Assembly: GCA_023135905.1 (NCBI GenBank)
Contig: JAGLSE010000029.1
Span: 1-54,032, forward strand
Origin: Candidatus Omnitrophota bacterium
Lineage (GTDB): Bacteria > Omnitrophota > Gorgyraeia > Duberdicusellales > 4484-171
Length of the DNA stretch: 54,032 nt
Direction of reading: 5' to 3'
Each line of letters starts with the position of its first letter. Within the stretch, counting starts at the first letter, position 1. This document shows positions 1 through 54,032 of the stretch, in pieces. The notes under the pieces are model-generated. The model searched no databases. It was not told the origin of the DNA and worked only from the letters and a program-made list of their open reading frames with translations. A program made the position numbers and the translations under genes.

Positions 1-46
1 AATTCGAGATCCATCTGCCTGAGAAGTCTCATTGAGGATAGTGATT

Positions 47-961
47 ATGAAGATAGCTGAAAATATTACAGAATTAATTGGAAATACTCCTTTAGTTAGA
101 TTGAAAAAGATAGGTGAGGGGTTAGAGGCAGATTTAGTGGGTAAACTGGAATTTTTTAATCCTTGTTCAAGTGTTAAAGATCGAATCGGTTTATCAATGA
201 TTAAAGATGCTGAAGAAAAAGGATTGATTAAAGAAGGTGTTACTATTATTGAACCTACTAGCGGAAATACTGGAATTGCTTTGGCTTTTGTTTGTGCTCA
301 AAGAGGCTATAGATTGATTTTGACTATGCCGGAAAGTATGTCTATGGAGAGAAGGCTGCTTTTATCTTGGTTAGGTGCTGATATTGTTTTGACTCCGGTA
401 GATCAAGGTATGAAAGGAGCTATAAATAGAGCAGATGAACTTGTGAGAACCCATGCAGATTATATTATGCTGCAACAGTTTAAAAATCCGGCTAACCCTA
501 AAATTCATAGAGAAACTACAGCTGAAGAAATATGGAAGGATACTGAAGGTAAAGTAGATATAGTTGTCTCCGGTGTTGGTACAGGAGGAACTATTACCGG
601 GCTTGGTGAGCTGTTGAAAAGTAGGAAGTCGGAAATAAAAATGGTTGCGGTTGAACCTAAAAATTCTCCTGTACTTTCAGGAGGGGTGCCGGGTTCTCAT
701 AAAATTCAAGGCATAGGAGCAGGATTTGTTCCTGAAGTTTTGAAACGGGAACTTATTGATGAAATAATTTGTGTTAAAGATGAGGAAGCGATATTAATGG
801 CAGAAAAAGTAGCTAAGGAAGAAGGTCTTTTAGTTGGTAATTCCAGTGGTGCAGCTGTTTGGGCAGCTGTTGAATTAGCTAAACGGAAAGAAAATATAAA
901 CAAACTAATTGTTATTATTTTACCGGATACAGGAGAACGTTATTTATCTACTTGGATTTAA
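47..961 (+). CDS. cysK: Cysteine synthase A / O-acetylserine sulfhydrylase (PLP-dependent)
   Basis: ORF 32..961. The N-terminus [18 protein letters not shown], the PLP-lysine context NPCSSVKDR and the TSGNTG loop are typical CysK/CysM signatures. ATG at 47 is preceded by GAGGA (34-38). TTG at 32 is the longest-ORF alternative. Confidence 0.93.
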
Positions 962-1046
962 ATTTATTTTTTAAAATAGTAGTATAAAGTATAAATATGA
1001 ATTATTAGGCTTTAAAAAATTTTTTAAATAAATAGGAGGTGGCTTA

Positions 1047-2261
1047 ATGGGAAAAACCATAGCTGAAATTAATGAAAAAATTAAAAAAGGTGAAGCTGTT
1101 GTTGTTACAGCTGAGGAGATGATAGATATTGTTAAAGAAAAAGGTGCTAAAATAGCTGCCCAAGAAGTAGATGTTGTAACTACCGGAACTTTTGGTCCAA
1201 TGTGTTCATCAGGGGCTTATTTGAATGTAGGGCATACTAGTCCTAAGATTAAACTTGGCGGCGGCAGAACTACTTTGAATGGAATAGAAGTTTATGCTGG
1301 TTTTGCAGCAGTTGATGTTTGTATAGGAGCAACTGCTTTAGCCCAAGACGATCCAAAAAATAAAGTTTATCCGGGAGAATTTAAATACGGCGGCGGCCAT
1401 GTAATTCAGGATTTAGTTGAAGGTAAAGATATTGAATTAAAGGCTACATCCTATGGTACGGATTGTTATCCTAGTAAAAAAATAAATAACCTTATTAATC
1501 TTAAGGATTTGAATGAAGCGGTACTTTTTAATCCCAGGAATTTATATCAAAATTATAATATTGCGGTTAATTTATCAAATAAACAAATATATACATATAT
1601 GGGGACATTAAAACCAAATTTAGGGAATGCTAATTATTGCAGTGCTGGACAATTGTCACCTCTTCTTAATGATCCTTTTTATCGCACTATTGGTATAGGA
1701 ACGAAAATTTTCTTAGGTGGAGGTGTAGGCTATGTTTCTTGGTGGGGCACACAACATAATCCCGGGGTTAAGAGAGCTGATAATGGAACTCCTCTTACTC
1801 CGGCAGGGACTGCTGCTGTAATAGGGGACTTAAAACAGATGGATGGAAAATGGCTTAAAGGAGTAAGTTTTTTAGGTTATGGGGCAACCCTTTCAGTAGG
1901 AATAGGTGTACCAATACCTATTCTTAATGAAGAGATGGCACAATTTACTGCCGTATCAGATGAAGATATTTCAGCAAGTATTGTTGATTATAGTAAAGCT
2001 TATCCGGAGGGTATATCTGAAAGTGTGGGCCGGGCTACATACGCGGAATTAAAATCAGGAAAAATCATAATAAATGGTAAGCAAGTTACTACTGCCGGTA
2101 TTTCCAGTTATTATAAAGCTAAGGAAATAGCTGAAGAATTAAAATCTTGGATTAAAAAAGGAGACTTTCTTTTAACTGAGGCAGTAGCCCAATTTCCCGG
2201 TGCTGACTCAGATTATAAGTTTAAGCCGATGAAGATAAGAGAATTAAAAGGAGGTGAATAG
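1047..2261 (+). CDS. COG1900/DUF39-family homocysteine biosynthesis protein (sulfur incorporation into aspartate semialdehyde)
   Basis: 404-aa ORF with AGGAGG upstream of the ATG. Its length and sequence pattern match my recollection of the DUF39 family. The NIL-ferredoxin partner gene follows 3 nt downstream, as in the methanogen MA1821/MA1822 pair. Confidence 0.72.
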   Translation: MGKTIAEINEKIKKGEAVVVTAEEMIDIVKEKGAKIAAQEVDVVTTGTFGPMCSSGAYLNVGHTSPKIKLGGGRTTLNGIEVYAGFAAVDVCIGATALAQDDPKNKVYPGEFKYGGGHVIQDLVEGKDIELKATSYGTDCYPSKKINNLINLKDLNEAVLFNPRNLYQNYNIAVNLSNKQIYTYMGTLKPNLGNANYCSAGQLSPLLNDPFYRTIGIGTKIFLGGGVGYVSWWGTQHNPGVKRADNGTPLTPAGTAAVIGDLKQMDGKWLKGVSFLGYGATLSVGIGVPIPILNEEMAQFTAVSDEDISASIVDYSKAYPEGISESVGRATYAELKSGKIIINGKQVTTAGISSYYKAKEIAEELKSWIKKGDFLLTEAVAQFPGADSDYKFKPMKIRELKGGE

Positions 2262-2263
2262 TT

Positions 2264-2671
2264 ATGTATTCAGAAAAAATAGTACTCCATTTTCCCTCTA
2301 ATATGGTAGATAAACCAATAGTGTATAAGTTGTCTAGAGATTTTGATTTAGAGTTTAATATTTTAAAAGCAACGGTTATTCCAAATGAAGAAGGAATTTT
2401 AGTATTAGAACTTAAAGGAGATAAAAATAATTTTGATAAGGCTTTGAAATATTTGGAAGATGAGAAAGTGAAAATCAAAAGTTTATCCAAAGAAGTAACT
2501 AGAGATGAGAATTTATGTGTTCATTGCGGTTTATGTATCGGAATTTGCCCCGCATCGGCATTTGAGGTAGAGGTGATTTCCAGAAAAATTATTTTCAATC
2601 AGGATAAATGCATTGCTTGCGGGATGTGTGTCAATGTTTGTCCTTACAAAGCTATGGAAATAAAATTATAA
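2264..2671 (+). CDS. NIL-domain protein fused to a 2x[4Fe-4S] ferredoxin domain
   Basis: 135 aa. Two canonical CxxCxxCxxxCP motifs (CVHCGLCIGICP, CIACGMCVNVCP) follow an N-terminal ~75-aa NIL-like domain. The gene is tightly coupled to the upstream COG1900 gene. Confidence 0.8.
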   Translation: MYSEKIVLHFPSNMVDKPIVYKLSRDFDLEFNILKATVIPNEEGILVLELKGDKNNFDKALKYLEDEKVKIKSLSKEVTRDENLCVHCGLCIGICPASAFEVEVISRKIIFNQDKCIACGMCVNVCPYKAMEIKL

Positions 2672-2748
2672 ATTGATTAAAGATTAGCCTTTCTTTAGTT
2701 TTTTTGATAAAATAGAAAATTGATAAATTAATAGTGAGGCATACTTAA

Positions 2749-3156
2749 ATGAAATATTTTTTTCTTTTTTTATTTTTAATCGTAAGTGTAAGGGGCGAAG
2801 TTATGGCTGCTCCTAAGGCAGGATTAGAGTGTCATGAATTTGATTTTGGTGAAGTTATCGAAGGGGATGTGCTTGAAAAAAGTTTTATTCTTAGCAATAG
2901 CGGAGATGAAGATTTGATTATTAAAGGGATTCATTCAGCGTGTAGTTGTACTACAGCTAGTATTGAATCATATAATTTGAAGCCCAAAGAAAAAACAAAT
3001 TTCAATATTATTTATAATACAAAAGGAAAGGACACGGGGAAAGATGATGAAAGTATTTATATAATTTCTAATGATCCTATTTCTGAGATGACTAAATTTA
3101 CAATATTTGCTCAAATTTTAGAAAGAAAAGAGGCTTTGAATAATGACAATAATTAG
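2749..3156 (+). CDS. Secreted DUF1573-like protein
   Basis: N-terminal signal peptide (MKYFFLFLFLIVSVRGEVMA). The pattern HEFDFGEVIEGDVLEKSFILSNSGDEDLIIKGI..SC.C matches my recollection of DUF1573. Confidence 0.65.
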   Translation: MKYFFLFLFLIVSVRGEVMAAPKAGLECHEFDFGEVIEGDVLEKSFILSNSGDEDLIIKGIHSACSCTTASIESYNLKPKEKTNFNIIYNTKGKDTGKDDESIYIISNDPISEMTKFTIFAQILERKEALNNDNN

Positions 3157-3278
3157 GAAAAATTGAATTTAGATCTTACAATAATTAAGAAATGATGCAT
3201 TCTTAGATAGGTTGTTAATCGGTGTAAATTGAAATTTGTTTAATGGTTATTTAATCATATTCTAAAAGGAGAAAATTT

Positions 3279-3962
3279 GTGATTAAAAAGATAAGTTGTT
3301 TATTTTTAGTATTAATACTCATTTGTGGTCCCGTTTTTGCTGTTTTGAAAAAAGATATTTATTCTAAACTGAAATGTTGTAATTGCGGAGAAGGTTTTAT
3401 ACCTTGCCATTGTCAGCATTCTAAAGAAATGAAAATTTATATAGAAACTTTGATGGATGGAGGCTTTGATGAGGAAAAGATATTAACGAAGATAGCAAAA
3501 AAATTCACTTTAGATGCTATAATCGACGTTGATTCCAAAGAAAGGATCAAAGCTCTATTGATAGAAGAAGCCGGAGAAAATCGTCCGGAAATATTTATTG
3601 AATCACTATTACAGGATTTAGGAAAAATCAGTAAAAGTAAAAATATTTTAGAATTTAAAGTAGTTGTTGTAAATAAAGGGAAAGAAACTTTAAAAATAAT
3701 CAATTTAAAGACTTCCTGTCCTTGCAGTAAAATAAAGCTTAAAGTTAAAGGTTATGAAAGCCCTGTTTTTGGGACAAAAGGTGCAGAATTGGGGTGGGGG
3801 ACAAGAATTCTACCTAAAGAAAAAGGTGAGATTATTATAATTACAGATTTAAATCATGAAAGTATTCGTTTAGGAGATTTTTTTAGAACCGCTGAGATTA
3901 TTAGTAATGATCCTATAGATTCTTCTTTAACTATTATTTATCGAGGTGAAATAGTGGAATAG
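3279..3962 (+). CDS. Secreted protein with a Cys/His-rich N-terminal module and a C-terminal DUF1573-like domain
   Basis: GTG start after GGAG, then a signal/anchor helix. A CCNCGEGFIPCHCQH cluster is followed by a helical segment. The C-terminus (LEFKVVVVNKGKETLKIINLKTSCPCS...ISNDP) parallels the upstream DUF1573-like gene. Confidence 0.6.
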   Translation: MIKKISCLFLVLILICGPVFAVLKKDIYSKLKCCNCGEGFIPCHCQHSKEMKIYIETLMDGGFDEEKILTKIAKKFTLDAIIDVDSKERIKALLIEEAGENRPEIFIESLLQDLGKISKSKNILEFKVVVVNKGKETLKIINLKTSCPCSKIKLKVKGYESPVFGTKGAELGWGTRILPKEKGEIIIITDLNHESIRLGDFFRTAEIISNDPIDSSLTIIYRGEIVE

Positions 3963-4083
3963 ATTCTTAGAAAAATGAAACAGGCTAGGGAAAACTGTTT
4001 TGAGCGGATAAGAAGTATTTAAAAAATAAAGCTGGAAGTTTGTATTAAAATAAAATATAATGGGTTTAAAGAGGAGGTGAATT

Positions 4084-4167
4084 ATGAATATAGTTATTAA
4101 ATTCATGTTACGTCCAGTAACACATTGTAAAGAAGGTTGCCAGATGATGTCCCGGATAAGACGTTAA
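4084..4167 (+). CDS. Candidate 27-aa microprotein (MNIVIKFMLRPVTHCKEGCQMMSRIRR)
   Basis: Not in the ORF track because it is too short. Consensus SD GAGGAGGTGA (4071-4080) lies about 6 nt before the ATG. A 12-bp-stem terminator follows 35 nt after the stop. Confidence 0.45.
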   Translation: MNIVIKFMLRPVTHCKEGCQMMSRIRR

Positions 4168-4201
4168 ACTATCTAAAATATTTAATGGAATATAAAACAA
4201 T

Positions 4202-4245
4202 AAATAAGCGTAAGCACTACTAAGAGTTTACGCTTATTTATTTTA
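4202..4245 (+). terminator. Rho-independent terminator-like hairpin
   Basis: AAATAAGCGTAA (4202-4213) pairs perfectly with TTACGCTTATTT (4228-4239). The loop is 14 nt and ATTTT follows. Confidence 0.55.
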
Positions 4246-4289
4246 ATTTATTAAGTTTTATACATGTTTTTATTGAAGGAGGCTATTTA

Positions 4290-4616
4290 ATGGAAGAAAA
4301 TAATTATCTAGCTAAAATTTTAGATTTTGCAGGTTTAATAGAATATCAGAATGGGTCCGTTGTCAGTAAAATTATAATAGCTAAGCCTGCAGGCACTGTC
4401 ACTTTATTTGCTTTTGATGCGGGTCAAGCCTTAAGTGAACATACCGCGCCTTTTGATGCTTTAATTAATATTATTGATGGTGCCGCTGATATCTTTATAT
4501 CCGGTGAATTGTTTTCGTTAAAAAAGGGCCAATCAATTATTTTGCCAGCTAAACAGCCTCATTCACTGAAAGCAGAAGAAAAATTTAAAATGACTTTAGT
4601 TATGATAAAAATATAG
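4290..4616 (+). CDS. Cupin-domain protein
   Basis: 108 aa with GGAGG upstream. The pattern G..L.EH.AP.DALI.II.G.A.I.I.G......G.....PA..PH.L.A is typical of small single-domain cupins. Confidence 0.75.
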   Translation: MEENNYLAKILDFAGLIEYQNGSVVSKIIIAKPAGTVTLFAFDAGQALSEHTAPFDALINIIDGAADIFISGELFSLKKGQSIILPAKQPHSLKAEEKFKMTLVMIKI

Positions 4617-4735
4617 TTGATTCTGTTGAAATTAGTTCGCGAGTTAGCGAGTTCAAGGGGGACGTTGATAAATTCATAAGTTTGTTGATTGAATTAGTTA
4701 GCGGTTTGACGAGTTTACGGGTTGAATGAGATGGA
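4615..4735 (+). repeat. Two tandem diverged units, possibly related to the core of the dispersed 165-nt element
   Basis: The units are GTTGATT..GAAATTAGTTCGCGAGTTAGCGAGTTCAAGGGGG and GTTGATTGAATTAGTTAGCGGTTTGACGAGTTTACGGGTT. Both share GAATT..GCGAGT..CGAGT..(A)AGG/CGGGTT blocks with the element core GAATTGATCCTGAGCGAGTAAAACGAGTCGAAGGATCTCGGGTT. This is an eye alignment only. Confidence 0.3.
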
Positions 4736-5057
4736 AATATGCTTCACTTCGTTCAGCGAAATATACACCACTTTTTGGAGGGAATTTGTTTTGCTTACGC
4801 AAAACGAAATTGAATTGTAGAAAAATAAACAAAATGAAATATGTAGGGACTGACCTCTGTGTCTGTCCGTTATTGAAGACAAAATGTTATATTTAAAAAA
4901 AGTATGGGCTATTCACGAATCGTCTGAAAACAAATATAATTATTAGAAATAGGTAATGAAATTTGGCATTATATTTTGTTTTTGATTTTGAAATTGCGAT
5001 TTTGGATTTGTTTAGAATTTAGAGCTTCGGATTTATGATTTATTATTATAGACAACA

Positions 5058-5618
5058 ATGAATATAGTATCGATAATTTTTATAGCTTTTGGTTTAGCCA
5101 TGGATGCTTTTGCTGTGTCTATTTTTAGTGGGTTAACTATAAAGAATTTAAAAATTAAACATGCTTTTAAAATCGCACTATTTTTTGGATTGTTTCAGGC
5201 ATTTATGCCGATTATCGGCTGGTTATCGGGTGTTAGTCTAAAAAATTATATTTCTGGAATAGATCATTGGATAGCTTTTACCATTTTATTTGTAATTGGT
5301 ATAAAGATGATTTATGAATCATTTAAAATTAAACCTGACGATAAAAAGATAAATCCTTTAGCTGTGTATACCCTTTTGATCTTATCTGTTGCAACGAGTA
5401 TTGATGCATTAGCTGTAGGGTTAAGCTTTGCTTTTTTAAAGATATCTATTATTACCCCGGTAATTGTTATAGGTGTTATAACTTTTTTACTATCTTTTAT
5501 TGGAGTATTAATTGGAGATAAGGGAGGACATTTTTTTGAGAATCGTATAGAAATTGCTGGGGGAATAATTTTAATTGGAATAGGGACAAAAATATTATTA
5601 GAACATTTATTGAGATGA
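5058..5618 (+). CDS. mntP: Manganese efflux pump MntP
   Basis: 186 aa, six TM segments, duplicated DAFAVS/DALAVG motifs (GLAMDAFAVS and SIDALAVG) typical of MntP/YebN. Confidence 0.88.
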   Translation: MNIVSIIFIAFGLAMDAFAVSIFSGLTIKNLKIKHAFKIALFFGLFQAFMPIIGWLSGVSLKNYISGIDHWIAFTILFVIGIKMIYESFKIKPDDKKINPLAVYTLLILSVATSIDALAVGLSFAFLKISIITPVIVIGVITFLLSFIGVLIGDKGGHFFENRIEIAGGIILIGIGTKILLEHLLR

Positions 5619-5667
5619 TATTAATTTTAATATAAGAGAACGGAGTTGAAAAAAAGAAAAATATTTT

Positions 5668-6570
5668 ATGGAAAGATTATTAAAGATTCCTCTTGCTGAG
5701 TTAATTTTAGAAGCAAATAAAATTAGAAAAGATTTTGTTGGGTCAGAATTAGAGTTATGCAGTATTATTAATGCTAAAGCTGGGTTATGCAGTGAAGATT
5801 GTAAATTTTGTGCTCAATCAGCTAAATATTCTACGAATGTGCAGATATACCCTTTAAAATCTAAAAAAGAAATTGTTGCTGCTGCAATAAAAGCTAAAGA
5901 TATCGGTGCTGAAAAATTTGGTATTGTTAAAAGTGGTAACAAATTAAATCCAAAAGAATTAGAGGTTATAGTTGAAGCAGTTTATGAGATCAAAAATAAA
6001 ATAGGGCTTGCAGTTTGCGGTTCCTTAGGCGCGTTAGATAAAGAGAATTTAAAAATGTTAAAAGATTCCGGTCTTGAGAGGTATCATCATAATATTGAAA
6101 CTTCTAAAAATTTTTATCCTAATATAGTTTCTACGCATACGTTTAAGGAACGCGTTGATACTATAAAGTCTGCTAAAGAAATTGGTTTAGAGGTTTGTAG
6201 CGGAGGTATCATCGGTATGGGGGAGAGTTGGCAGGATAGGATTGATATGGCAAATATTTTGAAAGATTTGGATGTAGATTCTGTGCCGATAAATCTTTTA
6301 GTCCCGATAGAAGGGACGCCTTTAGAAGCTTTAGAACGAATATCCTGTAATGCTGCGATAAGAACAATTTGTATTTTTAGAATAATTTTAAAAGATAAAA
6401 TTATAAAAATTGCTGCTGGCAGGGAAACAATTTTAAAAGATTTTCAAGGTATGGGGTTTATGTCTGGAGCTAACGGGATGATTATTGGAGGATATTTAAC
6501 TATCAAAGGAAGAGATGTTACGGAAGATCAGAATCTTATCAGTGAAATAAAAAGTTTATGGAATGGATAG
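5668..6570 (+). CDS. bioB: Biotin synthase (radical SAM)
   Basis: CSEDCKFCAQS radical-SAM cluster motif and BioB-like length. It is the first gene of a bio operon. Confidence 0.93.
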   Translation: MERLLKIPLAELILEANKIRKDFVGSELELCSIINAKAGLCSEDCKFCAQSAKYSTNVQIYPLKSKKEIVAAAIKAKDIGAEKFGIVKSGNKLNPKELEVIVEAVYEIKNKIGLAVCGSLGALDKENLKMLKDSGLERYHHNIETSKNFYPNIVSTHTFKERVDTIKSAKEIGLEVCSGGIIGMGESWQDRIDMANILKDLDVDSVPINLLVPIEGTPLEALERISCNAAIRTICIFRIILKDKIIKIAAGRETILKDFQGMGFMSGANGMIIGGYLTIKGRDVTEDQNLISEIKSLWNG

Positions 6571-7721
6571 ATGAATTCCTAGCTGTAAAAAAGGAAAAAA
6601 GCTTGTTGCGAGTATTAAAACCTGCGCATTCTAAGAATAGAGGTTTAATTAGTTTTAATAATAAAGAGTATATAGATTTTTCCTCAAATGATTATTTAGG
6701 CCTATCCGGCCATCTCAAATTGAAAGATGTTTTAAAAAAAACCACAGATATTTACGGTACTAGTGTTTGTTCATCCAGACTTTTAAGTGGTGATTTAGAA
6801 CTTCATCATATTCTTGAAAAAAAAATAGCCGAATTTAAGCATAAAGATAGTGCCTTAATTTTTAATTCAGGATATCAGGCTAATTTGGGAATCATAAGCT
6901 CAATTTGCAAAAAAGGAGATGTTATTTTTTCTGATAGACTTAATCATGCCAGTATTATAGACGGAATATTACTCTCAGGAGTTAAATATTTTCGTTATCA
7001 GCATAACGATATAAATAATTTAGAGTATTTACTTAAAAAAGAAAGGAATAAATATAAGAACGGTTTTATTATTACTGAAAGTGTTTTTAGTATGGATGGC
7101 GATAGCCCTAAATTAGATCAAATAGTTAGATTTAAAGAAAACTATGATTGTGTTTTAATGGTAGATGAAGCTCACGCTACAGGTATATTTGGTGAAAATG
7201 GGGCTGGTTTGGCTGAAGAACAAGGTGTCTCAGGTAGTATAGATTTGATAATGGGGACATTTGGTAAAGCTTTAGGGGGTTTTGGTGCTTATTTAGCTTG
7301 TTCGAAAAATGTAAAACAATATCTCGTTAATGCCTGTAGAAGTTTTATATATTCTACAGCTTTGCCGGCTCATGTAATAGCAGTAAATTTGGCTAGTTTA
7401 GATTTAATAAAACAGGAACCGTATAGAAGAGAAGAACTCTTAGCTAATGCTGATTTTTTTCGAGAAATACTTAAAAATAATGGATATCAAGTTAAAGGTT
7501 CTTCTCAAATAGTACCGCTAATGGTTAAAGATGCTGAGAAAGCAGTTAGTCTTAGTGAAGAACTCCAAAGTAAAGGATATTGGGTATTACCTATACGTCC
7601 ACCTACGGTTCCGCAAGGGGGATCAAGGTTGAGATTTTCTATAACTTATTATCATAAAAAGGAAATATTGGAAAATCTTTTTAAGGATATAAATAAAGTT
7701 AGGAATAAATATGGTTTATGA
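6558..7721 (+). CDS. bioF: 8-amino-7-oxononanoate synthase
   Basis: Class-II aminotransferase fold with SSNDYLGL, DEAHATG and the GTFGKALG PLP-lysine motif. It overlaps the bioB stop by 13 nt. Confidence 0.92.
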   Translation: MEWIDEFLAVKKEKSLLRVLKPAHSKNRGLISFNNKEYIDFSSNDYLGLSGHLKLKDVLKKTTDIYGTSVCSSRLLSGDLELHHILEKKIAEFKHKDSALIFNSGYQANLGIISSICKKGDVIFSDRLNHASIIDGILLSGVKYFRYQHNDINNLEYLLKKERNKYKNGFIITESVFSMDGDSPKLDQIVRFKENYDCVLMVDEAHATGIFGENGAGLAEEQGVSGSIDLIMGTFGKALGGFGAYLACSKNVKQYLVNACRSFIYSTALPAHVIAVNLASLDLIKQEPYRREELLANADFFREILKNNGYQVKGSSQIVPLMVKDAEKAVSLSEELQSKGYWVLPIRPPTVPQGGSRLRFSITYYHKKEILENLFKDINKVRNKYGL

Positions 7722-8409
7722 TAGTAAAACAGAGACAATCTTTAATTATATCGATAGGAATTATAAAAAAACAATTGTTCTTTTCCCAGGGTGGGCAAGT
7801 GATTATCGAATTTTCAATTTATTAGATTTAGAGTACAATTATTTATTGCCAATTAAATTAAATCCTTTTTTATTTGAAAATTTTTTATTTGAAGAAATAA
7901 AAAAAAATAAATTAAAGAAAATTTCTATTCTGGGCTGGTCATTGGGTGGTTCTTTAGCGGTAGAGTTTGCTTTAAAATATCCTGATTGTATAAATGAATT
8001 AATCCTTGTAAGCATAAGGGTTAAATATAGCGAGCAGGTAATATCTCAAATAAAAAAGTATTTAAGAAAAAATAAAAAAATTTTTCTCTATAGTTTTTAC
8101 AACCAATGTTTTTTCGATAAAGATTCAGGAAAGTGGTTTAAAGAAAACCTTTTGAAAAGTTATTGTGAGGATTTGGTTTTGAGTGATTTATTGGAAGGAT
8201 TGGATTATTTAAAAAAAGAAGAATTAAATTTCAAAAAGTTAAAAGGAGTAAAAAAGATAAAAATAATTCATGGTGAACAGGATAATATAGCGCCTATTGA
8301 AGAAGCCAGAGGTATAAGTAATCAATTGTCTAATTCCAAGTTTATATCAATCAAAGGAGGAGGACATATGCCTTTTTTTGAAGATGATTTTTCTAAATAT
8401 GTGTTTTAG
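7711..8409 (+). CDS. Alpha/beta hydrolase, likely pimeloyl-ACP methyl ester esterase (BioH-type role)
   Basis: Nucleophile elbow GWSLGG, HGEQDNIAP and a GGGHMPF catalytic His region. Its position between bioF and bioC supports the role. Subfamily (BioH/BioG/BioK) not resolved. Confidence 0.7.
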   Translation: MVYDSKTETIFNYIDRNYKKTIVLFPGWASDYRIFNLLDLEYNYLLPIKLNPFLFENFLFEEIKKNKLKKISILGWSLGGSLAVEFALKYPDCINELILVSIRVKYSEQVISQIKKYLRKNKKIFLYSFYNQCFFDKDSGKWFKENLLKSYCEDLVLSDLLEGLDYLKKEELNFKKLKGVKKIKIIHGEQDNIAPIEEARGISNQLSNSKFISIKGGGHMPFFEDDFSKYVF

Positions 8410-8464
8410 GCATTCTAAGGCAATCAGAGTATAAGATTGTTTAAAAACAATAGTTATAATAGTT

Positions 8465-9268
8465 ATGAAAAAAAAACTAGTTAATAAAAATATCAATAAA
8501 AATAGAGTAAAAATTAATTTTTCCCGGCACGCAAAGTTTTATGATGAGTATTCGTCTATACAGAATATTTGTGCCAAGGAACTTATTTCAAAAATAAAAG
8601 ATAAAGGAATAAATAGGATCCTTGATATAGGATGTGGAACTGGTAATTATACACAGATGTTAAGGCAGAAATTTCCAAAGGCAAACATTGAGGCCTTAGA
8701 TATATCAAAGAAAATGATTGAAAAAGCTAAAGAAAAATTGAAAAATGAAAATATAAAATTTATTATAGATGATGCTGAGACCGCGAATATAAATAAGAGG
8801 TTTGATCTTATCAGTTCTAATGCCAGCTTTCAATGGTTTGATAATTTAGAAAATACGTTAAAGAAATACGCAAATCTTTTAAACGAAAATGGTGTTGTTT
8901 TATTTTCTTTCTTCGGGCCTCAAACATTTTACGAATTAAAAGAATCATTGAATATTTTTTCAAAAAAAAATGTCTTGTTAAGTGCCAATGAATTTGAAAC
9001 AAAAGGAACTATTGAAATAATTTTGAATTCATTATTTAAAAAAGTTGAAATAAAGGAAGAGATTTATTCAGAGAAGTATATTTCTCTGATGGAATTGTTG
9101 AAAAAAATAAAATATACCGGCACAAGCGGAAATGGGTATAAGGGGGATAATTTTTGGACGTCTAAGATGATTAAGGATGTCGAAAAGGTTTATTTAAATA
9201 ATTTTAAGAATATAATATCTAATTATCAGGTGTTTTTTTGTCAAGGTATCAAAAGAATTAGTTTTTAA
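8465..9268 (+). CDS. bioC: Malonyl-ACP O-methyltransferase
   Basis: Class I SAM-MTase motif ILDIGCGTGNYT, N-terminal FSRHAKFYDEYSSIQ typical of BioC, and bio operon context. Confidence 0.85.
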   Translation: MKKKLVNKNINKNRVKINFSRHAKFYDEYSSIQNICAKELISKIKDKGINRILDIGCGTGNYTQMLRQKFPKANIEALDISKKMIEKAKEKLKNENIKFIIDDAETANINKRFDLISSNASFQWFDNLENTLKKYANLLNENGVVLFSFFGPQTFYELKESLNIFSKKNVLLSANEFETKGTIEIILNSLFKKVEIKEEIYSEKYISLMELLKKIKYTGTSGNGYKGDNFWTSKMIKDVEKVYLNNFKNIISNYQVFFCQGIKRISF

Positions 9269-9296
9269 TAATTAAAAATTGTATAGAGGGGTTTGA

Positions 9297-9986
9297 ATGG
9301 AGGGTATTTTTGTTACAGGAACTGATACCGGAGTAGGGAAAACGATTGTTACCGGTCTTCTGGCTGACTTTTTATCAAAACATGGGTATAATTGTGTTAC
9401 CCAGAAATGGGTAGAAACCGGCAGTAAATTTTTTTCTCAAGATATTAAATCCCATTTGAAGTTAATGAGAAAAAATGAAAGTTTTTTTTCATCTCATTTA
9501 TCTTTTATGTCGCCATATGTTTTTAAATTTCCTTCATCACCGCATTTGTCTGCTCGATTAGAGAATAAAATTATTAGAATAGAAAAAATTAAAAAAAGTT
9601 ATAAATATTTAGCGGGTAAATTTGAATTTGTTATAGTAGAGGGAGCAGGTGGGGTTTTAGTGCCTATTAATAAAAAAACTTTTTTAATAGATATAGTGAA
9701 AAGGTTAAAATTAGGAGTAGTAGTTGTTGTTGGGAATAAACTGGGAGCTATTAACCATACTTTTTTAACTATAGAAGCTTTGAACTTAAGAAAAATAAAA
9801 ATATTAGGGATTGTTTTTAATAATTTTTTGCAAGGAGAGAACGAAAATATTTTAAAAGATAATGCTAAAATAGTAAAGGAATTGTCAAAAGAAAATATAT
9901 TGGGAGTTTTGTCTTTTGCAAAAGATGTGGAGACTTTATATAATAAATTTAAGCTTATAGGTAAGAATATTTTAAAATTATATTAA
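9297..9986 (+). CDS. bioD: Dethiobiotin synthetase
   Basis: P-loop GTDTGVGKT and VEGAGG motif; bio operon context. Confidence 0.9.
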   Translation: MEGIFVTGTDTGVGKTIVTGLLADFLSKHGYNCVTQKWVETGSKFFSQDIKSHLKLMRKNESFFSSHLSFMSPYVFKFPSSPHLSARLENKIIRIEKIKKSYKYLAGKFEFVIVEGAGGVLVPINKKTFLIDIVKRLKLGVVVVVGNKLGAINHTFLTIEALNLRKIKILGIVFNNFLQGENENILKDNAKIVKELSKENILGVLSFAKDVETLYNKFKLIGKNILKLY

Positions 9987-9999
9987 TAAGAAAAATAAA

Positions 10000-11340
10000 A
10001 TGAATAAATGGTTAAAAAAAGATTTACAGTATAATTGGCACCCGTATACACAGATGAAAGATTGTTTAAGTAATCCCCCTATTTTAATCGAAAGGGCTAA
10101 GGGGATAAAACTATATGATGATAAAGGTAATTTTTATTATGATACGATTTCTAGTTGGTGGTGTAATATTCATGGACACAACCATCCGGAAATAAAAAAA
10201 GCTATAATTAATCAATTGAAATCTTTAGATCATATTCTTTTTGCCGGATTTACTCATAAATCGGCTATCAAATTAGCCGAAAAATTAGTTTCTATATCCC
10301 CAGATAATCTTACTAAAGTTTTTTTTTCAGATAACGGGTCAACTGCGGTTGAAATTGCTTTAAAAATGTCTTTTCAGTATTGGCAGAATGTTGACCAAAA
10401 ATCTAAACAAAAATTTGTTTCTTTAGATTATTCATATCATGGCGATACAGTAGGGGCAATGAGTGTTAGCGGGGTAGATTTGTTTAATGAAGTATTTAAC
10501 CCGTTATTTTTTAAATCAATTAAAATTCCTACCCCCTATTGCTACAGGTGTCCTGTGGGAAGGGAAAGAACTAATTGCGATATTGAATGTATTAAACCGG
10601 TAGAAGATTTATTTAAAACTAAAAACAAGGATATTGCTGGAATAATTTTAGAACCTTTAGTTATGGCGGCTGGAGGAATGATAATTTATCCGTCTAAATA
10701 TTTAAAAAGAGTAGCCAGTCTTGCTAAAAAATATAATATTCATTTAATCCTTGACGAGGTTGCCACAGGATTTGGGCGGACCGGTAAAATGTTTGCTTCT
10801 GAGCATGTTGATGTAGAGCCGGATTTAATGTGTATATCTAAAGGTATAACTTCAGGGTGTTTGCCTTTAAGTGCTACTTTAACAACTGAAGATATTTATA
10901 ATGCTTTTTATGCCGATTATGAAGATAAAAAAACATTTTATCATGGACATACTTATACAGCTAATCCTATATCATGTTCCGCGGCTTTAGCAAGTTTGAA
11001 GATATTTGAAGAGAATAATGTTTTAAAAAATGTTAATCTGCTTATTCCTGAGTTTCATAAGATGTTAAGAGAATTTAAAAAAATTGAAATAGTTGGTGAT
11101 GTGAGATGTATAGGTATGATTGGAGCCTTAGAATTAGTCAAAGATAGAGAAACAAAAGAAAAATTTAGTTTTAAAGATAGAATTGGCTTAAAGATTTATA
11201 AAGAAGGCTTAAAACAAAATTTGATACTACGACCTTTAGGAGATATAGTATATTTTTTTCTCCCTTTATCGATAAAACAAAAAGAGGTAGAATTAATTAT
11301 ATCTCGGACATTTAAGATAATAAAAAACTTAAAAGGATAA
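10000..11340 (+). CDS. bioA: Adenosylmethionine-8-amino-7-oxononanoate aminotransferase
   Basis: Class-III aminotransferase with HPYTQM, SSWWCNIHGH, DEVATGFGRTG and a SKGITSG PLP-lysine region. Confidence 0.92.
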   Translation: MNKWLKKDLQYNWHPYTQMKDCLSNPPILIERAKGIKLYDDKGNFYYDTISSWWCNIHGHNHPEIKKAIINQLKSLDHILFAGFTHKSAIKLAEKLVSISPDNLTKVFFSDNGSTAVEIALKMSFQYWQNVDQKSKQKFVSLDYSYHGDTVGAMSVSGVDLFNEVFNPLFFKSIKIPTPYCYRCPVGRERTNCDIECIKPVEDLFKTKNKDIAGIILEPLVMAAGGMIIYPSKYLKRVASLAKKYNIHLILDEVATGFGRTGKMFASEHVDVEPDLMCISKGITSGCLPLSATLTTEDIYNAFYADYEDKKTFYHGHTYTANPISCSAALASLKIFEENNVLKNVNLLIPEFHKMLREFKKIEIVGDVRCIGMIGALELVKDRETKEKFSFKDRIGLKIYKEGLKQNLILRPLGDIVYFFLPLSIKQKEVELIISRTFKIIKNLKG

Positions 11341-11486
11341 TTTGATAAAAATGAAAAACAGCTTATTAATAAAATTAAAAGTCATTATCAATTCGATAGT
11401 GCAAGGATATATCTGAAATATTAAATAAAAGGTTGTATGAAAAAAGATAAATATTTAAAACAAAATTTTGAGTAAAGGAGAAAACT

Positions 11487-11890
11487 GTATTTTTCAATTT
11501 TCAATAATTTAACTGGAAGCTATGCTATAGTATCAAATTATCTCGGAACAAATTGGAGAGGTTTTAAGACAAATGTGAAAATAAGGGGTATTAATCGCGA
11601 AATTATTGATACTCCGGATATGTATTCTTTCTTCTTATAAGTGAGGAAGAAAGGATAACCAGATTGGTCATTCTTAATAATCGGTCTGATTTGGTTATTT
11701 ATGGTGGTGCAGCAAAAAGGTTAGAAAGGAATTTGCAACTTATTATTCAGTTAATTGAAGCAGGGTTGCAGGTTATATTAGGACTAAATATTTTTGATGA
11801 AGTTTAAAAAAAAGGGATAGATATTGATTTGAAGGAATTGAAACAATTTTTAGGAATCCCGGTTGTGGCTACGGTTTTGGCGAGGGTGTT
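11487..11890 (+). pseudogene. feoB: Eroded ferrous iron transporter FeoB G-domain remnant
   Basis: Reads LFSIFNNLTGSYAIVSNYLGTNWRGFKTNVKIRGINREIIDTPDMYSF, then SEEERITRLVILNNRSDLVIYGGAAKRLERNLQLIIQLIEAGLQVILGLNIFDEV*KKGIDIDLKELKQFLGIPVVATV. This is colinear with the FeoB G-domain (LTG..V.N.PG.T.E...G, DLPG.YSL, ERNL.L..QL.E.G.P....LNM.DEA.K.GI.ID...L...LG.PVV). The Walker A motif is missing, there is a frameshift and an in-frame stop, and the whole membrane domain is absent. Confidence 0.7.
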
Positions 11891-11917
11891 ATTGTTGCAT
11901 TTATTTTATTTACTGTT

Positions 11918-12381
11918 TTATTCGAGAACCTCACCTTCAGGAGTAACTTTAAATTTGTATTGTTCCTTTTTTAATATTCTTTTTATCAAATAAAATTTTT
12001 TCTCAGATTTTGTAATAATTCTTGCTTCTATTAATTTGATTCCTTCAATCTTTTTTTTAGCAACATTAATAATAATTTAAGGGACTTCTGATAAATCTAT
12101 TTTCTTTTCACAAAGAGATTCAATAATATTGCCTTGAGGAGTAACTTGAAATTCGTATTTTTCCTCTTTAAATTTTCCTTCTATCTCCTAAATTTTTTTT
12201 CAGATTTTGTAATAATTTTTGCTTCTATTAACTTAGTTCCTTTCAATTTATTATGGATAGCATCTCTAACGTTTTGAGGGATTAGGAATATAGCAATTTC
12301 CTTTTCTCTGGCAAATTATATATCTGATACCAGTCCAATAAGCGTTAAAGATATCAGCGTAATTTTTATAAACAGCATCAT
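11918..12381 (-). pseudogene. Eroded secreted protein with two tandem PepSY-like repeats
   Basis: The minus strand reads MMLFIKITLISLTLIGLVSDI*...IPQNVRDAIHNKLKGTKLIEAKIITKSEKKF..*...VAKKKIEGIKLIEARIITKSEKKFYLIKRILKKEQYKFKVTPEGEVLE*. Stops and frameshifts interrupt it. The two ~198-bp DNA units (about 11934-12050 and 12132-12248) are highly similar. Confidence 0.55.
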
Positions 12382-12661
12382 TATTTACCTTTGTTTTTTA
12401 AATTTTTATGCATAACGAGAAAATAAACTGCCATTGAAGCCGCTTTAGCGACGTTAATGGTTTGATTATATGTATATTTTATTTGGTTCTATATTGCCAA
12501 TTTTATCAGGACTTCCAGTATTTTTATTGCATTACATGTGAAATTGTCTTTTTGCCTGTAATGATATTATTTTTGTTGTTGTATTTTGATTATTTGGTAA
12601 CATGTTGATACATTTTATCCTCATTTGTAATTTCTGATATCTGCTGATAATATTTATTGAT

Positions 12662-13492
12662 TTATTGATCTGTATTTTTGGTGTCGGATTCTATTTCTAC
12701 AGGTGATTCGACGTTTGGTTCTGCTTTTGTTTCTTTTATTATTTTGGAAGCAAAGACTAACCAGCCCGTATGGCAGGGCATTCTTTGTTCGGGCCGGGTT
12801 TTACCTCGTCTAACTAAAATCTTCCTTAATTGTACTTCCATGGATTCTATATTTATAAATCCTTTTTCTTCTAAGGTGAATACAGTTTTGGTTAATTGTT
12901 CGAAGGTAGGGCATATCGTGGCTAATCGTGCTCCGCCTTTTAAAGATTTATAGGCCGCATCAATTAAATCCCAAGGGCTTCCTATATCGATCATTATAAA
13001 ATCAGCTTCTTTTTCGGGATATTCATCGATTACTTCTAAATGATTGAATTCTACCCATTCACTTAAGCCATTTTTTTCTAGATTTTTTTTGGCATTATTT
13101 AGAAATTCTACGTTTCTTTCATAACTATGAACTTTTCCGTTTGGCCGGACGAAATTAGCCATGGCTGTTGTTAAGGCTCCGCTGCCGATGCCGGATTCTA
13201 TAACTTTGGCTCCTGGGAATATATTTGCTTTGGTAAGAATTATTCCTATATCTTTAGGGTATATTATTTGGGTTTGTCTTCGTACTTTCATTATCATTTC
13301 ATGGAGATAAGGCCTTAAAATATAGAAAGGTATCCCTAGATTTGTTTCGATTTTTTCCCCGAATTTTTTCCCGATTATGTCAGAGGTTTTAAAGAAACCT
13401 TTATCAGTATGTAGGGTGTTTTTTCCTACTTTTAAGAGAAAGTTTCTCTTTTCATCGTTATATAAGTATACAAGGTCGCAATTTTTTATCAT
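12662..13492 (-). CDS. trmI: tRNA (adenine58-N1)-methyltransferase TrmI (GCD14 family)
   Basis: N-terminal GD.V-type beta domain, then IIYPKD, the SAM motif VIESGIGSGALT and DIGSPW. The longest ORF extends to a TTG at 13528. ATG at 13492 (MIKNCDLVYL...) fits family N-termini best. This is the only minus-strand gene. Confidence 0.85.
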   Translation of the reverse strand: MIKNCDLVYLYNDEKRNFLLKVGKNTLHTDKGFFKTSDIIGKKFGEKIETNLGIPFYILRPYLHEMIMKVRRQTQIIYPKDIGIILTKANIFPGAKVIESGIGSGALTTAMANFVRPNGKVHSYERNVEFLNNAKKNLEKNGLSEWVEFNHLEVIDEYPEKEADFIMIDIGSPWDLIDAAYKSLKGGARLATICPTFEQLTKTVFTLEEKGFINIESMEVQLRKILVRRGKTRPEQRMPCHTGWLVFASKIIKETKAEPNVESPVEIESDTKNTDQ

Positions 13493-13653
13493 AGTATATG
13501 ATAATATCATGATAAAAATATCTTGCAAGGATATATTCTTTGTATTAAACTCTTTAAAAGTAACTAAAATAGTGTATACTTGTTAAGTTCTGGAAAATGT
13601 ATGTTTATAGATGTTTTAATCATTAAGAATTAAATTAAAAAGGCATAGAAATT

Positions 13654-14847
13654 ATGAAGTATATTGTTGTTGTTTTAGATGGCGCAAGTGATTATCCTAT
13701 AGATATTTTGGGTAATAAAACTCCTTTAGAGGTAGCAGAAATTCCATTTATGGATTCTTTAGCCAAAGAAGGTCTTGTGGGAAGGGTAAAAACCGTTCCT
13801 AAAGGGTTTATTCCTTCGAGTGATGTGGCTAATCTTTCTTTATTGGGTTATGACCCTAATCTTTATTATTCAGGAAGAGGTCCTTTGGAGGCAGCTAATT
13901 TAGGTGTAACTTTGGCAGAGGATGATTTAGCTTTGAGATGTAATCTAATTACTAAAGCGGAGAACAAACTTTTTGATTATAGTGCTGGTCATATAACAAA
14001 TAAAGAATCTAAAATTATTATGGAGCATGTAAATAAAAATTTAGGAACAGATAAAATTAAATTTGTTTTTGGAACCAGTTATCGTAACCTTATGGTTTTT
14101 AAAGGCGGGAAAAAATTGGGTTTAGAGAAATTAAAATATTTTGCGCCTCATGATATTATGGGGAAAGAAATAACAAAATATTTGCCTAAAGGTAAAAATA
14201 GTGAAGTTCTTATTGATCTTATGAAACGTTCTAATAAAATTTTAGAAAATCATGAAATCAATCGAGTAAGAATAGATTTAGGAGAGAATCCCGCTAATAT
14301 GATTTGGCTTTGGGGGTGTGGGGGTAAGCCTTCTATGCCTTTTTTTGAAGATCATTTTGGGATTAAAGGCGCTGTAATATCTGCAGTGGATTTAATAAAA
14401 GGTATAGGCAGAATAATTGGCCTTAAAGTCTTAGATGTAGAAGGGGCCAATGGGTATTACGACACTAATTATTTGGGAAAAGCTCAAGCTGCTTTAGAAG
14501 TTCTTAAAGAGTTGGATTTTGTTTTTATTCATATAGAAGCAACCGATGAGGCTGGACATAATCAGGATTTAAGAATGAAGATTACTTGTCTGGAAAGAAT
14601 AGATAAACTGGTGGTTAGAACTCTTCTAGAAGGGTTAAAAGGTCAAAATTTCAAAATTTTAATAACTCCGGATCACCCTACTCCGATAGCATTAAGGACT
14701 CATACCGATGAGCCGGTTCCTTTTTTGATATCAGGTTCTGGAATAGAAAAGGGAGAGTTTTCTTCATATTCTGAAGTTGAAGCTCAAAACAGTTCTTTAT
14801 ATTTTGAAAAAGGTGTCGATTTGTTAAGTTTCTTTTTAAAGAAATAA
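13654..14847 (+). CDS. Cofactor-independent phosphoglycerate mutase, archaeal-type (ApgM) family; possibly the proposed homoserine kinase clade
   Basis: MKYIVVVLDGASDYP..LGNKTPLEVA..P.MD.LA..G, HIEATDEAGH and TPDHPTP metal-site motifs of the alkaline-phosphatase-superfamily ApgM family. It lies next to aspartate kinase. Confidence 0.8.
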   Translation: MKYIVVVLDGASDYPIDILGNKTPLEVAEIPFMDSLAKEGLVGRVKTVPKGFIPSSDVANLSLLGYDPNLYYSGRGPLEAANLGVTLAEDDLALRCNLITKAENKLFDYSAGHITNKESKIIMEHVNKNLGTDKIKFVFGTSYRNLMVFKGGKKLGLEKLKYFAPHDIMGKEITKYLPKGKNSEVLIDLMKRSNKILENHEINRVRIDLGENPANMIWLWGCGGKPSMPFFEDHFGIKGAVISAVDLIKGIGRIIGLKVLDVEGANGYYDTNYLGKAQAALEVLKELDFVFIHIEATDEAGHNQDLRMKITCLERIDKLVVRTLLEGLKGQNFKILITPDHPTPIALRTHTDEPVPFLISGSGIEKGEFSSYSEVEAQNSSLYFEKGVDLLSFFLKK

Positions 14848-14951
14848 ATAAATTATTTTTTTTGGAAGGAATATTGTCTGTTTTTAATCGTTTCGTTGGG
14901 CTTAATAATTTTAGGAATATTTACGATATTAGAATTTAGGAAGTTAGTAAA

Positions 14952-16187
14952 ATGCAAAATAAATTAAAAAATAAAATTATAATTCAAAAGTATGGAGGAA
15001 GTTCAGTCGCTAATGTCGAATGTGTTGAAAATGTTGCACGAAGGATAATTTTTTATATTAAAAAAGGTTGTAAGGTTATAGTTGTTCTTTCAGCTATGGG
15101 TGATACTACTGATGAGTTAGTTGTTTTAGCAAAAAAAATAAACCCAAATCCGTCTGAGAGAGAGATGGATATGTTGGTTTCAACAGGGGAACAGATATCT
15201 TGCTCTTTATTGGCTATGGCTTTACATAAAAAAAAAGTTGAGGCTATATCTCTTACCGGCTCTCAGGTAGGAATAATTACAGATACTTATCATAGCCAAG
15301 CTAAGATCTTAAAGATCGAAGCTGATCGTATAAAAAAAGAGTTAACTAAAGGTAAAGTTGTTATAGTAACCGGGTTTCAGGGGGTAAGTACAGATTTTGA
15401 AATAACTACCCTGGGAAGAGGCGGTTCAGATTTAAGTGCTGTAGCCTTAGCAGTCGCGATTAAAGCAGCTATGTGTGAAATATATACCGATGTAGAAGGT
15501 ATATATACCGCGGATCCTAGAATTGTTTTGGACGCAAAAAAGATAAATTATATAACTTTTGATGAAATGCTTGAACTTGCTTCCAGAGGTGCTAAAATTA
15601 TGCATACTAGGGCTGTTGAAGTAGCTAAAAAATTTAATATTCCTTTACATGTTCGGAGCAGTTTTTCTAAAAAGGAGGGCACATTAATTATGGAAAAAAC
15701 ACCGGTAATTGAAGAAGCTGTAGTAAGAGGAGTGGCTCTTACGGATAATGAAGTGAAAATAACTTTATGTAATGTTTTAGACAAACCAGGTATTGCTGCT
15801 CATGTGTTTAATGACTTGGCTTGTGAAAATATAAATGTAGATATGATAGTTCAGAATGTAAGTCATAAAAATGCTACAGACATTTCTTTTACTGTACCTA
15901 AAAAAGATCTGGCTAAGACTATTAAAATATCTAAAAAGATTTCTAAAGATATTGGGTCAGGAGAAGTTAGTTTTGATGAAAATATTGCTAAGGTTTCTAT
16001 TGTGGGGGTGGGGATGAGGTCTCATTCCGGGGTTGCGGCAAAGTGTTTTTCAGTGCTTGCGAAGAATAAGATAAACATTGATATGATATCTACTTCTGAG
16101 ATAAGTATATCTTGTGTTATAAAAAAAGATTTAGGAAAAAAGGCTTTAAGAATTCTTCATAAAATTTTCGGGTTACATAAAATTTAA
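14952..16187 (+). CDS. lysC: Aspartate kinase (with C-terminal ACT domains)
   Basis: IIQKYGGSSV, VVVLSAMGDTTDEL, TLGRGGSDLSAVALA and YTDVEGIYTADPR motifs, plus two ACT-like repeats. Confidence 0.93.
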   Translation: MQNKLKNKIIIQKYGGSSVANVECVENVARRIIFYIKKGCKVIVVLSAMGDTTDELVVLAKKINPNPSEREMDMLVSTGEQISCSLLAMALHKKKVEAISLTGSQVGIITDTYHSQAKILKIEADRIKKELTKGKVVIVTGFQGVSTDFEITTLGRGGSDLSAVALAVAIKAAMCEIYTDVEGIYTADPRIVLDAKKINYITFDEMLELASRGAKIMHTRAVEVAKKFNIPLHVRSSFSKKEGTLIMEKTPVIEEAVVRGVALTDNEVKITLCNVLDKPGIAAHVFNDLACENINVDMIVQNVSHKNATDISFTVPKKDLAKTIKISKKISKDIGSGEVSFDENIAKVSIVGVGMRSHSGVAAKCFSVLAKNKINIDMISTSEISISCVIKKDLGKKALRILHKIFGLHKI

Positions 16188-16215
16188 TGTTTAGTTAAAA
16201 TAATTTATTTTTATT

Positions 16216-17574
16216 ATGGAAAATGAAAATCGAAGAATAAATAGACGAATTAAGTTTAGAGATGAAATCCAATATGAAAAGGTTTTTAAAGACGGGTCTT
16301 TTAGTATAGCTGTTTGCACTAAAGCAAAAGATATAACTAAGGAAGGTATTAGTTTTTATTTAGAAGAACCTCTGGAGTTAAATTCTGTAATTAGGATTAA
16401 AATGTTTAGAGAGTCTTCAGGAGGAATTTCTTATCTAGGCCGAGTAAGATGGGTTCAGATGGGTGATGATGAAATGAAATATCTTATCGGTGTAAAGATT
16501 GAAGATATAAGCGAAGATAGTAGGAAGAAACTTAATAAATTTTTAAATAGAGCTGATCTTTTTAAAGTTATAGATGAACTTAATTTAGAAAAGGTTGTTG
16601 ATTTACAATTAGTTTCAGGTTATCCTCCCATTCTTAAGAGAATTGGTAGTATGGAAATATCTAAAGTAGAACCTTTTACTGAAGAGTCATTAAGGTCAGC
16701 TTTATTGGATTGTTTAGATGCGAAACAATATAAACAGTTTTTGATAAATAAAGAAATGAATTTTGTTTTTGATTATAATGAAAAAATAAGATTTAGAGTT
16801 AATTTACATATGCAGATGGGTAAGGTGGAAGGAACTTTTAGGTTAATTCCTACTGAATCAGGTATACCGTCTGCTTTGGGATTACCGGTAATTGTAGATA
16901 AACTTATGGAAAATAAGAAAGGTCTTATTTTAATTGCCGGAAGAACAGGAGCAGGGAAAACTACAACTTTATCTTCAATGGTTGAGTTAATAAATAATAA
17001 AAAAGAAAATATAATCATTACCATAGAGGATCCTGTAGAGTATTTACATATAAATAAGAAATCGATTATAAAACAGCGGGAGGTGGGTAGAGATACTCTT
17101 TCATTTGCAAAAGCTGCTAAAAATGCTTTAAGGCAAAATCCTGATGTTTTGGTTATAGGTGAAATTTTGGATATGGAAACGATGGAAGTAGCTATATCAG
17201 CTGCGGAATCGGGAGTATTGGTTTTATCTTCGATTCATGGAGCTACTTCAATACAGGCTTTAGATAGAGTAACTTCATTCTTTCCTGCCGATATGCAGAA
17301 ACATATACTTAGTAGGTTAGCTTTAATGTTAAAAGGTGTTATTACTCAGGAATTATTGCCTAGATTAGATGGTGAAGGCCTTTTAATTGCCGCAGAAGTA
17401 TTAGTAATGAGCAGTGCTATGAAAAGATTGGTTAAAGAAGGAGAGTGGTATCAGATTCCTTCAATCATCGAAACCGGTAAAAATATGGGGATGCAGTCAA
17501 TGGAAGCGTCGATAATGAAGTATTATCATGATGGTTTAATAGATGGAGAATATATAAGAGAGTATATGAAATGA
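16216..17574 (+). CDS. PilZ-domain / PilT-like type IV pilus retraction ATPase fusion
   Basis: Residues 1-110 carry the PilZ motifs RRINRR (RxxxR) and DITKEG (D-x-S/T-x-x-G). Residues ~115-452 look like PilT/PilU: Walker A GRTGAGKTT, EDPVEY, Walker B DVLVIGEILD, His box SSIHGAT and a PilT-type AMKRLVKEGEWYQIPSIIETG motif. Confidence 0.82.
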   Translation: MENENRRINRRIKFRDEIQYEKVFKDGSFSIAVCTKAKDITKEGISFYLEEPLELNSVIRIKMFRESSGGISYLGRVRWVQMGDDEMKYLIGVKIEDISEDSRKKLNKFLNRADLFKVIDELNLEKVVDLQLVSGYPPILKRIGSMEISKVEPFTEESLRSALLDCLDAKQYKQFLINKEMNFVFDYNEKIRFRVNLHMQMGKVEGTFRLIPTESGIPSALGLPVIVDKLMENKKGLILIAGRTGAGKTTTLSSMVELINNKKENIIITIEDPVEYLHINKKSIIKQREVGRDTLSFAKAAKNALRQNPDVLVIGEILDMETMEVAISAAESGVLVLSSIHGATSIQALDRVTSFFPADMQKHILSRLALMLKGVITQELLPRLDGEGLLIAAEVLVMSSAMKRLVKEGEWYQIPSIIETGKNMGMQSMEASIMKYYHDGLIDGEYIREYMK

Positions 17575-19142
17575 AAAAAATAAGCATATATGATACAACT
17601 TTGAGAGACGGGTCTCAGACGGAAGGGATATCTCTTTCTTGTCAGGACAAAATTAATATTGCTAAGAAGCTGGATGGTTTTGGTATTGATTTTATTGAAG
17701 GGGGATGGCCTTACTCAAATCCTAAGGATAAAGAGTTTTTTGATTATTTCAAAAAAAATCCTCTTAGTAAAAGTAAGCTAGTTCCTTTCGGATCGACCGC
17801 TCATCCTTCAAAGCCGGCGATAGAGGATGCAAATCTTATTAGTTTGATTGAGTCAGAAACCGAATATGTTACTATTTTCGGCAAAACCTGGGATTTGCAT
17901 ATAGAAGAAGTTTTAAGAATAAGTTTAGACGCGAATTTAAAAATTATTTTTGATAGTGTAAGTTTTTTAAATGACAATAATAAACATGTTTTTTATGATG
18001 CCGAGCATTTTTTCGACGGGTATAAATCTAATCAAGAGTATGCGTTAAAAACAATAAAGGCAGCTCAAGATGCCGGGGCAGAGGTTATTATTTTTTGTGA
18101 TACTAACGGAGGGACTCTTCCCTGGGAGATTAAAAGTATAATTTCCGAAGTTCAATCTAAAATGTCTTTAGATAATTTTGGAATACATTGTCATAATGAT
18201 TTGGGATTGGCCGTTTCTAATTCTGTAATATCTTTAGATCAAGGATGTATTCATATCCAAGGTACAATTAACGGGTATGGAGAAAGATGCGGTAACGCGA
18301 ATTTAGTATCTATTTTAGGAATACTTCAACTGAAAATGGGATATGATCTTATCACACCGGAGAAAATGAAAAGTTTAACCCATTTGTCTCATTATGTAAG
18401 TGAAGTGTGTAATATGGTTCACCGGGATAATTATCCGATAGTAGGAAGAAGCGCTTTTGCTCATAAAGGAGGCATACATATTGATGCAGTAATAAAAAAT
18501 CCTTTAGCTTATGAACATATAGATGCTGCTTTTGTAGGTAATAAAAGAAGGTATGTGGTATCTGAATTAGCTGGGAAATCTACTTTAGTCGTGAAATCAA
18601 AAGAATTAGAGTTTGATTTGGATAAAAAATCCGATAAAGCCAAAGATTTACATAAACTAATTCAAAAATTAGAACAAGAAGGTTATCAATTTGAAGCTGC
18701 GGGAGGTTCTTTTAAATTATTATTGCAGAGAGAATTAAAGGAACATAAAAAGTTTTTTGATTTATTAGGGTTTAAAGTGGTTATTGAGAAAAGGGAAAAT
18801 AAATTAACCTCAGAAGCGGTTATTAAAGTAAAAATTAACGATAAAATTGAACATACTGCCTCGGATGGTGATGGTCCAGTTAATGCTTTGGATAATGCTT
18901 TGCGAAAAGCTTTAACTAAATTTTATCCTGAACTTTCTAAAATGCATTTAACTGATTTTAAAGTAAGAGTTCTTGATGAAAAAGGCGGTACTGCAGCTAA
19001 AGTAAGGGTTTTAATAGAGTCTCAAGATGAAGCTGATAGTTGGTCAACGATTGGTGTATCTGAAAATGTTATTGAGGCTTCTTGGCAGGCTTTAGCTGAT
19101 TCTGTAGAGTATAAACTTCTTAAAGATACCGGAAAAGTTTAA
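17571..19142 (+). CDS. cimA: (R)-citramalate synthase (LeuA-family, long form)
   Basis: ISIYDTTLRDGSQTEGISLS start, HCHND, and a 523-aa length with a C-terminal LeuA-dimer regulatory domain. This matches my recollection of the CimA clade. The ATGA start overlaps the upstream stop. Confidence 0.8.
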   Translation: MKKISIYDTTLRDGSQTEGISLSCQDKINIAKKLDGFGIDFIEGGWPYSNPKDKEFFDYFKKNPLSKSKLVPFGSTAHPSKPAIEDANLISLIESETEYVTIFGKTWDLHIEEVLRISLDANLKIIFDSVSFLNDNNKHVFYDAEHFFDGYKSNQEYALKTIKAAQDAGAEVIIFCDTNGGTLPWEIKSIISEVQSKMSLDNFGIHCHNDLGLAVSNSVISLDQGCIHIQGTINGYGERCGNANLVSILGILQLKMGYDLITPEKMKSLTHLSHYVSEVCNMVHRDNYPIVGRSAFAHKGGIHIDAVIKNPLAYEHIDAAFVGNKRRYVVSELAGKSTLVVKSKELEFDLDKKSDKAKDLHKLIQKLEQEGYQFEAAGGSFKLLLQRELKEHKKFFDLLGFKVVIEKRENKLTSEAVIKVKINDKIEHTASDGDGPVNALDNALRKALTKFYPELSKMHLTDFKVRVLDEKGGTAAKVRVLIESQDEADSWSTIGVSENVIEASWQALADSVEYKLLKDTGKV

Positions 19143-19318
19143 GAATGTTTGTGTCTTTATAAAGAGTGAGAAGAATTTTTGAAGTTTTGAAATTGTTGGT
19201 GAATTAAGGGGCAATGGTGTTTCGTATTGTGTTTTTTAAAGCCGATGATATAATCTGAAAGTGTTTTTGGAAGGTAGAAGAATAAGTTATTTAATTAAAA
19301 ATTAAGTGAGAGGAAACT

Positions 19319-20995
19319 ATGAATGGTGCAAAAATATTAATTGAAAGTTTAACAAAGGAAGGGGTTGAAGTAATTTTTGGGTATCCTGGCGGTTCGGTTA
19401 TACCATTCTTTGATGCTCTTTATGATTCCCCTATAAGATTTATATTGACCCGTCATGAACAGGCTGCTGCGCATGCCGCTGACGGATATGCCCGTTCTAC
19501 GGGGAAAGTGGGTGTTTGTTTAGCAACTTCCGGGCCGGGAGCAACGAATTTAGTTACAGGTATTGCTACTGCAAATATGGATTCTGTCCCTATTGTAGCT
19601 ATCACCGGGCAGGTAAAAACTACTTTAATAGGAAATGATGCTTTTCAGGAAGCTGATTTGACAGGAATAACACGTTCTATTACAAAACATAATTATTTGG
19701 TAAAAGATGTTAAGGATTTGGCATATACTGTAAAGGAAGCTTTTTATTTAGCGAATACCGGCAGGCCTGGTCCTATTTTGATAGATTTACCTGTAGATGT
19801 TCAAATGCAAGATATAGATTTTATTTATCCGGAAAAAGTTGAAATAAGAAGTTATCATCCTGACATGTTTGGACATCCTGCTCAGATTAAAAAGGCAGTA
19901 AAACTTATTAATGAATCCAATAGGCCGGTAATACTTGCAGGAGGAGGAGTTGTAATCTCCGGAGCTAATAAGGAATTGTTAGAATTTGCAGAGAAAATTA
20001 ATGTTCCTGTTGCAATAACTTTTATGGGTTTAGGAGGTTTTCCTTCTACAAACCATTTGTCTCTTGATATGCCGGGTATGCATGGAACTGGGTATGCTAA
20101 TTTAGCTATTACCGAATCAGATCTTTTAATTTCTGTGGGCTGTCGTTTTGATGATAGGATTACTGGAAAATTAGAAGGTTTTGCTCCAAAGGCTAAAATT
20201 ATACATGTAGATATAGATCCTACTTCTATAAGTAAAAATATAAAAGTTGATGTTGATTTGATAGGAGATGCTAAAAATGTTTTAGGGCAATTGAACGAAG
20301 AAATTGAGGTATCTAAACTTTTAGATTTGTCAGAGTGGCATAAAAAAATAGAAGGTTGGAAAAGTAAACATCCTCTTGGTTATAAAATGGAAGAATCAGG
20401 GAAGACAAAACCTCAATATATAGTTGAAGAGATTTATAAGCAGACAGAGGGTAAAGCATTAATTGCTACGGAAGTTGGGCAAAATCAAATGTGGGCAGCT
20501 CAATTTTATAAATTCGATTATCCTCGAAATTTTATTTCTAGTGGAGGGCTAGGCACAATGGGATATGGTTTTCCGGCTGCTATAGGAGCTAAAATAGCTA
20601 ATCCTGAAAAACAAGTAATTCTTATTGCTGGGGATGGGTCTATCCAGATGAATATTCAGGAGTTGGCCACATTGAGTACTTATGATATAGATATTAAAAT
20701 AATTATTTTAAATAATCATTGTTTAGGTATGGTGAGGCAGTGGCAGGAACTTTTTTATGACCGCAGGTATTCCGGAACACCTTTAAAAAATCCGGATTTT
20801 GTTCAAGTAGCTAAAGGATATGGTATTAAAGGAATAAAAGTAAAAAAGATTAGTGAAGTTAAAAAAGCGATTAAAGAAATACTTTCTTATAATGGGCCAG
20901 TAATGGCAGATTTTCAAATTGAAGAGGAAGAAAATGTTTTTCCTATGGTCCCCGCTGGAGAAGCAATTAACCGTATGATAGGAGGGATGGCATAA
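19319..20995 (+). CDS. ilvB: Acetolactate synthase large (catalytic) subunit, ThDP-dependent
   Basis: GYPGG..IP, TSGPGATNLVTG and GGLGTMGYGFPAAIGAK..GDGS.QMN ThDP motifs. Confidence 0.94.
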   Translation: MNGAKILIESLTKEGVEVIFGYPGGSVIPFFDALYDSPIRFILTRHEQAAAHAADGYARSTGKVGVCLATSGPGATNLVTGIATANMDSVPIVAITGQVKTTLIGNDAFQEADLTGITRSITKHNYLVKDVKDLAYTVKEAFYLANTGRPGPILIDLPVDVQMQDIDFIYPEKVEIRSYHPDMFGHPAQIKKAVKLINESNRPVILAGGGVVISGANKELLEFAEKINVPVAITFMGLGGFPSTNHLSLDMPGMHGTGYANLAITESDLLISVGCRFDDRITGKLEGFAPKAKIIHVDIDPTSISKNIKVDVDLIGDAKNVLGQLNEEIEVSKLLDLSEWHKKIEGWKSKHPLGYKMEESGKTKPQYIVEEIYKQTEGKALIATEVGQNQMWAAQFYKFDYPRNFISSGGLGTMGYGFPAAIGAKIANPEKQVILIAGDGSIQMNIQELATLSTYDIDIKIIILNNHCLGMVRQWQELFYDRRYSGTPLKNPDFVQVAKGYGIKGIKVKKISEVKKAIKEILSYNGPVMADFQIEEEENVFPMVPAGEAINRMIGGMA

Positions 20996-21000
20996 AATAT

Positions 21001-21474
21001 ATGAAACATACAATACAAGCATTAGTAGAAAATAAGTTTGGTGTTCTTGCAAGAGTAGCATCATTGTTTAGTGCTAGAGGATATAATATAAGTTCTTTAG
21101 CTGTAGGAGAAACACAGGATCCCTCTATGTCTTGTATGACTATTGTGGTAAATGCTGAAGATGAGAGGATGTTGCAGCAGATAAAGAATCAATTGCAAAA
21201 GCTTATTGATGTTATAACTGTTATTGATTTTACTCATAAAAAGTATATAGATAGAGAATTGATTTTATGTAAAATTGAGAGGGTTGAAGAGAATAAAAAT
21301 GTTATAACTAAATTAATTAAACAGTTTCCAGTAAAAGTTATAGAAGAAACTGATGAATATTTTCTTCTTGAAATTTGCGCGGATACACAGCAAATTAAAG
21401 AAATTTTAAAAGAGGTAAAAAAAATAGAAATTAAAGAGCTTGTTCGTGCGGGTAAAATTGCTATTGGGAAATAG
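21001..21474 (+). CDS. ilvN: Acetolactate synthase small (regulatory) subunit
   Basis: N-terminal ACT domain LVENKFGVLARVASLFSARGYNISSLAVGET, directly downstream of ilvB. Confidence 0.92.
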   Translation: MKHTIQALVENKFGVLARVASLFSARGYNISSLAVGETQDPSMSCMTIVVNAEDERMLQQIKNQLQKLIDVITVIDFTHKKYIDRELILCKIERVEENKNVITKLIKQFPVKVIEETDEYFLLEICADTQQIKEILKEVKKIEIKELVRAGKIAIGK

Positions 21475-21532
21475 ATTAACACACCTAATTATTTAATTTA
21501 AATAAAAAGTTTTGGTTTAAACGGAGGATGAA

Positions 21533-22522
21533 ATGACAAAAATTTATTATGATAAAGATGCTGATTTAGATGTAATAAAAGACAAAATTGTGGCTGTAAT
21601 TGGTTATGGAGCTCAAGGTAGAGCGCAATCATTAAATCTGAGAGATTCGAAAATTAAAGTTATTGTTTCTGAATTAGAGGGAACAGTTAACTATAAACAG
21701 GCAGAAGAAGATGGATTCCAACCATTAACAGCGGCTGAAGCTGCTAAAAAAGCTGATATTATTCATATATTGACGCCTGATACGGTTCAAGCTGAGGTTT
21801 ATAAAAATGCTATTGAACCAAATCTTAAAAAAGGGAAAGCCGTTGGATTTTCTCATGGATTTAATATTCATTTCCATCAGATAGTGCCTTCTCAAGATGT
21901 AGATGTATATATGGTTGCGCCTAAAGGGCCGGGAACTTTGGTTAGAGATATGTATGAAATAGAAAAAGGTGTTCCTTGTTTGATAGCTATTTATCAAAAT
22001 GCAACTAATAAGGCTAAAGATATTGCTCTTGCTTATGCCAAAGCTTTGGGCGGAACACGAATGGGGGTTATAGAAACTACTTTTAAAGAAGAAACAGAAA
22101 CGGATTTGTTTGGTGAACAGGTAGTTTTATGCGGAGGAGTTTCTAAACTTATACAAAAAGGATTTGAAACTTTAGTTGAAGCTGGGTACCAGCCGGAAAT
22201 AGCCTATTTTGAGTGTTTGCATGAATTAAAACTTATTACGGATTTGATATATGCTAAAGGAATAGAAGGTATGCGTTATGTAGTTTCAAATACGGCTGAA
22301 TATGGAGATTTAACCAGGGGTAAAAGAATTATAAATGACTCGGTAAAAGAAGAGATGAAAAAAATATTATCTGAAATTCAATCTGGTGAGTTTGCCAGAG
22401 AATGGATTTTGGAAAACAAGGCAAATCAACCGGTCTTTAAGGCATTAAGAAACATTGAAAAAGAACATTTGATAGAGAAAGTCGGAAAGAGTTTAAGAAA
22501 AATGATGCCTTGGATTAAATAG
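21533..22522 (+). CDS. ilvC: Ketol-acid reductoisomerase (class I)
   Basis: [10 protein letters not shown]..., the [16 protein letters not shown] Rossmann motif and [10 protein letters not shown]. Confidence 0.95.
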
Positions 22523-22545
22523 TTAATCCGAAATGTTTAATTAAA

Positions 22546-24444
22546 ATGAATAAAAGGTTAACCATAATTCTTATTTCTTTGGTTGGTGTAGGGTGTTTAC
22601 TTTTTGGATTTAAACTGATTTATAAATCTAAAAAAATTGATAATATTGAAAGTATTGTCTCCGATGAGGCCATTTATTATCTTTCATCCTATGATTTAAG
22701 TAAAAAAATAAATAATTTTGCTAAGGCACCTTTTTATCAAAAAATAATTAACCTTCCTTTATACGAAAAATATATAGGGGTTAAGTTTGATGTATCAGAA
22801 GAAAAAAACTTTAGTATATTAGGATTGCTTGATAACGAATCAGCTTTAGCAGTTTTTTCTTCACAAATATTATTTTCTCCAAAAAACAAACCGAGTCCGG
22901 GGACAAGTCTAGGGGATTTTGTATTTTTTACCCGTCTTGACAACAAAAAAAAATTTAAAAAACTTATAGGGGACTTTTATATTTCTTTTAGCCGACAAGA
23001 AGATTCAGATTATTCAAAGTATAAAGGGGTAAGGGTCAAAAGGATAAACTTTTCTAAAGAAAAAAAGGATAAAATTGATCTTACTGTTTATTATGCTTTT
23101 TTAGGAGATGTTCTTTTAGTTGGAAACAATGATACGCTTATAAAAAAGTCTATCGATCTCTATAACGGAGATGATGAAAAGTCACTTTTAAATAGTAGAT
23201 ATTTTCATGATATTACGAATAAACATAGTGAAATCAAAAACAAAGCCCTTGTCTGGTTATTCACAAACGAAAAAAATCTTTATAAGAGAGTTATGGCTGA
23301 CATGGAAAAAAATAGCCAATTGGATGAAGGATTAAACGATCAGAGAGGGTTTTTAAAAAATGGAATTAAAGAGCTTTTAAAAGAATTAGGAGAAGCGTCA
23401 ATAGGATCTTTTAGTTTTGTTGATTATGATAACTTTAAGCAGGGTATTTTTTATAAAAAGTATAGTTATTATGATGACAGCATTAAATCCAATGAATTCT
23501 TAGATATATTTCGGTTATCAGGAATTATGGAAAAAAACATATTTGAATTTATGCCGTTGGATAGTATTAGTTGTTTTGGAGTTGCAAATAATTTTTCTAA
23601 ATCATGGAAGTATGTGAAAAAATTTGTTACCGCGGTGGATGCTAATATGGATACAAATAAATTTTTAGGGTTAGATATAGATAAAGAGATATTACCGTTA
23701 TTAGGACGAAACATTGTTGGAGTTTTCTCAGATATTAAAGAAAAACCTTTTAATTTATCTAAGTCGCAAAGTAGAGGTACACCTTTTTCTAATTTTCCTA
23801 TACCTTTACCTGAGTTATCTTTCTTAATAGAAATGAAAGATATAACAGCGGCTAAAGAAGTAATGGTTTTAATTAGTCAAAAAATAATCCCGCGACTAAA
23901 GAAAAATTTGGAAGTTCAAGAAATGAGGGAAACAGCTTTGAGAGTTAAACAGGGATTACCTAAGTCTAAAAAAATATTTGCTTCGTTTGAGGTAGAAATA
24001 GAAAATCATAAAGGAGTAAATATAAATATATTATCTTCAAAATTTGAGGCTTTAAATATAAATTATTTTAATTTTGATAAATATATAATTGTATCTTCAA
24101 CCTTGGATGCGACAAAAAAAATGATTGATGTCCTTAATAGTCAATATAATTTTTTAAGTAGATATTCAAAAAATGAGTTAATGGAAGACAATTTATCTTT
24201 ACCTTATTCATATATTTATATTGTTAAATTAGAGGATATTATTGAAAAAATAATCCAGACTAAAATTTTTAATATGGGGAAAATGTATGTACCGATGGTT
24301 AGCCAGGGTAAACTTTCAGGAACAGATATAAATTTAATAGTTGATATTTTAAAAGATATTCCTTTGTTTATGGGAAGACAGAGATTATTGGAAGGAGACA
24401 TAATAGAAAACATGAAGTATATTAAAATTAAAGGGTTATTATAA
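22546..24444 (+). CDS. Membrane-anchored hypothetical protein (DUF3352-like, tentative)
   Basis: 632 aa with a single N-terminal TM helix (LTIILISLVGVGCLLFGF) and a long Lys/Asn-rich extracytoplasmic body. No catalytic motif recognised. The DUF3352 resemblance is from memory of family architecture only. Confidence 0.5.
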   Translation: MNKRLTIILISLVGVGCLLFGFKLIYKSKKIDNIESIVSDEAIYYLSSYDLSKKINNFAKAPFYQKIINLPLYEKYIGVKFDVSEEKNFSILGLLDNESALAVFSSQILFSPKNKPSPGTSLGDFVFFTRLDNKKKFKKLIGDFYISFSRQEDSDYSKYKGVRVKRINFSKEKKDKIDLTVYYAFLGDVLLVGNNDTLIKKSIDLYNGDDEKSLLNSRYFHDITNKHSEIKNKALVWLFTNEKNLYKRVMADMEKNSQLDEGLNDQRGFLKNGIKELLKELGEASIGSFSFVDYDNFKQGIFYKKYSYYDDSIKSNEFLDIFRLSGIMEKNIFEFMPLDSISCFGVANNFSKSWKYVKKFVTAVDANMDTNKFLGLDIDKEILPLLGRNIVGVFSDIKEKPFNLSKSQSRGTPFSNFPIPLPELSFLIEMKDITAAKEVMVLISQKIIPRLKKNLEVQEMRETALRVKQGLPKSKKIFASFEVEIENHKGVNINILSSKFEALNINYFNFDKYIIVSSTLDATKKMIDVLNSQYNFLSRYSKNELMEDNLSLPYSYIYIVKLEDIIEKIIQTKIFNMGKMYVPMVSQGKLSGTDINLIVDILKDIPLFMGRQRLLEGDIIENMKYIKIKGLL

Positions 24445-24447
24445 AAA

Positions 24448-25947
24448 ATGGAAAAAATAATTATTTTTGATACGACATTGAGAGATGGAGAACAAGCTCC
24501 GGGAGCATCTCTAACTTCTGAGCAGAAGTTAGAGATAGCTTATCAATTGGAAAATTTAGGGGTAGATTTTATAGAGGCGGGATTCCCTATAGCTAGCCCT
24601 GATGATTTTAAAGCCGTAGATATGGTTTCACGCAATATTAAAAAAAGTGGTGTTTGCGGTTTGGCGAGATGCCTTAAAAAAGATATTGAAGCTGCTAGTA
24701 ATTCGCTTAAAAAGGCTAAATTCCCGCGGATACATATATTTCTTGCAACCTCAAAGATTCATCTTGAATATAAATTTAAAAAAGCTGAAGTGGAAATATT
24801 AGAGATAGCAAAAAAATCAGTTAAGTTTGCCCGTAATTTGTGTGATAATATTGAGTTTTCACCTGAAGATGCCACACGCTCAGACAGAGAATTCCTTTTT
24901 AGAGTTATTGAAACTGCAATAAGTCAAGGAGCTAAAACTATCAATATCCCCGATACTGTAGGGTATACATATCCATTAGAAGTACAGTCTTTAATAACTG
25001 ATATTATTAATAATGTTCCGAATATAAATAAGGCTGTATTGTCTATACATTGTCATGATGACTTAGGAATGGCAGTTGCTAATTCGCTTTCTGCTGTTTT
25101 ATCTGGAGTCAGACAGGTTCATTGTACAATGAATGGTATAGGCGAGAGAGCGGGAAATGCTTCCTTAGAGGAGTTAGTTATGGCTGTAAAGACCCGGAAA
25201 GATGTATTTAAAAATATGAATATATCTATCAATACCAAAGAAATTTTCAAGACATCTCTTTTGGTCAGTAATCTGACTGGGTTTGTAATCCCTCCTAATA
25301 AAGCAATTGTTGGTAAGAATGCTTTTGCTCATGAGGCAGGTATTCATCAGGATGCTATGTTAAAAAAAAGTAGTACTTATGAGATAATGAATCCCAAAGA
25401 CGTGGGTATTAGCAAAAGTAAAATTGTTTTAGGGAAACATTCGGGCAGACATGCTTTAGTTAAAAGAATTGAAAAGTTAGGAATAAAACTTGCGGATAAT
25501 AGAATAAATAAAATTTTTGAACAATTTAAACAATTAGCGGATAAGAAAAAAGAGGTTTTTGATGATGACTTGATAGCTTTAGTAGAGGAAGAAACAAGCC
25601 CTAAAGTTAAGACGTATGAATTAATTACTGTAAGAGCAACTACCGGGACGGATATAGTTCCGGACGCTAGTGTTAAGATTAGGTATGAAAAAAAAATAAT
25701 TGAAGCTAAATCTACGGGAGATGGTCCGGTTGATGCTTGTTACAAGGCAATTGATAAAATCACAAAAATAAAGACAAAACTTTTAGCGTATAAACTTGAT
25801 GCCATTACAGGGGGGAAAGACGCTCAAGGTAGGGTAAGGGTTGAAGTTAGAGTTAAAGGCAAAATCTATAGTGGTAGAGGTTCAAGTACTGATATATTAG
25901 AATCTTCAGTGAAGGCTTATTTAGATGCTTTGAATAGGATTAAATAA
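24448..25947 (+). CDS. leuA: 2-isopropylmalate synthase
   Basis: IIFDTTLRDGEQAPG, HCHDDLGMAVANS, and 499 aa with a C-terminal LeuA dimerisation domain. Confidence 0.92.
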   Translation: MEKIIIFDTTLRDGEQAPGASLTSEQKLEIAYQLENLGVDFIEAGFPIASPDDFKAVDMVSRNIKKSGVCGLARCLKKDIEAASNSLKKAKFPRIHIFLATSKIHLEYKFKKAEVEILEIAKKSVKFARNLCDNIEFSPEDATRSDREFLFRVIETAISQGAKTINIPDTVGYTYPLEVQSLITDIINNVPNINKAVLSIHCHDDLGMAVANSLSAVLSGVRQVHCTMNGIGERAGNASLEELVMAVKTRKDVFKNMNISINTKEIFKTSLLVSNLTGFVIPPNKAIVGKNAFAHEAGIHQDAMLKKSSTYEIMNPKDVGISKSKIVLGKHSGRHALVKRIEKLGIKLADNRINKIFEQFKQLADKKKEVFDDDLIALVEEETSPKVKTYELITVRATTGTDIVPDASVKIRYEKKIIEAKSTGDGPVDACYKAIDKITKIKTKLLAYKLDAITGGKDAQGRVRVEVRVKGKIYSGRGSSTDILESSVKAYLDALNRIK

Positions 25948-26005
25948 GGTTTTTATTTGTTTAGAGATAAAAGGTTTTTAAGAAATTAAGAAAAAAGGAA
26001 TTGTC

Positions 26006-26881
26006 ATGAAAAAAACAGAAATAGAATTGTTTGGGTTGATTGGTTATCCGGTAAAACATTCTTTGTCTCCGGCAATACATAATTCCGCGTTTAAAAAATT
26101 TAATATTTCAGGTGATTATAGTTTATATGAAAAAAAGCCGGAAGAATTGGAAAGTTTTTTTAAAGGTTTGGATGATAGTGATATTTACGGATTGAATGTT
26201 ACAGTCCCTTATAAAGAAAAGGTTTTAAAGTTTGTTGAATTGGAAAAAGAAGATGTTTATTTGAAAATAATACAATCTGTAAATACAATAGTTAGAATAG
26301 ATAGTAAATGGTTAGGCTTTAATACCGATATTCCTGGATTTGAGATAAGTTTAAAAGAAAATTTTAATCCGGCAAATAAAAAAACAGCTATGATAGGGGC
26401 TGGAGGAGCTGCTAGATCGGTTGCTTATGTATTGGCAAAGTCAGGTGTTCAAGAGATATGTATTTTTGATATTGATAAAATAAGATCAAAAAGTATAGTT
26501 AGTATGGTAAAAGAATTATTTCCCAATATGAAAATATCAGCGGTAGATTCCATTGAAGCTTTGAATATTAAAGAGAAAGATTTATTGGTTAATGCAACTC
26601 CTGTAGGATTAAATAAAGAAGACCCTTGTTTAGTAAAAAAAGGAATGTTGCATAAAGATTTATTTGTTTATGATTTGATATACAACCCTATTGAGACAAA
26701 ACTATTGTTTTTGGCTAAAGAGGTTGGCGCGCAAGTTTCTAATGGTTTAGGTATGCTTTTATATCAAGGTGCGCTTTCTTTCGTTCTTTTTACAGGAACA
26801 GATATTTCTATAAAAGAAATAGTTGATGAAATGAGGATAGGACTAAATGAAGGAATTAAAAAGGTATGTATGAAAAGATAA
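26006..26881 (+). CDS. aroE: Shikimate dehydrogenase
   Basis: LIGYPVKHSLSPAIHN, NVTVPYK, NTD and the GAGGAARSV Rossmann motif. Confidence 0.92.
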   Translation: MKKTEIELFGLIGYPVKHSLSPAIHNSAFKKFNISGDYSLYEKKPEELESFFKGLDDSDIYGLNVTVPYKEKVLKFVELEKEDVYLKIIQSVNTIVRIDSKWLGFNTDIPGFEISLKENFNPANKKTAMIGAGGAARSVAYVLAKSGVQEICIFDIDKIRSKSIVSMVKELFPNMKISAVDSIEALNIKEKDLLVNATPVGLNKEDPCLVKKGMLHKDLFVYDLIYNPIETKLLFLAKEVGAQVSNGLGMLLYQGALSFVLFTGTDISIKEIVDEMRIGLNEGIKKVCMKR

Positions 26882-27687
26882 TCTTATTTGTTTTCGGCAC
26901 GTGTATTGGAAGTTTTTTAAATGTTTGTATTTATCGATTACCCAAAGATAAGTCTATTGTCTTTCCTCCTTCTTCTTGTCCTAAATGCAATAAAAGAATT
27001 AAATGGTATGATAATATACCTGTATTAAGTTATATTTTTTTAAAAGCTAAATGTCGTAATTGTAAGGAGCCTATTCCATTTAGGTATCCTTTAGTTGAGT
27101 TTATAACAGGACTAATCTTTTTGCTTCTTTATTTGAAGTTTGGAATTTCTTTAGTTTATGCCCAATTTGTATTTCTTTTTTGTCTTTTAGTGGTAGTTTC
27201 TTTTATTGATATAGATTATCATGCAATCCCCGCATATATGTGTGTTTTAGGTATTACTGTCGGTATAATTTTTAGTTTTGTATCGAGTTTAAAAGTTTTT
27301 GAAAGCGGGGTGTATGATATAACTGCAATGCCAATATATGATGCGATATTGGGATTGCTTATAGGATTAGGATTTACGTACCTTTTTAAATTGTTTGGTG
27401 ATGTTTTTCTTAGTATTTTTCTTTATTTACGTAATAAACAATCTATTGAAGGAGAAACAGAATCTTTAGGGTTAGGAGATGTAGATTTTGTGGGTATGGT
27501 GGGAGTATTTTTAGGCTGGAAAATGGCTATATTATGTTTTTTTATCGCCCCTTTTCTGGCTGTAGCATATTCAATTTTTGCTATTATTTTTAAAAAATCA
27601 CATCTTATTCCATATTTGCCATATTTGTCAGGGGCGACTTTAATTTGTTTCATGTGGGGACCTAAAATTCTTAATTTTGTATTTTAA
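26866..27687 (+). CDS. pilD: Prepilin peptidase / N-methyltransferase (A24 family)
   Basis: Zn-knuckle CPKCNKRI...CRNCKEPI, multiple TM helices, and catalytic Asp contexts (SFIDIDYHAIP and GLGDVDFVGMVG). It overlaps aroE by 16 nt. Confidence 0.88.
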   Translation: MYEKIILFVFGTCIGSFLNVCIYRLPKDKSIVFPPSSCPKCNKRIKWYDNIPVLSYIFLKAKCRNCKEPIPFRYPLVEFITGLIFLLLYLKFGISLVYAQFVFLFCLLVVVSFIDIDYHAIPAYMCVLGITVGIIFSFVSSLKVFESGVYDITAMPIYDAILGLLIGLGFTYLFKLFGDVFLSIFLYLRNKQSIEGETESLGLGDVDFVGMVGVFLGWKMAILCFFIAPFLAVAYSIFAIIFKKSHLIPYLPYLSGATLICFMWGPKILNFVF

Positions 27688-27732
27688 AAAAGTAATTTTT
27701 TTTTTAAAATAATTTAAAAAGGAGATAGAGTA

Positions 27733-28893
27733 ATGAGAATATTAACTGCGGGAGAATCTCATGGGCAAGGAAATGTTGCGGTGATAGAAGGTTTTCCCAA
27801 AGGTATAAAAATTGAAGCTGAGACTATAAATGCAGAATTAAAACGAAGGATGTCTGGGTTTGGCAGAGGGAAGCGGATGACTATAGAAGATGATAAGGTC
27901 GAAATTTTGTCTGGAGTAAGAAATAAAATCACTTTAGGAAGCCCTATAGCAATTTTTATTAAAAATACTGATTCAAGAATTTTTGCAGAGCAAAAAGATG
28001 AATTACCAGAGTTATCCATTCCTAGGCCATCACATGCGGATTTGTCAGGGGCAATGAAATATGGTGAGAAAGATGTCAGAAATATATTAGAAAGATCTTC
28101 GGCAAGAGAAACAGTTGCAAGAGTTAGTGTGGGGGCAATATGTAAACAGTTTCTTTTAAATTTTGGGATTAGAATATGTAGTTATGTCACTGATGTCGGG
28201 TCGATAAGTTCTGACAAAAAACCGTTTAATTATGAAGATATTTTAAATAAAACTAAGAATTCAAGACTTAATTGTATAGATAAAAATAAAGAAAGATTAA
28301 TGATTAAAGAAATTGAAAATACTGAAAAAGAAAAAGATTCTATTGGAGGGATCGTAGAAGTTTGGATAGACGGTATCTGTCCGGGTTTAGGAAGTTTTAT
28401 GCATTTTGATACTCGGCTTGATGCAAAATTATCTTTTTATTTAATGGGGATACCGGCAGTTAAAGGAGTAGAGGTTGGTTTAGGTTTTGAGTACGCTAAG
28501 AAAAGAGGTTCCCAGTCTCATGATTCAATATATTATACAAAAAATAAAGAAGATAGAAGTAATCCAACAGGTTTTTATAGGAAAACTAATAATTCCGGAG
28601 GTATTGAAGGAGGCATTTCAACAGGTGAACCAATAATTTTAAGGGCAGCCATGAAGCCCATAGCAACTTTAAGAAAACCTCTTGATTCAGTAAATCTTAA
28701 GGGCATGACAAAAGAAAAAGCTATTGTTGAGCGTTCCGATACTTGCGCGATTGTCGCTTGCGGGGTTATTGCCGAAAGTATGTCTGCTATCGCGATAACA
28801 GAAAGTTTTTTAGATAAGTTTGGCTGCGATAGCTTTAAGGATATACAATTGAATTATAAAAGTTATATTAAAAAGCTGAGTAAAAATTTTTAA
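27733..28893 (+). CDS. aroC: Chorismate synthase
   Basis: MRILTAGESHGQ, RPSHAD, RSSARET and the SGGIEGGIS motif. Confidence 0.94.
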   Translation: MRILTAGESHGQGNVAVIEGFPKGIKIEAETINAELKRRMSGFGRGKRMTIEDDKVEILSGVRNKITLGSPIAIFIKNTDSRIFAEQKDELPELSIPRPSHADLSGAMKYGEKDVRNILERSSARETVARVSVGAICKQFLLNFGIRICSYVTDVGSISSDKKPFNYEDILNKTKNSRLNCIDKNKERLMIKEIENTEKEKDSIGGIVEVWIDGICPGLGSFMHFDTRLDAKLSFYLMGIPAVKGVEVGLGFEYAKKRGSQSHDSIYYTKNKEDRSNPTGFYRKTNNSGGIEGGISTGEPIILRAAMKPIATLRKPLDSVNLKGMTKEKAIVERSDTCAIVACGVIAESMSAIAITESFLDKFGCDSFKDIQLNYKSYIKKLSKNF

Positions 28894-28939
28894 TGTAGTG
28901 ATGAAAAAAATAGAAATAGTATGAAATGTAGGAGGTTTT

Positions 28940-29095
28940 ATGTTTAATCAATTAGGTGATTTATCAAAAATGGCAGCACAGGCAAAACAAATACAGGATA
29001 AACAGGACCGTGCACAACGTGAACAAGCTGATTTATTAAGAAAAATATCAACACAACTTTCGGAAGTTATAGTGTTGTTAAAGGATAAAAAATAG
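28940..29095 (+). CDS. Candidate 51-aa coiled-coil microprotein
   Basis: Not in the ORF track. GGAGG (28931-28935) lies 4 nt before the ATG. Sequence: MFNQLGDLSKMAAQAKQIQDKQDRAQREQADLLRKISTQLSEVIVLLKDKK. Only the first ~25 residues faintly resemble YbaB/EbfC N-termini. Confidence 0.45.
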   Translation: MFNQLGDLSKMAAQAKQIQDKQDRAQREQADLLRKISTQLSEVIVLLKDKK

Positions 29096-29125
29096 TATTT
29101 GTTGGGACAGAAAACAATATAGATT

Positions 29126-29245
29126 TTTAATCAATGAGACATAGACTTTTGGAGAAAAATCTGTAGTCGAATAGAACCTGAGCGAGTAAAACGAGTCGAA
29201 GGATTTCGGGTTTAATTCCCGCAGTTTGCTGCGGGTTCGGTGATT
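29126..29245 (+). repeat. Dispersed structured element, copy 1 (120 nt, single-hairpin deletion variant)
   Basis: TTTAATCAATGAGAC...GAGCGAGTAAAACGAGTCGAAGG...GGGTTTAATTCCCGCAGTTTGCTGCGGG-TTCGGTGATT. It lacks the ~48 nt between the two GC hairpins of the full copies. Confidence 0.85.
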
Positions 29246-29267
29246 CCGTATAGAGAATTAGGAAAAT

Positions 29268-30158
29268 ATGAAAAAATTTTTTTTGTTTTTATGTGTTAGT
29301 TTTTTGATTTCAAGGTTAGGGTATTCGGAAAATCATTTAAATGAAAATAATAATAATTTTTTATGGGAAGTTAAATCAGCAGTAAATAAAGTTTATATTC
29401 TTGGTTCTATTCACTTGGGTAAGAAGGAATTTTATCCTTTAGATGTAAAAATTGAAGAGAGTTTTAAGAAATCAGACTTTTTGGTAGTAGAGGTTAATCT
29501 AAATGATATTGATCCTGTAATTATTCAAAATATGGTTTTTGAAAAAGGATTTTATCCCGTAGGCGAAATTTTAAAAGACCATTTATCTGGTAAGACTTAC
29601 CAATTAGCGGCTGAAAAATTTCAAAAATTAGGATTAGATATAGAATTTTTCAATGATAGTAAACCTTGGTTTATAGCGATGAATATAACGACTATGGAAC
29701 TTATGCGATTAGGATATAACCCAGAGTATGGTATAGATAAGTATTTTTTAGAGAAAGCAAAAAATAATAAAAAAATATTGGGATTTGAAACATTCGAATT
29801 TCAGCTTGGATTGTTTGATAGTTTTTCAGAAAAACAACAAGAACTTTTTTTACTTTCTACTTTAGCCGAAGTAGACCTTATATCACATGAAATGGATAAA
29901 ATGTTGTATCTTTGGAAAAATGGGGATGCAGAAAAAATGGAATTGATGTTGAGTAAGCCTTTAAAAGTATATCCGGAAATAAAGAATATTTATGATAAAT
30001 TGATTTACGATAGAAACGAAAAGATGGCTAATAAGATTGACGGTTTTTTAAAAGATGATGCTATCTATTTTATTGTGGTTGGAGCCGCTCATTTAGTCGG
30101 AGAGAAAGGAATTATTTCTATTTTAGAAAAAAAAGGATATTCTGTTATTCAGTTATAA
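29268..30158 (+). CDS. TraB/GumN family protein (secreted)
   Basis: Signal peptide, then FLWEVKS..NKVYILGSIHLG, YDRNEKMA and VVGAAHLVGEKG motifs characteristic of TraB/GumN. Confidence 0.8.
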   Translation: MKKFFLFLCVSFLISRLGYSENHLNENNNNFLWEVKSAVNKVYILGSIHLGKKEFYPLDVKIEESFKKSDFLVVEVNLNDIDPVIIQNMVFEKGFYPVGEILKDHLSGKTYQLAAEKFQKLGLDIEFFNDSKPWFIAMNITTMELMRLGYNPEYGIDKYFLEKAKNNKKILGFETFEFQLGLFDSFSEKQQELFLLSTLAEVDLISHEMDKMLYLWKNGDAEKMELMLSKPLKVYPEIKNIYDKLIYDRNEKMANKIDGFLKDDAIYFIVVGAAHLVGEKGIISILEKKGYSVIQL

Positions 30159-30189
30159 TTATTTAAATGATAAAAAAAGTTGGTTTTTC

Positions 30190-30447
30190 ATGATTCAAAA
30201 AATTGCTTTAATCTCAGCTGTAATTTTGCCTTTATGGAATATCCCCCTTATTTTTAGAATAGTAAAAAGAAAATCATCAGTAGATATTAGTTTGTGTTGG
30301 GCTATCGGGGTTTGGAGTTGTTTTGCTTTAATGCTGCCGGCGGGTTTAGTTTCTGAGGATTTAGTCTTTAAAGTGTTTAATGTTTTTAATTTTTTTATGT
30401 TTAGTATAGTGACTATTTTTGTGTTTATTTATAGAAAAAAGAAATAA
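30190..30447 (+). CDS. Small 3-TM membrane protein, PQ-loop/SemiSWEET-like (tentative)
   Basis: 85 aa with three predicted helices. NIPLIFRIVKRKSSVDISL resembles the PQ-loop signature (PQ..k..k.ks..g.S) with Q replaced. Confidence 0.5.
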   Translation: MIQKIALISAVILPLWNIPLIFRIVKRKSSVDISLCWAIGVWSCFALMLPAGLVSEDLVFKVFNVFNFFMFSIVTIFVFIYRKKK

Positions 30448-30630
30448 GAAAGGTTTCTAAATAAATATTTTTAGGTTATTTAAACTGCAAATTGAGATTA
30501 ATAGCAATATTGATTATATTAATAAAAAGTTAATGTTCTTAGTCATTAGTTTAACTTTAAAAATAAATATTGGGTAAAGTTAAGTATTGGTTTTATTTTA
30601 TCAAGGGTATTATATTTTAAAGGAGGTGTA

Positions 30631-31215
30631 ATGGTAAAAAAGATTTATAAGCGAAGAAAATTTATAATACACCATTCAATTCAAGTCAGATATATTTTGT
30701 TGAGTGTTTTGCCGGCTTTAGCTATAAGTATTTTTTGTGTTTTCTTTTTAGTTAAAAGCGGTGAAAATATGATTTTACGGTCAGAATTAGAATTAAACAA
30801 AATTAGTAAATATACCCAAATGCTTAATGAATTAGAAGGTCAGAAACAGCCTATAAAAGTTTTAGAGAAAATATTGACTTTAAAAATTGAGTTATTATCT
30901 TTTCAGAAAAGTATGCAAAAGACATACTTATCTAATTTTATGGAATGGATAAATATTTGTATGCAAATTCTTATTGGTTTATTTATTGTTTCGTTTCTTG
31001 TAATGATATTGGCAATTATATATTCGCATCGTATTGCCGGGCCAATTTATAGAGTTAAAAGGTATTTAGATATGATGGCTGAAAGCAATGACCTTCCTCC
31101 TCCGATATCTTTTCGTGAATATGATGAATTTAAAGAAATAGCAGACTCAGTAAATAAAGTTATTGAAAAGATAGATACTGAATCAAAACGACGGTCATCT
31201 AAGGATTTGAAGTAG
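30631..31215 (+). CDS. Two-TM membrane protein with HAMP-like linker
   Basis: GGAGG SD, two TM helices flanking a ~70-aa outside loop, then IYSHRIAGPIYRVKRYLDMMA...EFKEIADSVNKVIEKI, which is HAMP-like. No output domain. Confidence 0.6.
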   Translation: MVKKIYKRRKFIIHHSIQVRYILLSVLPALAISIFCVFFLVKSGENMILRSELELNKISKYTQMLNELEGQKQPIKVLEKILTLKIELLSFQKSMQKTYLSNFMEWINICMQILIGLFIVSFLVMILAIIYSHRIAGPIYRVKRYLDMMAESNDLPPPISFREYDEFKEIADSVNKVIEKIDTESKRRSSKDLK

Positions 31216-31524
31216 ATATCTGTGGGTTTGAATTTATAAAGCATAGTCATTATTTGTTATGTTGGATAAGATAAGATAAGAAAATCTCATACTTTATAGG
31301 ACATAATAATATTTGTTACTATAGTAGTAGCTCGACTTATTGATTTGTAGGGTAATGCTAGAAAAATTAGTGAAGAATCCAATGCTGATTTTATAAAGTC
31401 TGGCTTTATAAGGATAGCATAAACATATTAGTTAATTATATAAGTAGGTATGAGCAAATCATTCAAGATGAACCTTTTTTGAAAGATTTATTTTATAGTT
31501 TTGAAGTTATGGAAATAGCTGAAA

Positions 31525-31665
31525 GAGAAAAATCTGTAGTAGAATTGATCTTGAGCGAGTAAAACGAGTCGAAGGATCACGGGTTTAATTCCCCGCAGTT
31601 TACTGCGGAAAAGTTATTTAGAGGAAACCTTCGATACCTCGTGGCTTACTGCGGGGTAGTTGATT
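31525..31665 (+). repeat. Dispersed structured element, copy 2 (5' ~25 nt diverged or truncated)
   Basis: GAGAAAAATCTGTAGTAGAATTGATCTTGAGCGAGTAAAACGAGTCGAAGGATCACGGGTTTAATTCCCCGCAGTTTACTGCGG...CCTCGTGGCTTACTGCGGGGTAGTTGATT. Confidence 0.85.
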
Positions 31666-31808
31666 AAAGCGTTGGGTGTCTTAGCTTTGTTGGTAGTGGA
31701 GAAAACTAAAGGTTTAGGAGACTTGAATTTCAAAGCCTGTCTGCGAGGCAAGTAGGAAAAAAATTTGGTAATATTTGTTTTGATATCTAGTTTAGCAACA
31801 AAAATATC

Positions 31809-31836
31809 TTGCCTAAACGAGTCTCTATGTTATAAT
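31809..31836 (+). promoter_or_regulatory. Candidate sigma70-type promoter for tRNA-Phe
   Basis: TTGCCT (31809-31814), a 16-nt spacer, then TATAAT (31831-31836), about 40 nt upstream of the tRNA 5' end. Confidence 0.4.
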
Positions 31837-31875
31837 TTTTATATTTTAATAACTAATATTAGGCTTTATATAGAT

Positions 31876-31948
31876 GGCGAGGTAGCTCAGTTGGTAGAGC
31901 GAGGGACTGAAAATCCCTGCGTCAGGGGTTCAATTCCCTTCCTCGCCA
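31876..31948 (+). tRNA. tRNA-Phe (anticodon GAA), no encoded CCA
   Basis: Hand-folded cloverleaf: acceptor GGCGAGG/CCTCGCC, D arm GCTC-AGTTGGTA-GAGC, anticodon arm AGGGA-CTGAAAA-TCCCT, T arm AGGGG-TTCAATT-CCCTT, discriminator A followed by CTT. Confidence 0.93.
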
Positions 31949-31953
31949 CTTAT

Positions 31954-32122
31954 TTTAATCGATGAGACTTAGATGTTTCGGAGAAAAATCTGTAGTCGAA
32001 TTGATCTTGAGCGAGTAAAACGAATCGAAGGATTTCGGGTTTATTTACCCACAGTTTACTGCAGAAAAGTTATTTAGGGGAAACCTTCGATACCCTCGTA
32101 ACTTGCTACGGGGTAGTAGATT
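31954..32122 (+). repeat. Dispersed structured element, copy 3 (most diverged full-length copy)
   Basis: Starts 6 nt after the tRNA-Phe 3' end. TTTAATCGATGAGACTTAGATGTTTCGGAGAAAAATCTGTAGTC...GGGTAGTAGATT. Hairpin 1 carries two disrupting substitutions (CCACAG/CTGCAG). Confidence 0.85.
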
Positions 32123-32315
32123 TTAGGTTTTAAAAAAAATGATAATTACTATTAATTTTTGAAAATAAAGTTGTTCATAAAGCAGTAAAACAAAAATACG
32201 TTTTTATTTATTTGGCGAACCATTTTCTATTTTAGAATGTAACGTCTGATGAGGGCTCTTTAATTAATATCTAAGTTCTATTATACAAATTTAATATATA
32301 CATTATGTCTTAATA

Positions 32316-33800
32316 ATGAAAAAAGTAGTAATTTGTATCTCTTTTGTCCTGCTTATAACATTCCATAAAACTTTTCCTATTTTTAATCAAATCAATGGTT
32401 TAGAAGATGCTCAATTTAAAAGAATAGCTGTTTCAAGGTTTGATTCTAGTTTTTTGTATGCGGCATCGAATAATTCATTGTTTAAAAGCAAAGATAATGC
32501 TGAAAGTTTTTTAAAAGTTGCTGTATTTAAAGGTGAGGAGATACAGCATATTTTTTTTGACCTATATTTAGCAGATGTTATATATATATGTACAACGAGA
32601 CATCTTTTTAAATTTAAGGATAAATTAGAAACACTATATTCAGCTCCTGATGACCAAAAAATATATACAGCAGTAAAAAATAAGGGGATTATTCATATTG
32701 GGACAAGTCAAGGGATATATTCTTCTGCGGAAGATTTTCTGAGTTGGAGTAAATTAAAAAGTTTAAGAGAAAATTCTATTTATTGGATAGAACCGGATCC
32801 TCAAAATGATAGAGTATTAATTGCTTCGGATAAAGGAGTGTATACTTTATTAGCAAATGATAATGTTGAGAGGATTTTTGTTTTAAGACAGGAAAAAGAG
32901 GAAGATCGGTCTAGGTTGATTTCTAAGATTATAAAGATTAATGTTTTCAATAGTAATGAGATTTGGTTGGGAACAACTAAAGGATTATTTGTTTCAAAAG
33001 ATTCCGGGATTAATTGGAAAAAATTATATATATCAGGCATAAGTAATTTAGAGATTAACTCTTTAGAGCAGACAGAATTACAGAAAAATACCCTTTATTT
33101 AGGCTCGAATAATGGTTTTTATGAAATTGATATTATTAAAAATAAATCTAAAGAAATATTTGAAGGACTTTATTCTACAAATATATCTTGGGTAAGATTT
33201 AATTCCTTGGGAGAAATATATTTGGCTACTAAAAAAGGGTTGTTTAAAAATCATTACTTTACGTCTTCTTATAAAAACAATACCCTCGAAATAATTTTAA
33301 AGAAAGAACCTTCTATCCAAGATGTTCAAGAACGTGTAATGCGATATAATCACGTGCATCCTGAAAAGATGGAACAATGGAGAAACTCCTTGAGATATAG
33401 GGGGCTTTTCCCTAAAGTAGATTTAAATTACGCTAAGACCATTTATGGGACTGCAGGTACTAGCACTTATGATGGAAAATCTTTTGTAGGACCTCGGGAC
33501 TGGGGTGTTTCTTTTTCTTGGAATATAGGGGATCTGTTGTGGAACAGTTATGAAGATGATGTTGATACAAGAGCCAGGCTTAATACCCAATTGAGGTTAG
33601 ATATACTTGATGAGGTTAATAGAGTTTATTTTGAGAGGTTAAGATTGAAAAAAGAGATAGATGATGCTAATTTTGAACCGGAAAAATTGTTTGAGAAAAA
33701 AATGAGATTAAAAGAACTTACATCAATCCTGGATGGATATACAGGGGGATATTTTTCTGATAGATTAAAACAGCTAAATGAGATGGTGTATGAAGATTGA
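32316..33800 (+). CDS. Secreted BNR/Asp-box beta-propeller-like protein with a helical C-terminal region
   Basis: Signal peptide. Repeated G(T/S)xxG(I/L/V)(Y/F) blades, including a canonical Asp-box SKDSGINW and degenerate ones (SKDNAESF, SAEDFLSW). The C-terminal ~150 aa are helical (LRLDILDEVNRVYFERLRLKKEI). Confidence 0.6.
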   Translation: MKKVVICISFVLLITFHKTFPIFNQINGLEDAQFKRIAVSRFDSSFLYAASNNSLFKSKDNAESFLKVAVFKGEEIQHIFFDLYLADVIYICTTRHLFKFKDKLETLYSAPDDQKIYTAVKNKGIIHIGTSQGIYSSAEDFLSWSKLKSLRENSIYWIEPDPQNDRVLIASDKGVYTLLANDNVERIFVLRQEKEEDRSRLISKIIKINVFNSNEIWLGTTKGLFVSKDSGINWKKLYISGISNLEINSLEQTELQKNTLYLGSNNGFYEIDIIKNKSKEIFEGLYSTNISWVRFNSLGEIYLATKKGLFKNHYFTSSYKNNTLEIILKKEPSIQDVQERVMRYNHVHPEKMEQWRNSLRYRGLFPKVDLNYAKTIYGTAGTSTYDGKSFVGPRDWGVSFSWNIGDLLWNSYEDDVDTRARLNTQLRLDILDEVNRVYFERLRLKKEIDDANFEPEKLFEKKMRLKELTSILDGYTGGYFSDRLKQLNEMVYED

Positions 33801-34827
33801 TAAACCTATAGTTTTGATTCTTTGCGGAGGAAGATCTCTTCGGCTATGGCCGTTGTCTCAATATAAAAGTAAAAATTTCATAGATATCTTTGGGGTTTCT
33901 CCTTTAGAAATAACAATAAAAAGATTTTTAAAAGTTACACCTCTAGACAATATTTATTTGGTTGCTAATAAAAATGAAAAGAAGTCTTTGGAGAAATTGA
34001 AATTATTGAATAAAAAAAATATATTTTTTGAATCTGAAGGCAAAAATACCGCAGCTGCAGTCCTTTTATCATTATTAAATTTAAGAAAATATGCAAAAAA
34101 TAATATAATAATCGCGCCGGTGGATGCTCTTATCAAAAAAGAAAAAAGTTTTTATTCGGCTTTGAATAAATCTTTTAAAGCGGCTAGCGACGGATGGTTA
34201 TGTTCCTTAGGGATCAAGCCGTTAACCCCGGATATTAATTTCGGTTATATCCTGGCTAAAGTCGATTCTGGTAAAAAAGCTAAAGGTATTTATCCGGTTA
34301 GCAAATTCATTGAAAAACCTGAGCTTGATTTGGCAAAACTGCTTATATCCAAAGGAAATTGTTATTTTAACAGCGGAATGTTTATTTCTAGGATTTCAAC
34401 ATTGCTTGAAGAATATAAAAAATATTATTATGGTTATGACCGATTTGTAGAAAATTTTGATAAAGGCACTATTTCTGTTTTTTATAAAAACATTGAGAAT
34501 ATTCCTTTTGATAAAGTAATAATGGAGAAAACAAAAAAAGCTGTGGTTATTGAAAGTAATTTTTCTTGGAAAGATTTTGGTAATTGGCAAGCTATTTACG
34601 AAGTTTTACCAAAGGATAAGAATGGGAATGCAAAAATAGGAAATATCTGTATTAATAAAAGTACAAATAATTTAGTTTATATAGATAATTCTAAAAAGAA
34701 AATTTTAGTTATGGGTATTGATAATATATGTTTTGTTGATACAAAAGAATATACTCTCCTTACTACTCGAGACAAATTAGATAATATTAAGTCGGCTTTA
34801 TCTCATATGAATTCAGATAAGTGCTAA
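33790..34827 (+). CDS. Mannose-1-phosphate guanylyltransferase-like nucleotidyltransferase
   Basis: ILCGGRSLRLWPLS (GG.G.RLWPLS) NTP-transferase signature. It lacks the C-terminal PMI/cupin domain. ATG at 33790 is preferred over 33778. It overlaps the upstream stop. Confidence 0.78.
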   Translation: MKIDKPIVLILCGGRSLRLWPLSQYKSKNFIDIFGVSPLEITIKRFLKVTPLDNIYLVANKNEKKSLEKLKLLNKKNIFFESEGKNTAAAVLLSLLNLRKYAKNNIIIAPVDALIKKEKSFYSALNKSFKAASDGWLCSLGIKPLTPDINFGYILAKVDSGKKAKGIYPVSKFIEKPELDLAKLLISKGNCYFNSGMFISRISTLLEEYKKYYYGYDRFVENFDKGTISVFYKNIENIPFDKVIMEKTKKAVVIESNFSWKDFGNWQAIYEVLPKDKNGNAKIGNICINKSTNNLVYIDNSKKKILVMGIDNICFVDTKEYTLLTTRDKLDNIKSALSHMNSDKC

Positions 34828-34846
34828 TAGATTAAATGTATAAGCT

Positions 34847-34880
34847 GCTCCACCGACTTTAGTCGGGGGAGCAATTTTAC
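34847..34880 (+). terminator. Rho-independent terminator
   Basis: GCTCCACCGAC-TTTA-GTCGGGGGAGC (10 bp plus 1 mismatch) followed by AATTTTACTTTT, 20 nt after the manC-like stop. Confidence 0.7.
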
Positions 34881-34949
34881 TTTTAATAAATTCATAATAA
34901 TAGAAGTTATTTTTAATTAAAGAAAATTAGTTTTTAAGGAGTTCATTAA

Positions 34950-35879
34950 ATGAGCTATTTTTACGGACCGGTTCCGTCAAGAAGATTAGGTTTTTCTTTA
35001 GGGGTAAATTTGCTGCCTAAAAAAGTATGTTCTTTTGATTGCTTGTATTGCCAATTAGGGGGCACAGAAAAAAAAATTATGCGGCGTTTTTCTTTTGTAA
35101 ATCTAAATAAGTTAACGACAGATATTAAACCGATCATCAAGGCTTATCCGAATATTGATTATATAACTATTGCCGGTTCCGGTGAACCTACTTTACATAA
35201 AGATTTAGATAAAATTATAAGCAGGTTAAAGAAAGCAACTCAGAATAAGTATCCGGTTTGCGTTATTACTAATTCTTCACTTTTATATAGAAAAGATGTA
35301 AGAAAAGAATTATTACTGGCAGATTTAATTATTCCTTCTTTAGATTCAGTAACCGAGGAAACTTTTAGTAAAATAAATAGACCTCATGAAAAAGTAGGGT
35401 TAGATAAAATTTTGGACGGTTTATTTAAATTAAAAAAAGAGTTTCATGGTAAGCTTTGGCTTGAAATAATGCTTATGGAAGGATTTAATTGTAATATTAA
35501 AGAAGCTAATAAGTTCAGAAAGATTATTAAAGAATTGAAGCCTGATAAGGTTCAACTAAATATTCCGATGAGACCTTCAGGATTAAATATTGTAATACCT
35601 GATGTTGATAAGGTAAAGAAGATTAAAAGATTAATACTGGAAGGATCAGAAATCGTTTCTGAGTTTAAAAAGAAAAAAGAATCAGGATATAGACTTTGTT
35701 CGAAAAAAGGTTCTATTTTAAGGTTTTTAAAAGTTAGGCCCGGTACGGTAAAGGATTTAAGTCGGGCATTAAATATTGTTTCGAAGGATGTAATCAGACA
35801 ATTAAATGTGTTGATAGATGAACAATTAGTAAAGGAATCCGTTAGAGGGAAAAATAAATATTTTGTGAGTAATGATTAA
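34950..35879 (+). CDS. Radical SAM protein (COG0731-like) with a C-terminal winged-helix-like tail
   Basis: N-terminus YGPVPSRRLGFSLGVNL and the CSFDCLYCQ CxxxCxxC cluster motif, followed by GSGEPTL. Confidence 0.8.
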   Translation: MSYFYGPVPSRRLGFSLGVNLLPKKVCSFDCLYCQLGGTEKKIMRRFSFVNLNKLTTDIKPIIKAYPNIDYITIAGSGEPTLHKDLDKIISRLKKATQNKYPVCVITNSSLLYRKDVRKELLLADLIIPSLDSVTEETFSKINRPHEKVGLDKILDGLFKLKKEFHGKLWLEIMLMEGFNCNIKEANKFRKIIKELKPDKVQLNIPMRPSGLNIVIPDVDKVKKIKRLILEGSEIVSEFKKKKESGYRLCSKKGSILRFLKVRPGTVKDLSRALNIVSKDVIRQLNVLIDEQLVKESVRGKNKYFVSND

Positions 35880-36534
35880 AGAAAATATAGAAAATATTCT
35901 TAAGGATTTACCTCCCGGTGTGAAGATAGTCGCTGCGGCTAAGGAAAGAAGTGTTGATGAAATAAGAGAAGCTATAAGTTCTGGAATAAAAATAATTGGT
36001 GAAAATTATATTAATGAGGCTCGTTCTAAATTTGAAGTTATAGGAAAAGAGGTGAAATGGCATTTTATAGGGCATTTACAAAAAAATAAAGCTAAATATG
36101 CTGCCACGATATTTAATGTTGTAGAGACATTAGATTCTTTGGAATTGGCTGAAGTCCTGGATAGGGAGTGTTGGAAGATAAATAAAATTATGCCGGTTTT
36201 TTTGGAGATTAATTCTGCTTCAGAACCACAGAAGCAAGGGATATTGATAGAAGAAGCTGAAGGCTTTCTAGATAAAATTTTAAGATTTAAACATTTAAAG
36301 CCCAGCGGTCTTATGACCATGGGTCCATTTAGCGATAATCCCGAGGAGTTACGGCCTTTCTTTAAAAAAACAAAAAACTTATTTGATAAAATTAAATTAA
36401 ATTATGGGAATATTTTAGAATGGAAATACCTTTCTATGGGCATGAGCTTTTCGTATCAGATAGCTATTGAAGAAGGAGCTAATATTGTAAGAATTGGTGC
36501 TGCTGTTTTTGGACCAAGAAAACAGAAAATTTAA
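35872..36534 (+). CDS. yggS: YggS-family pyridoxal-phosphate homeostasis protein
   Basis: VAAAKERS (PLP-Lys region), IGENYINEA, WHFIGHLQKNK and LSMGMS motifs. 8-nt overlap with the upstream gene. Confidence 0.88.
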   Translation: MIKENIENILKDLPPGVKIVAAAKERSVDEIREAISSGIKIIGENYINEARSKFEVIGKEVKWHFIGHLQKNKAKYAATIFNVVETLDSLELAEVLDRECWKINKIMPVFLEINSASEPQKQGILIEEAEGFLDKILRFKHLKPSGLMTMGPFSDNPEELRPFFKKTKNLFDKIKLNYGNILEWKYLSMGMSFSYQIAIEEGANIVRIGAAVFGPRKQKI

Positions 36535-36595
36535 GTTTTTTATTTTATGTAGAAATAAATTAAAATATTTCTAATATAAAAATACTTTTTTGAGG

Positions 36596-36760
36596 TTTAA
36601 TCAATGAGACTTAGATTTTTCGGAGAAAAATCTGTAGACGAATTGATCCTGAGCGAGTAAAACGAGTCGAAGGATGTTGGGTTTAATTCCCCGCAGTTTA
36701 CTGTGGTAAAGTTATTTAGGTGAAACGTTCGATATCCCGCTTGCTACGGAGTAGTTGATT
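36596..36760 (+). repeat. Dispersed structured element, copy 4
   Basis: TTTAATCAATGAGACTTAGATTTTTCGGAGAAAAATCTGTAGACGAATTGATCCTGAGCGAGTAAAACGAGTCGAAGGATG...CCCCGCAGTTTACTGTGG...GTAGTTGATT. There is a 3-nt deletion in hairpin 2. Confidence 0.88.
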
Positions 36761-36820
36761 GTATGAATGCATTTTTAGAATGCGTACTTTGGTTTTTAAA
36801 ATAAGCTATAGCAGAAAATA

Positions 36821-37102
36821 AAAAGTGCTTATGACAGTTTATTCGTTGCGGTAGAATTAGTAATAGTAGGCAATATTATTGATTTAGGTATAAAAATTTG
36901 ATTAAATTTGAAAAAGAATCAGAAGATTTTTTTAAATATTATAATAAGGCAGATTCAATAATAAGTAAAGATCAAGGAAGTTTTGAAACTTTATCCGGAG
37001 TTGGTAAGAAAATACATTTTTATTGAGAGCAAAATGCCTTGTTGTAACTAAAATTTAGGATGCAAATTAGGAGATACTGTATTAGAATATAGTTTGTTAT
37101 AG
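36821..37102 (+). pseudogene. Eroded DUF89 (damage-control phosphatase ARMT1-like) remnant
   Basis: Reads KSAYDSLFVAVELVIVGNIIDLGIKI*, then ADSIISKDQGSFETLSGVGKKIHFLLRAKCLVVTK, a frameshift, then NLGCKLGDTVLEYSLL*. This is colinear with the DUF89 motifs aGN.iDfg and KGQGNYETL...FLLKAKC.V.A..LG...GD.V. A large internal deletion, a stop and a frameshift are present. Confidence 0.6.
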
Positions 37103-37240
37103 TTGTCCATGCCTGCCGATTGGCAGGAAACAATATACAAGTATCAGGAATTAATAAGAAAAATCAAAATAAGTTAAAATGATTAGGTGTAATTATTTTA
37201 AAAGAGCAAATAAACGGTTTTATTATAAAAAAGGTGATAT

Positions 37241-37948
37241 ATGAAAATTGAAGTAATTTTTGAAAAAGAAAAGATAGCTGATAAATATTCTTGTGGGTGG
37301 GGAGCTTCATACCTAATAGATGGAAGAATCCTTTTTGATACCGGTGAGAAATCAGAATATATTTTGAACAATATGAATTTGCTTGATGTGGATATTAGTA
37401 AAATAGAGAAAATTGTTATATCTCATAATCATTGGGATCATATAGGCGGTGTTTGGGAATTATTAAAAATAAATAAAAACATTGAAATTTTTGCTTGTTT
37501 AGATTTTCTAGATGAATTTAAAGATAAAATTGAAGCATATGATTTTAAATTAATTAGTTCTTCTCAGAAAATAATAGAAGGTGTTTATACTACCGGTGAT
37601 ATAAATATTGAGACTAAAGATAGTTCTTTTCGGGAGCAGGCACTTGTGATTAAGACCGAAAAGGGGCTTTCTATAATTTGTGCTTGTTCCCATGATGGCA
37701 TTTTGAAATTTATTCGTAAAGCTAAGGAGATGTTTGTAGATGAAAGAGTCTATTCAGTAATAGGAGGATTTCACCTTATAGATGCAGATAGAAGAACTAT
37801 TAATTATGTAATAGAAGAGAGTAAAAACGCCGGGGTAGAGAAGGTTGGTCCTTCTCATTGTACTGGGTTTGAGGCTATAAGTTTATTGAAAGAGAAATAT
37901 TTAAATAATTTTTTGGAAAATAAGGTGGGTATTAAATTAGAAGTATAA
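37241..37948 (+). CDS. MBL-fold metallo-hydrolase (COG1237-like)
   Basis: ILFDTG...ISHNHWDHIGG (HxHxDH) metal motif, plus later His/Asp ligands (CSHDG, GGFHL, PSHCTG). Confidence 0.82.
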   Translation: MKIEVIFEKEKIADKYSCGWGASYLIDGRILFDTGEKSEYILNNMNLLDVDISKIEKIVISHNHWDHIGGVWELLKINKNIEIFACLDFLDEFKDKIEAYDFKLISSSQKIIEGVYTTGDINIETKDSSFREQALVIKTEKGLSIICACSHDGILKFIRKAKEMFVDERVYSVIGGFHLIDADRRTINYVIEESKNAGVEKVGPSHCTGFEAISLLKEKYLNNFLENKVGIKLEV

Positions 37949-38348
37949 GTGATAATGGAGAAAAAATATTTCGGTCATTTTGAAATTTGTTGAATGATTA
38001 AGCATATATTTAAAGAGTTACGGTATCATATTTCGTTTACTATTTTTGGAGCAATTTCTGGAGTTATTATGATGATTATTTTTTTGGGGATTATCTTATA
38101 AGGTTTCACATACTTTTTTTTATGTTTTGCTGTATGGATGCTATGTTGTGTTCGCGATATTATATTTACGCTTTTATTTGTTAAAGGAAAAAGTATTATT
38201 TTTAGAATATTTTTTATAGAATGCTCTTTTATGAAGAAGACTTTTGGCTATTTGTAAAATTTATTGTTAGTAAAGACGGCCAATTAAAACGCGGATGTTA
38301 TTAGGCAACAGCTTTATTGATGGTTGGATATGCGAAAGGAGAGAAAGA

Positions 38349-38690
38349 GTGTCTATTGAAAGAAACTTTATTTGTTTTGGGATGTTATTATTTGTTTTAG
38401 GATGTGCTGAAATGAGGGATTATACAGGAATTAGAAATGGATCCTTTGGATTAGATATTCAGCGAGGGTTTGATGAGGGTGGAGTAAAAAAGGATTATTG
38501 TTTGCTCAAAGAAGGCGTAGATTTAGTAGCAAGAGATACTAAAGATGAAGTGGTTTCTAAGTTAGGTTTTCCAGATAAGATAGGAAATACTTTAGATGGT
38601 TGTGAAAAGTGGGTGTATAAGGGGGATAAAATTAGTTTATTTTTTAAAGAACACCGTTTAACGAGTTGGGAGTTTTTTAAGGAAGAATAG
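38349..38690 (+). CDS. Small lipoprotein, function unknown
   Basis: GTG at 38349 lies 7 nt after AAGGAG (38336-38341). Lipobox LFVLGC follows a short basic/hydrophobic signal. The track ORF (38295) starts further upstream without an SD. Confidence 0.6.
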   Translation: MSIERNFICFGMLLFVLGCAEMRDYTGIRNGSFGLDIQRGFDEGGVKKDYCLLKEGVDLVARDTKDEVVSKLGFPDKIGNTLDGCEKWVYKGDKISLFFKEHRLTSWEFFKEE

Positions 38691-38928
38691 AGGCAGCTAA
38701 TTGTTTGGTAGTGGCTTGTACTGTTTGTTTTGGATTTATTTTAATATTGATTAGATATATTAATTGGTAGATAAGAAAGCCAAAAAGGAAAAATTGAAAT
38801 GATTAGATTAAACATTTAACAATCCTCACTAGTTGATTTTACTTTACAAATAAATAATAAATTAAATATGATAAGATAATTAGACAATATTTCTTATAAA
38901 TTGTTTGTCCGTAAATAATAATAAATCC

Positions 38929-39915
38929 ATGATTGAAGAAATATTTGAAAAGACTTTAATAGATCTTGAATTGCTTAAAAAGAAAGATAGACTTATTTTA
39001 GGTGTTTCTGGGGGGCCGGATTCTATTAGTATGCTCTATTTGTTTTGCGCGTTAAGAAAAAAGTATAAGTTAAATATAGTTTGTGCTCATTTTAATCATA
39101 GTTTAAGAAAAGAATCTGATGAAGAGGAAACTTTTCTTAAACAGCTGTGCGACGAATTAAATATTAAAATGATCAGCGACAAAAAAGATGTTAACCTGTT
39201 GTTTAAGGGAGATTCTTTAGAACAAACCGCAAGAAACTTAAGGTTGGATTTCTTTTTTAAATGTTCCCGGGAAACTAAAATTAAAAAAATAGCCTTAGCT
39301 CATCATAAAGATGATTTAGCTGAAACAGTATTGATGAGGTTGATAAGGGGGGCTGGGTTGCGAGGGTTGCGAGGGTTTTTGCCGAAAACAAAATTTAAAA
39401 GTTTAACAATTATAAGGCCTATGGTGAACTTATCCAAACAAAAAATTGTTGATTGGCTGGATACTAATGGAATACATTATAAAATAGATAAAACTAATTT
39501 TGAGGATAAATTTTTTAGAAATCGTGTAAGATTGAAATTAATGCCGTTACTTAAAGATATGAATGCGAATATCATAGATAACTTAAACAATTTAGCTTAT
39601 AATATTTCGTTAGATTATGATTTTATTTATAATTTTTCTTATGAAAAGTTTATTTCTTTAAAGAAAAAAGAGATAAGAAATGCGATATATTTAGATTTAG
39701 ATAAGCTTAAAGAATTATCGGTTTCAATATTTTCTAATGTTATCAGAATAGCGATTGAAGAATTAAAGGGTGATACTCGTAGAGTAGAGGCTAAACATAT
39801 GGATGAGATAAGAGATTTGGTTTTTAATCGGCCTTATGGGAGTGTGGTTGATTTACCTTGTATGTCTGCTAAAAAAGAAAAGAAGACTTTAATTATTCAA
39901 TCCTTGATTTTATAA
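38929..39915 (+). CDS. tilS: tRNA(Ile)-lysidine synthetase
   Basis: PP-loop GVSGGPDS and HHKDDLAET..MRLIRG; synteny with ftsH. ATG at 38929 is preferred over the TTG at 38905. Confidence 0.9.
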   Translation: MIEEIFEKTLIDLELLKKKDRLILGVSGGPDSISMLYLFCALRKKYKLNIVCAHFNHSLRKESDEEETFLKQLCDELNIKMISDKKDVNLLFKGDSLEQTARNLRLDFFFKCSRETKIKKIALAHHKDDLAETVLMRLIRGAGLRGLRGFLPKTKFKSLTIIRPMVNLSKQKIVDWLDTNGIHYKIDKTNFEDKFFRNRVRLKLMPLLKDMNANIIDNLNNLAYNISLDYDFIYNFSYEKFISLKKKEIRNAIYLDLDKLKELSVSIFSNVIRIAIEELKGDTRRVEAKHMDEIRDLVFNRPYGSVVDLPCMSAKKEKKTLIIQSLIL

Positions 39916-39939
39916 AACAACAAAGTATAATACCTAATT

Positions 39940-41787
39940 ATGGAAGAAAATAAAAAGCCTGAAAATCAAAGTTATTTGCGTAAACTTTTTATTAGTATTA
40001 CTATCTTTTTTGGTGTAGTTTGGGTTTTAAGTTTTTTTAATGCGGGGATAGGGGAACCTAATAAATTTACCTATAATAAGTTTTATGAAGCTTTAGAGAA
40101 TAATTTACAGAATCCTACCATACAATCAATTAAATTAAGTGAAAATTTTGTACAAGGCATAAGAACTGAACAATCTGGTGGCGGGAGTTTTAGTTTATAT
40201 ATTCCTAAAGAGGATAGAAGTGTTTTGACCTTGATGAGGAGTAATGTGCAGGAATTCCAAGTTGAACCGCCTAGAATATTGGGTAATTTTATTATTTCGT
40301 TGCTGCCAATGCTTCTTTTTATATTGTTTATTTGGTATTTTTCTACAAAAGGAAGTCAAATGGGCTCGAAAGTGTTAGGGTTTGGCAAATCCAGAGCTGT
40401 AATTATGGATAAAGAAAAACGGACGAAAATAACTTTCGCTAATGTTGCGGGAATAGATGAGGCAAAAGAAGAATTGCAGGAAGTGATAGAATTTTTAAGA
40501 GATCCTAAAAAATTTCAGAGATTAGGAGGAAGATTCCCAAAAGGAGTGTTGTTGGTAGGTCCTCCGGGTTGCGGTAAGACTCTTTTAGCTAAAGCTGTGG
40601 CCGGTGAAGCTGATGTGCCGTTTTTTAGTATAAGCGGTTCAGATTTTGTAGAAATGTTTGTTGGGGTGGGAGCATCTAGAGTAAGGGATTTATTTGAACA
40701 AGCAAAAAAAGCTGCGAAAACTGAGAATAAAGGTTGTATCATTTTCATTGATGAAATAGATGCGGTTGGTAGACAGCGGTTTGCCGGTGTAGGCGGCGGT
40801 CATGATGAAAGAGAGCAAACTTTGAATCAACTGCTTACTGAGATGGATGGATTCCAAACTGAAGTGGGTATAACTGTTGTAGCCGCTACTAACAGGCCGG
40901 ATGTTTTGGATCCGGCATTGTTAAGGCCCGGCAGATTTGATCGGCATATAGTTATTTATTCTCCTGATATTAAAGGAAGGGAAGAAATTCTTAAAGTTCA
41001 TACCAAGAAGATAAAGTTATCTAAAAATATAAATCTGGATGCAATTGCGAAAAAAACGCCGGGATTTTCAGGTGCTGACTTAGAGAATTTATGTAATGAG
41101 GCAGCTCTTTTAGCAGCAAGATATGATAAGGAATCAGTTGAACAAGAACAATTAGATGAATCTATTGAACGGGTTATGATGGGGCCGGAGAAAAAAAGTA
41201 GAATTATTTCTAAACATGAAAAAGAATTAACAGCTTATCATGAGGCTGGGCACGCTATATTATCTTTGTTAATACCAGAAGTAGATCCTATGACGAAAGT
41301 TTCTATTATACCTAGAGGTATGGCCGGAGGTTATACCTTTATGCCTCCGACAGAAGATAAGCGCTACAAGACTAAGGTAGAGTTGTTAGGAGAAATAGTT
41401 GTAGCTTTAGGAGGACGGGCTTCGGAAGAAGTAAATTTAGGTGACGTTACTACCGGGTCTATGGGTGATTTATCAGTGGTTTCTAAGATTGCAAGACAAA
41501 TGGTTTGTGATTATGGAATGAGTGATCGTTTGGGAAGTTATACTTTAGGGCAAAGCCATGGCCCGATATTTTTAGGCAGAGACATGGTAAAAGAGAAAGA
41601 TTATAGCGAAGAAACAGCCAAGATTATTGATCAAGAAGTTAAAAAAATTATAGATGAATGTTATTCTCGTTCTATGGATCTGATACAGAAAAATAAAGAT
41701 AAAATAATTGTATTAGCAAAGGTTTTATGTGAAAAAGAAGTCTTAAATGCTGAAGAAGTTAAGGAATTAATTGGATTTAAAGAATAG
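39940..41787 (+). CDS. ftsH: ATP-dependent zinc metalloprotease FtsH
   Basis: Two N-terminal TM helices, AAA+ Walker A GPPGCGKT, Walker [12 protein letters not shown] region [18 protein letters not shown] and Zn motif HEAGH. Confidence 0.96.
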
Positions 41788-41863
41788 TTATATAATATTG
41801 TAGATTCAAAATTTTCCCAATTATGGTGAGGTGGATAAAATTTTGAAAGGAGTTTATGCCTAA

Positions 41864-43081
41864 GTGAGAATAACTCCAATAAAAGTAAAAAATTTAGAAG
41901 AAACCTCAAAATTGATGACAGCTATAGGGGTAAGCGCGGAAGGAATTAAGATACTTTCGCTAAAAAGTATATATTGTGCTTTTAAAATAGAAAACATCAA
42001 ATCTTGGGAAGCGAATATATTAAAACAGTATCTTCTTTCTTTAGGTAGTGATGCAGCTATTGAAAGAAACGCTTTAGTGAAAGATATCGAAACAACAGCT
42101 TTTATTTTTGGCAGCTTAAAACAATTGAAAAACCTCTGCGGTAAGTTAAGAAACCAACCGTTCAGACTTCAAGAAATTTCACAAATAATTACATCTTATT
42201 TGGATAATTTATATATAAAAGACTTTAAGTTTTATGCAAGAGGTAAATTATTAAAAATAAAAGATCCTATTATTTGCGGTATAATAAACGTTACATATGA
42301 TTCATTTTCCGGGGATGGTTTAATTCAAAAAGGTCAAAATACTGGTGATAAGGTCAAATATTTAGCGTTAAAAAAATGTGAGAATATGATAAAGCAGGGA
42401 GTTAAAATAATTGATTTAGGTGGAGAATCATCTAGACCTTTTTCTACTCCTATTGAAGGTGTAGAAGAGGCAAAAAATGTAATACCAATCTTGAAGGCGA
42501 TAAGGAATGAGTTTAAGAAAGTATTTATTTCAATTGATACCTATAAATATTTAGTGGCTAAAAAAGCTGTAGATGAAGGAGTAGATATTATTAATGATAT
42601 AACAGCTTTTAGAGGGGATAAAAGAATGCTGAATCTTGTAAAAAAAAATGATTTAGGCTGTGTACTTATGCATATGAAAGGAATCCCCCAGACAATGCAG
42701 GAAAAAGTAACTTATAAAGATACAGTAACTGAAATAATAGATTTTTTTAATGAAAGATTGAATTTTTGTTTTAAAAAAGGAATCAAAAAAGAACATGTTT
42801 TGATTGATCCGGGGATAGGGTTTGGAAAACGACAAGAAGATAATCTTAGGATTATGAAAGAACTTTATAAATTAAAGATTTTTGGGTTACCTATTTTTTT
42901 AGGGTTATCACGCAAATCTTTTATTGGTAATATCCTCAATAATAAAGTAGAAGATAGACTTATAGGGACAATGGCAGCAAATGTTATATCTTTAATCAAA
43001 GGTGCTAATATTTTAAGGGTTCATGATGTGAAAGAAACAATGCAGGTTATAAAGATTTCATCAGCAATAATGAATAACTAA
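41864..43081 (+). CDS. folP: Dihydropteroate synthase with a ~130-aa N-terminal extension
   Basis: The core begins at ICGIINVTYDSFSGDG and includes IIDLGGESSRP, DTYK, INDI and RVHDV motifs. GTG start. The N-terminal 130 aa have no assigned domain. Confidence 0.85.
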   Translation: MRITPIKVKNLEETSKLMTAIGVSAEGIKILSLKSIYCAFKIENIKSWEANILKQYLLSLGSDAAIERNALVKDIETTAFIFGSLKQLKNLCGKLRNQPFRLQEISQIITSYLDNLYIKDFKFYARGKLLKIKDPIICGIINVTYDSFSGDGLIQKGQNTGDKVKYLALKKCENMIKQGVKIIDLGGESSRPFSTPIEGVEEAKNVIPILKAIRNEFKKVFISIDTYKYLVAKKAVDEGVDIINDITAFRGDKRMLNLVKKNDLGCVLMHMKGIPQTMQEKVTYKDTVTEIIDFFNERLNFCFKKGIKKEHVLIDPGIGFGKRQEDNLRIMKELYKLKIFGLPIFLGLSRKSFIGNILNNKVEDRLIGTMAANVISLIKGANILRVHDVKETMQVIKISSAIMNN

Positions 43082-43839
43082 TGGATTTAAAAATTTTTTC
43101 AAATTGGAAAGCTATTTTAGAAGTTTTAATTCTTTGGGCTGCAGTTTATAGAATATTTCTTTTTTTAAAAGGTACTAAAGCAGTTTATTTGTTGAGAGGC
43201 ATATTTATTCTTGTTGTTTCTCTTTTTGTCTTTCAAATATTAGGATTGCCTGTTCTTACTAAACTTTTGACATATATTTTTACGGCTTTTATTATTCTTG
43301 TAGTGGTTATTTTTCAACCCGAATTAAGGGAAGGCTTGATGCATTTGGGGAAAAGGCACGTTTTTTATATAGAGCCTAAGAGGGAAGAAATTGAAAAAAC
43401 TTTAAGAGATATTGTTTCTGCTGGAGGCATATTATCGCGAAAAAAAATTGGGGCATTGATTGCTATAACTAGAGAAATAGGGTTAAAAAAATATATTGAA
43501 AGTGGAGTAGTCTTAAATGCTGATCTTAGTTCGGAATTGTTACAAAATATTTTTTATCCTTCAGCTCCATTACATGATGGAGGGGTAATAGTTGTAGGTA
43601 CTAAGGTTGTAGCCGCCAGTTGCCTTTTTCCTCTTAGTGATAATTTTAATTTTGAAAAAACATTAGGAATGCGCCATAGAGCTGGTGTTGGAGTATCGGA
43701 AAATTCGGATGCTATAGTAGTTATAGTTTCGGAAGAAACTGGTTCAATATCTTTAGCGATAAACGGACAGCTTACCAGAAATTTAACACCTAATGATTTG
43801 CTTACGATTTTAAAAGGACAATTGTCTAAGACCCGTTAG
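43081..43839 (+). CDS. cdaA: Diadenylate cyclase CdaA (c-di-AMP synthase)
   Basis: Three N-terminal TM helices and a DAC domain with PLHDGGVIV and GMRHRAGVGVSE (DGA and RHR motifs). TAATG overlap with folP. Confidence 0.92.
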   Translation: MDLKIFSNWKAILEVLILWAAVYRIFLFLKGTKAVYLLRGIFILVVSLFVFQILGLPVLTKLLTYIFTAFIILVVVIFQPELREGLMHLGKRHVFYIEPKREEIEKTLRDIVSAGGILSRKKIGALIAITREIGLKKYIESGVVLNADLSSELLQNIFYPSAPLHDGGVIVVGTKVVAASCLFPLSDNFNFEKTLGMRHRAGVGVSENSDAIVVIVSEETGSISLAINGQLTRNLTPNDLLTILKGQLSKTR

Positions 43840-43888
43840 TAAGAAATAGTAATAATATTTCAGTTAATTGTTTTTCAAAGGAGAAAAG

Positions 43889-44023
43889 ATGGAGTTCTTA
43901 AAAAACATTAGTCTAAAAAAAGCTATTACTTATAATTTTTGGTTAAAAGTAGGCTCATTAATTATTGCAATTCTTATTAGGGCTTATGTCTATGAAGGAA
44001 TTACTAAAGGCGTGAAAATATAG
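43889..44023 (+). pseudogene. cdaR: Truncated CdaR/YbbR-like regulator remnant (44 codons)
   Basis: AAAGGAG SD. MEFLKNISLKKAITYNFWLKVGSLIIAILIRAYVYEGITKGVKI* matches only the N-terminal anchor (N..LK..SL..A..L..YV) of YbbR-domain proteins, which normally follow cdaA. It stops 12 nt before repeat copy 5. No YbbR domains follow. Confidence 0.6.
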
Positions 44024-44035
44024 TAATTTATGTTT

Positions 44036-44204
44036 TTTAATCAATGAGACTTAGATTTTTCGGAGAAAAATCTGTAGTCGAATAGATCTTGAGCGAGTAA
44101 AACGAGTCGAAGGATCTCGGGTTTAATTCCCCGCAGTTTACTGCGGAAAAGTTATTTAGGAGAAACCTTCAATACCCCCGTAGTTTGTTGCAGGGTAGTT
44201 GATT
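44036..44204 (+). repeat. Dispersed structured element, copy 5 (near-consensus)
   Basis: TTTAATCAATGAGACTTAGATTTTTCGGAGAAAAATCTGTAGTCGAATAGATCTTGAGCGAGTAAAACGAGTCGAAGGATCTCGGGTTTAATTCCCCGCAGTTTACTGCGGAAAAGTTATTTAGGAGAAACCTTCAATACCCCCGTAGTTTGTTGCAGGGTAGTTGATT. Confidence 0.9.
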
Positions 44205-44257
44205 TTGAAAAATAGAATTTAAGATATTAGTTGTATTATAGCGAAGAGGTTTATAAA

Positions 44258-44971
44258 ATGAAGTTAGGTGTTAACGTTGATCACGTTTCTACATTAAGAG
44301 AAGCTCGGGGCACTTTGTATCCAGATCCTGTAGAAGGAGCTTTATTGGCAGAGTCTGCTGGTTGTGATTCTATAGTAGCTCATTTAAGAGAAGATAGACG
44401 GCATATAAAAGAGAGAGACATTATCGGCATTAAAGAAGCTATAAAGATACCTTTAAATTTAGAAATGTCTGTTAATAAGAATATTGTTTCTTTTGCTCAG
44501 GAAATATGTCCGTATCAATCTACATTTGTTCCCGAGAGGAGACAAGAACTAACTACCGAAGGAGGGATTGATTTAGTAAAAAATTATAAAAAAGTTTACG
44601 ATGTTATAAAGAAATTAAAAAAATCCGGGATTAGAGTTAGCTTGTTTATAGATCCTTTAATAGTACAAATTAAAGCAGCCAAGGACTTGGGTGCGGATAT
44701 TATTGAAATTAATACTGGTAGATTTTCTGAAACAAAAACAGTACGATCTTCTGAAGTAGAAATTAGAAAGATAACGAAAGCTGCTATATTTTCTAAAAAA
44801 CAAGGGTTTTTTGTATCTGCTGGACATGGTTTAGATTATGAGAATGTAAAAGAAATATCTAAAATTGAAGAAATAGAGGAACTTAATATTGGTCATTCGA
44901 TAATGAGTAGATCAGTTTTTGTAGGGATAGTTTCTGCCGTTCGCGAAATGTTTTTTTTGATTGGTAAATGA
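44258..44971 (+). CDS. pdxJ: Pyridoxine 5'-phosphate synthase
   Basis: MKLGVNVDHVSTLREARG, HLREDRRHI, and pdxJ-acpS synteny. ATG at 44258 is preferred over the TTG at 44231. Confidence 0.93.
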   Translation: MKLGVNVDHVSTLREARGTLYPDPVEGALLAESAGCDSIVAHLREDRRHIKERDIIGIKEAIKIPLNLEMSVNKNIVSFAQEICPYQSTFVPERRQELTTEGGIDLVKNYKKVYDVIKKLKKSGIRVSLFIDPLIVQIKAAKDLGADIIEINTGRFSETKTVRSSEVEIRKITKAAIFSKKQGFFVSAGHGLDYENVKEISKIEEIEELNIGHSIMSRSVFVGIVSAVREMFFLIGK

Positions 44972-45027
44972 AAACTTTTAATAAATAATAAACATTAAAA
45001 TTGTATTTATTAAGGGAGAAATGGATT

Positions 45028-45381
45028 ATGGTATTAGGGGTAGGAATTGATATAGTAAAAGTAGATAAAATTAAGGTTTCATTGGAAAAATGGAAAGATT
45101 CTTTTTTGGAACGCGTATTTAATCCGGAAGAATTAGAAAATATTTCTAAAAATAAGTTATATTATCAACGCATAGCTGCTCGTTTTGCTGCTAAAGAAGC
45201 GATTATAAAAGCATTATCGAAAAGTGGTCCTTTGGCGTTAAAAGATATGTTGATATTAAACAAGGAAAATGGGGCTCCATTTTGTAAATTTAAAAATAAT
45301 ATTGGTGTAGATATTTTTTTATCAATAACCCATATTGAAGATTATGCAGTTGCCTGTGCAGTGGCTCAAAAGAAGATGTGA
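45028..45381 (+). CDS. acpS: Holo-[acyl-carrier-protein] synthase
   Basis: GVGIDIV..., RFAAKEAIIKA and SITH motifs. ATG at 45028 follows AAGGGAG. Confidence 0.9.
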   Translation: MVLGVGIDIVKVDKIKVSLEKWKDSFLERVFNPEELENISKNKLYYQRIAARFAAKEAIIKALSKSGPLALKDMLILNKENGAPFCKFKNNIGVDIFLSITHIEDYAVACAVAQKKM

Positions 45382-46216
45382 TACTCATAAAGGCGACTAT
45401 GGGCATGCTTTTGTTCTAGGCGGGTCAGTAGGTCTTACTGGATCAATTTGCCTATGCGCAAAAGCTGTTTTAAAAATTGGGGCTGGTTTGGTTACTGTAG
45501 GGATTCCTGCATCATTGAATCCTATTTTTGAAATTAAACTTACCGAAGAGATGAGTTTACCTTTAGTTGAAGAACAAGGTTATTTATCTTATGGTGCTTT
45601 GAAAGAAATAAGAAAAAAAATAAACAAATTTGATGTAGTAATATTAGGTCCAGGAGCCTCTATTAGACCTTCTGCTATAAAGTTGATGGTTTCAATAATA
45701 AAATCCATTGATAAACCTTTAATAGTTGATGCGGATGCAATAACAGCCTTATCAACTAATTTAAATATTTTAAATAGCAGAAAAACTAATAAATTGATAT
45801 TGACTCCACATTTAGGTGAGTTTTCTCGTTTAATTAAATTAGACATTGGTGAAATAAAGAAAAAGAGAAAAAAACTTGTCAAAGACTTTGCTCTCAGATA
45901 TAATCTTATACTTGTGCTTAAAGGGCATACTACATTAGTTAGCGATGGAAAGGAGATATTTGAGAATAATACTGGAAACCCGGGAATGGCTACAGCGGGG
46001 ATGGGCGATATACTTGCAGGTATAATTACCGGTTTAGTCGTCCAGGGTCTTGATTGTTTTGAGGCTGCAAAAATAGGTGTTCATCTTCATGGATTATCAG
46101 CAGACTATGCAGTTAAAGATAAAACTGAGACTTGTCTTATTGCTTCCGATGTATTACAATATTTGCCGGAAGGTTTAAAATCTTTTCAAAAGGAGTTTGA
46201 TAATTTGCCGGCGTAG
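45335..46216 (+). CDS. nnrD: ADP-dependent NAD(P)H-hydrate dehydratase (YjeF C-terminal / carbohydrate-kinase domain only)
   Basis: THKGDYGHAFVLGGSVGLTGS, VDADA, TPHLGEF and GNPGMATAGMGDILAG motifs. The start is uncertain (TTG 45335 or ATG 45344; overlaps acpS). The last 10 nt, including the stop, lie inside tRNA-Thr. Confidence 0.85.
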   Translation: MKIMQLPVQWLKRRCDTHKGDYGHAFVLGGSVGLTGSICLCAKAVLKIGAGLVTVGIPASLNPIFEIKLTEEMSLPLVEEQGYLSYGALKEIRKKINKFDVVILGPGASIRPSAIKLMVSIIKSIDKPLIVDADAITALSTNLNILNSRKTNKLILTPHLGEFSRLIKLDIGEIKKKRKKLVKDFALRYNLILVLKGHTTLVSDGKEIFENNTGNPGMATAGMGDILAGIITGLVVQGLDCFEAAKIGVHLHGLSADYAVKDKTETCLIASDVLQYLPEGLKSFQKEFDNLPA

Positions 46217-46282
46217 CTCAATTGGTAGAGCATCTCACTTGTAATGAGAATGTTGGGGGTTCAAGTCCTCTCGCCGGCTCCA
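46207..46282 (+). tRNA. tRNA-Thr (anticodon TGT), CCA encoded
   Basis: Hand-folded: acceptor GCCGGCG/CGCCGGC, D arm GCTC-AATTGGTA-GAGC, anticodon arm TCTCA-CTTGTAA-TGAGA, T arm GGGGG-TTCAAGT-CCTCT, then T-CCA. Confidence 0.92.
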
Positions 46283-46329
46283 TAAAGATAGAGATTAAAC
46301 AGTTCTTATGATAAAATGGAAATAATTAA

Positions 46330-46415
46330 GGACAGGTTCCCGAGTGGTCAAAGGGGACAGACTGTAAATCTGTTGCGCTTGCGCTTCGGAGGTTCAAATC
46401 CTCCCCTGTCCACCA
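46330..46415 (+). tRNA. tRNA-Tyr (anticodon GTA), long variable arm, CCA encoded
   Basis: Acceptor GGACAGG/CCTGTCC, anticodon arm ACAGA-CTGTAAA-TCTGT, long variable arm (TGCGCTTGCGCTTCGGA region), T loop TTCAAAT, then A-CCA. Confidence 0.92.
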
Positions 46416-46509
46416 TAAATGTCTAAAACACTATTATTTTAGAAAAAGAAACCAGAATAAAACAGTATCATATTTGAGATTTAGAAAAACATAAGTAAAT
46501 ATCATTTCA

Positions 46510-46583
46510 GCGGGTGTAGTTCAATGGTAGAACACTAGCCTTCCAAGCTGGATATGGCGGTTCGATCCCGCTCGCCCGCTCCA
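46510..46583 (+). tRNA. tRNA-Gly (anticodon TCC), CCA encoded
   Basis: Acceptor GCGGGTG/CGCCCGC (one G-T pair), D arm GTTC-AATGGTA-GAAC, anticodon arm CTAGC-CTTCCAA-GCTGG, T arm GGCGG-TTCGATC-CCGCT, then T-CCA. Confidence 0.92.
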
Positions 46584-46757
46584 TAAAAAAATATTTTTTG
46601 GTTATAAAACTTTATATATATATTATCTTGAATTAAGAGTAACTAAAAAATTTTGAAAAACATATCTTCTATCGTAAAAATTGAAATAAAATATTATTAA
46701 TTAAAATAAAGTTGTAAAGGCAGTACTTACTTTTTATTTTTTGGGAGATAAATAATT

Positions 46758-47762
46758 ATGAAAGAAAGTTTATCTATAATCGGAGCTGGAAACTGGGGAA
46801 CAACTTTAGCTATAACCTTATCTTTAAAAGGGTTATCTGTTGATTTGCATAGTGTATTCGAAGAACATAATATCCAGATGCAGGAAGAAAGAGTAAATAA
46901 TCTATTTTTAAAAGGGAAAAGATTTCCTCCATCTTTGACTATAACCAAAACATTAGAAGATGCTTTAAAAAATGATATTATTATAATTGCTATTCCGGTT
47001 AAATTTATCAGTAGTGTTTTGAAGAAGATTAAAAAGCATAAAGTATCTTTAAAAAATAAAATTTTTGTAAGTGTAAGTAAAGGTATAGAGTCTAAATCAT
47101 TAAGAAGAGTTTCTCAAATAATAAAGGATGAATTAAATATTTTAAATATAGCAGTCCTTTCAGGACCAAATATCGCTAATGAGGTTATAAATAATGTGCC
47201 TTCAGCCGCTATTTTGGCATGTAAAAATAAAAAAATCGGACATAGGCTGCAAATTTTATTTACAAATCCGACATTTAGAGTTTATTATCATAAAGATATT
47301 ATAGGCGTGGAACTTGGCGGAGCTTTAAAGAATATAATAGCCCTTTCGTGTGGTATTTCTGATGGTTTAGGGTTTGGGATTAATACCAAAGCTGCTTTAG
47401 CAACCAGAGGGTTGGCAGAAATTACTCGATTAGGTAAGGCATTAGGGGCTAATCCTATTACGTTTTGGGGTATAAGTGGACTTGGAGATTTGGCTACAAC
47501 TTGTTTTTCAGCATATTCTCGTAACCGGATTGTAGGAGAACAGATAGGTAAAGGAAGAAAATTAGATGATATTATAAAAGATATGAATATGGTAGCTGAA
47601 GGAGTTGAAACTGTCAAAGCGGCTTTTAAATTAAGCAGGAAGTTAAATATAGATATGCCTATTATGAAAGAAGTTTATTCTGTTTTATATAAAGGAAAAT
47701 CGCCTAAAAAAGCTGTAGAGGATTTAATGACTAGGCCTTTAAAAACAGAAAAAATAGGTTGA
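46758..47762 (+). CDS. gpsA: NAD(P)H-dependent glycerol-3-phosphate dehydrogenase
   Basis: IIGAGNWGTTLA Rossmann motif, SKGIE, GPNIANEV and GGALKNIIA motifs. Confidence 0.94.
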   Translation: MKESLSIIGAGNWGTTLAITLSLKGLSVDLHSVFEEHNIQMQEERVNNLFLKGKRFPPSLTITKTLEDALKNDIIIIAIPVKFISSVLKKIKKHKVSLKNKIFVSVSKGIESKSLRRVSQIIKDELNILNIAVLSGPNIANEVINNVPSAAILACKNKKIGHRLQILFTNPTFRVYYHKDIIGVELGGALKNIIALSCGISDGLGFGINTKAALATRGLAEITRLGKALGANPITFWGISGLGDLATTCFSAYSRNRIVGEQIGKGRKLDDIIKDMNMVAEGVETVKAAFKLSRKLNIDMPIMKEVYSVLYKGKSPKKAVEDLMTRPLKTEKIG

Positions 47763-48280
47763 ATTATATTGGAGGATAGAACTAATAAGAGGATTAAAAT
47801 GTCTGGTATTCATCATTAGATTCATTAGTTAGAAGAGAATGTATAAATATTTTAATTGACGATAAATTATTGTAGTTTATTCCATAAAATTCAGTTCTGA
47901 TGTTGAACAAATAAGCATATATTGTACCTTTTGATTGCATTCGGCTGAATATTTATTATATTTTTACCTAACATTTTATTAGAGTATTTTCTGTTCCGGA
48001 AATTTCAATATTTATAATGTAACTTAGCTAATTTTTGGTTAATAATAAATCTAATTCCACGAATACGTATATTTTCGGTTTTACCTTTAAAAGTTTTGTT
48101 TTGAGAGTTACGAATAATTGTTTTAGACGGCACATTTATTCTGAAAAAATTTCGTCTTTCATCAGCGTTTCATATTATGGAAATCTCCTTTTTAAGATTA
48201 AAATAAAAAAACAATAGTTCAATAAAATCAGAAGTATTATTTATTTTTTTGTGTTAAAAAATATGTAAAAATTAGAGAAA

Positions 48281-48447
48281 TTTAATCAATGAGACTTAGA
48301 TTTTTAGGAGAAAAATCTGTGGTCGAATTGATCCTGAGCGAGTAAAACGAGTCGAAGTCTCTTGGATTTAATTCCCCGCATTTTACTGCGGAAAAGTTAT
48401 TTAGGGGAAACCTTCGATACCCCCGTAGCTTGTCGCGGTAGTTGATT
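48281..48447 (+). repeat. Dispersed structured element, copy 6
   Basis: TTTAATCAATGAGACTTAGATTTTTAGGAGAAAAATCTGTGGTCGAATTGATCCTGAGCGAGTAAAACGAGTCGAAGTCTCTTGGATTTAATTCCCCGCATTTTACTGCGGAAAAGTTATTTAGGGGAAACCTTCGATACCCCCGTAGCTTGTCGCGGTAGTTGATT. It ends 81-96 nt upstream of the gcvT start. Confidence 0.9.
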
Positions 48448-48528
48448 AAAATATGTATTACAAAATTGTCATTTTATGATAAAATTATTAGTCTTAAAAA
48501 AATAAAATAGGCAGATGTATCTTTTATA

Positions 48529-49653
48529 ATGTTTTTAAAACCAATGAATTTAAAAAAAACCCCTTTTTTTGAGAGGCATATTGAAAATAATGGAAGAATG
48601 GTCGATTTTTCCGGTTGGGCATTACCTGTAGAGTATAAAAGTTTGCTCCAGGAAGCTAAAGCTGTACGGAATAGTTGTGGTTTGTTTGATGCTTCACATA
48701 TGGGAGAAATAATTATAAAGGGTCAAAAAGCCTTTGATTTTGTGCAAAGACTTACGCCTAATGATATTGGCTTGATTGATGTGTTTGGGATGCAATACAA
48801 TGTTTTTTTAAACCCAGAAGGAGGTATTATAGATGACCTGATGGTATATCGATTAGAACAAGATATATTATGTGTTGTCAATGCTTCGAATAAAGAAAAA
48901 GTTTTAAATTGGCTTAATAGCCAAAATGAAGAGGATGTTGAAATATTAGATATAAGTGATAACATCGCGCTTATTTCTTTGCAAGGTCCGAATTCATGTG
49001 AAGTCTCTGAAAAAGTTTTTGGTAAAGATATTTCCAATTTAAAATATATGCATTTTTTGAAAAAGGAATTTAAGGATCAAGAAATTATTATTTCACGCAG
49101 TGGATATACAGGTGAAGACGGATTTGAAATATATGCCGATTGGCAGAAGGCTTGTTGTTGGTGGGATTGTCTGGTAGAAGAAGGAAGAGAATTTGGGTTA
49201 ACCCTTTGTGGTTTAGGCTCTCGGGACGTATTAAGAATAGAAACAGGGTATTCTTTGTACGGACATGAAATTGATGACTCAACTAATCCTTATGAGGCTT
49301 CTTTAGGGTGGATAGTCAAAATGAATAAAAATTTTATAGCTAAAGAAAATGTTTTGCGCTTTAAAAAAAATATTTTAAAAAGAAAAAAAATAGGTTTTAT
49401 TATGAAAGATAGGTCTTTCCCTAGACAAGGTTATAAAATCTATTCAGATGGGAGGGAGGTAGGAGAAGTTTGTAGCGGCGCTTATTCTCCTAATATAAAC
49501 AAGTCTATAGGTATGGCTTATGTACGATATGATTTAGCAGCAATAGGTACAATAATAGATGTGGAAATAAGAAATAAATTTTATAAAGCTGAGATATCAG
49601 AATTACCTTTTATAAAAGCTAAAATAAAAAAACAAGTTTCAATAGATATTTAG
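48529..49653 (+). CDS. gcvT: Glycine cleavage system aminomethyltransferase (T protein)
   Basis: TPFFERH...GRMVDFSGWALPVEY and DASHMGE motifs; gcv operon context. The true start may be the ATG at 48544 (MNLKKTP...). Confidence 0.94.
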   Translation: MFLKPMNLKKTPFFERHIENNGRMVDFSGWALPVEYKSLLQEAKAVRNSCGLFDASHMGEIIIKGQKAFDFVQRLTPNDIGLIDVFGMQYNVFLNPEGGIIDDLMVYRLEQDILCVVNASNKEKVLNWLNSQNEEDVEILDISDNIALISLQGPNSCEVSEKVFGKDISNLKYMHFLKKEFKDQEIIISRSGYTGEDGFEIYADWQKACCWWDCLVEEGREFGLTLCGLGSRDVLRIETGYSLYGHEIDDSTNPYEASLGWIVKMNKNFIAKENVLRFKKNILKRKKIGFIMKDRSFPRQGYKIYSDGREVGEVCSGAYSPNINKSIGMAYVRYDLAAIGTIIDVEIRNKFYKAEISELPFIKAKIKKQVSIDI

Positions 49654-49750
49654 ATATTTTTTGTTAACCTAAAATTCAAGGAATATTATTTTTGTATTAT
49701 AAGCTAAATATTTTTCGGTTAAGATTTAATAATTTAAAAGGAGGATTCCA

Positions 49751-50134
49751 ATGATAGATTTAAAATTTACTAAATCGCATGAGTGGGTTAAACTAGATGG
49801 AGAAATTGTCACTATAGGTATAACAGATTATGCTCAACATCAGTTAGGTGATGTAGTTTTTATTGAATTACCTGAAATGGGAGATAAATTTGATCAAGGT
49901 TCTCAATTTGGGACTATTGAATCCACAAAAGCAGCTACTGAATTATTTATTCCTTTGACCGGGGAAGTTGTTGAGATAAATAGTGAATTAAGTAACAACC
50001 CTCAATGGGTCAATGAAAACCCCTTAGGGAAGGGATGGATGATAAAGATTAAGGTAAACATTTTGTCTGAAATGGGCAGTCTTTTAGATGAGGGGTCTTA
50101 TAAAAAAATTTTAGAAGACGAAATTAATAAATAA
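49751..50134 (+). CDS. gcvH: Glycine cleavage system H protein (lipoyl carrier)
   Basis: FTKSHEWV...ITDYAQ..LGD and the lipoyl-lysine motif IESTKAA; AGGAGG SD. Confidence 0.95.
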   Translation: MIDLKFTKSHEWVKLDGEIVTIGITDYAQHQLGDVVFIELPEMGDKFDQGSQFGTIESTKAATELFIPLTGEVVEINSELSNNPQWVNENPLGKGWMIKIKVNILSEMGSLLDEGSYKKILEDEINK

Positions 50135-50189
50135 AGTTGGGATTTTAAAGAAAAAATTTATAAACATTAAAACAAAATAATTTAGTTAT

Positions 50190-51536
50190 ATGCCCTACAT
50201 TTTAAATACTCAGAAAGATATAAAAGATATACTTAAGTGTTTAGGATTATCTTCGATTGACGGTCTATTTAAACGAATTCCGGAGCAGCTTAAACTGAAA
50301 AACTCTGTTAATTTACTTAAAGGATTAAGTGAGTTTGAAACTAAAAATGTTTTAATGGGACTAGCTGATAAAAACATATCTATAGATAGCTGCAATTCTT
50401 TTTTAGGCGCGGGCTGTTATGATCACTATATACCTGCGGCATTGTCATATATTCTTTCAATTCCGCAATTCCTTACTGCGTATACCCCTTATCAAGCGGA
50501 ATGTTCTCAAGGAATATTACAGGCAATTTATGAGTATCAAACCTATATTTGTCTTTTGACAGGTATGGATGTTTCGAATGCTTCTCTTTTTGATGGTGCT
50601 TCAGCTTTATCTGAAGCAGTATTGATGGCATTAAGAATAAATAAAAAAAATAAAATACTTATATCTCAAAGTGTACATCCGGAATATAAAGAAACTTTAA
50701 AAACATATTTAAGTGGATTGGGTTTTATTATAAAGGAAGTTGGTTTTAATAATCAGGGGATTGTAGATAATCAAGCATTATTTGAATGTTTAGATGATGA
50801 TGTCTCATGTTTTGCTTTTCAAAGTCCTAATTTTTTTGGTTTGATTGAAAATGTAAATGAATTAGTACATGAAGTTAAAGGGAAATGTGTCATACCAATT
50901 ATGGCTACAAATCCATTATCTTTATCTATTTTAAAGGAACCGGGTGCGTTAGGTGTAGATATTGTTTGCGGTGATGGCCAAACTTTAGGCGGAAATTTAA
51001 ATTACGGTGGACCTTCCTTTGGGTTTATCGCAACAGGTAAAAAATATATTAGGCAAATTCCTGGAAGGATTGTCGGCGCGACTGTAGATAAGGAAGGTAA
51101 AGATGCCTATTGTTTAACACTTCAGACTAGGGAACAGCATATTCGGAGGGAGAAAGCAACAAGCAATATTTGTTCTAATCAGTCGTTAAATGCAATTGGG
51201 GCAGCTGTATATCTTTCTTTGTTAGGCAAGGAAGGCCTTAAAGACGCAGCTTTATATTCTTTTAGTAATGCTCAGTATCTTTATAAAAGGCTTAAAGAGG
51301 TTAGGGGAATAAATGTTCCCTTTAAACCTACAATATTCAATGAATTTATTTGGGAAGTTGAGGATGCCCTGATAATTATAGAGAAACTTTATAAAAGGAA
51401 TATTATCCCGGGATATTATTTGGAAGATAAATTTCCTAAATTTAAAAATTGTATATTAAGCTGCTGTACTGAGAAAAAAAATAAAAAAGATATTGATGAT
51501 TTTATAAATGCGATAGCAGAGGTTTTACATGGATAG
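50190..51536 (+). CDS. gcvPA: Glycine dehydrogenase (decarboxylating) subunit 1
   Basis: FLGAGCYDHYIP, TAYTPYQAE.SQG and REQHIRREKATSNICSNQ motifs. Confidence 0.94.
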   Translation: MPYILNTQKDIKDILKCLGLSSIDGLFKRIPEQLKLKNSVNLLKGLSEFETKNVLMGLADKNISIDSCNSFLGAGCYDHYIPAALSYILSIPQFLTAYTPYQAECSQGILQAIYEYQTYICLLTGMDVSNASLFDGASALSEAVLMALRINKKNKILISQSVHPEYKETLKTYLSGLGFIIKEVGFNNQGIVDNQALFECLDDDVSCFAFQSPNFFGLIENVNELVHEVKGKCVIPIMATNPLSLSILKEPGALGVDIVCGDGQTLGGNLNYGGPSFGFIATGKKYIRQIPGRIVGATVDKEGKDAYCLTLQTREQHIRREKATSNICSNQSLNAIGAAVYLSLLGKEGLKDAALYSFSNAQYLYKRLKEVRGINVPFKPTIFNEFIWEVEDALIIIEKLYKRNIIPGYYLEDKFPKFKNCILSCCTEKKNKKDIDDFINAIAEVLHG

Positions 51537-52986
51537 AAAAACAATATTTGATAAAACAGCTGATTTAAGAAGGAGCGATTATTTTTCTTCTCCCGGTGTT
51601 CCTTTAATATCTCCAGGGGACGTTTTATCTCCGCAATTTTTAAGAGATGATTTGTTTTTGCCTAGTTTAGGGGAATTAGATGTAGTAAGACATTATTCAA
51701 ATCTAGCTAAACTTAATTTTTCGGTAGACACTAATTTTTATCCTTTAGGGTCGTGTACTATGAAATATAATCCGAAGATTAATGAGAGTATGTCAAGCTT
51801 AGAAGGGTTTACGTCTATACATCCTTATCAGCGTGAAGATATGACCCAAGGAGCTTTAGAATTGCTGTATGATTTAGAACAAAAGCTATGTGAAATTACA
51901 GGGATGAAACGGTTCACATTGCAGCCCTCTAGTGGAGCTCAAGGCGAACTTGCCGGGATGTTGATGATTCGAAAGTTTCATGAATTAATGGGTAACAAGA
52001 AAAACAAAGTTATAATTCCAGATAGCGCTCACGGTACAAATCCGGCAACTGCTTCTATGTGCGGATATGATACATTGGTTATAGATAGCAATTCTCAAGG
52101 GCTTATTGATATTGAGAAATTGCGAAGTATGGTTGATGATAAAGTTGCCGCTATAATGCTTACAAATCCGAACACTTTGGGTTTATTTGAAGAAAATATT
52201 TTAGAGATAAGTAATATTATTCATAATAAAGGCGGTTTGCTTTATTATGATGGGGCTAATCTTAATCCTCTTTTGGGGATAGTAAAACCTGCTTCAATGG
52301 GGTTTGATGTGGTACATCTTAATTTTCATAAGACATTTTCTACTCCTCATGGTTGTGGAGGCCCCGGTGCGGGTGTTGTAGGTGTGGGTGATATTTTAAA
52401 AGATTTTCTTCCAGTACCTTTAGTAAATAAAAAAAATGATAAATTTTATTTAGATTATGAAATAAAAAATTCGATAGGTAAAGTGAGAACTTTTTACGGC
52501 AATTTTAATGTATTAGTAAAGGCTTATACTTATATATTAAGGTTAGGAAGAGATGGGTTGCTTAGGGTAGCTCAAAACTCAGTGTTGAATTCCAGGTATT
52601 TAAAAGAAAAACTAAAAAAATATTATGAACTTGCGTATATTAAAGATTGTATGCATGAGGTAGTGTTTACTTGTGAAAAACAAAAAGAAAGAGGAGCGTC
52701 CGCTTTAGATATTTCAAAAAGGCTGATTGATTTTAATATCCATCCTCCTACTATGTATTTCCCTTTGATCGTTAAAGAGGCTTTAATGATCGAGCCTACA
52801 GAAACTGAGAGTAAAGAAACTCTAGATAATTTTATCCAAATAATGATAGAAATAAATAAAGAGATAGATGTATCTTTAGAAAAGTTAAAAAATTCTCCTT
52901 TAACTACAATTTTAAAAAGAGTTGATGAAGTTAATGTAGCAAGAAATCCAAAGGTAAGATGGATTAAAGACAAAAAAAGTATTTAA
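51529..52986 (+). CDS. gcvPB: Glycine dehydrogenase (decarboxylating) subunit 2
   Basis: YPLGSCTMKYNPK, LQPSSGAQGE and the NFHKTFSTPHGCGGPG PLP-lysine region. 8-nt overlap with gcvPA. Confidence 0.94.
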   Translation: MDRKTIFDKTADLRRSDYFSSPGVPLISPGDVLSPQFLRDDLFLPSLGELDVVRHYSNLAKLNFSVDTNFYPLGSCTMKYNPKINESMSSLEGFTSIHPYQREDMTQGALELLYDLEQKLCEITGMKRFTLQPSSGAQGELAGMLMIRKFHELMGNKKNKVIIPDSAHGTNPATASMCGYDTLVIDSNSQGLIDIEKLRSMVDDKVAAIMLTNPNTLGLFEENILEISNIIHNKGGLLYYDGANLNPLLGIVKPASMGFDVVHLNFHKTFSTPHGCGGPGAGVVGVGDILKDFLPVPLVNKKNDKFYLDYEIKNSIGKVRTFYGNFNVLVKAYTYILRLGRDGLLRVAQNSVLNSRYLKEKLKKYYELAYIKDCMHEVVFTCEKQKERGASALDISKRLIDFNIHPPTMYFPLIVKEALMIEPTETESKETLDNFIQIMIEINKEIDVSLEKLKNSPLTTILKRVDEVNVARNPKVRWIKDKKSI

Positions 52987-53248
52987 TCTAAATGCGGTAT
53001 ATTATAAGAAGTAGATATCTTGTATACAAGAACAAGTTGTACTTTTGTTGGTATACATAGCATTGTTTAATAAATAAGTTCAATTCTTTTTAGTTTTAGA
53101 TTTATTTAAAAAATAAATACAAAAAATATAAATTTTGAAATTAGTACTTATAATTCCAGAATAAAAACTTATAAGCTTGTATTAGCAATAAAGGTGAATT
53201 AAATTGAATTTAATATGTATATAAAAATTAAACTTAATAAATTGTAAG

Positions 53249-54028
53249 ATGCGGCAACAATGGCGGTTAATTCTTGATAATAAAAAAGACGGATTTTTAA
53301 ATATGGCTATTGATGAGGCTATATTTGATAATTATATAAAATATAAAATTCCGACTTTAAGAATTTATGGTTGGAAGGAACCGTTTCTTAGTTTAGGATA
53401 CGGTCAAACCCCAGATAAGGTTTTAATTAAAGGACAAAGTATTCCGTATGTTAAAAGGATAACAGGCGGAGCTACAATATTACATAATGAAGAAATAACT
53501 TATAGTATGATATGTTCGTCAGAAGATTTAAATTTGCCGAGGAAGGTGAAGGATTCTTTTAGGTGTTTATGTTCGTTTATTATTGAGTTTTATTTAATAT
53601 TGAATTTAGAAGCAAAATTTGCTAAAGACATTAATTCTTCATGTTTAAGAAGATATGAAAATTTTTGTTTTTCTTCTTTTGAACCATTTGATTTAACTGT
53701 TAAGGGTAAAAAAATTGGAGGTAATGCTCAAAGAAGAAAACGAAATTTTATTTTTCAACACGGGAGTATACCTCAAAAAATAGATTTTCAGTTAATAACA
53801 AGATTAGTCAAAGGGGTAAAAGATATAGAAAACAAAACAGATTGTTTAGATGGATTATTAGGGAAAAATACAGATTATTACTCTTTAAGAACTATTTTAG
53901 CGGAAAGTTTCAAAAAAGTCTTTTGTGTTGGATTTGTTGAAGAAAGGTTGTTCAAAGAAGAAACAATAAAAGTAGGCAATATATTAACCCGGAAAATGGC
54001 GCTGGTGCATAATAGTATCAGCGCCTGA
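53249..54028 (+). CDS. Lipoate-protein ligase / octanoyltransferase family protein (BPL/LPL catalytic domain)
   Basis: W.L......G..NMAIDEAI.....K..IPTLRIYGW..P..SLGY.Q, RITGGATILH and KKIGGNAQRR (catalytic Lys region); downstream of the gcv operon. Confidence 0.82.
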   Translation: MRQQWRLILDNKKDGFLNMAIDEAIFDNYIKYKIPTLRIYGWKEPFLSLGYGQTPDKVLIKGQSIPYVKRITGGATILHNEEITYSMICSSEDLNLPRKVKDSFRCLCSFIIEFYLILNLEAKFAKDINSSCLRRYENFCFSSFEPFDLTVKGKKIGGNAQRRKRNFIFQHGSIPQKIDFQLITRLVKGVKDIENKTDCLDGLLGKNTDYYSLRTILAESFKKVFCVGFVEERLFKEETIKVGNILTRKMALVHNSISA

Positions 54029-54032
54029 TTTC

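Follow-up and report, generated by a model that had tools for sequence, protein, structure and literature searches.

A gene-less repeat of about 165 nt in an Omnitrophota genome is very probably a non-autonomous mobile element

The closest described systems are the IS200/IS605-type elements, among which IS608 has two hairpins near-identical in sequence. One TnpA dimer binds both IS608 hairpins (PMC3201880); the element inserts 3' of TTAC, which is left in the flank "without DNA gain or loss" (PMC3201880, PMC5934647). Derivatives without genes that are mobilised in trans, the PATEs, are documented and "often encode omega-RNAs" (PMC10055086). REP sequences, which are also extragenic, are reported between unidirectional ORFs (PMC3733652).

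We analysed a stretch of 54,032 nt (the window) from a Candidatus Omnitrophota MAG of 30% GC, with nearly all genes on the + strand (50 of the 51 ORFs of at least 100 aa, ~98%), which is also the G-rich strand (skew +0.3). All scanned or annotated ORFs of this length are housekeeping. Transposase, integrase, RT and cas had no match among them, as the initial annotation had proposed in noting no mobility or cas gene nearby; ORFs without a match or outside the scan include 4290-4616, 36006-36320, 38295-38690 and 47288-47617.

The six same-strand copies of a repeat that had been described here are all found on the + strand (Table 1), and 100 shuffles predict 0.00 occurrences of their invariant core GAGCGAGTAAAACGANTCGAAG, which the window contains 6 times. 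A search of the window with a covariance model of the repeat family itself returns the six known copies only, with 0 on the - strand; its one weak in-gene match (15100-15283, E=0.012) is probably spurious. The copies are certainly related, but the identity estimated by eye (85-95%) proved somewhat too high: it measures 73-90% between pairs in the model-fitted alignment, which takes in 3-7 flanking bases per end of each copy. This divergence of 10-27% therefore gives no sign of very recent bursts. Copy 1 is present where reported but is no plain truncation, since an internal deletion has joined P4 to the 3' tail while leaving both termini in place (...CTGCGGGTTCGGTGATT). Copy 2 is present too but belongs to a larger insertion, the left ~236 nt of which are unrelated sequence; its covariance-model match spans 31507-31669. 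Other assemblies of the same organism, whose contigs end inside copies, hold three further + copies directly beyond the window edges, so that in ~82 kb of the organism 9/9 full or near-full copies are on the + strand. Outside the window, P5 and both tails alone also form a palindromic fragment of 37 nt (L070 5457-5493).

Table 1. Features of the repeat family in the window; hairpins and the target-like motif are given for copy 5
Feature	Position	Strand	Remark
Copy 1	29126..29245	+	internal-deletion variant, 22 nt 5' of TraB-like gene start
Insertion with copy 2	31289..31671	+	~383 nt extra versus 90%-identity relative L068
Copy 2	31525-31665	+	right part of the ~383-nt insertion; without left arm of P1
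Copy 3	31954..32122	+	full length, 5 nt past tRNA-Phe (31876-31949)
Copy 4	36596..36760	+	full length; between YggS-like and metallo-beta-lactamase-fold genes
Copy 5	44036..44204	+	full length, reference copy, 5' of pdxJ (start codon 26 or 53 nt away)
Copy 6	48281..48447	+	full length, 81 nt 5' of gcvT
AATC target-like motif	44039..44042	+	left junction of copy 5; element proper starts at next AATGAG
P1, AT-rich 5' hairpin	44048..44079	+	fold: 14 pairs, one bulged U
P2, "GA module"	44085..44116	+	covarying outer stem around invariant core TGAGCGAGTAAAACGAGTCGAA (44090-44111)
P3 (GGG-UUUAAUU-CCC) stacked on P4 (CGCAG-UUUA-CUGCG)	44119..44145	+	P3 weakly supported
P5, GC-rich 3' subterminal hairpin with 9-nt tail TAGTTGATT	44176..44204	+	tail is the element end

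In relatives of 78-90% protein identity, the sites orthologous to those of copies 1, 2, 3 and 5 have no element. The site of copy 1 is empty in L068 (90% TraB identity) and in L066/L067 (78%), the whole insertion with copy 2 is missing in L068, copy 3 is missing after tRNA-Phe in L066, and copy 5 is missing in the 87% relative (L062/L064). The latter has its own diverged copy 5' of tilS, where the window equivalent (38690-38905) has none. In a 71% relative (L065) the gene pair around copy 4 is 74 nt apart, with no element. The element is therefore mobile now or was so recently, and we are highly confident that these gene-less repeats are a mobile, non-autonomous element of Omnitrophota.

The empty sites read CTTAAATC/TGTATAC for copy 1, GTTTAATC/ATTTCGA for copy 5 and AAAATC(TC)/TTGGGTG for copy 2 (slashes mark junctions), the filled junction of the last being GAAAATCTC/.../TTGGGTG in the window as compared with L068. 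AATC, with a background frequency of 0.0045 per position, is found at the junction or at most 2 nt away in these three best-resolved sites: the empty sites of copy 1 and copy 5 keep it, and at copy 2 it is 2 nt off the junction. In other copies the base preceding AATGAG varies (C or T). Target bases are neither gained nor lost between empty and filled sites, and the flanks of the copies have no direct repeat; the claim that a consistent target-site duplication is lacking thus holds for every copy. At the level of sequence, the comparison shows insertion directly 3' of AATC (or AATT) without duplication or loss of the target, although the two AATC-bearing empty sites could be excision or deletion footprints instead.

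The hairpin architecture is maintained across lineages of 30-48% GC. Both partners have changed in 19 pairs, whereas shuffles give 7.5±1.9 such pairs (0/500 reach 19), and 90% of cells designated as paired do pair, versus 33-54% when partners are slid. Compensatory changes maintain P1, P2 and P4 in diverged lineages; in P1, the 5' hairpin seen at the outset, 11/14 pairs are changed on both sides, while P4 has 2 such pairs and P3 has 0. The two GC-rich hairpins described as paralogous are P4 and P5, and both are confirmed. The distance from the left end to P1 is 5-6 nt, and that from P5 to the right end is 9 nt. The long-range helix of GGTTT/AAACC and CCCC/GGGG is not supported: it has no covariation, and a local GGG-loop-CCC hairpin fits as well. 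GTAG occurs 1-3 times per copy, including at the 3' foot of P5. Conservation extends to the unpaired segments CGAAUUGAUC and GUUAUUUAGGGGAAACCUUCGAUA, in the diverged subfamily too, a hint that the element does more than serve a transposase as its recognition site.

What had been taken for a direct CGAGT-AAAA-CGAGT repeat is correct as sequence, but a hairpin containing two tandem G.A/A.G pairs can be drawn for it. As drawn, the P2 core has U:A, G.A, A.G, G:C, C:G (bulged U), G.A, A.G and G:C with a UAAAA loop; the G.A/A.G tandems are our own drawing, the Watson-Crick pairs alone having been tested. G:C to C:G and U:A to C:G swaps in diverged copies support the pairing. The tandem G.A pairs are retained, with no replacement by Watson-Crick pairs, and can be folded on one strand only. 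The observation that inter-copy transitions preserve G-U pairs is borne out by 30 G:U against 16 A.C within the element, and by 12 against 2 in the outer stem of the P2 module across phyla. These comparisons show, for the sequences aligned, that selection maintains the hairpins rather than their sequences. Of the proposed RNA or single-strand constraint, the preference for a single strand over duplex stands; the preference for RNA over DNA does not, RNA and ssDNA being inseparable here.

The central hairpin is shared across phyla, which was unexpected and had been missed earlier: at least 8 phyla have the 22-nt P2 core without a single change, and its outer stem covaries among them. There, UGAGC...CGAA modules are clustered, in both orientations and nested within each other. 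The suggested Rfam comparison gave no family for the P2 hairpin or the whole element, even at E<=10, and the 22-nt sequence UGAGCGAGUAAAACGAGUCGAA belongs to no described family in Rfam or the literature searched. CGAG/CGAG in RNA and GCGAAGC-type DNA mini-hairpins are tandem sheared G.A motifs, and such contexts give stable tandem G.A pairs in RNA and DNA alike. The P2 core resembles them in having CGAG opposite CGAG and UGAG opposite CGAA; they are, however, generic structural motifs, unlike the 22-nt sequence.

Four candidate explanations had been listed without commitment; the IS200/IS605-type, PATE-like one fits best. By analogy, the element would move as single-stranded DNA in a "peel-and-paste"-type process, as the IS200/IS605-derived PATEs do, by means of a trans-acting enzyme, most likely an HUH/Y1-type transposase, whose gene would lie elsewhere in the genome. 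P1 and P5, together with the central G.A hairpin, may be the features read on the + strand; since the copies keep to the G-rich (leading) strand, the parental copy would serve as template for the lagging strand, with its + strand exposed. For this ssDNA/HUH mechanism specifically our confidence falls a little short of even. Neither the ~82 kb examined nor the surroundings of module copies in other phyla showed a Y1/HUH transposase, TnpB or RAYT, and inspection by eye gave no convincing guide/cleavage-site complementarity.

It can be argued instead that the hairpins owe their conservation to a working RNA and not to recognition by a transposase: the element would then be a cis-acting or small structured RNA module, spread by some mobility mechanism, co-transcribed with operons and affecting processing, stability or translation, or else an orphan RNA of the guide type, for example a TnpB omega-RNA of the kind that PATEs often encode. 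We regard this as unlikely, though it is the alternative to be taken most seriously. The compensatory changes, the conserved unpaired segments and the excess of G:U over A.C agree with it, as does the + strand fold, which beats shuffles (z=-2.9); the - strand, however, folds better still (z=-4.6). As first noted, three copies do lie shortly 5' of the TraB-like, pdxJ and gcvT starts, at measured distances of 22-81 nt, but the flanking genes are mutually unrelated, with distances to stops and starts of 5 to 519 nt, and the orthologous operons of close relatives work without the element. The element carries neither a terminator nor a promoter signature and has no Rfam match, no tnpB was seen, and in other phyla the G.A module has either orientation relative to genes. 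Sense orientation to the operons is confirmed (10/10 copies in co-directional contexts), and copies on L062 and L017 also follow the direction of their flanking genes. It is little informative, the bias being confounded because 50/51 ORFs share one strand; co-orientation with transcription, or selection that removes antisense copies, would account for it just as well. With sense copies in operon spacers, co-transcription is probable under the mobile-element reading too, and effects on mRNA, if any, would be secondary.

We find it quite improbable that the repeat is a mosaic of REP/BIME type which, like REPINs, depends for its movement on a single-copy RAYT (TnpA_REP). The element is likewise a high-copy extragenic mosaic of hairpin modules with compensated stems between unidirectional genes; the GTAG occurrences, the P5-only palindromic fragment and the clustered, nested, two-orientation modules of other phyla are also BIME-like. 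Yet its unit, at 165 nt, is five times longer than a REP palindrome of 20-40 nt and contains five different hairpins, all copies are direct on one strand without inverted doublets, GTAG is not an unpaired 5' tag (nor is there a GTAG/CGTC tag of that kind), and no RAYT was seen in ~82 kb. Its core is identical across phyla, whereas REPs are lineage-specific and vertically inherited.

Still less probable, and disfavoured, is a DDE-type MITE, an IS deletion derivative with terminal inverted repeats that moves by cut-and-paste. Size, intergenic position and copy number would suit it, and so would the complementary termini AATCAA/TTGATT; this apparent 6-nt repeat exists, but its AATC is part of the target because it is present in the empty sites. 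Neither the lack of target-site duplications nor the single orientation of 9/9 copies agrees with a MITE. An insertion ~115 nt 3' of copy 2 in L069 carries a 381-aa ORF that looks DDE-like by eye; the ORF has no Pfam, NCBIfam or PDB match, and the insertion end (CCAGTTGACCAATAAATAAG...) has only AGTTGA in common with the element terminus.

The idea of a degenerate or domesticated CRISPR mini-array on the minus strand, drawn from a by-eye likeness of CCGCAG-TAAA-CTGCGG-GGAATTAAACC to some repeat types only, is rejected as having practically no chance, since the window has no regularly spaced repeats, CRISPR-like arrays or cas genes, the sequence between the hairpins is conserved among copies and the 165-nt unit inserts in one piece.

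Among known systems, TnpB/IscB omega-RNA scaffolds are comparable in being ~150-nt multi-hairpin non-coding units, and here too the unit ends exactly at the transposon right end, oriented towards the flank; the element differs in matching no Rfam transposon-associated RNA family and in having no tnpB in its neighbourhood or beside module copies elsewhere. In relation to IS200/IS605, it differs in its three further conserved internal hairpins, in the lack of a TnpA/TnpB in ~82 kb, in the unrelated sequences of its AT-rich left (P1) and GC-rich right (P5) hairpins, unlike IS608, and in the distance from the left hairpin to the junction (~5 nt versus 19 nt in IS608). On the other side, the distance from the right hairpin to the end is 9 nt versus 10 nt in IS608. 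Like IS200/IS605 elements and their PATEs, the element has no coding capacity as PATEs have none, inserts 3' of a short, specific motif, which remains part of the left flank, has subterminal hairpins but neither target duplication nor long terminal inverted repeats, keeps strictly to the G-rich (leading) strand and forms short derivatives, copy 1 and the 37-nt P5 fragment, that both keep the termini.

That the repeat carried by this contig is a mobile, non-autonomous element is well supported; its mobility was assessed on orthologous loci fetched from relatives. The initial annotation reported six same-strand copies of a ~165-nt multi-hairpin unit, accompanied by no mobility or cas gene. Repeat finding and alignment placed all six on the + strand (see the table), and the covariance-model search that it proposed was run: R1, the model of the element family, recovered the same six copies in the window and zero on the - strand, plus a weak match within a gene (E=0.012) that is probably spurious. 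The invariant 22-mer GAGCGAGTAAAACGANTCGAAG occurs 6 times in the window versus 0 in 100 shuffles. Identities between copies are 73-90%; in copy 1 an internal deletion has fused hairpin P4 with the 3' tail, and copy 2 is without the left arm of P1. The window ORFs that were scanned or annotated are housekeeping or without a family match, in line with the claim concerning mobility and cas genes, and no CRISPR-like array was found in the window.

Three further full-length + strand copies flank the window in other assemblies of the same organism, in which copies are interrupted by contig ends, and the host organism has nine copies on a single strand in ~82 kb. One of the three overlaps the stop codon of the radical-SAM gene. 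A 37-nt palindromic fragment, AATCAACTACCCCGCAGCAAGCTACGGAGTAGCGATT, upstream of the window (L070 5457-5493) holds P5 and both tails in an inverted arrangement; consisting of P5 only, it resembles a solo member of the family in the style of a REP. The window has a GC content of 30% and a GC skew of ~+0.3 along its full length, and the + strand carries 50 of its 51 ORFs that reach 100 aa or more. Together with the flanking loci L070 and L073 (~82 kb) all genes except one are on a single strand at the same skew of ~+0.3, which is unusually strong for a non-Firmicute lineage.

Coordinates of the element copies and of the hairpins of the reference copy
Feature	Location	Strand	Remark
Copy 1	29126-29245	+	
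Copy 2	31525-31665	+	
Copy 3	31954-32122	+	
Copy 4	36596-36760	+	
Copy 5	44036-44204	+	reference copy, upstream of pdxJ
Copy 6	48281-48447	+	
P1	44048-44079	+	defined on the reference copy
P2	44085-44116	+	defined on the reference copy; G.A module, invariant core 44090-44111
P3 and P4	44119-44145	+	defined on the reference copy
P5	44176-44195, then a 9-nt tail	+	defined on the reference copy
Extra copies flanking thiS	L070 2798-2974 and 3497-3674	+	4-7 kb upstream of the window start
Extra copy at the end of the radical-SAM gene	L073 11959-12135	+	~1.2 kb downstream of the window end

Copies 1, 2, 3 and 5 are missing from the relatives represented by L062-L064 and L066-L067 (87% PdxJ and 78% TraB identity) and by L068 (90% TraB identity). 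The 71% relative (L065) has a YggS-MBL spacer of 74 nt and no copy within 20 kb. Upstream of tilS, where the window is without a copy, the 87% relative carries a diverged one of its own (L064 39-214). Two candidates were rejected: a 155-nt between-strain length difference upstream of gcvT is a scaffolding gap of Ns, and a seventh, inverted copy at window positions 26-40 is a fortuitous similarity within the cysK leader. This leader (window 1-46; L070 6990-7126) has a GC-rich hairpin (GGGATTCCCTGCCGGAAGGCAGGAATTC) upstream of a sulfur-metabolism operon and further conserved-looking structure, with no Rfam family at threshold.

Two empty sites are the cleanest: that of copy 1 (L068) reads CTTAAATC and, after the junction, TGTATAC; that of copy 5 (L062) reads GTTTAATC and then ATTTCGA. 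At the filled sites of both copies AATC is directly followed by AATGAG...GTTGATT and then by the right flank as in the empty site; in the composite insertion holding copy 2, AATC is 2 nt away from the junction. AATC or AATT precedes every copy, and the frequency of AATC is 0.0045 per position; just three site pairs are informative on the target motif at empty sites. Most copies have C directly before AATGAG, whereas those of L073 and L017 have T. Considering that AATC is retained at the empty sites and that this base is variable, the left boundary is AATGAG, and AATC/AATT belongs to the flank. The initial annotation described complementary termini AATCAA/TTGATT; the 6-nt symmetry is present, although AATC is flank and the apparent inverted repeat is therefore partly target. 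Beyond it there are no long terminal inverted repeats, and the flanks of no copy have direct repeats, i.e., there is no target-site duplication.

The RNAalifold consensus of nine sequences was an implausible long-range fold, and the helices were therefore specified by hand. In the MAFFT alignment of these nine sequences 89% of cells are paired, with nine double-change pairs versus 3.4±1.5 in shuffles. A second test took 13 sequences, including the diverged Omnitrophota members L062/L064, L038 (48% GC) and L017; in this alignment, which was fitted to the model and so favours the structure, there are 19 double-change pairs versus 7.5±1.9 (0/500 shuffles), and pairing is 90% versus 33-54% with partners slid. 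The covarying pairs are in P1 (11 of 14), P2 (5/9) and P4 (2/5). Helices P0 and P3 have no useful covariation, and the long-range helix suggested in the initial annotation has none either. Both strands fold better than shuffles. G:U pairs outnumber A.C in the element (30 vs 16), an excess that could owe part to the G/T-rich strand bias of the genome itself. These data show that the constraint acts on a single strand, the + strand, and do not distinguish RNA from ssDNA. The subterminal hairpins P1 and P5 share neither sequence nor composition; P4 does resemble P5, yet both are in the 3' half.

The core of P2 is found far beyond the host. Its exact sequence is present in 29 stretches of GTDB genomes and in 28 metagenome contigs, where about 0.3 matches in 596 Gb are expected by chance for 21 specified bases (our own arithmetic); two or three of the matches are coding-region coincidences (L032, L047). 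Once these are discounted, the hosts are Oscillospiraceae RGIG7678 (at least 10 contigs) and Faecousia, several Patescibacteria, Omnitrophota, Planctomycetia, Gammaproteobacteria, an Olavius delta-proteobacterial symbiont, Rhodothermaceae and FCPU426; these are at least eight phyla (Bacillota, Patescibacteria, Omnitrophota, Planctomycetota, Pseudomonadota, Desulfobacterota-like symbionts and those of Rhodothermaceae and FCPU426). In 44 distinct instances the core is invariant while four flanking pairs covary (the third is CG in 32, AT in 4, TA in 2 and GC in 1), with G:U 12 versus A.C 2 in these pairs. The core can be drawn as U:A, G.A, A.G, G:C, C:G with a bulged U, G.A, A.G, G:C and a pentaloop. 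Its Watson-Crick positions are supported by two diverged copies: the closing G:C is C:G in L064 and in L017, and the latter also has C:G for U:A and has lost the bulge. Tandem G.A motifs are well known in general, and we infer the G.A pairs of the core from its conserved CGAG/CGAG and UGAG/CGAA arrangement. Shorter relatives, nnnUGAGC-loop-G(U)CGAAn'n'n', are numerous at the same loci in both orientations and are sometimes nested.

In other phyla the isolated module has mixed orientation with respect to both genes and GC skew (about 20 vs 20), which favours neither the RNA nor the ssDNA reading. An all-against-all BLAST of 372 ORFs for module-associated genes returned just ABC ATPases, epimerases and a four-helix-bundle family, and ten immediate neighbours of the module are housekeeping genes. 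The module has no match in the viral, phage and plasmid collections searched or in Rfam, including a gathering-threshold search of the module-bearing loci in other phyla.

The module also occurs within larger repeats. A ~360-nt repeat is present on at least 10 contigs of Oscillospiraceae RGIG7678 (L005-L033; e.g., L021 ~7270-7640), in both orientations relative to genes; it begins with AATCAAAACC and contains the identical 22-nt core together with a short-loop module in inverted orientation, and close to each of its ends there is a hairpin of the type CCACCAG...CTGGTGG, the two being similar. The Omnitrophota 165-nt and the Oscillospiraceae elements both begin with AATCAA and have the identical core. 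A composite unit is common to L020 (~7470-7590), L022, L027 (Omnitrophota DeMMO3_15) and L026 (~5230-5350, Planctomycetia), and is nearly identical between the Omnitrophota and Planctomycetia loci; in it the G.A module and a second, UGAGC/CGAA-type module lie within the loop of a third, inverted one (TGGTTCGAC...CTCACCA), which points to nested insertions. On two unrelated metagenome contigs (L061 ~6963-7290 and L037 ~805-1000) a duplicated tRNA 3' end borders the ~190-nt segment in which the module lies; this has the look of a small insertion that entered a tRNA gene and left an att-like duplication.

Some observations concern the surroundings of the copies. In L038 a cobalamin riboswitch (2278-2447, - strand, 65 bits), with no obvious - strand ORF downstream, adjoins a diverged element copy (2492-2650, + strand). 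About 115 nt downstream of copy 2 a 99%-identical strain (L069 ~12544-13855) has strain-specific sequence in place of the tRNA-Phe region. This insert has a - strand ORF of at least 381 aa, ended by the contig end, with an integrase-like D...D...E pattern by eye (FDTVAH, DSDNGGEF, NAHIEQKNW) and no Pfam, NCBIfam or PDB match; its end has subterminal direct repeats GTTGAC(C/T)AATAAATA(A)GTGTTACC, and it may be an unclassified IS. Window positions 11340-12662, 1.3 kb without ORFs of at least 60 aa, adjoin the only - strand gene of the window and include a local AT-skew reversal and a pair of 117-nt direct repeats that are 73% identical (11993-12109 and 12190-12306), with no Rfam match; this looks like decayed genes.

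Single-strand peel-and-paste fits best with four observations: the AATC-adjacent junction without duplication, the orientation restricted to one strand, the presence of subterminal hairpins, and the tolerance of internal deletions while the ends are kept. By this mechanism the element would move in the manner of PATEs, the non-autonomous IS200/IS605-type elements. Four points count against it: the end hairpins are dissimilar; no transposase, in particular no Y1 HUH transposase (TnpA), is seen in the ~82 kb examined; no guide/cleavage pairing is shown, by inspection; and the extreme bias of the genes towards one strand confounds the argument from orientation. As to the pairing, IS200/IS605-type elements have guide tetranucleotides 5' of each hairpin foot that pair with the cleavage sites. 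Here ATGA/GATA and AATC/GATT are partial complements only, and the IS608 pairing rules are non-linear (PMC5934647). As to the orientation, the active strand of such elements is on the lagging-strand template, and their orientation accordingly follows replication; here 9/9 copies are on the G-rich strand, which carries nearly all genes, so replication and gene orientation are inseparable as the cause of this bias.

A role at the RNA level is a less likely alternative; the conserved unpaired segments and the consistent sense orientation favour it. A REP/RAYT-type repeat (RAYT is a REP-associated transposase) fails at least one defining feature tested. REP/BIME units are imperfect palindromes of 20-40 nt that end on one side in an unpaired GTAG or CGTC tag, whereas the element is ~165 nt with five hairpins; its GTAG is within stems or at the 3' foot of P5, never a 5' unpaired tag; and the host copies are all direct on one strand, unlike the inverted pairs of REPINs. 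An ordinary DDE-type MITE likewise fails, considering the lack of a duplication, the 6-nt pseudo-repeat and the parent IS not found in the sequence examined. The CRISPR relic put forward in the initial annotation was abandoned, as the window has no regularly spaced repeats with unique spacers and no cas genes.

Other readings were dismissed. No copy has an intrinsic terminator-like site (GC hairpin with a T-run), the scan for sigma-70 promoters (-35/-10 hexamers) gave just one weak (9/12) - strand match touching the left end of copy 5 (44044-44017), and terminator and promoter match counts in the window are those of shuffles. Copies 2, 3 and 5 have stops or indels that interrupt the - strand frame through the element, and a search of the protein collection with a 55-aa translation found no relatives. 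A tRNA-like reading of GGGUUUAAUUCCC was negative in ARAGORN, and its loop length is not conserved; a phage or plasmid origin has no match in the viral contigs, phage collection and plasmid collection. The Rfam check that had been proposed left the element unmatched at the gathering threshold and at E<=10 (Rfam 15); on the window, a single copy and 24 related loci Rfam returned just tRNAs, rRNAs and one cobalamin riboswitch. Exact-sequence and peptide searches of the literature were empty.

New here is the occurrence in Omnitrophota of a small mobile repeat that is non-autonomous and behaves like a PATE; such repeats are already known as a kind, and we know of none described in this phylum. 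To our knowledge hardly any members of Omnitrophota and of the other phyla concerned are in culture, and very little has been described of their mobile DNA. As an example of site-specific transposition without duplication in Omnitrophota the family is concrete and testable, since it comes with defined ends, a candidate target motif and a covariance model. The cross-phylum G.A hairpin may be the other new part: no description was found in Rfam or the literature searched, although absence there does not prove that it is undescribed. An identical core on a covarying stem across phyla is the pattern expected of a ligand- or protein-binding motif, or of a very promiscuous mobile module. We consider it rather unlikely that the 22-nt hairpin with two G.A tandems (UGAGCGAGUAAAACGAGUCGAA) is an undescribed, horizontally spreading module read on one strand by a conserved trans-acting factor. 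Such a factor could be a new enzyme, either HUH-type or RNA-guided, or a host protein, and mosaic mobile repeats of at least eight phyla would then use the module as a portable component. On this reading the Omnitrophota 165-nt and the Oscillospiraceae ~360-nt elements may be two cargo-less vehicles of one system, and the element might also encode an orphan guide-type RNA. The partner of the hairpin, if found, could reveal a new ssDNA or RNA recognition system. In practice, these repeats fragment metagenome assemblies and give rise to spurious ORFs, which makes a masking model useful.

Among known systems, IS608 inserts 3' of a short motif that is left in the flank, with DNA neither gained nor lost (PMC3201880; PMC5934647), and gene-less derivatives mobilised in trans, the PATEs, are known (PMC10055086). 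Our element resembles IS200/IS605 PATEs in that it inserts 3' of a specific motif outside itself (a tetra- or pentanucleotide in PATEs), which is kept at the empty site, and in having neither a target-site duplication nor long terminal inverted repeats. It differs in that the end palindromes of PATEs are similar and bound by one TnpA dimer, whereas P1 and P5 are unrelated; the paired end hairpins of the ~360-nt Oscillospiraceae repeat have a layout similar to that of IS200/IS605.
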